From assembly GCA_024679065.1 (NCBI GenBank), contig JAGIQG010000024.1, positions 19,158,001 through 19,222,000 on the forward strand: a stretch of 64,000 nucleotides of DNA. Direction: 5' to 3'. The notes beneath the pieces were generated by a model, which was not told the DNA's origin, searched no databases, and worked only from the letters and a program-made list of their open reading frames with translations. This DNA is from Sphyrna mokarran. Lineage: Eukaryota. The first letter of the stretch is position 1. Every line of letters starts with the position of its first letter. Shown here piece after piece: positions 1 to 64,000 of the stretch. A program made the position numbers and the translations under genes.

Positions 1-624
1 TGTCGTCCACCATATCCCTCTTTTCCTTTTTGTGATATTTTTGAGATTTCTTACAGTATGTAAATAATTCTTATAAAAGCAAGTTGTTACTTTTATAGGA
101 TAGCTGTCTGTAATTTTCCTAACCAGTATTGCGTTTTCATTTCTTTTGGTATAAAAGCGCAAATGAAGTTAGAAATTTTGGTTGGGAAAGGCTAATTTTA
201 ATCTTCAACAGCGCGTCTCCTCTATGCAATTTTTTGTATGTTTGTTTGTTTGTGTTAATATTCTTTCTTGAAGTTCGCCATTTTAGTATTGGAGATAATT
301 CTATACTGATTCAGTAGAAAGACAAGAGAACAATGTCTGAACCGGGTTTAAAAAAACCTCAATACTTTGTGTAGTTGGCTTTACACATCCAAGCTAAAGA
401 ATATTGCTGTTTACAAAATAATATTCAACAATCATGCAATAAATAGCTCAGCCTGTAATTTCAAAATTTCAGTCTACTTGCTATCCCTCAATGTGTCTCC
501 AACAGCTTATGTCTGTTTCAACACCAGCATGTCAAAAACAACCAGTCGTGGGTAAAACCACATCAATGTCCTTCTCACTACAATGTGAACTAAATTAGCA
601 TTTCATGATATAAGATGTACTAAC

Positions 625-680
625 TTTTAAGGATATTCCTTTGCTCCAGCTCTTCCGCAGTTGGCCTTTGACTCAGACGC
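625..680 (-). CDS. PHACTR4: PHACTR4 exon encoding most of RPEL3 ([18 protein letters not shown])
   Basis: ttttaacag| acceptor, AAA|GTTAGT donor, 56 nt, phase 2-1. Confidence 0.93.
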
Positions 681-3600
681 CTGTTAAAATGGAAGAGGAT
701 AAATTACTTCAGGTGACAGCTCTGTCTGAAGTTTAGGTTTCTAACAACTAGCTTCCTCCAAAAGCAAGATGACTTAGCATGCAGAGGTGCTTTGCTTTTT
801 AAACTTCTGCCACTATGGTTAGTGTTCAGCACAACCTGGGAACTGAACCCAAGATTGACTAGTCTGTGAGGCTATGGTACACACTGGTCATTACATGGTG
901 TCTGGAATTTACCCACCTACATATAATCGCCCTTATTGACCATGCATTTATCTTTCTGGATGTCAAACAGCAATATGTGAGCGAGAAGGGTCATGGCATA
1001 AACACCACATATAATGACATTCGTTAAATATCACCATATTGGAAAATTTATTCTTCAGTCCACATGGTGTACAATCAGTGTAGAGGTATTGTTGAGATGT
1101 CAATCAACTGCCAGCAGTGAACCAGAACATCGTTGTATGCAATGGTCACAATTGGAAGCACAACCAAAGCCCACCATACACCTAATACAGTCAACACAGG
1201 AGTGCAAACACTAATTGGCCCTCTCTAGAATCAGTCTCAAAGGCCATGTACAACCAACAATATCATAAGAATTTGTATTCATACAGCATTTTTCATGGTC
1301 TCAGGGTTTCATTTGGCAGTAAAGAGTTTTCGGAAGTACTCTTCACGTCCCACGATTGTGGTGTAGGGAAACACAGAAGCTAATCTGAGCTTGGCAAGAT
1401 CTCACAAACAGCACATGATACAAACCAGATGTTTCTTTGAAGTGATGTTGGTTGAGGGATAAATAATGGCCAAAAGCTGCTTTTCTTCACATAGTACCAC
1501 AGAATTTTATATGTCTGCCCGAGAGAACGAATAGGTCCTCAGCGTAATGTCTCATCTAAACAATGGAGCTTCTGATTGGGTAACAGTATCTCAGTGCTGC
1601 ATTTAAGTGCTAGCCTAGACATTCTGTGTTCAAGTCCCTGATTTGGGATTTGAACTCACATCCATCTAACTTGGAGGAATAGGTGCTAGCAACTGAACCA
1701 TTGCTGATGCTCTATTAGGCAGTGAAGCTTGCTCACTATCAAAGTCGTATGACTACTGCACCAATGTATAAGCAGCAAATATTAATAAGTTAAGTTTAAG
1801 AGGCAAAGCAATGTTGTCTCTAGGATTGAGAAATCTGCTGTGCATTTTCAGGATGACCTACCTGATCAACGCTGTTCCAATCTGCTGTCGAATCTCCAGT
1901 CTTTCCTGATCAGACTGACGAGGTAGGATATTCTTCTCTATAAGTTCCTGCTTTGTAGGTCTATTGCTCAATTTAAGGGCCAAAGTGTCTTTCCGCTTTA
2001 CTTTATTGGCCAATGAACCTAAACAGAAGTTTGGAAAAGTTTTTACAGAACATGAAATAAGATATTTCCTTTTTCTTCCAAATGATTTCATAGCTAAACA
2101 AAGCTCCTCATTTTTAATTTTTGTGGAAAAGGGTGAAATTAAATTCCAATCAAATTACAAAGTGTACAACAACATTGTAAGTATGCAGTAGGTTAAGTAC
2201 CTGTAGTTATAAAGGCAAGATCATGAAATACCAATCTCTGGTCTTGATGCTCAGGGTAGACAGGATTGGTAAATTCTCATTTGGACATATGCAACTGTGA
2301 CTTCCAATCCTCCTCGACAAACAATAGATTATCAAATGATCTGCAAATAGCATTATCACCAAAGTGTACATATTTTAATTTAATGAATATAAACACATAC
2401 TGGGTTGATCATCTTCCTCATCCTCATCGTAGTCATCCTTGTATAGTACTGGACCATCATCATCCGAGTCGCTTACGTCTTCATCCTGCCTCACGAGTTC
2501 TGGAATGATGACAACTGATGAAACAAGTGGTGGGTAGTCTTGTTTCTCGGGCCTCTGCTCTTCCTCCTCCTCTTCCTCATCCTCAGTGTTCTCTTCATCA
2601 GAGGGGCTAGGTAATCAGGTTGTATGAAAGGGGGTTACTTACTTAATGAAAGTACCAGCAACACCTATCTGTGGAAAACATTATACATTGCACAATACGA
2701 AATGCAGACAGCCCAAGAATATTGAATGTGGTTAACTGAGAATCAAACTGTGAGTGGCGCCAGCGAGACATGGAGAAATTAGTAGATTGGATAAAGAGAG
2801 AGCATGTGCGCGAGGGATCAATCACGTGAAATTTAATGCAAAAAAGTACAGGGAAATCCATCTTGGGATGAATAATATTGTGGAGACTATAACTTTAAAA
2901 AGAAAATTATAAGGAATTTTGATAGGCTGAACAATAGGGAGAGACTATTAATTCAGGAGGGTCACCGTGGGGCAGCGCGGTGGTTAGCACTGCTGCCACT
3001 CACTACCAGGGATCTGGTTCGATTCAGCCTTGTGTACCTGTCTTTATGGAGTTTAGATGTTCTCCCTGTGCCTGTGTTGGTTTCTTCTGGGTGCTCCAGT
3101 TTTCTCCCACAATCTAAAGACGTGAAGGTTAAGTGGATTGGCCATGCCAAATTCCCAAGACATGATTTAGACGGATGGTAAACATGTGAGGTTACAGTGA
3201 TAGGGCAGGGGAGAGGGCCTGGGTAAGATACTGAGAGTCAATGCAAACTCGATGGGCCAAATGCCCTATTCTGCATTGTAGGAATTCTGTGAATAAGTAG
3301 AGGATCTAGATTTAAGATAATTTGCAAAAGGATCAGAGGCATATTGCGAATTTCTTAATGCAATAAAGTATGCTGATCTGGATATACTATCTGAAAGGTT
3401 AACAAAAGCAGATTCAATAATAACTTTGATATGGGAATTGGCTAATATTTGAAAAAGCAGAAATTTGCAGGGCTACAAGGAAAGAGCAGAAAGAGTGCGA
3501 CTAATTAAATAACTCTTCTACAAGAACAATAGGTCTCATTCCCTTGTTCTAAGTAGCATCATTCTCAGAGTAGTAAGACTGATGAGTTTAAAGTAGAAGG

Positions 3601-6600
3601 ACAATTGAAAACATTGTTAGATTTTATAAACATAAGCTATGAAGCACTTCAGCAAGAGGCTTGCTGAATTTACATAAAAAACAAAATGCTGGAAAATCTC
3701 AGCACGTCTGACAGCATCTGTGGGGAGAGAATGAAGCCAACGTTGAGAGTCTGGATGGCCCTTCGTATCAGCTCTGACGAAAGGATCGAATGTATGAAAG
3801 TTAATGCAGAGAAATTCAAGGAAATCCAACTTGGGATGAATATCGTGGAGACTACAACAAATGGTGAAATCTTAAAATCAGCTCTGTTGAAGGGTTATCC
3901 AGACTCAAAACGTTGGCTCTATTCTCTCTCCACAATGCTGTTAGGCCTGCTGAGACTTTCCAGCATTCTGTTCCTGTTTCAGATTCCAGCATCCACAGCA
4001 TTTTTGCTTTTATATTATTCGAATTGCTTCTGAAGCTGCAACTAAAATACTGAGTTCAGCTTTGTTCACCCTACTTTAGGATGAAAAAAGAAGAGATTCT
4101 CCAAGGTAAAATTGTGGGCGAGAACAGATGAAAGAAACTGTGACTTACATCAATAAAACAGAAGGGTTAAGGTAGGAAGGAGGTCCTTAAAATTGTACGC
4201 TTTGCTAAGTCAGAGCAAAACCACTTCCATTGACCAATGAGCTGGTGACTGAGGGACATAACTTTAAAATTGTCTTTGAATGAAGGGAGAGATCAGGAAA
4301 CTTAAAAGAAATGTTAAAGAATGTCTTGCTCAGAACAATGAAGGGAGCAGAACCAATAATACTTCTTGAATTTTATTTAAGGGTAGGGGAAAAGGAGAGA
4401 GAAATACCACTAAGTAGACATGTTCATTAAAGATCTAGTGCCGGTGGAATGAGCTGACAGGATCCCTCCTCTCCTGTCTAAATTCTGTTACAAGTTCTAC
4501 TATGAAAATGCTCCCAACACAAGGTGCAAGCTTTGTTTTTCTCTCCATGGATACTATTTGACCTGCTGAATACTTCCAGCATTTTTCTGTTTCTAGTTCA
4601 TGCTTAGTTGGCAGAACAGATTTTAGTTAGGGCAGTTCTACAGAATGTGAACTGGCACTAGAGCTCTGGGCTTGAATTTAAATTCTGTTGGCAAATCTGG
4701 AATATAAAATTAATCTTTATAACGGTGACCGAGAAACTATCATTGATTTTCATAAAAACCTACTGGGTTCCTCACCAATGTCCTTTTGAGAAGGAAGTCT
4801 GATATTGTTACTTAGTCTGGCCTACATGTGGCTCCAAGTTCACAGTAATGTGGTTTTTTTAAAACTATCCTCTGTCAAAGACAGCATAGTGGTAATGCTA
4901 TTGGATAAATAATCCAGAAGCCCAGGATAATGCTCTGGTGATGGTTAGTGTAGAGGTGCTGGTGTTGGACTGGATAAGCATAGTAAGAAATCTCACAACA
5001 CCAGATTAAAGTCCAACAGGTCTATCTGGTAGCTCAAGTCACAAGCTTGTGGCTTATGTTACCAAATAAACTTGTTGGACCATGGCAAATAGCTCAGACT
5101 AACACTGGTGACACAGGTATACAGCCTGTTAAAGCTGACACACAGATAAAGACAGCCAGCATGCCTACCCTAGCATGAGTCAGTGTCTTTAGGTGAAGGA
5201 AGAGAAGAGAAAATGGAGAAATCTACCTAGCTGTGAGAACTGGTCTTGATGTGGAGATATCGGCATTGGACTGGGATAAATACGGTAAGAAGTTTCACAA
5301 TACCAAGTTAAACCTGTTGGACTTTAATCTGGTGTTGTGAGAATTCTTACTGAGCTAGTCTTAGCAGATGCAGCAGTAGGTGACGAAAAGCACACACTGG
5401 ACAACCCTCACTCAGGAGGATTCAGGCAGCCAATGCTCTTTATCCTAAATGCCATTCAGCACTCCCTGCGCAAACATTCAGCATCCAAAGAAAGAATCTG
5501 GCAAGGCTGAGGTCTCATGCCTCCAAATTTTTACTATCTAGGCTTATCTACAAATAATGTCATCTGAATGGGGACTGGAGGGTGAATGATAATCAGGCAT
5601 TGATATACTGGAATAGAGACAATACCTTCTGAGGTGGGGGAAATTGAGCTGAGAAACTTGCAAGTAAAATCACAGAAGCCATGTATTAGAAATAAAAACT
5701 GAAAGGAATAGAAATGCAAAGGATCACAAAGATGGCTTTGCAGGTTAGCGGAAATCAGAATTTTATTACTTTTTAAAGGACTTCCACCCAAGTTTTTCAA
5801 AAATTAAAAGTGAATTAAATATATCTTAAAAAATTCTGATTCAGGCTCCTCTGTGGCTTCCTTCTGAAATGTTAACTACTGTTGTGTTTATGATGCAGAC
5901 AGACATTCCTTCTGGTAATCATTAGTATATGCTTAACTACATCCTTAGAAGCACAACTCTGTCAACTATGTGGACTTTTAAACTTCCAAAGCTCAGTGAA
6001 TGTTTGCTGTAGAATACTTTCTCACTGCAACCAAGGTCTAGTGATGCATTGTGACATACCATTCAACTTAACCTAGTCTTCTACTATTTGCTACATTCTG
6101 ATAAACTCTGGCCAGTTTACAAAGCTCACCCAATCCCAACACAAAAATGATTATTTAGGTTAATTAGAACAATGAACAAAGGCTAAAGGTGTACCAATGC
6201 TCACTGAAATTTGGGTACATTTGGCATCAAAAGGGCAATTATAGCAAGTACAGCACAGAAACAGGCAACTGGGTATGTCTGATATTACTCTATTCTTTTT
6301 CCATCATGCGTTTAATTCATTTTTCCCTAATTCACATTTTTACTATTCACCTCATCTATTTCACTGGTAGAGATTACATTTTAAGCACTCTAGTTCTTCA
6401 TTGTTACATGCTTCAAACTCAGGTTTGGAAGGCAGTAACAATCAGGATTTACCACGTTTGAGGATGGGAGGATGGGGTGGAGCTAGTGGTTGTTATACTG
6501 AAAGAATCAATGTCAAATAAGAATAGGGACTGCTGGTCAACATTCCTCCCTTATCAATAATACTGTAAAAGGGTTAACTGAACATCAATTTCACTGCTAT

Positions 6601-9600
6601 ACACGAGATCTTCCTGCTTGCAAAATGGCTGATATATTTGTCCTCCATAACAAATGACTACATTAAATGCTTTGTTGACTGTGACCCTATGGTATGATTA
6701 GAGATTTATGCAAATACAAATACTTTTTCTTCCCCAAGTGAGTTGGATGCACTGCCTTCAGATCCATTTCCTGATACCCACAAATCCACTGCACAAAACA
6801 GCCCTGAACTTGCTTGCCACCAATTAGCAATCATAGAGGCAGAAGTATGGCTGGTGTGGGAAAGGCTCTTTGAAGAGCAAGGGGATGCTTTGAGTTTGGG
6901 AACAAAGAATAGTACTGTACACAGGAACAAGCCTTTTGGCCCTCCAAGCCTGTGCTGATTATGTTTACTGATCGAAACCAACCACTTATATTCCTCTATT
7001 CCCCCGTTTATTCATATGCCTATCAAGGTAAGTTTTAGATGTGACTCATGTAACTAACTGCCCTAACCACCTCACATAGCACGTATTTGAGGTCTCCATC
7101 ACCTTCTGTGTAAGAAAAAACTTCTCCTGCACATCTCCACTGAACCTTTCCCCCTTACCTTGAACATGTGCCCTCTTATAATTGTCATTTTTTTGCCCTG
7201 GGAGAAAGCTTCCAACTGTTCACCCGATCTATACCTCTCAATTTTATAAACTTCTATCGGTTGTCCTCTCAGCCTTTGATTTTCAAGGGAAAACATTCCC
7301 AGTTTACTTAAGCTCTCTTCATAGCTTATACCCTTCATACCAAGCAACATTCTAGTAAACCTCTCCTGAACTTTCTCCAAAGCCTCCATGCCTTTCTGAT
7401 AGAGTGACCAGAATTGGGCACAGTACTCCAAATGTGGCCTAACCAATGTTTTATACAATTATACGTAATTTGCCAACTTTTATACTCAATGCTCCATCCG
7501 ATGAAGGCAAGCATACCATAAGCTTTCTTCACCACCTTTTCCACCTGTGCTGCCACTTAAGGATCTCGCTGTATCTTTATGCTCCCGACTGTTCTGCCAT
7601 TTATTTTATAACACCCAACTGAATTGGATTTACCAAAGTGCATCACCTCGCACTTGTCTGGATTAAATTCCATCAGCCATTCTCTGTCCAATGTTCCTGC
7701 CTATCTATATTTTGCTGCATTCTCTGACAGTGTTCATCACTGTCCACAACTCTGCCAATCTTAGTATCATCCACAGATACTAATGGACAGTGACATATTC
7801 ATTAAACATGAGCTTGGGTGTACTTGGAAGCTGACACTGGGTGCCTGAGAAAAATAGTTCCATCACCCAACACTGCTTATTTTGAGGGACACAAAGTTAA
7901 AACAACAGTCATCCCAAATAACATAAGTACTCACCATTTTAATTTCTCCAAGGTGACTTGCAAAGCCCGGCTCTTATTAGCGTCTTCAAAAGCAGTCTCA
8001 AAAAGCAATGACTTTGCTGTATTTGAACCATCAGCTGCAGTGACGACCGGCCGAGGACTACACAACGCTTGCTGGATCATTATGTGCAAAGGAACTTGAG
8101 ATTGGCGAGTCGGAAGGAGCTCAGGACAGTCATCAGATGAAGGATGAGGCTGTTGGTCAGGTTCTTTCTCGTGCTGCACATTAGCATGACTGAATGTCAA
8201 TACAGGGGGAGTAACTCTGACTGGTGGTCTTGGGGGGAGGGACTGACGAGGAGCGGGTTCTGGAGCAGAAGATGGGCGTGAAGGCAATGCTGGCGATGAA
8301 GTAGGTGCATGTGCTGACGTTGATACTTGCATTGGCAGCTGTGGTCTCTCCTTGTTCTCGCATGCATTCTGGGTAGTGTTGTTTGGCTCAGCCACAGGTG
8401 GGTTGAAGCTTATCCTCCTGTGAGACCCTGGTGGCGATTGCTTACCTGGCACAACCAGGCCAGGGGCCATGATGTGACTAAGTTCCGCTGAAACACAATT
8501 TTGCAAATTGAGTCAGCGTTCCAAAACTTGCCTGCTTTAAGAGTTGTACCACTACTCATTGCTTAGTAACATAAACTTCATCCCAATAAGATAAGGGCAT
8601 TGTGAGACCTTGAGTGTTAAACAAACAGCAAGGCAATTAATTTAGTGATGGTCAGCTGGACAGAATAAAATATCCTATGGCAGGCAGTTGTGATCAATAT
8701 ATGAAAATATTAAATATGGCATTATGACTTGAGCACAAACCATGCTCAGTATAAGGTTGAACATTCCTTTCTTAAATCTTTTCCATTTAACTCTGCCTTA
8801 GAAGAACACAGGTTAACTTTCAATCAACCGCACCATCATGCTTCAGGTTTTTACATTAACATGAGATATGTATATATTGACAAAAGATTTATGACATCAG
8901 AAGAGCAACAGATTAGTAATACTGCATCAAGATGTTCAAGAGTGAGTAATGCTGCTATATATGGACAAAGGGCAATAGGGAAAGGTTATTGGACAAGTTT
9001 GAAAGCATTTGCTATAATATTAGCCTTCTCCTGTGCAAGCATTAAACCGTCACTGTGATAAATGTAAGTTTTTAATTTTTGATTTTGTTACACCACTTAA
9101 TTAGATCATGGCTGACCTGTGCCTCAACTCCATTTATCTACGTTAGTTCTGCATTCCTAGATACCTTTACCTGACAAAAGCTAACCAATCTCAGTCCTAG
9201 AGGATTTTAATTGACCCCAAACGTCCACAAGCACTTTGGAGAAGCAACTTCCGAATTTCAACTACCCTTTGTATGAGAAAGTGGTTTCACTTCTAAGTGG
9301 CCACAGCCTAATTTTAAGGCTAAAACCCTGTTCATCTGTATGCTCTCGCCAGAGAAAATAACGTCCATGTATATTTCCAAATCCCAGACTCATTTTAAAT
9401 AATTCAATCACATTGTCCTTAAATCTTTTGTTTATGCACTTTACGCTTATAATTTAAACCTTTAAGCTCTGGTAAGTCTGTGCCACACATATATTACAAT
9501 GGTAATTATACTTCAAATAAAGAGTAATTGGCCATAAAGTGCTTTGAATGCTCTCAGAATGTGAAAAGTGCTGTGTAAATGAAAGTCATTTGCTTTCACT

Positions 9601-12600
9601 CTTCAATGCTAATATATATTCCAACAATTTGGTTCACCAAATTCCAGATGGGATCTGATCAAAACCATGTACTATTGAAGTCCAATAGGCTTATTTGGTA
9701 CGAGCTTTTGGAGCACTTCAGATTCACCTGGTGAATGAGCAGAGCTCTGAAAGCTCACAATACCAAATAAACCTGTTGGACTATAATTTGATATTGAGAG
9801 ACTTACTGTGCCCACCCCAGTCCAAAGTCGGCACCTCCACATCATGTACAATTGAAACATCACTTCCTCAGTTGTGCATTCCAATCCTCCAAGATAAAAG
9901 CCAACATTCCTTTAAGTTCTTCCGATCACTTTTATACCGGTGAATTATGTATTTTTTGTGATTTACATGCATAGATTCTTAAACTCATTAGCCTCTCCGC
10001 AGCTCCCACCCTTTCACCATTAAGAAAATATAAATATCCTAATTTGACTTTCTTCAACACAAACTTTATGAATTTTCACTGCCCACACTGAGCTCCATCT
10101 GTGATGGTAACGGATAAGCAATTCATCATAGGTAATCTGCAATTGCATTCCATTTCAAGGTCAAAATCCACCTGCTGCTTACTTTGTCAACTATGCCATA
10201 CAGTGGTACGTTGAGACTTACCAAACAAAGGATTGCTATTCCGGTTGGGCTTTGGAGGTGGAATCGGGGGCTGCTTGGCAGGAGCAGGGTTGGTGATGGT
10301 GATGGTGGTGGTGGTAGTGGTGGTGATGATGGTGGTATTTGTAGCTGTGGCCAAAGAGTCAGTGGTATTGGTGGTAGTAGTGGAACAGGAAGTAGAGAAA
10401 CAGGAAACAATGGAAGCAACGTCCTTGGCAGCTGTCAAGTTGGCTCCAGGATCTTTCACTTGCCCCTCGCCAGCTTCTAAAGTGGGAGCTGATAGGTGCC
10501 TTTTAGGAGGCAATAAAGCCTGTTTGTGATCACGTATGTGTTCCATCCCTGACATCGGACGTCGATCTGCAGCCTCTGCTATATAAAAAAAATTTGCAGA
10601 AAACGCACATCAGACAGAGGAAACATGAAACTGGGAGATGCAATATGAAAGAATGAAAAGCACAAGGAAATTGATAACTCAAAAACTCACTAAAAACTGG
10701 AAAACAACTACCAAAATTACTACACTGGAAAGATAAAAAAATTCATTAAATATTTATGTGGACATTGTCAGTTTTATAAAATGGTTATTTTTTAGATACC
10801 AGAAAATAGAGTGCAATAGAATATAATCTATTACACTGAACAAGGTCTAGCTTTAGCTTATGATGATCTAATTACAAGATGGCCTTCTCAATTCCTTGAT
10901 AATAGCTTACACAATGCACAGCTATCATTAGTACAATGGATAACAACCAAATAATAATCATACAATCCCTACAGTGCAGAAAGAGGCCATGTGGCTCACC
11001 AAGCCTACATAGACAATAATCTCACCTATGCCCTATCCCAGGAATCCCATGTATTTATCCTGTTAGCCCCCATGACACTAAGAGGCAATTTGGCATGGCC
11101 AATCAAACTAACCTGCAATCTCTGGACTACGGGAGGAAACCAGGGCACCCTGATGAAAGTCATGCAGACACAAGGAGAATGTGCAAACGCCAGAAATACT
11201 AAGACACGAAGGGTTTAGCATGAAGGAGGGGCTGAAGGAAATCCTTATTATCCTGGAAATTGTATTTGGGAAATTACTGGGACTAAAACCCAACAAGTCC
11301 CCAGGGCCTGATGCTCTGCACCCCAGAGTACTCAAGGATGTGGCTCTAAAAATAGCAGATGCATTGGTGATCATTGTTCCAGCATTCTATAGACTCTGGA
11401 AGAGTTCCAGTGAATGGGAGGATAGCTAATGTAACCACATTTTATAATAAAGGGAGAGAGAAAACAGGGAACCAAAGAGCGGTGTTATGGTGGAACAGTC
11501 AGTCGCTGAAGGTTCGCATGCAAGTACAGCAGGTGGTGAGGAAAGCTAATGGCATGCTGGCCTTCTTAGCAGACGGATTTGAGAATAGGTGTAAGGATGT
11601 CTTGGTGCACTTATACGAGGCCTTGGTAAGGCCGCACCTTCAGTATCATGTGCAGTTCGGTCTCCTTTTCTGAGGAAAGGCATTTTTGCTATTAAGGAAG
11701 ATCAGCAAAGATTCGTAAGACTGATTCGCAGGACTGATGTTTGAAGAAACTAGACTTGTGCTCATTGGAATTTAAGAGATTGAGAGGCGATCTCAAGAAA
11801 CATAAAATCTTGATGGAATCGGACAGGGTAGATGTGGGAAGAATGATTCTGATGTCGGGGAAGTGCAGAACCAGGGGTCACAGTATAATTCTTAGGGTAA
11901 GCCATTCAGGACTGAGATGAGGAAGACTAGCTTCACTCAGAGTTGTGAATCTGTGGAATTCTCTACCAGAGAAAGCTGTTGGGGCCAGTTTGTTAGGTAT
12001 GTTTAAGTGGGAGCTGGATGTGACCCTTGTGGCTAAAGGGATTAAGGGATATGGAGAGAAAGGGGGAGTGAGATACTGAAAGTACATGATCATATTGAAT
12101 GGTAGTGCAGGCTCGAAGGGCTGAATGACCTGTCCTTGCAACTATTTTCTACGTTTCTGTGTTTCGATGTTTTCACATAGAAGGGCACCCAAGGCCGGAA
12201 TGGAATCTGAGTCCCAGGTGCTGAGGCAGCAGTGCTAACCATTGTGTGTTACCATGCCGCCCAAGTGGGAGGCGAGGGGAGAGATTGCAGAGCTTCTGGT
12301 GACGATCTTTGCGTCATCGATGGAGACAGGACAGGTTCTGGAGGATTGCAGATATTCAAGAAAGGGAGAAGAGATAGCCCAGGAAATTATCCACCGGTGA
12401 GTCTAACCTCATTGGTTGTTAAGTTGATGCAGAAGATCCCAAAAAGCTGGATTTACGAACATTTGGAGAGGTACAGTATGATCAAAAATAGTTAGCACGG
12501 TTTTGTCAAAGGCAGATTATGCCTAATGAACCTGGTTGAGTTTTTGGAAGATGTGACTAAACACTTTGATGAAGGAAGAGCAGTACGTGTGGTTTATATG

Positions 12601-15600
12601 GACTTCAATAGGGTCCCCTGTGCAAGGCTTATTGAGAAAGTGAGGGGGCATGGGATCCAAGGGACGTTGCTTGTGGATCCAGAACTGGTTTGCTCACAGA
12701 AGGCAAAGAATGGTTGTAGATGGGTCTGTTTCTGTATGGAGGTCAGTCACCAATGGAATGCCCCAGGGATCTGTTCTGTACCCTTGCTCTTTGTGATTTT
12801 TATAAATGACCTGGATGAGGAACTGGAAGGATGGGTTGGTAAGTTTGTCAATGACAAAGGTTGAAGGTGTTGTGGATAGTTTGGAGGGATGTCAGAAGGT
12901 ACAACGAGACATAGATAGGATGCAAGGCTGGGCGGAGAAGTGGCAGATGGACTTCAACTCAGGTAAATGTGTGGTGATTCATTTTGGCAGGTCAAACGGG
13001 ATAACGGAATATAATATTAAAGGATAAGACTCTTAGCAGTATGGAAGATCAGAAGGATCTTGGCGTCCGGGTTCATAGGATGCTCAAATCAGTTTCGCAG
13101 GTAGAAGATGTGGTTAAGAAGACATATGGTATACTGGCCTTCATCAATCGAGGAATTGAGTTTAGGAGTCAGGAAATAATGCTGCAGCTGTATAAGACCC
13201 TGGTCAGACCCCACTTGGAGTACTGTGCTCAGTTCTGGTTGCCGCATTACAGGATGTGGAAGCTATAGAAAGGGTGCACGTGAGATTTACAAGAATGTTG
13301 CCTGGATTAGGTGGCATGCCTCATGAGAATAGGTTGAGAGAGCTCGATCTTTTCTTCTTCGAGAGACGAAGGATGAGAGATTACCTGATAGAGTTGTATA
13401 AGATATTGAGAGGTATTGATCGAGTGGATTCTCAGAAGCTTTTTCCCACGACTGAAATGGCTGTCACAAGAGGACACAGGTTTAGGGTGCTGTGGTGTAG
13501 GTACAGAGGAGATGTCAGGGGTAAGTTTTTCACTCAGAGGACAGTGGATGTGTAGAATCGGCTGCCGGTGGTGGTGGTGGTGGAGGCAGATCCAATAGGG
13601 TCTTTTAAGAGACTTTTGGATAAGTATGTGGGACTTAGTAAGATTGAGGATTATTGGTAGGCCTAGTAGGTAGGAACATGTTCAGCGCAACTTGTGGGCC
13701 TAAGGGTTTGTTTGTGCTGTAGTTTTTCTATGTTGTAAAATACAGATACCAAGTGAATGCACTGACTCTATATATTGACAAGTCAGTTAAGTTTAAAATG
13801 AATCAAATCTTTATACTGCCTTTATACTTTTAAGGCAAAGGGAAAGGTAAGGAAATTAAGGCTAGACAATCCCTTTGAAATAGCAAGCACCAACAGATAC
13901 ACACTGGGTCAAATGGCCAGCTCTCGCACAGCAAATTTGGTTTTATTATAATTCAGTCAAGCTGCAACCAAAAAAAATTAAAGAAATGCACGTTACGATA
14001 AATTATACTTGAAATACCTCATGCAATGCCATTGTATTTCGCTGTAGGCTTGCAGACATGAAGTGTGTAAAAATATATCTGGGTGAAATAGTTTAATTAG
14101 ATCATGCAGCAAGGAGGAAATTGACTAGATTTTAAGAGTGAAAAAATTAATTTTCAAATACGGTGTCATTTAAATTGTACAAAAGGGAGACAAGCCTTTC
14201 TTTTGCTTATCATTCTATACATTATGTACAATAGTAAAGATGGGTGTTTTAATCACTGAACTAAAACAGTTTAAACCTGATGAAACAAAGTGTTTTAAAG
14301 AAAACAGAAAATGTTTTGATTTCTTACCTTTAATTCTTTGCGGTTCCTCAGTGGAGATCTTCACTCTCTCCTCTGCTTCCTGTGGAGTTTTTGAAAAACT
14401 CAATCTTTTTTCACCCTTGGTTACTGGTTCAGCCTCTGTTGAGGTAGACAATTCACCCACAGGAACTGTGTGCCCATTCTTTAGTGTACTGTTTTGGGCA
14501 GGTTTGCTGTTAATTTCCCCATCTGAAGAATGGAAGAAATAGAAGTTTGGTAAGTTTTTGACTGAGTAGTAGATAGGGACAAACTGTTTCCTGTGCAAAC
14601 ACAGTCAATAACCAGGGAACTTTAAGGTAATTGGCAAAAGAACCAAAGATAAGATGAGCAGAATTTTCTTTATATGGCAGTTTTCAACTTGGAATGCACG
14701 GTCAAAAGGGACTGATGGAAGCAGATTCCTTGGTAATTTGGAAACAAAAATTGAATATATACATGAGAAGTGTAAATTTGCAGGGCCATGGGCAAAGAGA
14801 GGAGTGATTAATTAGGCAACTCTTTCAAAGGGCACCACGGGCAAAATGGGCTGAATAGTCTTACTTGTACATCCTTTTAAAGGCAATCAGTGGCACTGCT
14901 TAATACCATCTCAATCTGCAAACTAGTAATGCAAACCTAAGTGAGAGTTGGAACATGTAAGAAAATTATTTTGTTACCAATCTGTGCACTCAAAATCACT
15001 GCTCATGCAGTATGACAAGAATTCCTGTGTGGTAAGCACTTGCTAAACAGACATTGCAGATAATTTGTTTACACCCACTTATCAGCTCCCTTCTGTGCCT
15101 TACATTTTGCAATGTCTTTATCTTTCTATAATCTGCTTAGAGCCATTGTTAACTGTTTGGGCAGTCTCCACTGTAACAGTGCTCATCATCTTTTCCAGTC
15201 ACACTGCATTCTGCTCATACCTTTGTGCTTTAGCCTATCACACCACTGACTCTTTGAAGGCTTGAAACAATTTCTTTAAAATGTTCCAAGACCCTCTCAG
15301 CAGATTACTTTGAAATTCTTTACGTTCTTTTTGGCATCAAGAAGCCATGGATCAATGATTTCTCCTTGGCTTTAACAGTGGAGGAGCTGGTATTGCAAAC
15401 AGGATCTGATCAGCACCCACATCCTCAGAATGGTCACTCAGTCGAGTGAGAGACTCAGCCTGCATTCGATCACTGATGCACCTATTTTGATAACCTAAAG
15501 CTTGGAGACCAACATGCATCTAAGTTTGTCTAGTTGGACATGTTTCTCAGGCTACTACCACGTGACTATCCTTCTCCACCCACAAGCTCCCACTATGTTG

Positions 15601-18600
15601 ACCTGTACAGTGTTCCACCCTCTACGGTCAAATGGAAAGCATACAGACTTTTAATCATACTGATTGGATTATTGCTAGTCAAACACCCTTCTTCACCTCT
15701 AAAATATATGTAACTAATAAAACGAATGACAGAAGTCATTTTGCTTTTAACATTCCCTACAATCTTACTCCAGGGTTACTGAAAGCAATGGGCAGGAGAT
15801 CAATCTTCTAATGCCAGAGACTCCAAGACATTTCTGAAGAGTTGACAATCATATTTGAATCAGAAAGTAATGCACGAAATTAATGCAAAGTTGACAATAA
15901 TTATTATTTGCAGCAAGAATTAAAAGGATTCTTTTTAATCCTTTAAAAGAATAAAGGTTTTATTCTTTGGTAAGAATAAAACCCATCTGCATTTCATTTA
16001 CGAAGTGTGTGGAGGGGGAGATGGGAGCATTTATCCCTCTCCAGCTGATTTTCTGCCTTTCATCTGTCCGCAGGAATTTCCAGGACATTCGTCAACTGCT
16101 GAGTCTCTTCCTCTTCCCTTTTGCTTGAACCCTCTTCAGCTGGTCACTACAAATTCTATTTCAATGGGGTACAATTATCTAGCTCTTTTAAAGGTAGAAA
16201 ACATCCCAAAGCACTGCACTGTGGCACAATTAAAAGAAAAACTCAAATGAACAATCAGAAGGGACAAAGTAGTCTTATCGCAGTTGTGGAGAGCTTCGGT
16301 GAGACCTCCAAGGTATTTGGTCACTATCTCTAAATAAGGATACATTTTCCATAGAGGTTGTGCATCAGAGTTTCACCATATTAATCCATGGGATGGTGCG
16401 ATTGCTTAATGAGGAGGGTTAGGGGAGGCTGGGTCGGGATTTCCTTAAGTTTTGAAGAATGAGCCATGACCACTGAAATTTTGAAAATCCTTAAGCGTGC
16501 AATGGAGTGGATGTGATATGATGTTCCCCCTGTTTGGTGAATTGAAAACAAGGAGACAAATCTCAGGATAAGGGGTTTGCCATTTAAGACAGAGCTAAAG
16601 AGAACGTGGTGAATCTTCGGAACATACTATCTGGGCTGTGGAAGCTTAGGCATTCAGCATGTTCAAACTCAAAATTGATAGATTTCTGGAGATGAATGAC
16701 ATCAAGCAATACGGAGTTAGCTTGGGGAAGTGATCTGGAGGTAGATGATCAAGCATAATCCAATATAACGATGGAGCAGGCTCAATAGGCCAAATGGCTA
16801 TTCCTGTTTCTACGTTACTAAAATATTTTCCAGCACAGAAACCCCTATAGCTCATCTTGGCTGCCATGGTTATGAAATTATCCACTTTGTCCCATATTTC
16901 TACTGCATTTTTCTTAAATTTTCATTTTTAACTATTTATTTCCTTTTTAAAATCAGTTATGGATTTTGCTCCCAACACTACTTCTGCATGGACAATCCAT
17001 CTGCAATAGAACTTTCTGCATGAAGAAATTTTTCCCAAACTCTGTTTTATCAATTTGAAAATCTTACAATGAACAAAGAAAATTACAGCACAGGAATAGG
17101 CCCTTCAGCCCTTCAAGCCTGCATGGTCATGCTGCCCGTCTGAACTGCCCTTCCAGGGACCGTATTGCTCTATTCCTATTGCATTCATTATTTGTCAAAA
17201 TGCCCCTTAAAAGTCACTACCATATCTGCTTCCACTACCTCCCCCAGCAGTGAATTCCAGGCACACATCACCATCTGTGTAAAAAAAAATTGCCTCGTAC
17301 ATCTCCTTTAAATCTTGCCCTCGCACCCTAAACCAATATCCCGCAGTAACTGACTCTTCCACCCTTAGAAAAATGTGATACTTTCAAGTTACTGAATCTC
17401 CAACCAGCAAAAATCTCAAAAAACTTTCATTTTTCTGACTAGTGAACTCTGAACATGTATCAGTTCCAAGTGCAACTCTATTTCTCCTCCTTCTCTTAAA
17501 ACTTCTTCACTAGTATTACAGCAACTCATTTCTTAAACAGTATTTCTCAAAATTCATAACCATCACCATTTGGAAGGACAAGAGCAGCAGGTACATAGGA
17601 GTACCATCACCTCTAGTCACAGCATTGTGACCTGGGGCAAATATTGCTGCTGCATTTTCATTTGTTCAAAAATCCTTCAACTCTAAGAGCACTGTAGGGG
17701 AACACCTTCATTGCATCAATTGCAGAGGCTCAAGACAGTGGTTCGCCACCACCTTCTTGGTGCAACCAGGGAAAGGCAATAAATGCCAGAAATCCTGAGA
17801 ATGTATATTTTTTAAATTCTGAGAGCCTTTGAACCATTACCAGTTTGTCAGCATATAATATGAAAGAATGGCTTTTATCATTGGCATTAGGGACTGCTGG
17901 CATTAAGCCAATCAGATCATTTCAACAGGTGGAACTAGAGCTCAGGAGAAAGAATATGTTGCCAAATAGGACTGGAAATATATTATTTTGCAAGTGTACT
18001 GAACGCAAACTTGAAGAAGAAAAGAGTTATAGCGTGTTGGCTTCGGAATCTAATCACACATTTATAGAATGTTGTAGCCCACGATTTGGCCCATACCGCT
18101 TGTGTTGGTTCTTTGATCTATCCTTTTGAATTATTTATCCAAATCCCTTTAGAAATATTTTTGAAACTTCGTTAACCTCTCAGGCAATGCATTCCAAGTC
18201 ATTATAACCTTTGTGTAAAAAAAACAAAAATATTCATCTCCCTCTGGTTCAGTTACCAACTACTTTAACTCTTTTTAAATTACTGACCCTCCAGCAAACA
18301 GTTTGCCCTCTTCCCTCTACCAAAACACTTTGCTGTTCCTTCACTGATGCCAAGTCAAAATCCTGAGATTCCTCCCAAACAGCTGTGTGTGTGTGTGTCT
18401 GTGTACCTACAGCTCAGGGACTGCTATGGTTCAAGGCACCAACTTACGACCACCTTCTCAAGGGCAATTAGGGATGGGCAATAAATGCTGGCCTGCAGTG
18501 GTGCACACATCCTGCAAATGAAAACAGAAGGTTTACTCTGTTTTTGCACCCAAATGCTACATATTACAATTGGTAAAATGCAAGAAGTAAAATCATAATT

Positions 18601-21600
18601 TCCTCAAAAGAAACTCCTAGGGCATGCCAGGTCATTGCCTTGGGTGAAAATTTACTCATTCAAAATTCTATTTGGTAACGTTTTATTTTATAAAATAAAG
18701 GTGGCTATTCCCTGTTATGAATACATTAGTTGGCTTTACATAACAATAGCTTTATACAGCATGTTTAATGCACAAAATGTGCTAAGGCACTTCACAGGAC
18801 CACTAGTGGATGGAAGGAGGGTTCACTAACAAGCCTCTACAGTGGCTAAAATCATGATGACGTCTGCTATGTTTAATGACTGCAAGAATGGGGTAATACA
18901 TAGATTTTGCTGTAAATGTGATGGCGCATTGCATCAAAATATCCGGATTACTGAGGCTTTTGGACAAGTAGATAAAGTTATCATTGGCAGAAGGATTGAG
19001 AATCAGAGGACACCAATTTAAGCTGTTTCGCAAAAGAAACAATGACATTATAGGAAAATTTTTTTAACAAAAACACAGCAAGTGGCTAGGATCCAGAGTG
19101 CACTGACTGAGAGTATGTATGGTGGAGGCAGGTTTCGCAAGGGAAACAGATAAACACCTGAAGAGAAAAAATTGCAACGCTGCAGGGAAAGGGTAGATGA
19201 GTGGATTGAGTTTGTCTCCTAGGGAACTTGCATTGACAAGATAGGATGAATGGTCCCTTTCTATGTTATAACTATCATTAGATTCTAGATTGTCATGGTA
19301 CAAATGACTTCAGAAGCTTAATTACTTAAAAGATCTTCTCACTCACAATGAAAGCAACATGAGACTTATCAACTACAAAGTCAACATTTCCATGACCAGT
19401 TTGAAACAGGGTTGCCAATTCTAGCTGACAGTTTCAAAGCCTTCAACAATTAAAGAATATCACAGAAGCTTACAATATAGGTGATGGTAATTTAGCCATT
19501 CACACTCATGACAGCTTTTTGAAAAGCTATCCAATTAGTCCTACTATGTATCTCTGCAAATATTTCCTTTTCAATATTATAGATACTTTTTTCTTTGAAG
19601 GTTACTGTTGAATCTGTTGTCGCCATCCTCTCAGGCATTCCAGATTATATCACATAGTACAGAGATCAGCCATTTAGCCTAACTGGTTGAGTATTTATGC
19701 TTCACATGAACCTCCTCCTGCCCTAACTCATTGAACCGCATCAACGAATCTTTCTATTCTTTCTTTCTTCATGTACAAATCCAACTTTCTCCTTAATGCA
19801 TCCATGCTATCTGCCTTAAACACACTGTGGCAACAATTTCCATATTCTAGTTACTTATTGGTTAAAGAAGTTTCTCCTGAACTCCTTACAAGCCAAGCTG
19901 ACACTGTGGAATCTGTCACAGGAGAACACGTCACACCAAGTCACTTGCTCACTCTATATTTAACTTTACTTACCAGCTGATCTGCAGCATTCACAGTTCT
20001 AGCCGTGAAGTGTGAAAGCCTCAGCAGATTTGTTAAAGGAACTGCTACTACTGTTGTCACCAGGCTTCAATCTATTAACACCGAAACATTATAGGTGCTT
20101 ACGTTTAAATAAAAAGAAAAATCATACTACCCTATGGGGCTGTAGTTTTCATTTGTTGCTACCAACTTATTGGTGCCACTGACAGGCTTGTGTCCATGTG
20201 AACTTCATCCTGATGCTGTGCGGCTCCAAATGCTTTATCATAGAATCCCTACCGTGTAGAAGGCAACAATTTGGCCCATTGGGTCCGCACTGACTCCCTG
20301 ACAGAAAAGCTCACCCAGGCCCTCTTCCCCCATTCTATCCCCGTAACACCACATATTTACTCTGCTAATCTATACACCTTGATGTACTAAAGGACAATTT
20401 ACCATGGCCAATCGACTTTGTCCAGACACAAATCAAATAAAAAACTGGGTACTTTTCACAGATAAAGTGACAATCGTCATGGAAGTTTCACAATTCCGAA
20501 GTTATGACTAAAGAAATCCCAATGACAATATACATTGCTATACAAAGGCTAATCAATCACAGAATTTGAGTGGGAGAGAACCCAAGTTCATTACTTGATT
20601 GGACTGTATTTGTCAATTCCAAATATAGCAAACCTCTCTTAATTCTGTGCACATCATACTTGCCTTGTTCAGGAATTTCTTTCAACACTCCCTTCTTAAC
20701 CAGTTCAGCTCTGCTCTGTCTCACAGACAACTTCCTGTCCAAAACTGGAATTATAAAAATATGTCCATGAACAGACTTTCAGATAAATTTTCTCCAAAGC
20801 CCCCTTAAGTGACATTATAAAATACACTTTAAAAACTCAAACAGGGCACTGGGACAAATCATTTTTAAAAATTCTTAGGGCATAGAATACCCTCTAGAAA
20901 TAGCGCTGGAAGTATAATCTATCACAGCTTTTGTAAGCAATAAAAATTCAAGTGATATAAGAAAAGGGGATTAAATGGAGTGCTCCTTCTAAGAGTCTAC
21001 ATAGACACAATGGAATAAGTGGCCTCATGCCATGTTAGAATCCAGCGATTATCAACGTAAGCAGATCTTAAAGGTGGCACAGTCACACAGTGGTTAGCAC
21101 TGTTGTGTCACAGCGCCAGTGACCTGGGTTCGATTCTTGGCTTGGGTCATTTCTGTGTGGAGTGTGCACATTCTCCTCGTGTCTGTGTGGGTTTCCTCTG
21201 GGTGCTCTGGTTTCCTCCTACAGTCCAAAGATGTGAGGGTTAGGTTGATTGGCCATGCTAAAATTGCTCCTTAGTGTTCTGAGATGCAGAGGCTAGAGGG
21301 ATTAGTGGGTAAAGGTATGGGGATGTGGGAGTAGGGTCTAGGTGGGATCGTGGTCAGTACAGACTCGATGGGCCAGATGGCCTTTTTCTGCACTATAGCG
21401 TTTCTATGCTTTCTATGATTTGCTTACCTTCAATGTAACAAGGCATTCAAGGCTTTAGGCAGACTTTGCTCATGCTTAGCAAAAAAGATCAAGCAGTGTT
21501 TCTGCCTGGTTTCGAAACTGAGCCTTTTCACGTGCCAAGCGAACACGTTAGCCACCACACTAGAGAGACATTGATTATATAATAGGTTTGGTAAAGTGTT

Positions 21601-24600
21601 AAGTACTTTCAAAACTAAAACAAGGTGCTTCACAACATTATCACAGGACTTGCTTGGCAGACAGGAAGAGAACAATCACTTTAACCAAAAGACTTCAACT
21701 AATATCCTTCTTGTATGAAACAAAAACAGAAAATACGAGGTACTCAGGAGGTCAGGAAGTTGAAAAAGTGCTGGACAGTGTGCATATCAGATATAACACC
21801 TTTCAGAACTGAAAATGGTGTTCTCTGCCTGGTGAGTACTTCCTTTGTGTTTCGTGTTTTCAGCCAAAAGCATCTGGAATATTTAATTTTTATTTGTAAA
21901 TATTCTTTGCCTTTCATCTTCTAGCACCATCGCTGCAGTACTTCACTAGTTTTAAAATACACAGATCAAAATGCTCTGCAAAACAATTAATTCAAATCCC
22001 ACAGCTATGTTGTTGGATGTTTTCCATGATTCTGAAGAACAAGGCACGGAAACTTGACATGCTCACTATTAAACTGTAGAGATTCTTGAGACAAATATGC
22101 TGCCTGAAATAATTTAGCGTCTTCAGGGAATTTAAGAATTTATGATGAGTTTGAAAAGAGCTCCAGACAGATGGAAGAGATGGAAAGGAAACCGGACAGG
22201 GTCACGCTTCAGAGCTGTATCAAGAATTAAAGGATATTTCAATTGTTGGGAAAGCAAGCAGGACATGGCCTAAAGACAACCAGGAGTTTTTCACACTTGG
22301 AGATAAGGGTGGAGGGGCATGAAGGGTATTTAAGGAGTTGGTTGGTACTCTAGAAAAGTAGTCTGGAGTTAATTCAAATGTGTGTGGCTTTGGTAAATGG
22401 CGAAGCCTGAGAGCGAGGCATGACAAGAGTCTGTTCTGAGGACAGATGACTAATCCAGAGATTTGCCACAGGTACACAAATCTAAGTTGCATGTACTTGG
22501 GTTAGTATGACAGACATCAAAGGCATTATTGAATCTGGGATTCAAAATTACATGTGTACATACATATCTATGAATTAGGAGCAGGAGCCAGCCACCCAAT
22601 CTACTCTGCCATTCAATAAGATCATAGCTGGTCTGAATGTAACCTCAACTCCAAATTCCAGCCCATCCTTGCTAACCTTTCAGCTTTCTTGTTAATCAAG
22701 AAACTAGGTCGCTCTGCCTTTGGAGGAAGAGTGCCAGAGACCCATACTCTTCAGAGAAAAACATTCTTATCCCCATTTAAATGAGTGACCTCATATTTTT
22801 AAATAGTGACCCCTTGTTCTTGATTCTCCAACAAGAGAAAACACCCTCTCCAAATTCACCCTGTCAATATCACTCAGGGTCTTAAAGGACTCGCTCAAGT
22901 TGCCTCTTCTCAACTCTAGGGGATGCAAACCCAAACTCATCTTTCCTCATAAGAAACCCTGGCCATTCCTGATATTATTCAAGCAAACCTTTCCTGATCT
23001 GTTTCTAATGCATTTACTTTCTTCCTTAAATGAAACCAATACTGCACACAAAATTCCAGATGTGGTCTCACCAATACCTTGTACAACTGAAGAATAACCT
23101 CCCTACTTTTTAAATCCTCTTGCAATAAACAATAGTATTCTATTAATTTTCTTTTACTTGCTGTACCTGTATGCTAGCCCTCTGTGGTTCATGCACTAAG
23201 ACATCCAGATCTCTCTGCACCTCAGAACTCTACAATTTCTCACCATTTAAATAAGCTTTTTGTTCTTCCTGCCAAAATGTATAATTTAACTTTTGCCTGT
23301 ATTACACTCCATTTGCTAGGTGCTTGCCCACTCGTGTAATCATGTCCTTTACCTATTTTTGCATCATTAGCAAATTTGGCAACCATATCTTTCATCCTTT
23401 TATCCAAGTCACTTATGTAAATTGAGTGGTATGCCACTGTACGACTCCTGTGGTACACTGCTCCTTGTACCCTGTCAACCAGGAAGACAACCATTTATGC
23501 CAACTGTTTCTGTTAGCATGCCAATCTTCAATCTATGCCAGTGTTATCCCCTACAGCATGAACTTCTATTTTCCGCAATAACCTTTAACGTGGCAACATA
23601 GCAAATGCCTTTTGGAAATTTAAATACAATACATTCTAATTATTTTCACTGGTTCTCCTTTATCCACATGACATGTGATTCTTTTTAAGAACTTCAGTAA
23701 ATTGGTTGAACATGACTTCCCTTTCACAAAACCATGTTGACTCTGCTCAATGGGCTTGAATTTTTCCAAGTGCCTTGCCATAACATATTTAATAACGGCT
23801 TCAAGGGTTTTTTTTAATGACAGATGTTAAGCTAACTGGCGTGTAGTTTCCTGCTTTCTGTCTCCCTTTTTCATAGGATCATGAGCCTTGGGAGTCCCTG
23901 GGAAGTGTGTAAATAGTGGATGATATTGATGTATTTGTTTTTATCCTACAGGTACTTTGGTCTGCCTTGTTGTCTAACAAGGGGCATACATGCGATGGGT
24001 CGTGAGAGGGCTGCTCTTGGATTTTTTTGAGAGTATCCTAGTGCTTCATGTCATTAGTGTACGCTTGATCTGGACCATTTGATGGGAAACACGACAGTTC
24101 AGTGACTATCGCTGTGCTGTGCGGATACATGGATTTGGGCCTGTATCTGTGGGAGTTTGCGCATTCTCCCTGTGCTTGCATGGGTTTACTCCAGGTGATC
24201 CGGTTTCCTCCCACATACCAAAAATGTGCTCTTAGGCTAATTGGCAGAACAAATTCTCCTTAAATTGTCTCAAATTTGGTTTCAATCCATAGATCTATAA
24301 ACGTAGACAGGTAGAAGTGGGAACATCGAGGTGAAGGTGCGGGCTCATTGGGCCTGTTTCTGGTGCTGTTTTGTTCCTTGTTCAAATATAGGTGTTAAAT
24401 TTGCTATCTCCTAATCTAGCGAATTCCTTAGATTCAAATATAAGGAATTTTGAAAACTAAAACTAATGCATTAACTCTCATTAGTCATTTTTTTCAAGAG
24501 GCTGAAGTCCAACTGGACCCATGGATACATCAGCCCACAATCCCTACAATTTGCTCAATACCACTTCTCTTCTCTGGTGATTCTAATTTTCTTGAGTTCA

Positions 24601-27600
24601 TTCCTCTCTTCCATTTCCTGATTTAGTTATTTTTAGAATGTTACTTGTGTTCTCTAGAGCGAAGACCAATGCTAAATACCTATTTAATTCCATAGCACCA
24701 CTAATCATCAATTCTCCAAATGCACCTTCTACAGACCAACGTTCAGTGTGTCAACTCTTTTCTTATTTAACTGTCTATAAAACCTCTTACTATCAGATTT
24801 TATATTAGTAGCCAGCTGAAAGCCAGCTCCCCACCTCTTCCTTAGATTTACTCAAAGTCCAGACATCTACCACACTCTGCAGTAGTGAATTCCACATTCA
24901 CAACCCTTTGAGAGAAGTAATTTTAGGCTCTCCTCTTGCTATTCTTCCTCTCTCATCGGAATGTATCTATTCTGTATATTCTGAAATGCCCCTTTAAATG
25001 ACTGCCACTGAACCTCCATTGACCTACCTTCTAAGCACATTTACCATGTTACTTTAGCTGGCTCTGCTTTCATGTCCCCATAATTGCCCTTATTTAAATT
25101 TGAATACTGCCATACCTTTCTGACAAGCCCCCATTATCTCTTCTTTTCTACTCTGCCCTACCATGTAGTTACAATTAGAATGCCTGTACGCCACTCCCAC
25201 AAGTGAATTCTTGCTTTTATAATTTCTCATTTCAATCAAAATCGATTTCAGTTTCCTGAACTTAGATCATCCCTTTCTAATGTGCTAATACCATCATTAA
25301 TTTCCATCTTTTCTCAATCTCTTGTGTTTCTTAAATGTCACATACCCTTCAACATTAAAGGTCCTAATCTATTTCATCCTGTCATCTTGTCTCTGTAATG
25401 TCTATCAGGTCATACTTATTCATTTCTTTTTGCACTATCATCTGTTCTGCTTCGGATGCTTTGTGCGTTTATATACAGCGTCTTTTAATTTAACTATTTT
25501 TGTGGCATCTAGCCTTACTTCAGATTTACTCAGAGATGTACTCTTTTCCTCTTCCTACCACAGTTTGTTCATCATTTACCATATTAGTACCTTTCTTACA
25601 CATTTTGGTCCTACAGTTTGGCATACATCTTCCCACGTTTGATTCCTTGCTCCCACTATTCAGTTTAAACCTCTCTTTGCTTCCCTAGTTATTGGCTTGC
25701 TAGAACGTCAGTTGTTGACCATCTCAATGGTACAGATTCCACTTTGCCCAGTAATGGTGCAGTGCCCTACAATCGGAACTCGCTTTCCGCACACCAGTGT
25801 TTGAGCCACACATTCATTTTTCTAATCTTGTTTGTTCTATGCAAATTTGCACATGGCTTAATTCTTACCTTTGAGGTTTTGCTTCTTAATTTGATGTCTC
25901 CACTCCTTGTACTGACGATACCTCTTTCTTCATCCTACCTATATGGACGATGATCACTGGATCCTCCTCCTCCCAACTCAAGTTCCCCCTCTGCAGACGT
26001 CCTGAATCCTGGCACCAGATAGGAAATGCTGGCGTTGGACTGAGGTAAACACAGTAAGAAGTCTGGTAATACCAGGTTTAAGTCCAACCAATTTATTTGA
26101 TAGTAACCTCATAAGCTTTCGGGGTTTGTCCCTTCATCAGGTGAATGGAGAGTTCTGGCCTCAGACAGAGCATATAATAGCACAGAGTATTATATGCTCT
26201 GTCTGAGGCCAGAACTCTCCACTCACCTGACAAAGGGATAAACCCCGAAAGCTTGTGAGGTTACTATCAAATAAACTGGTTGGACTTAAACCTGAAGTTG
26301 TCAGACTTCTTACCAAATAGGCAACACGGTTACCTGGACTCGCTCCTTGAACAGAGAACAGTGTCAATCCCCCTCATTATATTGTCTCCTATCACCACTA
26401 AGTTCTAACGTGTTCCCCTCACTTGAAAAACTGCCTTATCACCTTGTCAAGCGCAGCCAGCTCATCCAACCTGTAGCCCCCACTCTTATCCAAACAAGCT
26501 GAAAGAACATCAAACCTGCTCGACAACTGCAGAGGCTGACACTTATCCTGTGGGACCCTTTGCCTACCTCAACTATAGTCGCATCCTTTTGTCCCTGACC
26601 ACTTTGCAAACCAGTAGACCCTATCTTAAGGGTTGTAATCATCTCCTGAAACAAAATGTCCAGATGACTCTTTCCCTCTCTCTGCTACTCAGCCTCCAGC
26701 TCAATGACATTCCTTCAAAGTTCCTCAAACTGCAAACCCTCATTTCACAATGTTATCCAGGAACTCTCATATGTTGCAACCTTGACGTATCACCTGCCTG
26801 CCATCCTTTGTGTTTTAAATAACTATTTAATTAAATTATCTACTTACTTATGGTGCATTTTAACTTTACCACCAAGTTCTGTTTTAAACTTTACAGATAA
26901 AGTAGAATTTACCCACTTATCAGATTCTCGCCAAACAACAAACAAAGAAATGACTCAAATGGCACTAAATCCCTCAGATCAGACAGCTTCATACTGGGAT
27001 TTTAATAATACAAGAGAACATTGCAGATACCTAAACTATAATCCTCCAAAGTTCTTTCAATTTGGAGCAATTCATTTAGATTGGAAATTTGCACGTCACT
27101 CAGTTAATTATAAAGGTGATAGAGGGAAATCGTAGGATGAAAGACCAGCTAGCCTGTCATTAATTTCCTGACGATTAGAGTCTATTATTAAGGATAGGAT
27201 GACTGAATCTGTTGAGAAGTTTCAGTAGATCAGGCAGTCAACAGGGATCTGTAAATGACTAATTTTCTTTTAAGAGACAATTGAAGAACAGATAGGGGAG
27301 CGTCTACGAATCTTTCTTGTATGGTTCTCCAGAAGGCACTTGATAAAAATGCTTCAGAAGAGACTGTTGCTGAAGTTGAAACTCATGAAATTGGTACCAA
27401 ATCATTGACTTTGTTAGAAGTTGGTTGAATAGAGCATCCAAAAGGGGGGATATTGGAGAGCAGAAGTTAAGAATAACCGAAAGATACCATCTTAAATCAA
27501 ATACTTAATTACTGTAAAGACATTAGTGCATATTATCATGCATGTTGAGGCTCAAATGTTGTCACTGTTAAACAACTGGACGGAGGGAATTATAAACTTT

Positions 27601-30600
27601 ACATCTGTAGATTCTACATGCAAAACCATTCCAGTTGCGGTCGCAGCACCGATCTCATTGGATTCTTTCTCACGAAAGGGGACCAAAATAGTGCGCAGTA
27701 CTCCAGATGCAGTCTCACCTTTGCCCTATACAATTGCAACAACACTTTCCTACTTTAATACTCTATTCCATTAGCAATGAATGTCAAAATTTCATTTATC
27801 TTTCTTATTATCTGCTACACCCCTATGCTAACTTTCTATGATTTATGCATGACGACTCCCAGATCCCTCTGCACAGAGGCTCCTCACCATTTAGGCATCG
27901 CCTGTCAACAGCTTAGGCTGTATTGATTTTTTTTTCCTCCCACTTCTTTCCTTTTTCAATTCAGGCTTTTTTTGACTAAGGAAAAAATTGGCATAGAATG
28001 TTTGGTAATGTGCATGTTAAAAAATGCACTTTCAGAAGCAGATATTGCATTATCTTGCCTCAAAAAGGACATGCAAACAGTCCCAGATCAAGACCCTTTT
28101 TCAAAAATGAGGACTTAATTGAGACATTAAGTTAGCTTTCTTTTTACAGGTAAATACTGACCTGCATTATTCATGCCTTATTTTAGAAAATTTCAGCTTC
28201 GGTTTTCATATTCAAGAAAAGCTCTCAATTGTCTCATTTAAATTGTAAGATTAAGTGGCAGTTTTCTAAATAAAATAAGTCAATCATCTACTAAACTATA
28301 ATAGGAACAGCTGCATAAATGGCTTATCTGATGAAGACAGAATATAAAACATGTTTACAATTTACAGGTTATTCTCCTTTCATATCATGCTAGTGGGAAT
28401 TGCAGATTAGAAAGATAGGTAATAAATATTTAATCTAATTAAAATCACAGAATCAGGAATTTCCCTTGATGGTCTCATGTGCAAATGCAGCACAGAGCCA
28501 TTCAGACCTAAACGTTCCTCTATTTACACAGAGTTAACTCATCTCTGCCAAAGTAGCAGCTGAGTCTTCCGGATGAGTACATGGGATTAAATGGGATTGG
28601 GAGTTACAAATAGCTCTATGGCCTAGTCGATGTGGATATGATCGGTGCAACTTGTGGGCCGAAGGGCCTTGTTGTGCTGTAGTGTTCTAACTGGACTCTG
28701 AATCTTGTGGCAAAAGGAAGAGAAAAAAATTCAGTTGGGGTTTCCCACTACTGCTTACAAACCCACGGTTCGCACTGGGATCCATTACAAACCCAGTTAC
28801 ATGGAAACAGACTATCAACCTTCACTATTTGGATTCTTAGAGTGGCCACTGGTTCAAAGTACACAGAGTAAACAGCTTTTTAAAATGGAGACTCTGTCTC
28901 CTTTGAAGTGGAGGGATTACAAAAGAATAAATCACAGAACTGAGATCCAATATAGACTAGCTTGATGCATTACATACTTCTATTACAAAGCTGAACACAA
29001 GGGTTAAAAGTTAAAAGTTAATTTATTAATCACAATTAGTCTTACATTAACACTGTAATGAAGTTACTGTGAAAATATCCCAGTTGCCACACTCTGGCAC
29101 CTGTTTAGGTACATTGAGGGGAAATTTGACCTGGCCAATGCACCTAACCTGCATACGTTTGGACTGTGGGAGGAAACCCAAGCAAACACAGCGAGAACGT
29201 GAAAACTCCAGACAGTGACCCAAGCTGGGAATTGAACCCGGGTTCCTGGCATTGTGCTAACCACTGTGCCACTCTAAAAAAACTGTAAGTGACAATCTTT
29301 GAGTTTTCCATGCTGCAATTCAGGGCAACAAGAAAAACCAAAGAGAAACGCTATTCTAATCAAGCAGCTGTAAACAGAATGGTGGCAAGCAGGAGTGAGG
29401 TGTGATAAACATCAACAAGAGTAAGAATCACCACAAAAGGGTTCAGAGCTACCAATGAGAAGTAGAGTGTTTACCCGCTGGCTAGGATACACCTGCAGCT
29501 CAGTTTACAAGGAAGTCTCATATCAAAATACACTTTATGGTTTTCCATTACTTTAAAGTAGAATTCTGTTGAAGGAAATTGTAGCTGAAAATAAGCTTTC
29601 ACCTTGAAGGATGTAAAGACGGCTGCTCTCTCAACTGGCCACGTGTTCTGATGGCATTCCTATGATTATTTTAAAACAATATTAACCTATTTAAAATAGG
29701 CAGATCGTTTTTAAACTTGATGTAATAGATATTGAATGATACATCAGCTTGAGGAACTATCAGCCTCCTATTTATTTTTTTACCTTAAAGCATAGACAAA
29801 GGAATATATAGAATCATACAATGCAGAAGAGATTCTTTGGCCCTTTGCATCTGCACCGACATGTGAGAAACACCTGAACTCCCACCGAATCCAATCTACC
29901 AGTGCTTGGCCCATTCCCTCTGGAAGCATATAACGGTTCTCGACATGGACAGTAAGAAGTCTGACAACATCAGGTTTAAATCCAATTGATTTATTTGATA
30001 GTAAACTCACAAGCTTTTGACCCTCTGGTCTTCATCAGGTGAACCAGAGGGTCGAAAGCTTGTGAATTTACCATCAAATAAATTGGTTGGATTTAAACCT
30101 GGTGTTGTCAGACTTCTTACTGTGTTTACCCCAATCCAACTCTACATCTCGATCTGGATATAGGAATATCCAATTCTGATGCAATACTGATGTGACCCAT
30201 TCTTGATGCTATGCATCAGAAGCAAGATATCTGACTCGGGAAGTAAACAGGGTTAAGCTTTTTCCTAGGATGGACTCAAATAGCATGAGGGATCACGGGC
30301 TTAGGGTGAGAGGGATAAGGTATAATTTGGATGCTAGAGGGAGTTTTTTCACAGAGGGTGGTGGGGGTATGGAATGCCAAGTGGTGGAGGCAGGCACTCT
30401 GGAGTTATTTAAGAAATACTTAGATGGGCACATGAACAGAATGGGAATGGAGGGGTATAGAAAACTGATTTAAAATAGGGATCATGAGCCTTGGGAGTCC
30501 CTGGGAAGTGTGTAAATAGATGATGATATTGATGTACTTGTTTTTATCCTACAGGTGCTTTGGTCCACCTTGTTGTCTAACAAGGGGCATACACATGATG

Positions 30601-33600
30601 GGTCGTGAGAGGGCTGCTCTTGGATTTTTTGAGTATCCTAGTGCTTCACGTCGTTAGTGTACGCTTGACCTGGACCATTTGATGGGCAACACGACAGCTC
30701 AGTGACTATCGCTGTGCTGTGCAGATACATGGATTGGGCCTGTGTCTGTGGGAGTTTGCGCATTCTCCCCGTGCTTGCGTGGGTTTTCTCCGGGTGCTCC
30801 GGTTTCCTCCCACATCCCAAAAATGTGCTCTTAGGCTAATTGGCAGAACAAGTTCTCCCTAAATTGTCTCAAATTTGGTTTCAATCTATAGATCTGTAAA
30901 CATAGACAGGGATCACGGGTAGAGGTGGGAACATCGGGGTGGCGGCACAGGCTCGTTGAGCTGAAGGGCCTATTTCCCATGCTGTTTTGTTCTTTGTTCT
31001 TTGAGAACTAGAAGTAACTGCAGTTTCACGGTGCTACTACAAACGTAGATATCTCATTGTTATCGGTAGGAAGATCCTGAACTTCTCAGTCAATGAAGAG
31101 CTAATCTTAATCACAGCATCCTTAAAATCTAAGTGTCTTGCAAGACCACATTTGCAATGCAAAGGATGAACGTATTTGAAAGGAAGGTGCATCCCTCTAT
31201 TACTAAAGCTCTTCAGCAGTGCGCTGTGACCCTTTAAGTTAATAAAGGTAACACTTGTAATACTGCCCAAACACTTCTCTCCAGCTTAACCATTTTGTAC
31301 TAACAGTGAATGCTGCGTACAAAGCATTAATCCACATCATTGAGCTAAGGAGAGAGGAGGAGGAGAAGAAGGAAGATACCACACAACGTCAAAACAGAGT
31401 TCAATGTATACTCTCGATTTGTATTGAAGCCACAGTGACAGCACAAATAGATTACAATATGAAAGTACCTTGCAAACACTAACCTTCTAGTCTATTGCGT
31501 TGTCACTGCAGTCATCATGTTACGTGTAACCAAATCCAATGACCCCTCAACAACTCTTTGCAGTACAAATTTATATGAATAGTCACTATAGAAATCAAAC
31601 TGGCAGATTCCAATTACTGTCATCACCTCCCACACCCACTCCCCAATTTAGAAAGTTGATGGAAAACTCAATTAGATGCTAGTTCTGCCATGTGTTGATA
31701 GGTACAGATGGAGTGGAAGCTGAACTGCTGAATTAGGACAAATCTACTCTGAACAGCAGCTAACTGAGGTTTGTGTTAACAAACTGTGCCTGTGCTGCAA
31801 TGGACAATGCCTTGCATTGCCAAGATGTAATTTCAATTTGCTGCAAGATTTCCCATCTTGTAAAAATGACTCAATACAGTGACTGCATCATGCAACGATA
31901 TCAAGGCTTCACGTTCCATCTCTGGTTTGTTTAGCAAGCTGATTTCAGCTGGAGATCATAAACTCTCTACAGTGCAGAAGGAGGCCATGCAATCCTTCAT
32001 GTCTGCACCAATCCTCCAATAGAGCATCTTACCCAGGCCCATACATTTATCCCACTAATTTCCCTATACATCTTTAGACACTATGGAACAATTTAGCATA
32101 GTCAAGCCAGCTAATCTGCATACCATTGGATTGTGGGAGGAAAACAGAGTACCAAGAGGCAACCCACACAGGATCACCCAAGGCTGCAATTTAACCCAGG
32201 TCCCCAACATGAGGCAGCAGCACTAAGCACTATGCCACCATGCTGTCCCAATGCTAACAGATTGAACAGCTAGCCTTTAGACTTCTGAGCTGAGGAGGGG
32301 AAAAATAAATGAGAGCTGTGTTTCTTTATTGTCATTTATATTGAATTGAATTCTGAAGACTTAGTTGTGATATAGAGCGATGGCACCATATCCCAGCAAC
32401 AGCCTTCAAAACAAAAAAAAGTAGAAACTGATGTCTGCCATACTGTAGCAGTAGGATTTAAATTGAGGGCAGACATTTTATCTAAAGGGCAATTACAAAA
32501 ATATCATTGGACCAATCAACTTAAGTTACTGTATGATTACAGAACAGCAGACGCAGAGGTTTAGGAATACTCCAACAATTTCTACCAGAGGTAGAAAAGC
32601 TGTAGAGCAACAGTCAACCTACACAAGAAGAGAAACTGGCAAGCGGTTGGAAAGCAGCAGCAGCCCACTTGATCAGTACCCCAGCCACCACTGAAAGCGT
32701 TTGCCCCATTCAACAGCAGCTCAGTGTAACAGAAGTGCATCATTCATAAGATATACTAGCAACTTATCAAGGATTCTTCAACAGAAATTCTGAACCTCCA
32801 ACTTTTACCATCAGAAGGGCAAGGGCAGCAGTTCTTGCCAACATCATCAGCTGCAAGCTCTTCCTAAGTCATATAATACCCTGACTTGGAAAATATGTCA
32901 CCATTGGGTTATAATTTTGGAACTTCCTACATAACAGCACTTTGGGAGCACCTTCATCACACAGAATACACCAGTTCAAGGCAGTGGCTTCTCAGGGACA
33001 GCTAGGAATGGGCAATAAACATCATCATTGCCACTGGCGCACACAGCCCAGACTAATAATAAAGTAACAAGACAGGCCATTAGGAATTTCAAAGTACATC
33101 ATTATTATGAGATATTGATGGTGTAATCTGTTGCACTCTGCAACCACAGATATTAACATCCAGGGGAAGACAATTAGAAGAAATAAATATCATGACCAAT
33201 TTCAGAGAAATTTGAGGGGAAATTCCTTCTCAACTCTTCAAGGCAATTAAGCAAGCTCAGAAGATCATGCTAATGCAACATAATCCCTAGGTGTACATAA
33301 CCAACACACTCAATCCCATGAGTGTTTGAGAAGTTATGTTAAACATTCTCATTGACTACTTTCAAATTGAATTGAGACATCATTAGTTATTATGGTAATT
33401 TCCCATTTTTTTCAAACTAAATAGCTTTTCAATTGTGAGGAATAGGCAAAGCATTAGAGGGAAATGAGAAATAAGTTGTTGCCTCAAACACCAATAGGGA
33501 CACATGAACAAACAGATAAAGAACTGCTGTCCATCCAGCCTATCCCACACAATTATGTTAATTTTTGCATCACAGTGTATACACTCTCAGTTTAGTTTAA

Positions 33601-36600
33601 TTTTCAAAGAAAATAGATGAACAGATGGGCTTTCCTAGTCCTCCTTCAATCCTGCTACTGAATTTCCAATTCTTTTTCATTTCACTAGGCTACTTAATCC
33701 TAGAACATTAAAACTGCAGAATCTTCCCTTGCTCTCCACAGCCAGTTTAAAGCTGAGTTGATTTATTGTTGTCACATTAATACTGCAACAAAGTTACTGT
33801 GAAAATCCCTTAACTGTCACACTCTGCTGCCTGTTTGGGTACAGGGAAAGAGAATTTAGCATTTCCAATGTACCTAACCAGCATGTTTTTTGGATCGAGG
33901 GGGGAAACTGGAGCACTAGGAGGAAACCCACACAGACAGTGTCTCAAGCAGGTTATTCAAACCTGGATCCCTGGCGCTGAGAGGCAGTAATGCTAGCCAC
34001 TGTGCCACCACACCCCCCAAACTTGAATTCAACTAACAAGACCACTTAATATATTTTCTAGGGGATTTTCACAGTAACTTCGTTGCAATGTTAATGCAAG
34101 CCTACTCGTGACACAAATTTTTGACTTTTCTGATATTTATAAACTTTATGACATTATAGCATGACATTTTAGATGGTAGCTGTGATACATTTGTCTAAGA
34201 CTTGGACAATCATGTGTTCATGTCCCACTCTAGGGCACTTGAACACAAAATCTGAGCTGATACTCAGGACTGAGGAGCCAAAGCGGCTGTTTGTTGAATC
34301 ATTTGCACACACCTGTCCCCTCACCTGGGAGCAAAAGCTCCTGTGGCAACATATTGAATTACAGCAGGGAGCATTCTCCCGAGTGCTCTGGCCAATATTT
34401 ATCCCTCAATCATCACTTAAAAAAATTGCAGATTATGACATTTACAGGAGTTTGCTGCATACAAATTAGCTACTGCTTTACAACAGCAATGACATAAAAT
34501 AGCACATCATTTATATAAGGAGTTTTGGAGTTCCAGAGGTTGTGAAAGACGCTCTATAAATATAGATGCCAAAGGGAAACTATTGCGCATGCTGAAAATC
34601 TAGTATCAAAACAGCTGCTCAAAATGCAGCATTTGGAAAGACCAAATGCAGATTGTGTGACTGCTTTGCAGAATTTCTCCATTTGGTTCATAAACTTCTA
34701 ATAATATGCCATTTTAATTCTCTGCCTCACTCCCATCCTATTGTCCTGTCCTCAGCCCCATACACTATTCCAAGAAAGTTTATTGGAAAACACTACTTAT
34801 GCACTGTAGAATCTTCTAGAATAAACACCAATTTTAATAATTTCTGATCATGAGCGCAGCATTCATTCTTTTTCAGACAACAAATGCCAGTAATCATTCT
34901 GCTAGTAACTCCACTTTCTTGCCTGCCTCCCCATAACACTCAGCTCCCACACTGTTCAAAAATCTGATTAACTCAGCCCTGAATATATTCAGCGACTCAG
35001 CGTCCACTGCTTTCTGTGGAAGAGAATTCCGAAGAGTAAAGACCCTCAGAAGAGAAAAAAATTCTCACCTCCACCTTAAATGGGAACTCCTTATTCTTAA
35101 AACTGATTCTCCCGTGAGAGGAGAATCTACTATCTCAAGCCTTCTCAGAATCCTCTGAGTTTCAATAAGATTACTTCTCAATCTTCTAAACAGAGTATAA
35201 GCCCAGCTTGCTCAACTTTTTCTCACAAGACAACTCCATCACAGGAATCAACTTCGTGAACCTTCTTTGAATGTCTTCCAATGCACGTGTATCCCCCTAC
35301 CCCCCTCAGATTATACACACTACTCCAGGTGCAGTTACACCAACACCCTGCACAGTTGTAGCAAGATTTTCCTACTTTTATATTCCATTCCGCCTTGAAA
35401 TATAGGCGGACATTCAAACCACCTTCTTTATTATTTGCTGTATGGGCATGCTAATTTTTTGAAAGTCCTGTACAATAATGCACAGATCCCTCTGTAACTG
35501 CAGTATTCTGCAGTGTTTTTGACTAATATTCCGCCTTTCTATTCTTTCTGCCAAAGTGGACAACCTCATATTTTCCCCACATTGTACTCCCACTTGCTAA
35601 ATTTTTGCTAACGCAGTTATTATCTCTTACTTTCCTACCAATTAGCAACAAACTCAACTGCAGTATAGTTGATTCCTTCATCCGAGTCGTTAATATAGAT
35701 CACAAATAATTGAGGCCCCAATGCTGACCCCTGTGACATTGTTAATTGCAATTTTCTAACCCAAAATAACTTTCCCAAAGGTAGCACCTTATAACCAATT
35801 TTGAATTGTAGTTGTTTTGCAATACAGAAAACGTGGTTGTTAATTTGTACAAGCTACCAGAAATAGCAACATAATAATGACCAGATAAGTAACATACAGC
35901 ACAGCGGTTAATTCCCTGATCAACTTCAAAAGAGTGTCGGAGGATCTTACAGCTGAAAGATCAGACAGAGCCTCAGTTTAAAGTCTAATCCAAAAGATGG
36001 CTCCTACAGCAATGTAGCTCTCCCTCAGTGCTGAAGTGGGAGCATCTTTCTAGATTTCTCAAAGGTCGGATGTGAAGAAGAACTGCTTCTACAGCAATGG
36101 ATGCTGTAGGATCTGCTGAATATTTCCAGCAAAGAGTTTCTTTCTTTAAAATACATGTTTTTCACCACACAGGTTCTCTATTCCAATTGGTAGGTACAAA
36201 TGTTGACTACCTTTTGGAAAGAATTAATCCACTCCATTGCAGAAGGAGTCATAACTAGAGAAGAAATCACTTGCTTTGATGATTTGCTCAATGACTGCCT
36301 TCACCTTTTTTAGATATGGTTTTAGAAAATTCTTTCATGGGATGTGTGCATCACTGGCGAGGCTAGCATTTGTTATCCATCTCAAATTGCTCTTGAGAAG
36401 GTGACAGTGAGTCAGTTAAACTGCTGCACTACATAGAACATAGAACATTACAGCACAGAACAGGCCCTTCGGCCTTCGATGTTGTGCCGACCAAAATAAA
36501 AAGCAATGCCCCTCCAAACTAAACCATTCCCTTCTCTTCCATATACTTATCAATTAACCTCTTAAACGCCACCAAACTTGGCGCATCTACGACAGCTGCA

Positions 36601-39600
36601 GGCAGGGCATTCCATTCCCTAATCACTCTTTGAGTAAAGATAAGCATAGCATATAAACATCTAGCATAGGTACAACCACAGTGCTGTTAGGACAGGAGTT
36701 CCAGGATTCTGACCCAGCAATGGTGAAGTATAGTGACATAATTCCAAGTCTAAAGGCAGTGGTGTTCTCCAGAGGTTGTTCGAACAATGCATTAATAACG
36801 CAAGGCATAGTGTTAAACTTTTAGAATAATCTGAACAAGTGAATTATAGTAAACAATGAGGCCAGTAACAACTCCAGAATATAAACAGACTTGCGAAATG
36901 GGCAAACATATGACAGATGGGATTTAACACAGAAGTGCAAAATGCTACATTTTGCTAGGAAGTAAGGCAATATGAACTAAATCATCCAAACATAAGGGGA
37001 TGCAGGAAGAGATTTGAACATATATTTTAACAAAGGGGAGATGGTAGTGTAGTGATAATGTCATTGGCCCAGACCCAGGCTAATAGTCTGGGTACAGGGA
37101 TTCAAAACCCATTACGACACATCGTGAAATTTAAATTCAATTCATAAAATCTGGAATAGAAAGCGAGTCTCAGTAATGGGGTGACCATGACAATTATGAT
37201 CAATTGTTGCAAAAACCCATCTGGTTCACTAGTGTCTTTAAGGGAAGGAAACCTGCCATCCTTTACTGGTCTGGCCAACTGTGGCTGTTTCTGAACTGCC
37301 TTCTAAAATGAAAACAGAAAATGCTGGAAAATCTCAGCAGGCCTGACAGCATCTGTGAAGAGAAAATAGAACCAATGTTTTGAATCATATCACCCTTAGT
37401 CAGAGCTGAAGGGTCATCTATCCTCCCCCCACAGATGCTATCAGACTGCTGAGTTTTCCAGCATTTTCCTGTTTTCGTTTCAGATTCCAGTGTTCAGGTC
37501 TGGCAAGTCACTCAGTTCAAGGCAATTAGGATGGCTTGCCAATGACACCCTGGAAAAAAGTCAAACAAATCTCTGACCGTGGCAACATAAGTTGAGAAAT
37601 CTGAAGAAAATTCAAGATTCTTGGCTTGATTAGTGGAGGAATGAAGAACAAATACATGGAGATTACGCTAAAGCTGTTTGGGTCTCAGCTGGAATATTGT
37701 GCTCAATTTTGGGAACGACACTTTCAAAGGAACCCCAAGGCCTTGGAGAAGTTGCAGATTTAATAAAATTGAGAGACTCAATTGTGTGTAGAGCCTGGAG
37801 AAGCTTCAGTTGTTTATGGTTGAATTCAATAGAGGTATGCAAAATCAAGAACAGCTTCCATTAGGGTAAAAGAGAAACTGTATGCAGTAGCAGATCGGCC
37901 AGCAATCAGTGGACACAGATTTAAGGTTTTTGACCACTTTCAAAAGAGAATAAGATAGCTGCTTAAAGGGAAGAAACACAAAGGGATAGGAAGACAGAAC
38001 TAGATGCATATGACTAATTGGACAACTCTGTCAAAGTGCTGATATTGGCATGATGGGTCAACAGGATTCTAATTAATGAATGGACCCACTCAAATGTGAA
38101 AACACTTTCTCTCTACATTGACTCTGCTCATTAAACTTGAATCTTATTTTCATGATTGTTCATTCTTGCTGGGATATAATTCCAGCCCTCTCATAAGTTA
38201 CCAGAGCAGTACTCTTCAGATGAGGTGGTAAATATGGACAGCTGTTCAGCAATCCAGTTTCCATCCAAAGACCTTACACACAACATCCAACAGACACTAC
38301 TGGGAAGGATCAACTGTTTTTCTGTGAACAGTTGTGAAATTTCAAACAGTTTGCACTGATTGAATCAGTTTTCACTTAAGCCAATAAAATTTACATCGGG
38401 GCACAGTGAGATAAATAATTTAAACTTCTGATGTGTTACAAACTATGCTTTAATTTTTTTCCCAGTTTCTTACCTGCAGACGTTTCCTTGAACTTTTCAC
38501 TCGTTTTCTTTTTCCGCCATTTCCATGGTTTGAATATTTTCCCAAATCCCGGAAACTTTCCTCTTCTCCGTGCAATAGGTGTGTCTGAGCCAGAGACGTC
38601 ATTCTCCGAGCCCACTGGCGGAAGCTGCTCCCCTTCCTCAGCTGCACAGTCATTGGAAGAGAAAATAAAACTCAATTAAATTCCGGGGTGCAAAATGAGG
38701 GATTAGAATTAAACAACAAAGCAAGTAGCATCAAGCTATGGAGTATTGGTTTCCAGTTCTTAAATAGCCTTACATAAAGCAACATCAATCAGACCCCACT
38801 GGTGCATAGGGAATATCTGTTAGTTACTTGTGAATAATGTTATGGGGGTGGGGAGGGAAACAGAGGGGGAGGCTGGGGAAGAGCGAACTTGCTGGAGGGG
38901 GTGGATGGGTTGGGGGAGAGTGAACGCAAGGGGGGAAGGCTGAGGAAACTGGGAGTGGGGTGGAAAAGCACACCAAATGGTGCACTAAATGGAAGGGTGG
39001 GATAGAGACAGAGAGAAATGGGAAAGCTGGGAAGAGAGAAACGCAAATGAGGAGAGAGAAAGGGGATGGAGAGAATTGGAGAAAGGGAAGTGGAGATAAA
39101 AGGAGAGAAAGGCAGGGAGGTGAGAGAAAAAAGGGCAGAGAAAATGGATCAGGAAAGGGGAGAACAAAGACAACAAGAAAAGCAAAGGAGAAAGGAGATA
39201 AGGCACTGGATTCCAAATAAGCTTTCCAAATCCAGCCTAAGATTATGGGGCACCCATTTCTATCATCAATTTGAAGACTCCTTGGCAAAATGGATTCTCA
39301 GAAATACCCGGTTCGCTTTATGTACTGCCCAATAGGTCCGAGACACGTGGCTTGGGAACCCTTGTATCCAAGCACTCCGGAATGCTTGATTTAAAACATA
39401 CAACTACTATTCTTCTTTTGTTTGCTTTTTTTACGTGCAAGATAAACTACTGGCCAGAGATTTCATTAGCAACTCAAAAACCTCTTTCGCCAATTCATTG
39501 TAATCAAATTGATGGACAGGCTGTGAACTCTTGCACACATCACTCTTTTGTTATTTCGTTTATTTTTCCATTTGAGAAGAACCATATAAACAATTCTTCT

Positions 39601-42600
39601 TACTCTACTCTTCAATATGCCATACAATAAATCCCTGCTTGGGTCACTGTCTGTGTGAAGTCTGCACGTTCTCCCCGTGTCTGCGTGTGTTTCTTCTGGG
39701 TGCTCCGGTTTCGAAGAACAAAGAACACCACAGTCCAAAAAATGTGCTGATTAGGTGCATTGCCCATGCTAAATTCTCTGTGTACCTGAACAGGCATCGG
39801 AACATGGCGACCAGGGGATTTTTCACAGTAACTTCATTGCAGTGTTAATGTAAGCGTCGTGACAATAATAAACAAACTTTTAAATCAGGCGCAAAAAAAA
39901 GTCAAAATTTGAATCATAGCTGGGTGGTATAGTGGCACAGTAGTTAGCACTGCTGCCTCAGTGCAGGTTCAATTCCTAGCTTGGGTTATTGTCTGTGTGG
40001 AGTTTGCATGTTCTCCCCATGTCTGCGTGGGTTTCTTCCAGGTGCTCAAGTTTCCTCCCATGATCTGAAAGACGTGCTGGTTAGGTACATTGATCAGAAC
40101 AGGTACCAGAGTGTGGTGACTAGCGAAATTTCACAGCAACTTCATTGCAGCGTAAATGTAAGCCTCACTTGTGATTAATAAATAAACTTTACTTTATATA
40201 CATAGAACTTAGCGATCCAAGGTGTAGCAGATTCTCCTTAAAGTTTAACTCAATGAAATGAGAACCTAGTGAGATGATGAGAAACTTGGATTTTCACCTT
40301 GCAAAAGGCTGTTCAGGTGACATGACATCTTCATGGAGCAGCAGATTTTCAGTTTCAGGATTACAGAATGACATACAGCAGCCTACTTGCCCTTTGCTCC
40401 TGTTTTAAACATGGTCCAAGAGCAGCAGTTCAGAATTTGGCTGAAGGAAAACATCTGTTCACGTTTCCATGATCTAAAAGACCATCATGGAAAGTAAGCA
40501 TTTGTTGGCAGTCAAGATCAGTCAAAGTTAAATTGTTTCTGACCTCACATATGCACTAGGTGTTAGGATGTTTAAAACAGAATTAAAATAAGCTCTGCCA
40601 ACAATCCCAGACAAAAAGGAAAGGCCTGATGAACTGATTAAACAAAACTGTGGCAGATGGAGTTCAATTACAGGAAGTGTGAGGTCATATGCTTTGAATT
40701 CAAGAATGATAAATCTTCTAAAAACCAAAGGATTAGGAACATTGAAGAAGTGAAGGGTTTGGGCACTTACCCACACCAGTCATTAAAAGGCAGCAGACAG
40801 GTAGGAAAGGAGGTAGGAATAGTTAGGCTCAAAAATGTATGGATTACACAGATTGGCCACGTTAAACCGTCCCGTAGTGTCAGGGGAACTAGCTAGGGTA
40901 CAAGCATGGGATTATGGGGTTAGGGCCTGGGTTGGATTTGGGCAGTGCAGATTCAATGGACTGAATGGCCTCCTTCTGCACTGTAGGGCTTTATGATTCT
41001 AAGTAGAAGAGAGGAAATTATGTGTCAGAGCTTTGGTTAGACTCCACTAATGGAATGCTGCACTCATGTTTGGGCACAAAACCTTGAAAAACAAGTTTGC
41101 CTTGAGGGGGCATAGCATGGACTGATTGATACTGTGCATCTGATGAAGTTAAATTATGAGGATAGGTTGCATTAACCTGGCTTATATTTTTCACCATAAA
41201 GGCTGAGGAGTGATCCAATCAATTCACTTAAAAAGATAAAATGAGTTGATAGGATAGATAGAGATGACTGCACCCAGTGGGAAATTCAGGACAAAGGGAC
41301 CAAAAAAAAGCTTGGTTATTCAGGAGCAAAATCAGGAAGCATATTCTCCCACAAAGGGCAATGGAAAACTCTACCCTAAAAAACAGTGGCTTACAGAGCA
41401 ATTAAAATGTTCAACTCAAACTGATAGATTTTGGAGGGGAGGGGTGGGGAGGAGATAGTGATGGGTAAGAAAGGAGTTGAAAGGGAGGGGAGTAGAAAGA
41501 GCAATTGAAACAACTATCTATTGGGTAAACTGAGTCAAATTTTATATAGAATGCACAGTTGCAGAAATAGGCCATTCAATCCAACTGGTCCGAGTAGAAC
41601 TTTATGCTCCTTGAGCCCCCTTTACCCTACTTTATCCTACCATATCAAGATCTCTTGCTACAACAAGAACAGAGTACACTGGAAAACATCGGGAGGTCCC
41701 CCAGTGTCTATTAGGAGGAAAACAGTTAATGTTTTGAGTCCTTAAACTCTTCAAAGAGTCCAAGCATCCTTTTGTTTCAGATTTCAGCATTCAGTACTCA
41801 GTATTTTGCTTACTTCAGCACCTACTTTTTCTCAAAAGAGTAGGAAATCCAATATACGCAAATTATTCACAAGGGTTTTGACCAGAAAGGTCACTTTTAC
41901 ACATCAACAAAAATTCACTGTCCTTGTAAATAATTTTTGAAAAGATGTTCAACACTACGGAAAACATCCAGCAAAGAAACTTCTCCATCAAAATAGAGGT
42001 TTCTTTATACATGATTATGTCCTTTGTATTAAGAGTCAACTAAAGCAGGGTGGGGCATCTTCTACTTATTCAAGTGGCTGACTGAATTTTGAAAGGTATA
42101 AAGTCTCAGTCAATCCAGCAAAGATTTAAGTTAAACATAAGTAAAGAGGTTTTCTTCTATACAGAAAAGCTGTTTAATGAACATTCTCCATTCTTAGTTT
42201 TCCGCAATCGAACTCAAAAGGTTCTTAGAACTATCCGCTATGTAAATTTACTCTTGGCAAGTATTTCCTGATATTTTTAAACACATCAAGAAAAGGGGAC
42301 ACCTCTATGTAAGCCATTCCTCAGGGTTGTTTGTGGAGGCATTCACAGTCTGGTTCTGTGAATTGAACTGCTGTGATGCAAATTTCCTCAGTGCTGTGCA
42401 TTGCCACTTCAAAACTCTCAAGCTACCATTGCAGCAAGATCAGAAAGATCATTGTGATTCCAAACTTAAGACAAAATTTCAGCCTAATTACCATCGCTCT
42501 TCAATTATGTTTGGTCCCCTTTACGCAGGGCACCCAGTAGATTGTACACCTTTAAACAGGTGACAGGTCAAATCCCACATTGAGGGCCATCCAATTTTTG

Positions 42601-45600
42601 GGAGGAACAATGTGGACAGGGAGTTGATTGATTAATAATTCTGAGAAACGAAAACCAGAGTTTTTTTCCTAATGGTGGATTCTGTAGCAGCCCATTTCCC
42701 TCCCTCCCACGAGTAAAATGTTTACATACAGAAGAGCAAAGGTGTTCAGATTTGCGTATGCGTGGGGCTTGTAATATAAAAAACACAATTACCATGTTCC
42801 ACCCTCCAGTAGGGTTACCCCAATGACTTCAATGAACACTGAGCCAGATACTCAGAGCTTATGGGGCAGGAGTAACCTTTCCCTCAATTATCCTCAAGGA
42901 ACTAACCTTTAGATAGTGATTTTCACATCTTCAGGTTATCCCAAAGTAGTTCACAGCCAACAAAATACAGTCAAACGTGACAGCCAATTTACACAAAGCC
43001 CAGTTCCATAAACAACTCCAAGATAAATGATCAGTTAATTGATGTGTTACTATTGGGCAGGAATAATTGCAATGGAAGAATGCTCTTGTTCTTTTGCTAA
43101 TAATCTCAAGGGATCTATTAATTTCTTGAATTCAGTGCTGATATCAACACACATGGGTTCACTGTTGATATCTACATTAAGCCACCATGTGTCTGCTTCC
43201 CATCAGCTCCTCACCAAATTCCCTCAACCTTATGGGCTTCTATCCTGCTTCACAGTATCACATGCCTGCTCCTGAAGCTGCACGTCAAACTTCTTCTCTG
43301 TTATTAACGGCAACTCAGCCTTCAAATGCTTAAAGAACTCTTTTATCTGTTCTTCTGAGCCTGTATTGTACTATAATGTATTGTAGGCATTCTATTCCCG
43401 TGCTCCCTGCTGATCCTCCACTCCATCCTTCTCCAATTTCAGAGTATGTGAAGTATCTTAGGAGTATATATTGATGCAAGTTCTTGGTGAACAGCCATCC
43501 TTCTCAAAAGGGCAATCTTCCTAATATGAGTAATGATGGAATGAATAATTTTGAAATGCCTCATATGCTGTACAATCTTAAAATTAGTTGCAGGTGCACT
43601 ATGTTTGAAAAGATACAAAGCAAAAGCACACCTAGAACACAAAAGCTTTCATGTTCAATATGCCAAGACAAGCAAGTCATGTAACTTTGAAAATATTGCA
43701 AATTCTTAATCTTTTTCCTCTCCAAAGAATGCAAAAGCAGAGAGAGATCAGTACCAGGACACCAAGATGAGATGATAATGGACCTCAGTGGAAAAAAATG
43801 TTTAAATTAGCTTCACTTACACATCCAACAGTTGCAAAATTGAATTTGAAGCAGCTTTTACAATGCAACTTCTTGGCTTATACAAAGATCTCCTTTTGAA
43901 ATACAAGCTCTCCTACTCCTTAACAGGTGAACATTGATATATCCTGCAGGGAATCTACCAAGACTATCCACGGAGTTATGATATTTAAGCAAATCATACA
44001 TCACCACACTGCAAGGACTAGGATTTTCAACATTGTAGCCTTAACAACTTGTATCTATCTATTACATAATGTGACATCACAGCTAACTATTAGGAATCAA
44101 TTTATTTGGAGACGAGGAATGCTGGCAGGGGACAGGCGGGGCGGGTCCAAGTGCTGGCAAGGAGGAGGCAGGGCTGCTCCCAGTGTTGTAGGGAGACAGG
44201 GCGGGTCCAAGTGTTGGAGGGAAATGGATTGAGTGCTGGAGGGAGATAGGGATGATCCCAGTGTTGGAGGGAGAGAGGCAGGCAGGGCTGGTCTGGGTGC
44301 TAGAAACAAGATGCAGCTTTTTTTTCTAAAATAAACACCCAAACAATGGCAACAATTTCAAAACAAAATACCCAACCACGTAAAACAAACAGTTCTAATT
44401 ATTTACTCACTATCGGTGAATGAATGATAAATTAGGAATCGAAAAAACATTCTTTGGATGAATCAGCTGATCTAATAAGAACATAAGTTCCAGAAATAGA
44501 GACCAGCCCATGAAGCCCACTAAATCCAGTCTATTTACATCAACATGTGGATTTGATGAAAAGGAACACACCAGCTGTTAGCACACACCACACCAATTGG
44601 TAATATATTTCAGAGTTTCACTAGTCTGTGAAAGAAAATGTCCAACATCCAGTCCACTCCTATTTATACTCAGTCTCTGTTCCTTCCCATTCTATTACTC
44701 TGAAATAATCAATCACCAGGTACCATAATTAAATAACTATATAATTATGTTGCAGAAATTTATTTGGTTACTTCTGCACCTATGCTGCTCTTAAGTAAGT
44801 GGACTGAGTGGGGAAGTTTTTTTTTAAAGCTAAGAATTGCTCTTGGGACTCTCCTTATAGGAGCTGAGTATATTCTAATGGGGCTGTAATGGTGGCACAG
44901 TGGTTCGCACTGCTGCCTCACAGCACCAGGGCCCAGGGTTTGATTCTCGGCTTGAGTCACCATGTGGAGTTTGCATGCTCTACCCGTATCTGCGTGGGTT
45001 TTCTCTGGGCACTCGGGTTCCCTCTCAGTCTGAAAGATATGCTGGTTAGGTGTATGGGCCATGCTAAATTCTCTCCCAGTATACCCAAACAGGCGCCGGA
45101 GTGTGGTAACCAGGGGTTTTCATAGAAACTTAATTGTATTATTAATGTAAGCTTACTTGTGACACAAATAAATTGTATAAACTTTCCTTCTAATCAATAT
45201 CTGTGGATATCAGCAAGTGCTGGTATTTTCAGCAAAGCGGGAGGGGGAAGAAAATTGGCAGAGAAAGCAAGAAATCTCTGTAAGTAGATCTTAAAAACAT
45301 GCTTCCCTGTGAAGAGAGTCAATGCCATTCACAAATGTAACACAAAATTGAAGATCATTATATACCTATCTCATTTCCACATATTTGCTGTCCACTTTCC
45401 TGTATCAATTTAAACCACAAACACAACACAAATCTCACATCTAGAGAAAGCTTTAAAGGCAGAAATTTGCTTAACATTAGCTGGCAAATTCATATTAAAT
45501 AATTGTTTCAAAAATTCGAGCCAAAAGCATACAAGCCATTGTTTCTGCCTCTCTGGTAGCAGACAGTGTGCATCTCTTTTATACAATCAATTAATAGCAC

Positions 45601-47160
45601 TACTTTTCATAAAGGCCAAAAAGATTTGCAAGTTCTTCCAGAAAAATGCAGATTCCAGAAATACAATCCTCAGAACAAGCAAGCATCCTGGAATTTCGTG
45701 TTTCCAAAATACAAGGTTAAATTTGACTCCGACACATGTGTCCCACAAATCCATCAATCTCTTAACTAATAACCAGGGAATTTTATCCAGAGGTGATGAC
45801 TGTTTTACTGTGACATTGGATGGGGCCCACTTTCAGAAATTACAATGAAAATCAATCTAAAAAAAAGACCTAGATCCCATGCCCAGCGAGGCATGATCAA
45901 CAGTTTAAACTTTTGAGGGGAAAAAAACCTCTTTCCTCTTGCAAACATTCTCCTTGTCAATCACATGAAGCAGCTTTACTTCAAGAACTGATCATTCATT
46001 AATTCTGTCACAACTATAAAGTTGAACTTTATTTAGTAGTCACAAAAAGGACTACATCAATACTGCAATAAAGTTACTGTGAAAAATTTCTAGTCGCCAC
46101 ATTCCAGCACCAGTTCAGGTACACAGAGAAAATTTAGCATGGTCAATGCACCTAACCAGGACGAGTCTCAGTCTGTGCTAGGAAATTGGAGCATCAGGAG
46201 GAAACTCACGCAGACACAAGGAGAATGTGCAGATTCCACTTGGACAGTGACCCAAGTTGAGAATCAAACCCAGGATCCTGGTGTTGAGAAGCGGCAGTGC
46301 TAACCAGTGTGTCACCGTGCTGCCCCAATTGCTAAAACAATAACTTGCATTTATATAGGACATTTAACATAGTAAACACAATCAAGGTGTTTCACAGGAA
46401 TATTATAAATTTTTAAACATCAAGCCACATAAGGAGACAAGTGAAAACAAACATTATCAACGTTACCAAAACCTTCTATAATTTTAAAAAATCTCAAGGA
46501 AAGAGACCCCTTTTTCATCTTGTTCTGGTAGTTATTCTTTACATTTCTGGTAAAATCCTTGGATAAAGCAGGAAGTTTTGTGAAGAATTTTAATTGCGAG
46601 GTAGAGGGGCAGAAATAAAAGAGGAGAAATTCCAGAGCTTCGGACTCTGGACACCTGAAGACAAGGCCAGCAATAGTGGAATGAAGGAAACCAGGGATGC
46701 GCAAGGGGCCAGAATTGGGGGATGAAATAATTCAGAGAAAGGCAAATTAGTGGGATGTGCATCGTCTGAGAAAAGGGAACCATTTTCACGCTGTATCCTG
46801 AAGTTGCAATTTGCTAGGTCCGAGGGAGAATGGTTGTTTTCAATATAAATAAAATCGTTATGCAGAAAACATCGTTCTTGCTGGCTTGCACAGCTAGTAG
46901 AATATCTGGGCTCATTTGCACCACACAGTTCAGCTTACTAAAGATCTAAAAACATATCTTAATTTCTTAACACAGGCATGCCATCGAGTGAAATCTGATA
47001 CACAGCAGCTTTTCACAGCCCTTGAATTCCTATCGCCAGATCAGTTCACCTGCACCAGAATGGTGTAACATCACCCAAGTAAATTGAATGCTCTGTCTGT
47101 TATACAGCACTTACCACAAATGGCTGCCTCAGGCACCTTCGTAAAGGAAGCCTGTCCCAT
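625..47160 (-). CDS. PHACTR4: PHACTR4-like phosphatase and actin regulator, spliced CDS, 9 exons in window, 3' end missing
   Basis: Exons 47115-47160, 38474-38641, 20664-20744, 14328-14522, 10222-10578, 7935-8487, 2401-2606, 1862-2018 and 625-680 join in frame with matching intron phases (1,1,1,1,1,2,1,2). Motifs [66 protein letters not shown] and [18 protein letters not shown] match PHACTR4 as I recall it, better than PHACTR1-3. Confidence 0.93.
1268..1710 (-). mobile_element. Deu-domain SINE (SacSINE1/AmnSINE-like), decayed
   Basis: tRNA-like head at about 1650-1708 on minus, and Deu-domain words (gccattatttatccctcaaccaacatcact). Related decayed copies at about 6520-6730, 34220-34570, 35790-36060, 42900-43120 and 63740-64000. 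Confidence 0.65.
1862..2018 (-). CDS. PHACTR4: PHACTR4 exon encoding RPEL2 ([21 protein letters not shown])
   Basis: ttctgtttag| acceptor, CAG|GTAGGT donor, 157 nt, phase 1-2. Confidence 0.95.
2401..2606 (-). CDS. PHACTR4: PHACTR4 acidic exon ([15 protein letters not shown] ... [24 protein letters not shown])
   Basis: acctag| acceptor, constrained by an in-frame TGA at 2615-2617; CCA|GTATGT donor; 206 nt, phase 2-1. Missed by the ORF track. Confidence 0.9.
2969..3291 (+). mobile_element. tRNA-derived V-SINE (HE1-like) with CR1-type tail
   Basis: A-box tggttagcactgctgcc, B-box ggttcgattc, V-domain tttcttctgggtgctccagtttt, tail gggccaaatgccctattctgcattgtaggaattctgtg; inserted in a CR1 remnant. 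Confidence 0.85.
3676..4012. mobile_element. Penelope-derived fold-back element, family B, with decayed hammerhead motifs and captured spacer
   Basis: Arm aatgctggaaaatctcagcacgtctgacagcatctgtgg is inverted at about 3881-3975; motif agctCTGTTGAagggttatccagactcAAAACGTTggct. Penelope origin inferred from motif architecture only. Confidence 0.7.
4949..5080. mobile_element. Penelope-derived fold-back fragment, family A
   Basis: 70-bp imperfect palindrome 5011-5080 centred on cacaAGCTtgtg; shares gtaagaaatctcacaacaccag with other family A copies. Confidence 0.75.
5248..5352. mobile_element. Penelope-derived fold-back fragment, family A (short, ribozyme part absent)
   Basis: gtaagaagtttcacaataccaagttaaa ... 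tttaatctggtgttgtgagaattcttac inverted arms. Confidence 0.7.
6900..7775 (-). mobile_element. CR1 LINE, 3' part of ORF2 and tail
   Basis: Translations [10 protein letters not shown] and [17 protein letters not shown] with frameshifts; CR1-type 3' end. Confidence 0.9.
7935..8487 (-). CDS. PHACTR4: PHACTR4 exon, Pro-rich middle region (AELSH ... [10 protein letters not shown] ... LEKLK)
   Basis: gtttcag| acceptor, ATG|GTGAGT donor, 553 nt, phase 1-2; within ORF 7931..8506. Confidence 0.92.
9680..9846 (+). mobile_element. Penelope-derived family A element inserted into a CR1 remnant, with target-site duplication
   Basis: Motif tcacCTGGTGAatgagcagagctctGAAAGCTC; flanked by catgtactattgaa (9666-9679) and catgtacaattgaa (9843-9856). 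Confidence 0.75.
10222..10578 (-). CDS. PHACTR4: PHACTR4 exon, Pro/Thr-rich region (LLPPKR ... [18 protein letters not shown])
   Basis: ttttttatatag|cag tandem acceptor, TTG|GTAAGT donor, 357 nt; contains an ACC/ATC triplet tract coding poly-Thr. Confidence 0.92.
10957..12262 (-). mobile_element. V-SINE split by a CR1 insertion (halves about 10957-11190 and 12172-12262)
   Basis: The SINE tail and body stop at ggagaatgtgcaaacg and resume at cacataga...gcagcagtgctaaccattg after the CR1. Confidence 0.75.
11200..12168 (+). mobile_element. CR1 LINE ORF2 fragment with internal deletion
   Basis: [17 protein letters not shown], then a direct jump to [15 protein letters not shown]; most of the RT domain is deleted; CR1 3' tail. 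Confidence 0.88.
12263..13735 (+). mobile_element. CR1 LINE, 5'-truncated ORF2 (RT) pseudogene
   Basis: [27 protein letters not shown] and [17 protein letters not shown] in successive frames. Confidence 0.92.
14328..14522 (-). CDS. PHACTR4: PHACTR4 exon ([19 protein letters not shown]...)
   Basis: ttcttccattcttcag| acceptor, AAG|GTAAGA donor, 195 nt, phase 1-1. Confidence 0.92.
16275..16820 (+). mobile_element. CR1 3' fragment, old
   Basis: Decayed CR1 C-terminal coding words and tail gagcaggctcaataggccaaatggctattcctg. Confidence 0.7.
20664..20744 (-). CDS. PHACTR4: PHACTR4 exon encoding RPEL1 ([27 protein letters not shown])
   Basis: ttccag| acceptor, 81 nt, non-canonical donor AAG|GCAAGT; phase 1-1. 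Confidence 0.92.
21073..21418 (+). mobile_element. V-SINE (HE1-like), full length, CR1-type tail
   Basis: A/B boxes, V-domain, tail gggccagatggcctttttctgcactatagcgtttctatg. Confidence 0.88.
23874..24383 (+). mobile_element. Composite retroelement 3' module (unique segment + V-SINE body + CR1-like tail), copy 1
   Basis: Highly similar to 30476-31003. Confidence 0.75.
26024..26313. mobile_element. Penelope-derived family A hairpin, 126-bp arms, 8-nt loop, hammerhead motif in each arm
   Basis: Arms 26054-26179 and 26188-26313 are ungapped, with 11 mismatches by manual count; TSD-like accagatagg (26014-26023) and accaaatagg (26312-26321). Confidence 0.85.
26108..26145 (-). ncRNA. Minimal type I hammerhead ribozyme motif (Penelope-associated), sense to PHACTR4 pre-mRNA
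   Basis: uucac CUGAUGA A GGG acaaac CCC GAAA GC UU augag; core intact, stem I has a mismatch next to the cleavage site. Activity not shown. Confidence 0.6.
29015..29272 (-). mobile_element. V-SINE with second tail type (ttttcacagtaacttcatt...aataaa)
   Basis: Same head and V-domain as HE1-like copies, different 3' tail. Other copies at about 33757-34017(-), 39633-39882(+), 39921-40196(+), 44881-45185(+), 46025-46326(-) and 49950-50232(+). Confidence 0.8.
29945..30150. mobile_element. Penelope-derived family A hairpin, 81-bp arms
   Basis: Arms 29949-30029 and 30043-30123; minus-strand motif ucacCUGAUGA A GACC agag GGUC AAAA GCUU gugag. Confidence 0.82.
30240..31003 (+). mobile_element. CR1-like 3' coding end continuing into the composite module, copy 2
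   Basis: RDHGLRVRG...[15 protein letters not shown] followed directly by the module shared with 23874-24383. Confidence 0.75.
31955..32249 (-). mobile_element. V-SINE, CR1-type tail, decayed
   Basis: Reverse-complement head (gcagcagcactaagcactatgccaccatgctg) and tail (ctctacagtgcagaaggaggcc). Confidence 0.75.
34880..35760 (-). mobile_element. CR1 3' fragment, decayed
   Basis: Reverse-complement CR1 RT C-terminal words (tactccaggtgcagttacaccaacaccctgcacag). Confidence 0.7.
37037..37550 (+). mobile_element. Second tRNA-derived SINE family, interrupted by a Penelope hairpin and nested in a CR1 remnant
   Basis: Head ggtagtgtagtgataatg...ggattcaaaaccc, body aaaacccatctggttcactagtgtctttaagggaagg (also at about 4665-4950), tail ctcagttcaaggcaattaggatgg. 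Confidence 0.6.
37310..37490. mobile_element. Penelope-derived fold-back element, family B
   Basis: gaaaacagaaaatgctggaaaatctcagcaggcctgacagcatctgtg ... cacagatgctatcagactgctgagttttccagcattttcctgttttc; centre cccttagtcagagctgaaggg. Confidence 0.72.
38474..38641 (-). CDS. PHACTR4: PHACTR4 exon, conserved basic/aromatic N-terminal segment ([22 protein letters not shown])
   Basis: tgcag| acceptor, CAG|GTAAGA donor, 168 nt, phase 1-1; within ORF 38436..38675. Confidence 0.95.
38845..39200 (+). repeat. Purine-rich low-complexity tract
   Basis: G/A-dominated sequence with several G-runs, about 200-560 nt upstream of the exon 2 acceptor. Confidence 0.75.
44117..44302 (+). repeat. Degenerate G-rich minisatellite (units of about 22-36 nt starting agtg(c/t)tgg)
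   Basis: About 6-7 units; gggcgggtccaagtg occurs twice. Confidence 0.75.
46345..46780 (-). mobile_element. L2-clade LINE 3' fragment
   Basis: Same family as 58130-58630 (agccacataaggaga ... aattccag). Confidence 0.55.
47115..47160 (-). CDS. PHACTR4: PHACTR4 first coding exon ([15 protein letters not shown])
   Basis: agaATGG strong Kozak, 46 coding nt, donor TGTG|GTAAGT in phase 1 fits the next exon. Resembles the MGQ-type N-terminal isoforms of PHACTR2/4. Too short for the ORF track. Confidence 0.8.
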
Positions 47161-47859
47161 TCTAAACTTTCTGCCTCTGCTATTTATCTTGACAATCATG
47201 TAGTCCCAGGATTGTTGTCAATGTGGAAAACTAAGGGCTGCATGATTCAGTCTCGTCCAAGTGTTACGCTTAGCAGCTTGACTCATTCTAAATCCTCAGG
47301 GGCTGTCCTGGGTTCATAAATAAGGTAATCTTACTACTTCCCTTCTCAGATGAACGCCCATCATTCCTCAATGCAGATTACTTGAAGTCAGAGGTTAAAG
47401 GGGGAGGGGATTTGATCCACAAATAGAATGCTTTGCTACTGACACTGTGGGTGTGGGTTTGTGTCCCCATGGGTGTGCGCATATGTGTCTGTGTCTCCAC
47501 CCACCACTGGATTCTTATGTAAACATTCTGCTGTATCCAGGTCCTGCAACAAATATACTTAAACACTAACTCTTTAGTGCTCTGAACAGAGACAGTATTC
47601 TAGTAATAAATCCTTCATTAGTGACCGCCATTCATTATTTTTCTACTGGTCCCCATCCTGTAACACTCTGGAGGCAGAACTGGGAACATGGGGAAGTTAA
47701 CACTTCCAAAACGATTCCTGCACATCTGTGCCTCTAACTTTAAAACAAAGAGCACTTGTACTTCCAGTACGGGGCCACTGCAGTCAAAAATTCTGAAGCA
47801 TTCTTATAACACAGAAACTTTAACTGTATCGGTTAACAAGCTTGAGTAGTACTGAAGGA

Positions 47860-49610
47860 TTACCGTATAGAAGCAGCAGTAGACCATTCCACCCCTCAAA
47901 CCTGCTCTGTCATTCAACTAAACAATGATTAATCTTCTGCTAAACATTGGTCTCCCTCGCTGTCGCCAATCCCTTGATAATAATGAAAAATCTACCATAG
48001 AGTCAGAGGTTTACAACATGGAAATAAGCCCTTCAGTCCAACGTGTTCACACTACCCTTTTCTTTAAATGGTGAGCTAGTCCCAATTGCCTTGGCCCATA
48101 TCCCTCGATAGCCATCTTACTCATGTAACTGACAAAATGTTTTTTTAAAGACAAACGTACCACCTCTACTGCCACTGCTGGCAGCTTGTTCAAGACCTCA
48201 CTACCCACTGTGTGAAAAAAAATTGCCCCTCTGGATTATTTTGCATCTCTCCCTTTTCACCTTAAATCTGTTCCATCCAATTTTAGGCTCCCCTAAATAT
48301 TGATTATTTAGCGGATCTATGCCCTTCACTGTTTTATAGACCTCGACAAGATTACCCCTAAGCCTTCTATGCTTCAGAGAAAAAAGTCCCAGTCTGTCCA
48401 ACCTCTCCTTATAATTCAATCATCAAGTCCTGGCAGCATCCTAGTAAAGCTTTTCTGCACTCTTTCTAGTTTAATAATATTCTTTTTGTAATAGGGTGAC
48501 CAGAACTGTACACAATATTCCAAGTGTGGCCTTCCCAATATCTTGTACAACTTCAACAAGACATACCAATGTTTTGTTAACAAAACGAAGGTGATTGTCA
48601 CTGACTTCAGGAAGCATAAAGGAGAACATGCCCTGGAGACATCAATGGGGACCAAGTGGAAAGATCGAGGTCTTCAAGTTTTTAAGTTGCTCAGATCACC
48701 TGTCCTGGTCCCTCCATGCTGACACTACAGTTAAGAAAGTCCAGCAACATCTCTACTTTCTCAAAGGACTAAGGAAATTTGGCCTGTCAGCTGTGACTCT
48801 CACCAACTTTTACAGATGCACCATAGAAAGCATTCTTTCTGGTTATATCACATCTTGGTACGGCTCCTGGTCTGCCCAAGACCGCAAGGATCTACAAAAT
48901 GTCGTTAATGTAGCCCAATCCATTACACAAACCAGCCTCCCATCCACTGTCTCTGTCTGTACTTCCTGCTGCCTCAGCAAAGCAGTCAGCATAATTAAGA
49001 ACCCTGAGCACCCCGTTCATTCTCTCTTCTACCTTCTTCTGTAGGGAAAAAGATACAGAAGTCTGAGGTCACATACCAGCCGACTCAAGAACAGCTTCTT
49101 CCCTGCTGCTATCACATTTTTGACTGGATTTACTTTGCATTAAGTTGATCTTTCTCTACACCGTAGCTATGATTGTAATACTACATTCTGCACTCTCTCG
49201 TTTCCTTCTCTATGAACCGTATGCTTTGTCTGTATAGCATGCTAGAAACAATACTTTTCACTGTAATATTAACACATGCGACAATAATAAATCAAATCAA
49301 CTCCTGTATCCAGTGAAACCTGAATGACTTCTTCACCACTCTGTCCACCTGTGACTCCACTTTCAAGGAGCTATCAATTGCAGTCTTATACATGCTCAGT
49401 GACTGAACCCCCACAGCTCTTTGGGGCAGAGAATTTCAAAGATTCACCATCCTCTGTGCAAAAAAATTCTTCCTCATCTTAGTCCTAAATGATCTACCTC
49501 AGATTCAGAAACCGTCTCCCCTGATTCTAGATACCTCTCTCCTTGCCCTCACTAGGGGAAGCATCCTTTCTACACCTAGCCTGTCAAAACCTATAAGAAT
49601 GATTAGAGAT
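47860..49610 (-). mobile_element. Nested CR1-in-CR1 cluster hosting a Rex1/Babar insert
   Basis: Outer CR1 tail 47860-47995 resumes at about 49390. Inner CR1 47996-48575 (LYKILGRPHLEYCVQFWSP) resumes at about 49300. Confidence 0.75.
48576..49300 (+). mobile_element. Rex1/Babar LINE, 5'-truncated
   Basis: ORF 48595..49044 includes KKVQQHLYFLKGLRKFG and LTNFYRCTIESILSGYITSWYG, typical of the Rex1 C-terminus; tail gacaataataaatcaaatcaa. Confidence 0.88.
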
Positions 49611-50477
49611 TATCCTGGGAATTATATCATCAGAGGTGCCATTTTTCAGATGACACATTAAATGAGATCTGAGTTATCTGCTTAAGGTGGATGAAGGTGA
49701 TCTTAAGGCACTATCTTGAAAAGAAAAAAACCTACATTTATATTTGCAGAAGTGGGGAGAGAGAAAAACATGACTCATACAACATGCAGAGGGGTTCAGG
49801 GAAATAATCCTAGCGTTCAGGACCTAGGCATAGAATTACACAGTATATTCAGCACAGAACACACTAGTGAATCAATCTAGTTGTGCTGGCATTTAGGCTC
49901 CGTACATAATTCATACCATTTAGCATTTCTTCCTGTTCCTTTCTCATTGTGGACAGCATGGTAACACAACGTTAATGTCTCACAGCACCAGGAACCTGGA
50001 TTTGATTCCTGGCTTGGGTTACTGTCTGCATGTTCTCCCCGTGTCTGCACGTGTTTTCTCCGGGTGCTCAGGTTTCCTCCCAAAGACACGTTGGTTAGAT
50101 GCATTGGCCATGCTAAATTCTCCCTCAGTGTACCCGAACAGGCGCCAGAGTATAGCGACTAGAGAATTTTCACAGTAACTTCACTGCAATGTTAATGTAA
50201 GCCTACATGCAACACTAATAAATAAACTTTAAACCTCGCCTAGTTACATTCTTACACCCCATGGAAATGGAATGGGAAACAGAGAGACGAGAAAGAGTGA
50301 AGGGAATGGATATGAGGCAGAGTCAGCGGAATAGAGAACCTGTGAAGTGGGTTGAGGGGATTCTTGGACTGGAGATTTTAAAGAGAGGAAGAGGAACATG
50401 CCATGAATGTATTTAAACATAGTGGAAAATTTTAAGTTTGAGGATACTAGGAATTTGAAGCCAACGTAGGTCACTGA

Positions 50478-50644
50478 TAGGATGACCAGATTTTCAAAAG
50501 CCAAAACTATGGTACACTGAAATGCCTTGGGCAAGTGGAGTGTCTTGTTATTGACACGTGGGATGACCAAAGGCAGAAGTCTGGAGATACTGCAGTTGAG
50601 TGTGGGAAATCATGTGGCGACATTTCCCAGAATTAGCAATCCTA
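50478..50644. mobile_element. Possible hAT/Blackjack-type non-autonomous DNA element
   Basis: Imperfect TIRs taggatgacca ... tagcaatccta; no clear 8-bp TSD. Confidence 0.3.
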
Positions 50645-50716
50645 TTAAGGCACCCAGTTATTGAAGAGAGCAATTATGAACCACAGACTTTTATTTCAAT
50701 GACATTTCTCCTCAGA

Positions 50717-51060
50717 CAAAAAACAGAAAATGCTGGAAAATCTCAGCATGTCTGACAGCACCTGTGGAGAGACAATAAAGCTAATGTTGAGAGCAGAGAA
50801 AATCAGAAGAGATTTATAGTATGAGGGTGGGGGGTGGGGGCGGGCTTTGATTGGACAAATGGAATGTAAATAAGAATGAAGGAAGCTGAGGAAGGTGCTA
50901 AGAGTGTCTATTAAATGATAAGAACGTGTAAATGGCAGAAGAGGTACAGATAGTTAAGTCTTTAAGTCTTTAAAGGGTAAATGGAGATTGGGAATGGAGA
51001 AGTGAAAACATTTAAGTGAGAAAGGAGGATGACAAAAATTTCTGCCTCATCCTCTTTCAA
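50717..51060 (-). mobile_element. Penelope family B single arm with internal sequence
   Basis: aaaacagaaaatgctggaaaatctcagcatgtctgacagcacctgtggagag with no inverted partner; right boundary uncertain. Confidence 0.55.
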
Positions 51061-51234
51061 AATAAAAGAAGAGTTTGTTCATCACAAGACCCCTGCTAGA
51101 ATTGTTCTCGTTGTTCAACGAAGCGAGTGGAGAGAAGGTTAGAGAGAGTAAAGGTAAGCAATTGACTTTGTAAAGTTTTTTTTGCGGGCTTTAATGGAAA
51201 TCCAGTTTTAAAAGTTAAACACGAAGTGGAGCGT

Positions 51235-51671
51235 GGGGGGCGGAGGAGGAAGGAGGAGGGGGGAGGGGCGAGGAGGGGGAGAGGGGGGAGAGGGGGGAGG
51301 AGGGGGGAGGGGGGGGGGGAAGGAGGAGGGGGGGAGGGGGGGGGAGGGGGGGGAGGGGGGGGGGAGGGGGGGGAGGGGGGGGAGGGGGGGGAGGGGAAGG
51401 GGGGGGAGGGGGGGGAGGGGGGAAGGGGGGGGAGGGGAGGGGGGGGAGAGGGGGGGGAAGAGGGGGGGGAGAGGGGGGGGAGGAGGGGAGGAGGAGGAGG
51501 AGGAGGGAGGAGGAGGGGGGAGGAGGGGGGAGGGGCAAGGAGAGGGGGGAGGGGAAGGAGGGGGAGGGCAAGGAGGGGGAGGGGCAAGGAGGGGGGAGGG
51601 GCAGGAGGGGGAGGGGCAAGGAGGGGGAGGGGCAAGGAGGGGGAGGGGCAAGGAGGGGGAGGGGCAAGGAG
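51235..51671 (+). repeat. Poly-purine (G/A) tract ending in about 16-nt GGGGCAAGGAGGGGGA tandem units
   Basis: Almost pure G/A for about 430 nt, running into the gap. Confidence 0.9.
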
Positions 51672-52027
51672 NNNNNNNNNNNNNNNNNNNNNNNNNNNNN
51701 NNNNNNNNNNNNNNNNNNNNNNNNNNNNNNNNNNNNNNNNNNNNNNNNNNNNNNNNNNNNNNNNNNNNNNNNNNNNNNNNNNNNNNNNNNNNNNNNNNNN
51801 NNNNNNNNNNNNNNNNNNNNNNNNNNNNNNNNNNNNNNNNNNNNNNNNNNNNNNNNNNNNNNNNNNNNNNNNNNNNNNNNNNNNNNNNNNNNNNNNNNNN
51901 NNNNNNNNNNNNNNNNNNNNNNNNNNNNNNNNNNNNNNNNNNNNNNNNNNNNNNNNNNNNNNNNNNNNNNNNNNNNNNNNNNNNNNNNNNNNNNNNNNNN
52001 NNNNNNNNNNNNNNNNNNNNNNNNNNN
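51672..52027. other. Assembly gap (356 N)
   Basis: Run of n. Confidence 0.99.
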
Positions 52028-55000
52028 GCCTCAGCTTCTGAATCTGCACAAACAGGTTTGAGATTCTTGCTCCCAGTGGACAAAAACGAGTATTGCAAGG
52101 TGGACGAGCAAACTCCCCACGGTACAGTGATGCAGGGAGAGATCAAAGCAGAAGAAGTAAAGAGAAATGTAGTGATAATTGGGGATTGTGTAGTTAGGGG
52201 CACAGACACTGTCCTTTGTGACAAGGATAAAGAATACCGAAGGGTGTGTTGTCTGCCTCGTACTTGGGTCCAGGATGTCTCATCTGGGTAGCAGAGGGAC
52301 CTGAAGTGGGAGGGTGAGAATCCGGTCATCGTGATTCATGTAGGTGTCAACGACATAGACAAAATAGGAACTAAGGATCTGCAGAGGGAGTATGATAATC
52401 TGGGAACCAAATTAAAAAGCAGAACCAACAAGGTGGTTATCTTTAAATTACTACCAGAACCCCACACTATTTGGCGCAGGATAAATAGGATTAAGGAGAT
52501 GAGTGCATGGCTCAAGGATTGATGTGGGAGGAATGGATTCCAATTTATGGGGCACTGGCACCAATATTGTGCAGATGGGACCTGTTCAGATGGGATGGTC
52601 TTCGTCTGAATCGTGGCGAATTGTATAATCAGGACTGTAGATAAGGCTTTAAACTAATTAGTGAGGGGAGAGTGCAGGGGTGAGGGAAATTACAAAAAGT
52701 AAAGGAGAGAATACGTGTGCAGGTTAATGTTGAGGATGTTCCACTAATTAAAGGAGTAGGCGGCACGAGAGAAGTTAGTAACAATTCTACAAATAAGGTC
52801 CAGAAAAGACTGGTATAGAGATACTTTATCTGAATGCACGAAGCATTCGAAACAAAGTGAATGAGCTGATTGCGCAAATCAGCACAAATGGGTACGATCT
52901 AGTGGCCATTACGGAAATGTGGTTGCACGGTGACCGGGACTGGGAACTGAATATCTGGGATATCAGACATTTAGGAAGGACAGACAGGAGGATAAAGGAG
53001 GTGGGGTAGCTCTATTAATAAAGGATAATATCAGGGCAGTGGTAAGAGAAGATATAGCCTCCAAACAGCAAAACGTGGAATCATTGTGGGTGGAGATAAG
53101 GACTAGAAAGGGAGAAAGACACTGGTGGATATGGTCTATAGGCCCCCAGATAATAACTTTGAAGTGGGGCAGGCTATAAACAAACAAATAATTGATGCGT
53201 GCAGAAACAGAACGGCAATAATTATGGGGGATTTTAATCTCCATATTGATTGGTTGACCCAAGTCAGACATGGTGGGCTTGAGGAAGAGTTCTTGGATGC
53301 TGTCGGAATAGTTTCCTTGAACAGTGTGTAACGGAACCTACGAGGGAATGAGCTATCTTAAATCTGGTACTGTGTAACGAGGCAGGTAGAATTAGGAACC
53401 TTCTTGTGAGGGATCCTCTTGGGACGAGTGATCATAGTATGGTTGAATTTCTGATGCAGATAGAGGATGATAAAGTAGGGTCCCAAACCTGTGTCCTCTG
53501 TTTGAGCAGAGGTGAGTATGATAAAATGAGGGCGGAATTGGCGAATGTAGATTGAGGACACAAATTGGTTGGTAGGGTGGCTGAGGAACAGTGGAGGATT
53601 TTTCAGAAGATCATTTTCGGTTCTCAGCAGAAATATGATGATAAAGAAGGGCTGTAAGAGAAGAGATAACCAGCTGTGGTTATCAAAGAAAATAAAGGAG
53701 AACATTAAATTAAAAGCTGATGTGTTCAGAGTGGCTAAAAATAGTGGGCAATTAGAAGATTGGGAAAGGTTTAAAAAACAACAAAGAATTACAAAGAAAG
53801 CGATAAAGAAAGGAAAAATAGAGTATGAAGCTAAATTAGCTCTAAATATAAAAAACGACAGTAAAAGTTTTTACAAATATGTAAAAAGGAGGAAACTGGC
53901 TAGAGTGAATGTTGGATCCTTGGAGGATGAGGGGGGGGATTTAGCTGTGGGTAACGAGGAAATAGCTGAGGCTTTAAATAAGTTTTTTGTGTCAGTCTTC
54001 ACAGAGGAGGACACAAATAGCTTGCTGATTATTAAAGATAGAAGGACGGTAGGAGATAAGGTCCTTAATGCAATTACTGTCACTAGAGAGGTAGTGTTTG
54101 ATAGACTGATGGGACTGAAGGTAGACAAGTCCCTGGGACTGGATGGAATACATCCCAAGGTTCTGAAAGAAATGGCACAGGTGATAGCAGATGCCTTAAT
54201 AATTATTTATCAAAATTCGCTGGACTCTGGGAAAGTGCCGAAAGATTGGAAAATGGCTAATGTTACGCTATTTAAAAAAGGTCGCAGACAAAAGGCAGGA
54301 AATTATAGGCCGGTTAGCTTAATGTCCGTAGTTGCAAAAATATTAGAATTCATTATCAAAGATGAAATAGCAAGTCACCTAGAAAAGAACGGTTTGATTA
54401 AGCAGACGCAGCACGGATTCGTGAAGGGGGAATCGTGTTTAACAAATATATTGGATTTCTATGAACACATGATCAGTGCGATAGACAAAGGGGAACCGGT
54501 GGATGTGGTGTTTTTAGATTTCCAGAAGGCATTTGATAAGGTGCCTCACAAAAGGTTAGGGTGCATGGAGTTGGGGATAAGGTGTTAGCGCAGATTGAGG
54601 ATTGGTTTTCTAACAGGAAGCAGAGAGTTGGAATCAATGGGTGCTATTCTGGTTGGCAGCGATGACTAGTGGAGTGCCGCAGGGATAGGTGCAGGGGCCT
54701 CAACTGTTTACATAGATGATTTGGAGGAGGGGGCTAAGTGTAGGGTAACAAAATTTGCTGATGACACAAAGATGAGTGGAAAAGCGAATTGCGTGGAAGG
54801 TGCTGAAAGTCTGCAGAGAGATCTGGATAGGCTGAGTGAATGGGCGAGGATCTGGCAGATGGAGTATAATGTTAGCAAATGTGAGGTTATCCACTTTGAT
54901 AGAAATAATAGTAGGAGGGATTATTATTTAAAGGGCAAAAAGCTGCAGCATGCTATAGTGCAGAGGAACCTGAGGGTCCTTGTGCACGAATCGCAAAAAC

Positions 55001-55671
55001 CCAGTCTGCAGGTGCAGCAAGTGATCAAGAAGACAAATGGAATTTTGGCTTTTATAGCGAGGGGAATAGAATACAAAAGCAGAGAGGTCTTGCTGGAACT
55101 GTACAGGACACTGGTGAGGCTGCAACTTAAGTACTGTGTGCAGTGTTGGTCACAGCATTTGCAAAAGGATATATTTGCCTTGGAGGGAATACAGAGAAGA
55201 TTCACTGGGCTGATATGGAGATGAGGGGGTTGGCCTTTGAAAAGAGCTTGAATAGACTGGGTCTGTACTCATTAGAGTTTAGAAGGCTGAGGTGGGAGCT
55301 TGTAGAGACAAGATAATGAAGGGGCTAGATAGGGTAGAGGTAGAGAGATTCTTCTCGCTTAGAAGGGTATCAGATATAGAGGGCACAGCCTCAAAATGAG
55401 GGCAGTTTAGATAAGAGTTGAGGAGGAACTTCTTCACTCAAACAGTGGTGAGCCTCTGGAATTCTCTGCCCATTGAAGTGGTGGAGGCTACCTCGCTGAA
55501 AATATTAAAGTCATGGGCAGATAGATTCTGATAGACAAGGGAATTAAGGGTTATGGGGAGAAAGCGAGAAAGTGGAACTGATCCACTTCAGATCAGCCAT
55601 GATCTTGTTGAATAGCGGGGTGGGCTAGATGGCCTACTCCTGCTCCTATTTCTTATGTTCTATGTTCTTAT
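52028..55671 (+). mobile_element. Near full-length CR1 LINE: ORF1 SGNH/esterase, ORF2 APE endonuclease + RT, disrupted
   Basis: ORF1 VVIIGDCVVRG, VCCLP, IHVGVNDI. APE YLNARSIRNK, VYRPP, IIMGDFN. RT GNYRPVSL, VVFLDFQKAFDKVPH, KFADDTK. Tail ttcttatgttctatgttcttat. Several stops and frameshifts. Confidence 0.95.
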
Positions 55672-56738
55672 CTTCTATTCTGCTTTAGCTTCACTGTGCA
55701 ATACTTCACGTAGATAGGAGTTGGGCAGCTGGGTCCTGGATGAGCTGAAATTTATGGACGATCAGAAAACATTGATGGAAGATCAGCGTTAATTAGGAAA
55801 GCAATGGAGTTATTCATTCTTCGATGACAACAGCATGGCTGAGCATTTCAACAGAAATCAATTAGATTAGGAACACAATATGGAGCAGATGGGAGGAATG
55901 CTCAATAGAACAGAACTTCCATAACTTTAGGGTTCAAAGTGGGGAAGTGAGGAGAAGAGAACAGTAGGCAGAGGGACACATGAAGAATGAAGAGAACTCA
56001 TTTCCATCAGGATGGAAATATTCAACTTTTATAAACGGTCATCTTTCCTAACTTCAGAGAGATCCAGTTGTTGGATTTCTCGCACCATGGATTGCTTTAG
56101 TTCACGATTGACATGATATAATTGTTTGGAATGTTGGGCGTGAAGATAATGACTGACACCTCAGGGCCATTAAATAATGTATTCCACAACCCATTCCACC
56201 CCCATCCTGACTTGCTTTTCCTTTCGCAATTAAAAGCTTTCAAAAACTTTAGTCCCAAATCTGCAGGATGCCAAACATAATGAGGACAGGCGCAATGCTG
56301 AGGACCCGCAACTCAGGATATTGTTTGTGTGCTGCTGCAAAAAGGTTCATGAGGTAACAGGGAAAAACTGAGTAGCTAAATAAACTATCAATTTGTGTCC
56401 CAGCCAATGGTCGTCCCAGTAACTAAGCTCACTTTCTCAAACCATTGACTGCATCTCTGCAGAAAAAGATTGAAAAATTAGCACGAAGTTTGTGGCAGAA
56501 TTGCTTCTTCAGCCATCCCAATGTTCAGCACCAATTAGTGACGTGCACTGGGATAGCAGTTTCCCAGCAGGGTCACTCGTTATCCTGATCCCTAATCTTA
56601 CGCCGTTAGAACAGATGGCCAAGGACGCCGTTGGCCCGGGCAGGAGAGGTTCATTAGTACTGAGGGAGCACTATACAGCAGAGGGGCAGTATTGAGGGAG
56701 CATCAAACAGCAGAGGAGCAATCCTGAGAGACCACTAT

Positions 56739-57122
56739 AGTAAGAAGTCTCACAGCACCAGGTTTAAGTGCAACTAGTTTATTTGATACTAATCCCACAA
56801 GCTTTCGGAAATTGTGTTCCTTTGTCCAGTGTGTGGAAGGTTCTGATCAGAGAAGGGCATTTAAAGACACACAAGGTTTACAGAATACTGATTAGAATGC
56901 AAGTCTTTACAGCTAACCTGCTATTCATTCTAATCAGTATTCTGTAAACTGCGTGTCTTTATATGCTCTTTTCTGATCAGAACCTTCCACACACCTGATG
57001 AAAGAACACAGTTTCCGAAAGCTTGTGAGATTACTATCAAATTAACTGGTTGGACTTAAACCTGGTGTTGAGAGACTTCTTACTGTGTTTACCCCAGTCC
57101 AACACCGGTATCTCTACATCAT
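56739..57122. mobile_element. Penelope-derived family A hairpin, about 160-bp arms, 26-nt loop
   Basis: Arms 56739-56899 and 56926-57084, followed by the family 3' extension gtttaccccagtccaacaccggtatctctacatcatg. Confidence 0.85.
56990..57029 (+). ncRNA. Minimal type I hammerhead ribozyme motif, best-preserved core in window
   Basis: cac CUGAUGA A aGAA cacagu UUCc GAAA GC UU gug; core intact, first stem II pair mismatched. Confidence 0.6.
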
Positions 57123-58129
57123 GACTATCATTGGAGCGCTATAGGACAGAGGGGCATTATTGAGGGAGCGCCTTACAACAGAGGAGCAGTTTTGAGGGAA
57201 CATACAGCAAAGGAGCAGTATTAAGGAGCACGACACAACAGAACAGCAATCTTTAACAAGACTTGGGCTCCATTTTGCCTATTCAAGTGCAGGTTAATAA
57301 AAACAAATCACAAAAATGCTGTTGCACAAGAGCTTGGGAGTTTCCCCTAAGGCACTAGGCCAAATTACCTCCATCAGTAAATACTAAAAACAGATTTTTA
57401 TCAACAATTTTGTTTGTGGAGCTTTGCTGCGCACCAAATGACGACTAAGTTAGCCTACAACCCATAAGTATCTACGCTTCAAAAGTAAACTAGTGATTCC
57501 AAGTTGCTTTGCAAATATAGCACACAAGGTTGTATCTGTAAGTGGAAATTCCTTTCTCCTGTTGCTTAGCACCACATGGTGCAGTCCATTAGTAATAGAG
57601 CCAGACAAGCAGGTTTTTTCGCAGCACTTTTCCGTTTGACACACTCTGCCAACAAAAAAAGCAATGGTATTGGAGCTGTACTACTGTTCTGTGCTTCACT
57701 GAGGTCTGGCTGATCTTCACCACCTTCCAAACTGGAGTGAAAGCAGCAAATAAACACATATATCTTAATGACCCAGCAGCCAAGTCAAGTCATCCCAAGA
57801 ACACACACAAAGAAACTCAGTTTCAGCTCCAATGATCTGTTTTTAATACTGCTCAGGTGTTCTGTTATATGTTACTGGTTACAGCCAATGGGCAACAGGC
57901 AAACACAATTCTCCTAGGGCTAAGATACAGTATTATTCACCCTCACAAAACATAGTAAAATTTTAGTTATGTTACATAAAAAATCTCAGTTCAGAAGGAA
58001 GCCATTCAGCCCAGCATGCCTGTGACAGCTCTTCAAAAAAAAAGCTATCCAATTAATCCAATTTCCCTGCTCTTTCCCTATAGTCCTGTAAAATATGTTA
58101 ACTTGTATTAGCAAAGTCATTACTGTCCT

Positions 58130-58630
58130 ACATTTGAAACCTAGCCACATAAGGAGATATTAGGAGAAGTGACCCAAAGTTTAGTACAAGAGGTAAGTTT
58201 GAAGGTGCAGCTTAAAGGAGGAGATCAAAGCATTGTGGAGGAGAAATTTGGGAAGGGAATTCCAGGGCTTAGGGTCAAGATAGCTGAAAGCACAGCCAGC
58301 AGTGGTGATGGTTAATGTTGAGGACATGCAAGAGGTTGGAGTAGAACAATGTGGGAGGATTGAGGGGCTATAGGAGCTTACCATGATGGGGAGGCCATAG
58401 AGTGATTTGAAAACATGAACATTTTAAAATTTGATGCCAAGGTTGGGGGTAGCCAATATGGTGAGTGAGCACTGGGAACCAAGTTGAATGGGACTTGGCT
58501 CAAGTTAGAACATTCAGAGCTTTGGCCCACAGAGGAAAGACACCTGGAACACCCAAGTCCAGCGGAAACCAAGGAAGAATGAGGATTTCAGCAGATCAGC
58601 CAAGGCAATAGTGGGATATTTGATGGGGTG
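58130..58630 (-). mobile_element. L2-clade LINE 3' end
   Basis: ORF 58181..58384 includes AGCAFSYLDPKPWNSLP...SSFKLHLQTYL, resembling the L2 ORF2 C-terminus. Confidence 0.7.
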
Positions 58631-58663
58631 CAGGATTGATGCCAGAGGGGTTACAGACTAGGA

Positions 58664-59128
58664 AGATTTGATTTATTGTCACATGTATTAATATACAGTG
58701 AAAAGTATTTTCTTGCACGCTGTACAGACAAAACATATTGTTCATAGAAAAGGAAATGAGAGAGTGAAAAATGTATTGTTACAGTCATAGCTTGGGTGTA
58801 GAGAAAGATCAATTTAATGCAAGATATGTCCATTCAAAAGTCTGATGGCAGCAGGGAAGAAGTTGTTCTTGAGCCGTTTGGTATGTGACCTCAGACTTCT
58901 ACATCTTTTTCCCAAAGGAAGAAGATGGAAGAAAGAATACTAGGGTGCTTGGGGTCCTTAATTATGTTGTGCTGAGATAGTGGGAAGTATAGACAGAGTC
59001 AATGTATGGGAGGCTGGTTTACGTGATGGATTGGGCTACCTTCACGGCCTTTGGTATTCCTTGCAGTCTTGGCAGAACAGAAGCCGTACTGGGCTCTGAT
59101 ACAACCAGAAAGAATGCCTTCTATGGTG
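58664..59128 (-). mobile_element. Rex1/Babar 3' fragment
   Basis: Reverse complement of the 48576-49300 3' region, including gatttgatttattgtcacatg. Confidence 0.85.
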
Positions 59129-59620
59129 GAGGACTGAAATCAGAAAAAGTACAAGACTGACCAATGTTGAGACCGAGTTTGACGCCGAACCTGATTATTG
59201 AGTTGTCCCCTTCAAAGTATTGGCCTTTAAAAAAAAGTTTGGAAACAAAAAGCGTGGCAAAACCTACATTCTTTCAAGTTAACCCACGTTGGAACAGAAG
59301 TTGGATGAGAATATACAGGAAGAACGAACAAATGCAGTGATCATTATGAAGTTCAAGAGTTCAGGCTTCAAAGCTGACAATTTAATCTACACTTGAACAG
59401 TTCTCATAACACATGCTGGACTAGATGTTAGACATGGACTGGTCAACACACCATTCTTTTTCCTCATTTCATTTCCAAATCCGCAATCTTGACCACAAAA
59501 ATGAGAACAAGGGCATTGGTTGTTTGGGAATACCATTACCTGCAAGTTCCTTTTCCTGTCAAACAGCATCCTGAATTTGAACTGTATTGCTGCTCCTTCA
59601 CTGTCACTGGGATAAAAACC

Positions 59621-60005
59621 AGTCTGATAGCCAACTTCTGCACACATGAAGACGGTCTTAACAGGGATCTTGGCTTCATGTCACACTATCTGTAACCCCC
59701 ATGACTTGCCTGGGTTAGCAAAAAACCTCACTTACTGTGCTGTCTGGAGACAATACACATCTCTCTAACCAATGCTCCGTGTTCCCTTCACTCACATTGT
59801 TAGCCACTTTAAGACTTGAATAGCAGGTTAGGTGTAAGGATTCGCATTCTAATCAGCAATCTATAAACTGTCTGTGCTGATATGTGTGCTATTGCAGACC
59901 AGAGCACCTCATTTGCCTGACAAAGGCACAAAGGCCGAAAGCTAGCAAGTTTACTATCAAATAAATCGGTTGGATTTAAAATTGGTGTTGTCAGACCTCT
60001 TACTG
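59621..60005 (+). mobile_element. 5'-truncated Penelope-like element: end of GIY-YIG ORF plus 3' pLTR/UTR with hammerhead motif
   Basis: Translation ends LIANFCTHEDGLNRDLGFMSHYL*, resembling vertebrate Penelope C-termini. It is followed by the family A arm and uugc CUGACAA A GGC acaaag GCC GAAA GC UA gcaa. TSD-like gataaaaacc and gataaaaccc. Confidence 0.8.
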
Positions 60006-61585
60006 ATAAAACCCTAACAACAGAGGGTGCACCTACCCCATATGGGCTGCAGCATTTCACCATCACTTTTCCAAGGGAAATTAGGTAGGACAGCATCCAC
60101 ATCTATAAGAAAAATCAACTCCACACTCATTTACCATAAAACCTGGCATAAACGACAATCCAATTTTCCACTCCAAGAACCCTGCTTTTGCATATACTTG
60201 GCATATAAATTGACCTCCTTTTCAACCATGACATGCTATAATCATATTAGTAGTCAGCCTCAATTTTTTTTGCCTCATGAATACATACTTTATTCACCAG
60301 CATTTTATAACTGGGTGCAAGGGATCAGGCAGATGATATGGCTATGTTAAGAAAATGCACAGGAGTCTGACACGTCTACACTTTGCATCAGGTACCAATG
60401 ATATTTCTAAATGGTGACTGCTCACACTCAAATTGACAGTTCACCTTTGTACTTAAAGCATTAGTCCATCCCTGCTTTGGGAGCGAACTTTTGAGGCTTC
60501 AAACATCAACTTAAAAAGGGAGTGTTAATTTGTCAATTATTTTAGATACAGTTTATGCTTTAGAATGACACAGCTCAGAGGGCTGCCATTTGATCCATCA
60601 TATCTGTGCTGGTAGTTGGCATTTTTCTCCCTCATAAAGCCATGAGTTTGGGAGGCCGCAGCAGCAGAAACTACAGGTTGAAAACTATGACCACAGGATG
60701 CTTTACAAATGACCTTTAACACTGGGACATAAGGAAAACAAGTCAGTAAGCCAAAGATAATATTAGGAGTGCCCAAAGCTTTTGTCAATCACATGAGTTT
60801 TAAAGAAAATTATATATAACGTACTGCAAAGAAGCAGGTCATTTGGCTCAATGAGTTTATGCTCTAAATGAGCTTCCTATCAACTCCATTTCAACTAACC
60901 TGATCATATCCTTCTATTCCTTTCCTCACACAGTTTCTTATTTCCCCTGAACCGTGTCTGTGTTACTAGCCTCAAGTGCTCCATGTGGTAAGAAAATCCC
61001 ACATTCTAACCACTCCCTGGGTAAACAATTTTCTCCTAACTTCCTTACTGGATTCCTGAATGATTTTATAAAAATCATAGAATTCCCACAGTGCAGGAGG
61101 CCATTCGGCCCATCGAGTCTGTATTGACCATAATCCTACCCAAATCCCTATTCCTGTAACCCCACATATTTATCCTGTTAATCTCCTTGACACTACGGTT
61201 AATCTAACACAGCCAATGAACCTAAACTGTGATGCTCAGATAATAAAAGAGAACATGGAACATCAAAGGATTTAAGGAGGAATTCCCAGGACATGGGGCT
61301 AGGTCTTAAAACATGGTTGCCAAAAGTATCACGAAAGCAGTGAACGAATGCACAGGAGATCAAGATTTGGAACTATGTTTCAAGGCAAAAGAATGATGGG
61401 GCATGAAAAAATTTAAATGAGTATTTGGCAGCCAGCAATGAATGCAAGTCAGCAAGCATACTTGAGATGAGTGAATCAAATGTGATAAGAACCTAAACAG
61501 CAAAGCTGTTAATGAGTGAAACTTTATAAAACTTGGATGATGGAGAGCTAGTTAGCAGAGCATTTGAATAGTGAAGGCTGAAGGT

Positions 61586-62202
61586 GATTTTTGATTTGAT
61601 TTATTATTGGCACATTTATTAGTATACAGTGAAAAGTATTGTTTTTTGTATGCTATACAAAGTATACTGTTCATAGAGAAGGAAAGGAAAGAGTGCAGAA
61701 TATGGTGTTACAGTTAAAGCTATGTTGTAGAGAAAGATTAACTTAGCGTGAGGTAGATCCATTCAAAAGTCTGATGGCAGCAGGGAAGAAGCTGTTCTTC
61801 AATTGGTTGGTACGTGACCTCAGACTCCTGTGTCTTTTTCCTGACAGAAGGTGGTGGAAGACGGAATGTCCTGGGTGCATGGGGTTCTTGTTTATGCTGG
61901 CTGTTTTTCCGAGGCAGTGGAAAGTGGAGAGAGAATCAATGGATGGGAGTTTAGATTTTGTGATGGACTACATTCACGACCTTTTGTAGTTTCTTGTGGT
62001 CCTGGGCATAGCAGGAGCCATAGAACATAGAACATTACAGCGCAGTACAGGTCCTTCGGCCCTCGATGTTGCGCCGGCCAGTGGACCCTCTAACCTAAAC
62101 TATTCCAATATCATCCATATGCCTATCCACCGAACATTTGAATGCCCCCAAAGTAGGCGAGTTGTGATACAACCATAAAGAATGCTTTCTATGATGCATC
62201 TG
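61586..62202 (-). mobile_element. Rex1/Babar 3' fragment with nested CR1 tail (about 62019-62160)
   Basis: Matches 58664-59128; the insert catagaacatagaacattacagc matches 36432-36635. Confidence 0.8.
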
Positions 62203-64000
62203 ACAACAGACAAGTTGAGGCAGGGGCAGAGACAGATGAAGTTAATAGTGGAAGGAAGAGCTGCTTTCTGATGAAGGGTATGTTAATGGAACAGAAGGGG
62301 TTCTGTGTAGTAATGTTCCTGTGAAGCGCCTTAGGCCATAAAGGTGCTGGATGCTGAAAACACAAGTTATGGTTAAGTCTGCTCAGAAAGGGAAGGAGAT
62401 AAAATTAGTGGCAAGGAAATTGAGGATGCTTTTCCTTTCTTGTTCCTTCCCTGTGCGTTGTCATCTGACCCCTGCTGCCAATCCATGCGGTTGAGATTTT
62501 ACCTCAAATTCTGAGGAATGATCCCACTAGGATTGCCAAAATCACTTTCAGACACTCACAGACCTGTTGTTGCATCTGTGTACAGCACCAATTATACAAG
62601 TCAGCTACCACTAGAGGTCAGTCTGCTACCATATTGAAATTGGGAGAATTGATTTCAGCATATGAGGATGGTGCAATACTGCATACACCTCAACTACCAA
62701 TCCTCCCACCCCCATTCACTCCTGTATTGTCTACCAAAATAATCATCTCCCTGTAAGGGAAACTTGTAAAATAACCAAAGCAAAATTAGTGTTGTCAGAG
62801 GCACAGAATGTCTTCTTGAGAAACAGTGCAGCCGAATGCAAAGAAACAATGTAGGACTTTGCTATCAAGTTTGGTGAATTTTCTCTCATGTTTGGCTACA
62901 AAAAGGCAGGTATCTCAGACTGGATGCACAGGCCAACCCCACTCTTTCCACCTGCAAGATTCCACAAGTGCACACTGTCCATAACACCATCCTGAACCAA
63001 TTTCCTCTACTCTTTATCAAATCCGGACCATCCAAAACTACATTCTAATTTTGTGCTCACCAACATTACCTACCAATCTGCTTCGACCTTGCAATATTCC
63101 CATCTTTATTAAGATGACACCACCTGCTTTCAGTAACCAATCCTTAAATCAAGTCACTGAGTTCACTGCTGCCTCGGAGCTGTACTCACGCCATTCCTCA
63201 ATGGAGGCTTTAATCTGGTTTCACCTCTACCCTGGGAGACTCCATTGAGAAAGGAATTTTAACCAGTCTCGTCAGACTCCTCCCACCTTTCACATTGTTG
63301 ACCATCTCATGCTCTTTTATGTATAATCCACCTATAGGGTACTTCTCTCCTTTGGTTCCATTCATACCACCGCAGTGCTGGCATCACCTTAATCAGAAGT
63401 ATTCATTCATCACCTTTCAAAATGCCTCCTCATTCTTAAGACACCACACCCCAAGGCAGCATTGGCGACCAGGAACTTCATTGGATTGGTCCATGATTAA
63501 GCTTGGAGGAATGCTGCAGCGATTGTCTTCTGCACTGTGGTTCACTAGGGAACTCCCTCACTCTTACCCTCTGCCAGAGATATTTAAAGGATTTACTGGC
63601 TGACAATCGATCTATTTGATCAAGTTATGAACACATCTTCCATGGCCATCATGTCCTGAAGTGAGAATTGAACCTGAAGCTCTGGCTCAGAGATGAGGGA
63701 TGCCTCCACAAGACCTCCTTCCACCACCTCTAAATCCAAAAAAGGCACTGCTGCCAACAAAGTATTTTCATAATAATAGCCATTGTTGCAATGTGGGAAA
63801 CAGCAGCTAATTTACACACAACACAGTCCATCAAATAGAATTGTAGTACTGACCAGATAATCTGTATTCAGTGATGTTAGCTGAGGAACAAATATTGGCC
63901 AAGATAAAAGAGATAGCACCCCTCTTCTTCAAAATTGTGCCATGGAATCTTTCAACTCCACTCGAGAGGCTGTTGGGACCTCAGTTTAATGCCTTATCCA

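What the first reader, a model, noticed from the sequence alone, without database searches (positions are those of the whole stretch)
26108..59950. Covarying minimal hammerhead ribozymes across family A copies
Seen: five copies share CUGANGA (or a 1-nt variant), an extra A, stem II, then GAAA-GC-U-H. Stem II differs between copies but still pairs: GAGC/GCUC (9.7 kb, left of this range), GGG/CCC (26.1 kb), GACC/GGUC (30.0 kb), GGAA/UUCC (56.8 kb arm) and GGC/GCC (59.9 kb). Stem I is UCAC/GUGA at 26.2 and 30.0 kb but UUGC/GCAA at 59.9 kb. The cleavage base H is U, A or C and never G. Established: this fits the hammerhead core and the NUH rule, and Penelope-associated minimal hammerheads with a palindromic stem III remnant are reported to cleave as dimers. 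Inference: the source elements were selected for ribozyme structure, with AAGCUU as the dimer interface. Each genomic copy here has at least one defect.
Basis: partly seen in the sequence, partly recalled or inferred. Interest (0 to 1): 0.8.

Follow-up and report, generated by a model that had tools for sequence, protein, structure and literature searches.

The report
Decayed hammerhead ribozymes in shark-type retrotransposons
These are broken copies of a small self-cutting RNA motif carried at the end of a Penelope-type jumping gene, a known feature of such elements, here seen in what looks like a shark genome.

Summary
The motif is real. Seven family A arms from five insertions fit the minimal type I hammerhead layout; stem II differs between insertions yet pairs (13 of 15 Watson-Crick, permutation P=0.0013). 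The repeat is the pseudo-LTR of a Penelope-like retrotransposon (PLE): the 59.9 kb copy follows the last 23 codons of an ORF matching shark RT/GIY-YIG proteins, and 6 of 6 two-armed insertions are head-to-head with a tail on one arm only. Sister arms share their stem II variant while core lesions are arm-specific and mostly CpG-type, so the source RNAs were intact and the genomic copies are decaying. Corrections: the helix III remnant is AGCU, not AAGCUU; 'H never G' is weak (P about 0.3); the stem I change may be CpG decay; inverted arms fold into long hairpins that abolish the ribozyme fold, and no same-strand neighbours are close enough for a cis dimer. Minimal hammerheads in PLE pseudo-LTRs, including a GAAA-GC-U-H form, are published (PMC4209133). 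Dimer cleavage is untested here, and published activity is low or protein-assisted. Verdict: new member of a known kind, low interest.

The parts
26108..26145 (-). Minimal hammerhead, left arm of the 26 kb insertion; intact core (C3 at 26140), 3-bp stem II, predicted cut after 26113; first stem I pair is a C.A mismatch
26222..26259 (+). Minimal hammerhead, right arm of the 26 kb insertion; G8 to A; intact stem I; predicted cut after 26254
26017..26313 (.). 26 kb insertion: head-to-head inverted pseudo-LTR arms (126 nt, 91% complementary), tail on the left arm only; in an intron of a PHACTR-family gene
   Evidence: left end approximate
30006..30043 (-). Minimal hammerhead, left arm of the 30 kb insertion; G12 to A; 4-bp stem II GACC/GGUC; predicted cut after 30011
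30043..30066 (+). 3' half of the hammerhead on the right arm (starts inside stem II; GAAA intact)
29949..30145 (.). 30 kb insertion: inverted arms (81 nt, 91%), tail on the right arm only
   Evidence: right end approximate
56794..56833 (-). Minimal hammerhead, left arm of the 57 kb insertion; core UGGACAA (3 changes); stem II GGAA/UUCC intact
56990..57029 (+). Minimal hammerhead, right arm of the 57 kb insertion; core intact; G10.1 to A
56739..57128 (.). 57 kb insertion: inverted arms, tail on the right arm only, inserted in a 32-bp tandem repeat
   Evidence: right end approximate
59624..59695 (+). Last 23 codons and stop of the PLE ORF (C-terminus of the GIY-YIG endonuclease region)
   Evidence: 91% identity over 23 aa to P0005 (Pfam GIY-YIG), 74% over 27 aa to P0008 (RT + endonuclease, Heptranchias perlo)
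59911..59950 (+). Minimal hammerhead in the 3' pseudo-LTR of the 5'-truncated PLE; G8 to A; stem I UUGC/GCAA; H = A; predicted cut after 59944
59624..60005 (+). Single-arm 5'-truncated PLE: ORF end, 3' UTR, hammerhead, short end without tail
9679..9846 (.). 9.7 kb insertion, a different subfamily (stem II GAGC/GCUC); hammerhead at 9723-9761 (+), heavily decayed; half motif on the minus arm; tail on the right arm
4949..5083 (.). Short fold-back copy whose inversion centre is the AAGCTT palindrome; no 5' core; tail on the left arm
5243..5353 (.). Short fold-back copy of the region downstream of the hammerhead; tail on the left arm
3880..3918 (+). Family B minimal hammerhead relic (different sequence, ACGU palindrome, 5-bp stem II, two core defects), part of an inverted insertion at about 3.67-4.0 kb

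Best explanation
Family A is the pseudo-LTR of an endonuclease-containing Penelope-like retrotransposon of Neptune/Nematis type in a chondrichthyan genome. It carries a minimal type I hammerhead with no helix III of its own. SHOWN: element identity, layout, compensatory stem II differences between source subfamilies, decay after insertion. INFERRED (about 0.55): in the source element's tandem transcript two same-sense hammerheads exchange strands, the AGCU palindromes form a shared 4-bp helix III, and each core cuts its partner after AGCU-H, releasing unit-length RNA; a single hammerhead cannot cut, so the RNA that is reverse-transcribed from the tail about 60-100 nt downstream is copied through an uncut hammerhead, which is why every copy keeps it. 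Element protein may be needed to fold it. The copies in this window are dead: they carry CpG-type core lesions and most are locked in long fold-back hairpins.
For: ORF end at 59624-59695 matches 9 of 10 candidate proteins, among them shark-named ones; P0008 has RVT_1 plus DKG, YIDD, CX4CxxC and a GIY-YIG-like motif; the CX2-5CxxC linker marks Neptune and Nematis (PMC8557442). P0087 (Chiloscyllium punctatum) has an antisense-translated family A pseudo-LTR directly before PLE RT sequence and decodes to a compatible core. Head-to-head arms with a tail on one arm in 6 of 6 two-armed insertions, as described for PLEs (PMC8557442; PMC3846280). Stem II: 13 of 15 Watson-Crick over five insertions, exact permutation P=0.0013; stem positions differ at 24 of 36 between insertions against 64 of 348 in the downstream region, but only 3 of 37 stem II+loop positions differ between sister arms. 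N7-G8 reads TG in 4 and CA in 3 of 7 arms, the pattern of a decaying CpG. Core differences between sister arms 5 of 27 against 29 of 305 elsewhere, Fisher P=0.18: no protection after insertion. Family B shows the same layout with ACGU. Published consensus CUGANGAH G...C GAAAN palindrome NUH (PMC4209133 Fig S3).
Against: No cleavage data for this family. Nearest-neighbour energies do not favour the double-hammerhead fold over two monomers or over a free dimer in any of 5 pairings tried (e.g. 26.2: -21.3 against 2 x -11.9 and -24.8 kcal/mol); the model ignores core contacts, so this is weak. Only five insertions; on the MAFFT alignment the tool's shuffles reached the observed values in 6 to 23 of 500 for four measures and 472 of 500 for the fifth, and relatedness is not corrected. 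The fourth stem II pair is mismatched in two insertions and the fourth stem I pair in both 57 kb arms. No Rfam hit. No full-length or tandem element in the window. In anole PLE, cleavage was not needed for insertion in vitro and no RNA-seq reads ended at the cut site (PMC11167929); 8 of 9 Xenopus retrozyme dimers did not cleave in vitro (bioRxiv 10.64898/2026.07.22.740005).
Confidence: 0.8

Rival explanations
1. The motif is a real, selected hammerhead but works as a protein-assisted monomer (the PLE protein stabilises the fold); the palindrome is not a dimer interface.
For: The anole Poseidon hammerhead cut only with added element protein, lost activity with C3G or G8C and was partly rescued by the double mutant (PMC11167929). 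Dimer constructs gave low activity (PMC4209133). Computed dimer folds are not favoured.
Against: With only GC between A15.1 and U16.1 a monomer cannot close helix III (established geometry; argued in PMC4209133). Positions 15.2/16.2 are complementary in both families here (GC in 9 of 9 family A arms or half arms with that segment; CG in family B) and across the published table. The anole study sections I read do not test monomer against dimer.
Confidence: 0.25
2. Stem complementarity is generated by mutation, not selection: local template switching during reverse transcription or replication perfects hairpins, and CpG decay mimics compensatory change.
For: These elements fold back often (6 of 7 family A insertions have inverted arms). 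At 9.7(+) the segment after the cut site is 12 of 14 complementary to its own downstream region and differs from the sister arm, as a template switch would leave. All four stem I differences between 59.9 and the other copies fall where a UCGC/GCGA ancestor would have CpGs (read; ancestor not observed).
Against: Does not explain the conserved single-stranded core, the extra A, the NUH site, the long-range stem I or a second family with the same layout. Stem II changes include transversion pairs (G-C, C-G, A-U at position 3) shared by sister arms.
Confidence: 0.12
3. The motif is kept as a structural or cis element (promoter, protein-binding or fold-back priming site) and cleavage is vestigial.
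For: Naiad PLEs thrive without canonical hammerheads (PMC8557442); catalytic mutants did not affect insertion in vitro; several inversion junctions here lie inside the motif (30.0, 9.7, 5.0 kb).
Against: All catalytic positions are recoverable from at least one arm in the 26, 30 and 57 kb insertions; short 5'-truncated copies would have junctions near the 3' end anyway.
Confidence: 0.15
4. One or more copies were domesticated as functional ribozymes in the host PHACTR pre-mRNA.
For: The 26.1 kb arm keeps a full core, is on the transcribed (minus) strand and lies in an intron.
Against: Its antisense arm is transcribed first and the region folds into a -217 kcal/mol hairpin (z = -24.5); stem pair probabilities fall to 0.0 in context for 6 of 7 family A arms and to 0.28/0.08 for 59.9; stem I starts with a mismatch; nearest same-strand copies are 2.9-27 kb apart.
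Confidence: 0.02

Closest known systems
Minimal hammerheads (min-HHR) in metazoan PLE pseudo-LTRs (Cervera and de la Pena 2014, PMC4209133)
   Same: Type I, no helix III, extra base after A9, G10.1-C11.1, palindromic 15.2/16.2, NUH; mostly single 5'-truncated copies, pairs close together on opposite strands, high stem variability. The turtle (Chrysemys picta) entry has the same G-C-U-U after GAAA.
   Different: No chondrichthyan name among the species in Table S1 or Fig S3. Stem II here is short (3-4 bp) against about 5-8 bp in most listed motifs.
Neptune/Nematis-clade EN+ Penelope-like elements (PMC8557442)
   Same: C-terminal GIY-YIG, DKG motif and CX2-5CxxC linker in the matching proteins; inverted 5'-truncated copies; 30-40 bp tail at one end.
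   Different: Only 23 codons of the ORF lie in the window; clade assignment rests on relatives and on the linker, no tree was built; Neptune and Nematis not separated.
PAc, Poseidon element of Anolis carolinensis (PMC11167929)
   Same: Hammerhead in the pseudo-LTR; two fixed 3' ends that bracket a tail, matching two RT start sites.
   Different: Different clade; its cleavage was shown and needed protein; nothing was measured for family A.
Non-LTR retrozymes (PMC7229834, search listing only; bioRxiv 10.64898/2026.07.22.740005)
   Same: Type I hammerheads related to PLE pseudo-LTRs; the preprint reports retrozymes in its one chondrichthyan genome.
   Different: Retrozymes are direct tandem repeats; the copies here are dispersed, inverted or single, and one is joined to the ORF end.

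Membership tests
PLE minimal type I hammerhead | Core CUGANGA ... GAAA ... UH | tested here: met
   Complete on 26.1(-) and 57.0(+); recoverable from sister arms at 30 kb; one or more lesions on the other arms
PLE minimal type I hammerhead | Unpaired base between positions 9 and 10.1; G10.1-C11.1 | tested here: met
   Extra A in 7 of 7 arms; G-C in 5 of 7
PLE minimal type I hammerhead | Helix III absent, palindromic 15.2/16.2 | tested here: met
   AGCU in 9 of 9 family A arms or half arms tabulated; ACGU in family B
PLE minimal type I hammerhead | Stems I and II with compensatory changes | tested here: inconclusive
   Stem II P=0.0013 over five insertions; tool control 6-23 of 500 on four measures, 472 of 500 on one; stem I change may be CpG decay; no phylogenetic correction, R-scape not available
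PLE minimal type I hammerhead | Located in a PLE pseudo-LTR | tested here: met
   About 220 nt downstream of the ORF stop at 59695
PLE minimal type I hammerhead | Self-cleavage (dimer or assisted) | not testable with these tools
   Needs bench assay; energy model uninformative
Rfam hammerhead families | Match to a curated covariance model | tested here: not met
   No hammerhead family among 18 matches at E<=10; this bars filing under an Rfam family, not the resemblance
EN+ Penelope-like element | Single ORF with RT and C-terminal GIY-YIG | tested here: inconclusive
   Only the last 23 codons are in the window; met in the matching proteins P0005 and P0008
EN+ Penelope-like element | Inverted 5'-truncated arms and a 30-40 bp tail at one end | tested here: met
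   6 of 6 two-armed insertions; 4 of the 6 tail-less arms and the single 59.9 arm stop at the same short end
EN+ Penelope-like element | Direct tandem pLTR-ORF-pLTR | not testable with these tools
   No full-length copy in the window (tblastn); no eukaryotic genome collection available
Neptune/Nematis clade | CX2-5CxxC linker between RT and EN | tested here: met
   In relative P0008 at residue 505; pattern present in 103 of 127 fetched proteins; not in window DNA
Non-LTR retrozyme | Direct tandem repeats each with a hammerhead | tested here: not met
   Tandem Repeats Finder lists none over the copies; same-strand copies 2.9-27 kb apart

The most novel reading that the evidence does not exclude
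Stem II is a hypervariable, self-correcting module: it diverges about 3.6 times faster than neighbouring pseudo-LTR sequence between source lineages (24 of 36 against 64 of 348) while staying paired and identical between sister arms, which would point to RNA-level evolution or template-switch rewriting of the ribozyme in the source pool; and fold-back insertion doubles as self-silencing, the antisense arm locking the ribozyme so that such copies are tolerated in introns. Sister arms then give a built-in record of the source RNA at every insertion, so a shark genome could resolve how PLE hammerheads evolve and whether any RNA is cut before copying.
Probability: 0.2. Interest if true: 0.55.

Novelty: new member of a known kind. 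Interest (0 to 1): 0.22.

Why it matters
It extends a published class (minimal hammerheads in Penelope pseudo-LTRs) to a shark-type Neptune/Nematis family for which I found no specific description (searches, 50 of an open-access library; a preprint covers one chondrichthyan genome and its supplements were closed). The open question in the field is what these ribozymes do in PLE replication: dimer, protein-assisted monomer or passenger. The two-arm insertions are a useful natural control for separating source-level selection from later decay, but this window alone does not answer the question. No host function is indicated.

Tried and rejected
Rfam scan: no hammerhead match; miRNA matches are the fold-back hairpins, below gathering score. 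Own covariance model R1 over the window, filters off: 19 matches at E<=10, of which 7 training arms, the 30.05 half arm (E=1.4e-5) and the 9.7 minus half arm (E=5.4); no new copies. Pattern scan of bacterial and archaeal genomes for stray copies: 0. Antisense-translation search for more stem II variants: 0 of 2 candidates; 4 hits in the representative library, 3 unrelated repeats or tenascin-like, 1 (P0131) a compatible copy with only one decodable pair. tblastn of 127 fetched proteins found no PLE ORF remnant other than 59.6 kb. Dimer energetics uninformative. ESM Atlas gave no hit for a host exon. AAGCUU interface, 'H never G' and stem I covariation considered and downgraded. Retrozyme and domesticated-ribozyme readings rejected. 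Rows dropped: B3.9 row (anchor off by one, corrected) and the B3.7-/B37- rows (wrong anchors). The family B hit at two defects is not above chance alone (simulations gave 0-2 hits per window) and rests on its homologous copies. Unchecked: genome-wide copies (no eukaryotic genome collection; metagenome and viral collections closed), R-scape, bioRxiv supplements (tables of chondrichthyan retrozymes and PLEs may bear on novelty), part 3 of the PMC4209133 supplement.


Full report
Setting. The window is 40.7% G+C with one N gap and is rich in interspersed repeats. It holds exons of a PHACTR-family gene on the minus strand: RPEL repeats at 20659-20778 and 1861-2154 (Pfam; best solved relative PHACTR1, E=1e-22), a further RPEL-like exon near 667 and an [10 protein letters not shown] exon near 38.5 kb (its assignment to PHACTR is from recall). 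The closest named protein relatives of the repeat's ORF are from sharks, so the genome is most likely chondrichthyan; that is an inference.

Observation. Family A occurs as seven insertions with 13 arms; seven arms from five insertions keep both halves of the hammerhead. All seven read stem I, a 7-nt core, an extra A, stem II, GAAA or AAAA, GC, U, H, stem I. The quoted stem pairs are correct. A strict descriptor found 0 perfect motifs, 3 with one core defect and 4 with two; 8 simulated windows gave 0 at one defect and 0-2 at two. A pattern for the intact core matches once, at 26113-26140 minus, against 0 in 100 shuffles. No Rfam hammerhead model matched.

What the repeat is. Upstream of the 59.9 kb motif lies the end of an ORF (59624-59695). 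A 41-residue query that included it scored 9 of 10 candidates. P0005 carries Pfam GIY-YIG and P0008 (Heptranchias perlo) RVT_1; P0008 also has DKG, YIDD, a CX4CxxC linker and a GIY-YIG-like motif, and its C-terminus matches the window at E=3e-8. Craig et al. (PMC8557442; passages) give the linker as the mark of Neptune and Nematis PLEs and describe inverted 5'-truncated copies and a 30-40 bp tail at one end. Here 6 of 6 two-armed insertions are head-to-head and carry the tail on exactly one arm; four tail-less arms and the single 59.9 arm stop at the same short end. Arkhipova et al. (PMC3846280; passages) describe the same head-to-head structures with palindromes at the junction. A Chiloscyllium punctatum gene model (P0087) contains the antisense of a family A pseudo-LTR just before PLE RT sequence and decodes to a compatible core. 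So family A is a PLE pseudo-LTR.

Is the covariation real? For stem II, using the register fixed by the core and one arm per insertion, 13 of 15 pairs at positions 2-4 are Watson-Crick; exact permutation P=0.0013. These positions differ at 24 of 36 between four insertions, against 64 of 348 downstream (pairwise sums, not independent). On the MAFFT alignment, which misplaces one stem II pair for the longer arms, RNAalifold recovers both stems and shuffles reached the observed values in 6, 17, 6, 472 and 23 of 500 for the five measures, while slid registers pair 18-52% of cells against 80%. With five related insertions this is suggestive, not R-scape-grade. Stem I is weaker: the four differences at 59.9 all fall where a UCGC/GCGA ancestor would have CpGs (inference; no such ancestor seen). 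'H never G' has P=0.32.

Internal control. Sister arms come from one insertion event, so what they share was in the source RNA. They share the stem II variant (3 of 37 stem II and loop positions differ), whereas each lesion at 26, 30 and 57 kb is on one arm only and the sister has the consensus base, apart from a fourth-position stem I mismatch on both 57 kb arms. N7-G8 is TG in 4 and CA in 3 of 7 arms, and 11.1-G12 is CG in 6, CA in 2 and TG in 1 of 9: ordinary CpG decay. Core positions differ between arms at 5 of 27, others at 29 of 305 (P=0.18), so the core is not protected after insertion.

Mechanism. By standard numbering (established; also Fig S3 of PMC4209133) helix III would be formed by A15.1-G-C-U16.1; A14 and H17 belong to the core. 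The self-complementary interface is therefore AGCU. A second family in the window has ACGU at the same place. A monomer cannot close this helix; two same-sense units can, each core then cutting its partner. Cervera and de la Pena (PMC4209133; main text parts 1-2 of 4, supplement parts 1-2 of 3) proposed this, saw no monomer activity and low dimer and trimer activity, and suggested processing of tandem precursor RNA and circle formation. Frangieh et al. (PMC11167929; parts 1-2 of 4) found that the anole PLE hammerhead cuts only with element protein, that cutting is not needed for insertion in vitro, and that RT starts at two sites bracketing the tail. Li et al. (bioRxiv 10.64898/2026.07.22.740005; parts 1-3 of 5) saw cleavage in 1 of 9 Xenopus retrozyme dimers and report retrozymes in one chondrichthyan; supplements not visible. 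My energy calculations do not favour the double-hammerhead fold in 5 of 5 pairings and are not decisive. I put dimer-dependent cleavage in the source RNA at about 0.55, protein-assisted monomer at 0.25, vestigial catalysis at 0.15. That copies extend through the motif shows that their templates were uncut there; no arm clearly starts at the cut site (the 5.3 kb plus arm is ambiguous).

The genomic copies cannot act. In 340-nt context the stem pair probabilities are 0.0 for 6 of 7 arms and 0.28/0.08 for 59.9. The 26 kb insertion, in a PHACTR intron, folds into a -217 kcal/mol hairpin with the antisense arm transcribed first. Same-strand copies are 2.9-27 kb apart. The two arms of an insertion are on opposite strands and cannot form a cis dimer.

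A caution. At 9.7(+) the 14 nt around and after the cut site are 12 of 14 complementary to the arm's own downstream region and differ from the sister arm, as a local template switch would leave. Such events could create stem complementarity without selection, and should be modelled in a genome-wide test.

Novelty. The class is published, including a GAAA-GC-U-U form in turtle. No chondrichthyan is named in that paper's Table S1 or Fig S3, and four searches listed no paper on shark PLE hammerheads; the one hit uses 'shark' only for the motif's shape (PMC6155905; passages). Penelope is listed for the whale shark genome (PMC8455134; one passage). The library lacks most subscription papers and Repbase/Dfam were not available. 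Verdict: new member of a known kind; interest 0.22.

Noticed in passing
window 3672-4000, 37307-37490, 50716-50793: A second repeat family (B) with the same minimal hammerhead layout but different sequence and an ACGU palindrome; the 3.7 and 37.4 kb copies are also fold-backs. Likely a second PLE family; no ORF link shown.
   Followed up: partly
window 667, 1861-2154, 20659-20778, about 38.5 kb (minus strand): Exons of a PHACTR-family host gene; the 26 and 30 kb insertions lie in the intron between the 38.5 and 20.7 kb exons.
   Followed up: partly
window 26054-26313, 29949-30123, 56739-57084: Long near-perfect hairpins (81-160 bp) that score against miRNA models below threshold; potential double-stranded RNA in pre-mRNA.
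   Followed up: partly
window 5040-5051: Inversion centre coincides with the AAGCTT palindrome of the hammerhead; other junctions (30.0, 9.7, 3.76 kb) also fall inside the motif.
   Followed up: partly
window 9754-9767 and 9787-9800: 12 of 14 complementary; possible local template switch that rewrote the stem I 3' strand.
   Followed up: partly
window 56998-57126: An ATG inside the core opens a frame that runs through the tail to a second ATG near the element's end, with one stop in this copy; the anole element's ORF also starts at its hammerhead. Not linked to any fetched protein N-terminus.
   Followed up: partly
window 53551-55224: LINE-type reverse transcriptase remnant (Pfam RVT_1).
   Followed up: no
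window 51182-52027: G-rich low-complexity tract next to a 356-base assembly gap.
   Followed up: no
window 3029-50219, many copies: An abundant SINE-like family (families D2, D3, D8, D9); resembles the shark HE1 SINE by recall, not tested.
   Followed up: no
window 56633-56739 and 57133-57242: The 57 kb insertion splits a 32-bp tandem repeat.
   Followed up: no

What the first reader, a model, noticed from the sequence alone, without database searches (positions are those of the whole stretch)
59621..60005. Truncated Penelope element linking the window's hairpin family to a ribozyme-bearing retrotransposon
Seen: the end of an ORF (...FCTHEDGLNRDLGFMSHYL*) runs into the same arm sequence that forms the inverted repeats at 5.0, 5.3, 9.7, 26.0, 29.9 and 56.7 kb. 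Established: Penelope-like elements end in a GIY-YIG endonuclease, carry pseudo-LTRs that are often inverted, and host minimal hammerhead ribozymes. Inference: the MITE-looking palindromes are retrotransposed Penelope 3' ends, not DNA transposons. Their density (seven family A copies in 64 kb) suggests a large non-autonomous fold-back family.
Basis: partly seen in the sequence, partly recalled or inferred. Interest (0 to 1): 0.7.

Follow-up and report, generated by a model that had tools for sequence, protein, structure and literature searches.

The report
Truncated Penelope retrotransposon ends in shark
This is the broken-off tail end of a Penelope-type jumping gene, and the six hairpin-shaped repeats nearby are one-off products of the way this known class of element inserts, so the feature is real but ordinary.

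Summary
Observation confirmed. 59621-60005 is a 385-bp, 5'-truncated copy of a Neptune-type Penelope-like element (PLE). Its first 72 nt encode the last 24 residues of an RT + GIY-YIG protein; named hits are shark proteins. A minimal hammerhead follows at 59911-59950. Its stems covary across 7 arms, but this copy has a G8A core change. An 8-bp target duplication flanks it, and a contig of run X6 shows the empty site. The six palindromes share this 3' end. All are head-to-head, with a 24-38 nt tail on only one arm, different fold-back points, variable target duplications and non-complementary outer ends, so they are not MITEs. They are probably not a re-amplified fold-back family either: in the three best-preserved hairpins, arms within one insertion are 89-91% alike against 71-80% between insertions. 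This layout (inverted pseudo-LTR plus one-sided tail plus hammerhead) is published for PLEs. One small mechanistic point: in 3 of 6 hairpins the tail sits on the shorter arm, which a simple cDNA snap-back cannot produce. Ordinary; interest 0.2.

The parts
59612..59620 (+). Left target-site duplication ATAAAA(A)CC (one extra A relative to the right copy)
   Evidence: single copy at the empty site in run X6, record 25
59621..59695 (+). Last 24 codons and stop of the PLE ORF (end of the GIY-YIG endonuclease domain); 5' truncation point at about 59621
59696..60005 (+). 3' UTR / pseudo-LTR, ending at the tail-less end (..CTTACTG); 59817-60005 is shared with the hairpins
   Evidence: loose ends of 222 and 204 contigs at 60005/60006 in X1
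59911..59950 (+). Minimal type-I hammerhead: stem I 59911-16/59945-50, core 59917-23 (G8 changed to A), 3-bp stem II, GAAA, palindromic AGCU; predicted cut after 59944. Probably inactive in this copy
   Evidence: features compared with PMC4209133
60006..60013 (+). Right target-site duplication ATAAAACC
4952..5080 (-). Hairpin A5.0: arms 70/70 nt from the pLTR end, folded at the hammerhead AAGCTT palindrome; tail on the left arm; right arm stops about 30 nt short; left boundary approximate; no convincing TSD
5248..5351 (-). Hairpin A5.3: arms 28 (tailed) / 52 nt; possible 11-bp TSD with 2 mismatches (not significant alone)
9680..9842 (+). Hairpin B9.7: arms 95 (tailed) / 71 nt; tail-less arm stops about 30 nt short; 14-bp TSD with 1 mismatch
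26024..26311 (-). Hairpin C26.0: arms 136 (tailed) / 128 nt, 91% alike; 10-bp TSD with 1 mismatch
29950..30146 (+). Hairpin D29.9: arms 80 (tailed) / 95 nt, 91% alike; 6-bp exact TSD core (12 bp with 2 mismatches, read by eye from the context)
56739..57123 (+). Hairpin E56.7: arms 161 (tailed) / 189 nt, 89% alike; inserted into a 32-bp tandem repeat; 5-bp candidate TSD (not significant alone)

Best explanation
All seven copies are dead-on-arrival, 5'-truncated insertions of a very abundant Neptune-type PLE in a shark-type genome. Shown here: homology to the end of an RT + GIY-YIG ORF, a filled versus empty site, target duplications of variable length, a sharp shared 3' end, a tail on one arm only, and variable junctions. 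From the literature (PAc, a Poseidon PLE): the protein nicks both DNA strands and starts reverse transcription at two adjacent internal RNA sites, whose spacing is the tail. Inferred here: 59621-60005 is the simple outcome. One cDNA starts at the inner (tail-less) site, aborts 385 nt in, just inside the ORF, and is joined with an 8-bp duplication. A hairpin arises when both nicked target ends are used, one starting at the outer site (tailed arm) and one at the inner site (tail-less arm). The two aborted products are joined head-to-head over 0-6 nt of microhomology, probably after one cDNA folds back locally, which would explain why the two arm lengths track each other. The hammerhead is under selection in the RNA of the autonomous source elements, not in these copies. 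Confidence in identity and origin is about 0.9; in the two-ended priming detail about 0.45.
For: Peptide: 9 of 10 candidates at E<=10, best 9.5e-6. P0008 carries RVT_1 and P0005 carries GIY-YIG. tblastn of P0008 gives 74% identity, E 3e-8, its only significant hit in the window. 16/22 residues are identical to the C-terminus of the 881-aa P0012. Empty site: X6 record 25 joins 59617 to 60012. Other copies in X1: loose ends at 60005/6 with a tail-like consensus of low agreement (0.40-0.43, as for a mix of tailed and tail-less ends); 3 of 15 listed joints change strand, each at a different place; go-back joints from the pLTR end to 59624, 59715 and 59928 (partial tandems). Window: tail on exactly one arm in 6 of 6; arm lengths 189/161, 136/128, 95/80, 95/71, 70/70 and 52/28, r=0.98; outer ends match 2-4 of 15; TSD scores combined p~5e-5. 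Hammerhead: 71% of cells paired, 3/500 shuffles as high, slid controls <=43%. The layout is described in PMC8557442, PMC3846280 and PMC11167929.
Against: No full-length element DNA was seen (no genome), so the link from pLTR and tail to the ORF start is not shown. TSD boundaries were chosen by hand, so the p-values are optimistic; 3 of 7 copies (A5.0, A5.3, E56.7) have no individually significant TSD. The A5.0 tailed arm is closer to the A5.3 arm (86%) than to its partner (83%), and the B9.7 arms are only 71% alike. Arm-to-arm gene conversion could also raise within-hairpin identity. Rfam finds no hammerhead, and single-sequence folds are not better than shuffles (z -1.2 to +0.2). The empty site differs from the window by a further 13-nt block, so it rests on one contig of a roughly 8% diverged relative. 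The joint and loose-end tables were truncated (15 of 25 joints and 24 of 1631 loose ends shown).
Confidence: 0.85

Rival explanations
1. The hairpins are a non-autonomous fold-back family: palindromic pLTR units are transcribed and re-mobilised in trans by the PLE protein (the first reader's last inference; akin to retrozymes or PLE-derived SINE-like elements).
For: High density (7 in 64 kb, 2.6% of bases). In-trans mobilisation through pLTRs is reported in Adineta, and non-autonomous pLTR derivatives exist in vertebrates, including one chondrichthyan.
Against: Six different junctions in six hairpins, and three further different strand-change joints in X1. Each hairpin has a private stem-II variant. 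Summed contig depth in X1 over the ORF-end bins 59640-59707 (2-4 million) is of the same order as over the terminal bins (2-8 million), suggesting a continuum of truncation lengths (depth is not copy number).
Confidence: 0.08
2. Same origin, different mechanism: the inversion forms by self-priming on a single (possibly antisense) template, and the tail is left on one side by endonuclease resolution of a hairpin intermediate (Arkhipova 2013; Craig 2021).
For: Short loops (0-28 nt) and correlated arm lengths favour an intramolecular fold-back; A5.0 folds exactly at a natural palindrome. The models are stated in PMC3846280 and PMC8557442.
Against: The simplest form, a cDNA copying itself back, cannot place the tail on the shorter arm, as in D29.9, E56.7 and A5.3 (3 of 6). 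In vitro, PAc extends both nicked strands from two internal starts. A hairpin-resolution form is not excluded by these data.
Confidence: 0.35
3. The palindromes are MITEs of a DNA transposon that happen to share sequence with a PLE.
For: Short, palindromic and numerous; the 59.6 kb copy has an 8-bp duplication, as hAT elements do (recalled).
Against: Outer ends are not inverted repeats of each other (2-4 of 15 matches in 6 of 6 hairpins); TSDs of 5-14 bp; variable centres; continuity with an RT + GIY-YIG ORF end and a covarying hammerhead.
Confidence: 0.02

Closest known systems
Canonical EN+ Penelope-like elements, Neptune clade (Craig et al. 2021, PMC8557442; passages read)
   Same: C-terminal GIY-YIG after RT; CX2-5CxxC linker in the relatives; 5' truncation; adjacent inverted 5'-truncated copy; 30-40 bp tail at one end; hammerhead in the pLTR; partial tandems.
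   Different: Here 6 of 7 copies consist only of two inverted pLTR stubs with no ORF. No microsatellite target bias is evident (only E56.7 sits in a 32-bp tandem repeat). Clade assigned by linker and host range, not by a tree.
PAc, Poseidon PLE of Anolis carolinensis (Frangieh et al. 2024, PMC11167929; main text parts 1-2 and passages read)
   Same: Two 3' ends one tail-length apart; hammerhead upstream of them; tail region can fold into a stem-loop (z -0.1 to -2.2, weak).
   Different: Different clade. In PAc the ORF starts inside the hammerhead and the tail lies in the ORF. Here pLTR and tail translations match no N-terminus among 141 held proteins, so the tail may lie upstream of the ORF (inconclusive). 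The passages read do not address inverted copies.
min-HHRs of metazoan PLEs (Cervera and de la Pena 2014, PMC4209133; parts 1-2 read)
   Same: Type I, no helix III loop, palindromic 15.2-16.2, extra base between 9 and 10.1, G10.1-C11.1 pair, high sequence variability, pairs on opposite strands 100-700 bp apart noted there as truncated PLEs.
   Different: Stem II here is only 3-4 bp; sharks are not named in the text read (supplementary figures not seen).
Adineta vaga Penelope insertions (Arkhipova et al. 2013, PMC3846280; passages read)
   Same: Head-to-head inverted pLTRs, palindromes at the junction, 31-bp tail, TSDs of 8-10 bp or none.
   Different: Low copy number there; here probably of order 10^5 per genome (extrapolated).
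Non-LTR retrozymes (Li et al. 2026, bioRxiv 10.64898/2026.07.22.740005; part 1 and passages read)
   Same: Derived from PLE pLTRs; carry type-I hammerheads.
   Different: Retrozymes are head-to-tail tandem arrays; these copies are single or head-to-head.

Membership tests
EN+ Penelope-like element | Single ORF with RT and C-terminal GIY-YIG endonuclease | tested here: met
   The window holds only the last 24 codons; these match the C-termini of proteins with RVT_1 and GIY-YIG
EN+ Penelope-like element | Pseudo-LTRs in partial tandem and/or inverted orientation | tested here: met
   Inverted in 6 of 7 window copies; go-back joints from the pLTR end in X1
EN+ Penelope-like element | 30-40 bp tail at only one end | tested here: met
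   24-38 nt tail on one arm in 6 of 6 hairpins, absent from 59.6 kb; mixed loose ends at 60005/6
EN+ Penelope-like element | Minimal hammerhead in the pLTR (sequence and structure) | tested here: met
   Core, palindrome and covarying stems I and II; core intact in 2 of 7 arms; Rfam models do not detect it
EN+ Penelope-like element | Hammerhead self-cleavage activity | not testable with these tools
   Needs an in vitro assay
EN+ Penelope-like element | Short target-site duplication of variable length, single at the empty site | tested here: met
   8 bp with empty site; 14, 10 and 6-12 bp in three others; weak or absent in three
EN+ Penelope-like element | Full-length copy linking this pLTR to the ORF start | not testable with these tools
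   No genome held; scans 31, 32, 48 and searches gave nothing usable
Neptune clade | CX2-5CxxC linker between RT and a C-terminal endonuclease | tested here: met
   Present in P0008 and in 89 of 91 held proteins of 600 aa or more; lies outside the part kept in the window
Neptune clade | RT phylogeny groups with named Neptune elements rather than Nematis | not tested
   No reference set on hand; vertebrates are reported to hold only Neptune and Poseidon
MITE / TIR DNA transposon | Terminal inverted repeats at the outer ends | tested here: not met
   2-4 of 15 matches
MITE / TIR DNA transposon | Constant TSD length | tested here: not met
   5-14 bp
Non-autonomous fold-back family | Copies share one internal junction | tested here: not met
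   6 of 6 window junctions differ; small sample
Non-LTR retrozyme | Head-to-tail tandem array of hammerhead units | tested here: not met
   None among the 7 window copies

The most novel reading that the evidence does not exclude
Shark genomes hold on the order of 10^5 one-off PLE hairpins that record the integration reaction. They would show that PLEs insert by priming from both target nicks at two different RNA start sites, one tailed and one tail-less, joined after a local fold-back, with a third start site at the base of the stem that pairs with the tail (both B9.7 and A5.0 stop there). In this family the outer start may coincide with the ORF's start codon rather than lie inside the ORF. 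That would make the unsolved steps of PLE integration testable by counting.
Probability: 0.3. Interest if true: 0.5.

Novelty: new member of a known kind. Interest (0 to 1): 0.2.

Why it matters
Practically, it corrects annotation. Thousands of MITE-looking or microRNA-looking palindromes in shark genomes (the 56.7 kb hairpin scores weakly as mir-607/mir-590) are PLE insertion by-products. Inverted PLE copies are a known source of siRNA in Drosophila (PMC3681739, passages read), so such hairpins could feed host silencing (inference, untested). Mechanistically, the geometry of many such insertions could separate two-ended priming from self-priming, a step that Frangieh et al. leave open. None of this is a new class of element.

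Tried and rejected
No genome is held for this window, so no genome-wide BLASTN was possible. Rfam gave 0 matches at gathering score over the window and, for 56600-60100, 7 weak matches with no hammerhead; the microRNA hits only reflect the palindrome. A 23-letter pLTR-end pattern gave 0 viral contigs and 2 metagenome loci that proved to be chance matches with no family similarity. The search for related loci with P0012 in viral contigs: 105 pattern matches, none confirmed. Two searches for proteins that join the pLTR/tail frame to the ORF start failed: 1 candidate, none scored; 1 hit, a repetitive protein, chance. P0012 has no relative in the PDB at E<=0.01. My first structure string for the hammerhead was mis-registered by one column and gave nothing; one search is the corrected count on the same alignment. 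In one search the right TSD coordinates for D29.9 were off by one, so that row is void. A regex for the C-terminal GLN.D.G motif matched only 7 of 91 long relatives, so the terminal peptide identifies close relatives only. Single-sequence folding energies do not support the hammerhead or the tail stem-loop beyond shuffles. Summed contig depth was not used as a copy number. Literature searches listed no paper on these shark hairpins, and none of the 20 papers listed (of 32 holding three terms) contains 'twin priming'. Repbase, Dfam and subscription journals are not covered, and the supplements of PMC4209133 and PMC11167929 were not read and may bear on both points.

Full report
1. Observation. 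The sequence at 59621-59692 translates to SLIANFCTHEDGLNRDLGFMSHYL, followed by TAA. From 59817 to 60005 it is homologous to the arms of the palindromes at 56.7, 26.0 and 29.9 kb (72-87%, E<=3e-17), at 5.0 and 5.3 kb (E~1e-4 to 1e-5) and, weakly by BLASTN, at 9.7 kb. The repeat finder groups six of these places on its own (D11). A profile of the arms finds 13 arms in 7 insertions and no further copy. The seven insertions cover 1650 bases, 2.6% of the window. No whole genome is held.

2. The peptide. A 41-residue query (the 24 residues plus 17 flank codons) against longer proteins returned 9 of 10 candidates, best E 9.5e-6, 74-91% identical over the terminal 22-27 residues. The alignment shows the match is confined to the extreme C-terminus of 7 of the 9 proteins; P0003 and P0007 run on past it. 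P0008 (Heptranchias perlo, 643 aa) carries RVT_1 and P0005 carries GIY-YIG. tblastn of P0008 on the window gives one significant hit, 59612-59692, 74%, E 3e-8. P0008 retrieves 3053 proteins at E<=1e-20 among 8000 scored; the closest named ones are from sharks, and near-full-length relatives run to about 880 aa. P0012 (881 aa, RVT_1) matches the window peptide at 859-880, 16 of 22. A CX2-5CxxC motif lies in the last 230 residues of 89 of the 91 held proteins of 600 aa or more. Craig et al. give this linker as the mark of Neptune and Nematis (PMC8557442, passages), and a 2026 preprint finds only Neptune and Poseidon in vertebrates (passages). So: Neptune-type, with no tree run. That the host is a shark is inferred from these hits.

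3. Boundaries and empty site. Four public runs were laid on 59300-60300 at 80% likeness. In run X6 one 1562-nt contig covers 59326-59617 and 60012-60300 with 13 other letters between: the site without the element, in a relative about 8% diverged (47 differences in about 580 letters). Read against it, ATAAAACC is single there and doubled in the window (59612-59620 with one extra A; 60006-60013), and the window lacks a further 13-nt block to the right. The insertion therefore most likely post-dates the split from that lineage, although X6 holds the family (18,476 contigs laid). In X1, the best holder of this stretch, 50,262 contigs lie on the kilobase. Summed depth is about 15 in the unique flank and 0.9-7.9 million in bins wholly inside the element from 59640 on. 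The tool warns that this is no copy number. Seven copies per 64 kb scaled to 2.8 Gb of contigs would be about 3x10^5, an extrapolation from one window. Loose ends of 222 and 204 contigs start at 60005 and 60006, with a consensus like the tail and agreement of only 0.40-0.43. Three of 15 listed joints change strand (59631/59815, 59789/59909, 59916/59951). Three rows of table 5c run from the pLTR end back to 59624, 59715 and 59928, that is, partial tandems. Both tables were truncated.

4. The hairpins. Oriented by the ORF, all six are head-to-head. One arm continues past the common end into a 24-38 nt tail, the other does not. Measured from the pLTR end, the arms begin at 189/161 (E56.7), 136/128 (C26.0), 95/80 (D29.9), 95/71 (B9.7), 70/70 (A5.0) and 52/28 (A5.3), r=0.98. 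Junction overlaps, read by eye, are 0-6 nt; A5.0 folds at the hammerhead's AAGCTT. Outer ends match at 2-4 of 15 positions, so there are no terminal inverted repeats. TSD candidates are 14 bp (B9.7), 10 (C26.0), 7-9 (59.6), 6-12 (D29.9), 11 (A5.3), 5 (E56.7) and none (A5.0). Four of seven reach p<0.05 against random flank pairs, combined p~5e-5, with hand-set boundaries. Arms within E, D and C are 89-91% alike, against 71-80% between these insertions and 71-81% to the 59.6 kb copy. The three older, shorter hairpins are less clear. Each hairpin has its own stem-II variant in both arms where both reach it. This argues for independent formation from different source subfamilies; gene conversion between arms could contribute.

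5. The hammerhead. A relaxed core pattern gives 9 hits in the window, 5 of them in family arms. The motif has the features Cervera and de la Pena list for PLE min-HHRs (PMC4209133, parts 1-2 read): an extra base after A9, G10.1-C11.1, a palindromic 15.2-16.2 and no helix III loop. On 7 arms, 71% of cells pair (shuffles 64%, 3 of 500 as high) and 5 of 10 pairs show two-sided changes (9 of 500), while slid registers give <=43%. The structure was named by me, the rows are related, and a first mis-registered try gave nothing. The 59.9 kb copy differs from the others by two compensatory changes in stem I and folds into the hammerhead shape as its minimum-energy state, though not better than shuffles. 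Its core reads CUGACAA; the CUGACGA seen in contigs suggests CpG decay. G8 is needed for PAc activity, so this copy is probably dead (inference). The core is intact in 2 of 7 arms. Rfam does not detect the motif.

6. How it works. Established for PAc (PMC11167929): the protein cleaves and extends both target strands, is predicted to be a dimer, and starts reverse transcription at two adjacent internal sites whose spacing is the tail; hammerhead cleavage is not required in vitro. Inferred here: 59621-60005 is one cDNA from the inner site that aborted just inside the ORF. The hairpins use both target ends, one from each start site, joined head-to-head. In 3 of 6 the tailed arm is the shorter one, so each arm holds sequence the other lacks. 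A cDNA simply copying itself back cannot give that; both arms must have been read from a template longer than either. Yet the short loops and matched lengths suggest a local fold-back. A combination fits all six: fold-back of one cDNA, then priming from the second nick on the displaced RNA. Self-priming on an antisense template with endonuclease resolution (PMC3846280, PMC8557442) also remains possible. Six cases cannot decide this.

7. Comparison and novelty. Inverted 5'-truncated copies, a one-sided 30-40 bp tail, pLTR hammerheads, head-to-head orientation, junction palindromes and TSDs of about 8-10 bp are all described for EN+ PLEs. Opposite-strand hammerhead pairs 100-700 bp apart were already read as truncated PLEs. 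Seven literature searches listed no paper on this shark family, but Repbase, Dfam, subscription journals and unread supplements may hold it. Two earlier AI notes from another genome reach the same reading; they are not independent evidence. One possible difference from PAc and Adineta is that the tail here may lie upstream of the ORF. Two tails end in CATCATG, and pLTR and tail translations match none of the 141 held proteins in the sense direction. Two searches for a joining protein failed, so this is open.

8. Verdict. Real, correctly spotted, and correctly assigned to Penelope-like elements. The hairpins are insertion by-products rather than MITEs or a fold-back family of their own. New member of a known kind; interest 0.2.

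Noticed in passing
window 3672-3990, 37307-37490, 50716-50793: A second hairpin family with the same head-to-head layout, an extension on one arm only and a hammerhead-like core ending in GAAACGU (decayed in both copies matched); probably a second PLE family (Poseidon-type is recalled, not tested). The 50.7 kb copy is a single arm.
   Followed up: partly
window 9680 and 5080: The tail-less arms of B9.7 and A5.0 both stop at GTTGGAC, about 30 nt short of the usual end, at the base of the stem that can pair with the tail; possible third start site, n=2.
   Followed up: partly
window 59878-59945: The hammerhead variant of the 59.6 kb copy is abundant in runs X1 and X2 but depth drops about 100-fold in X6 and X11 at 80% likeness, hinting at a lineage-specific subfamily.
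   Followed up: no
window 59504-59620 and 60014-60285: The target site is itself an older repeat (raised depth in all four runs); the window lacks a 13-nt block present in X6 next to the insertion.
   Followed up: partly
window 3029-3157, 21140-21268, 24133-24311, 30732-30910, 39638-39872, 39980-40180, 44891-45172, 46028-46316, 50024-50219, 29005-29254, 32090-32212, 33745-33978: Abundant SINE-like family on both strands (D2, D3, D8, D9 and others), including an inverted pair at 44.9/46.3 kb; P0003 is a chimeric prediction of this SINE joined to the PLE end.
   Followed up: no
window 56633-56734 and 57133-57234: A 32-bp tandem repeat interrupted by the E56.7 hairpin (D15).
   Followed up: partly
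window 51182-51671 and 51672-52027: Low-complexity tandem array (D1) running into a 356-base assembly gap.
   Followed up: no
window 48893-49248, 58709-59056, 61657-61967: Three copies of a 230-310 nt dispersed repeat, 79-84% alike, on both strands (I1, I2, I12, D7).
   Followed up: no
window 23876-24311 and 30479-30910: Two roughly 430-nt stretches 93-94% alike, 6.6 kb apart (D12, D16): a young repeat or a local duplication.
   Followed up: no
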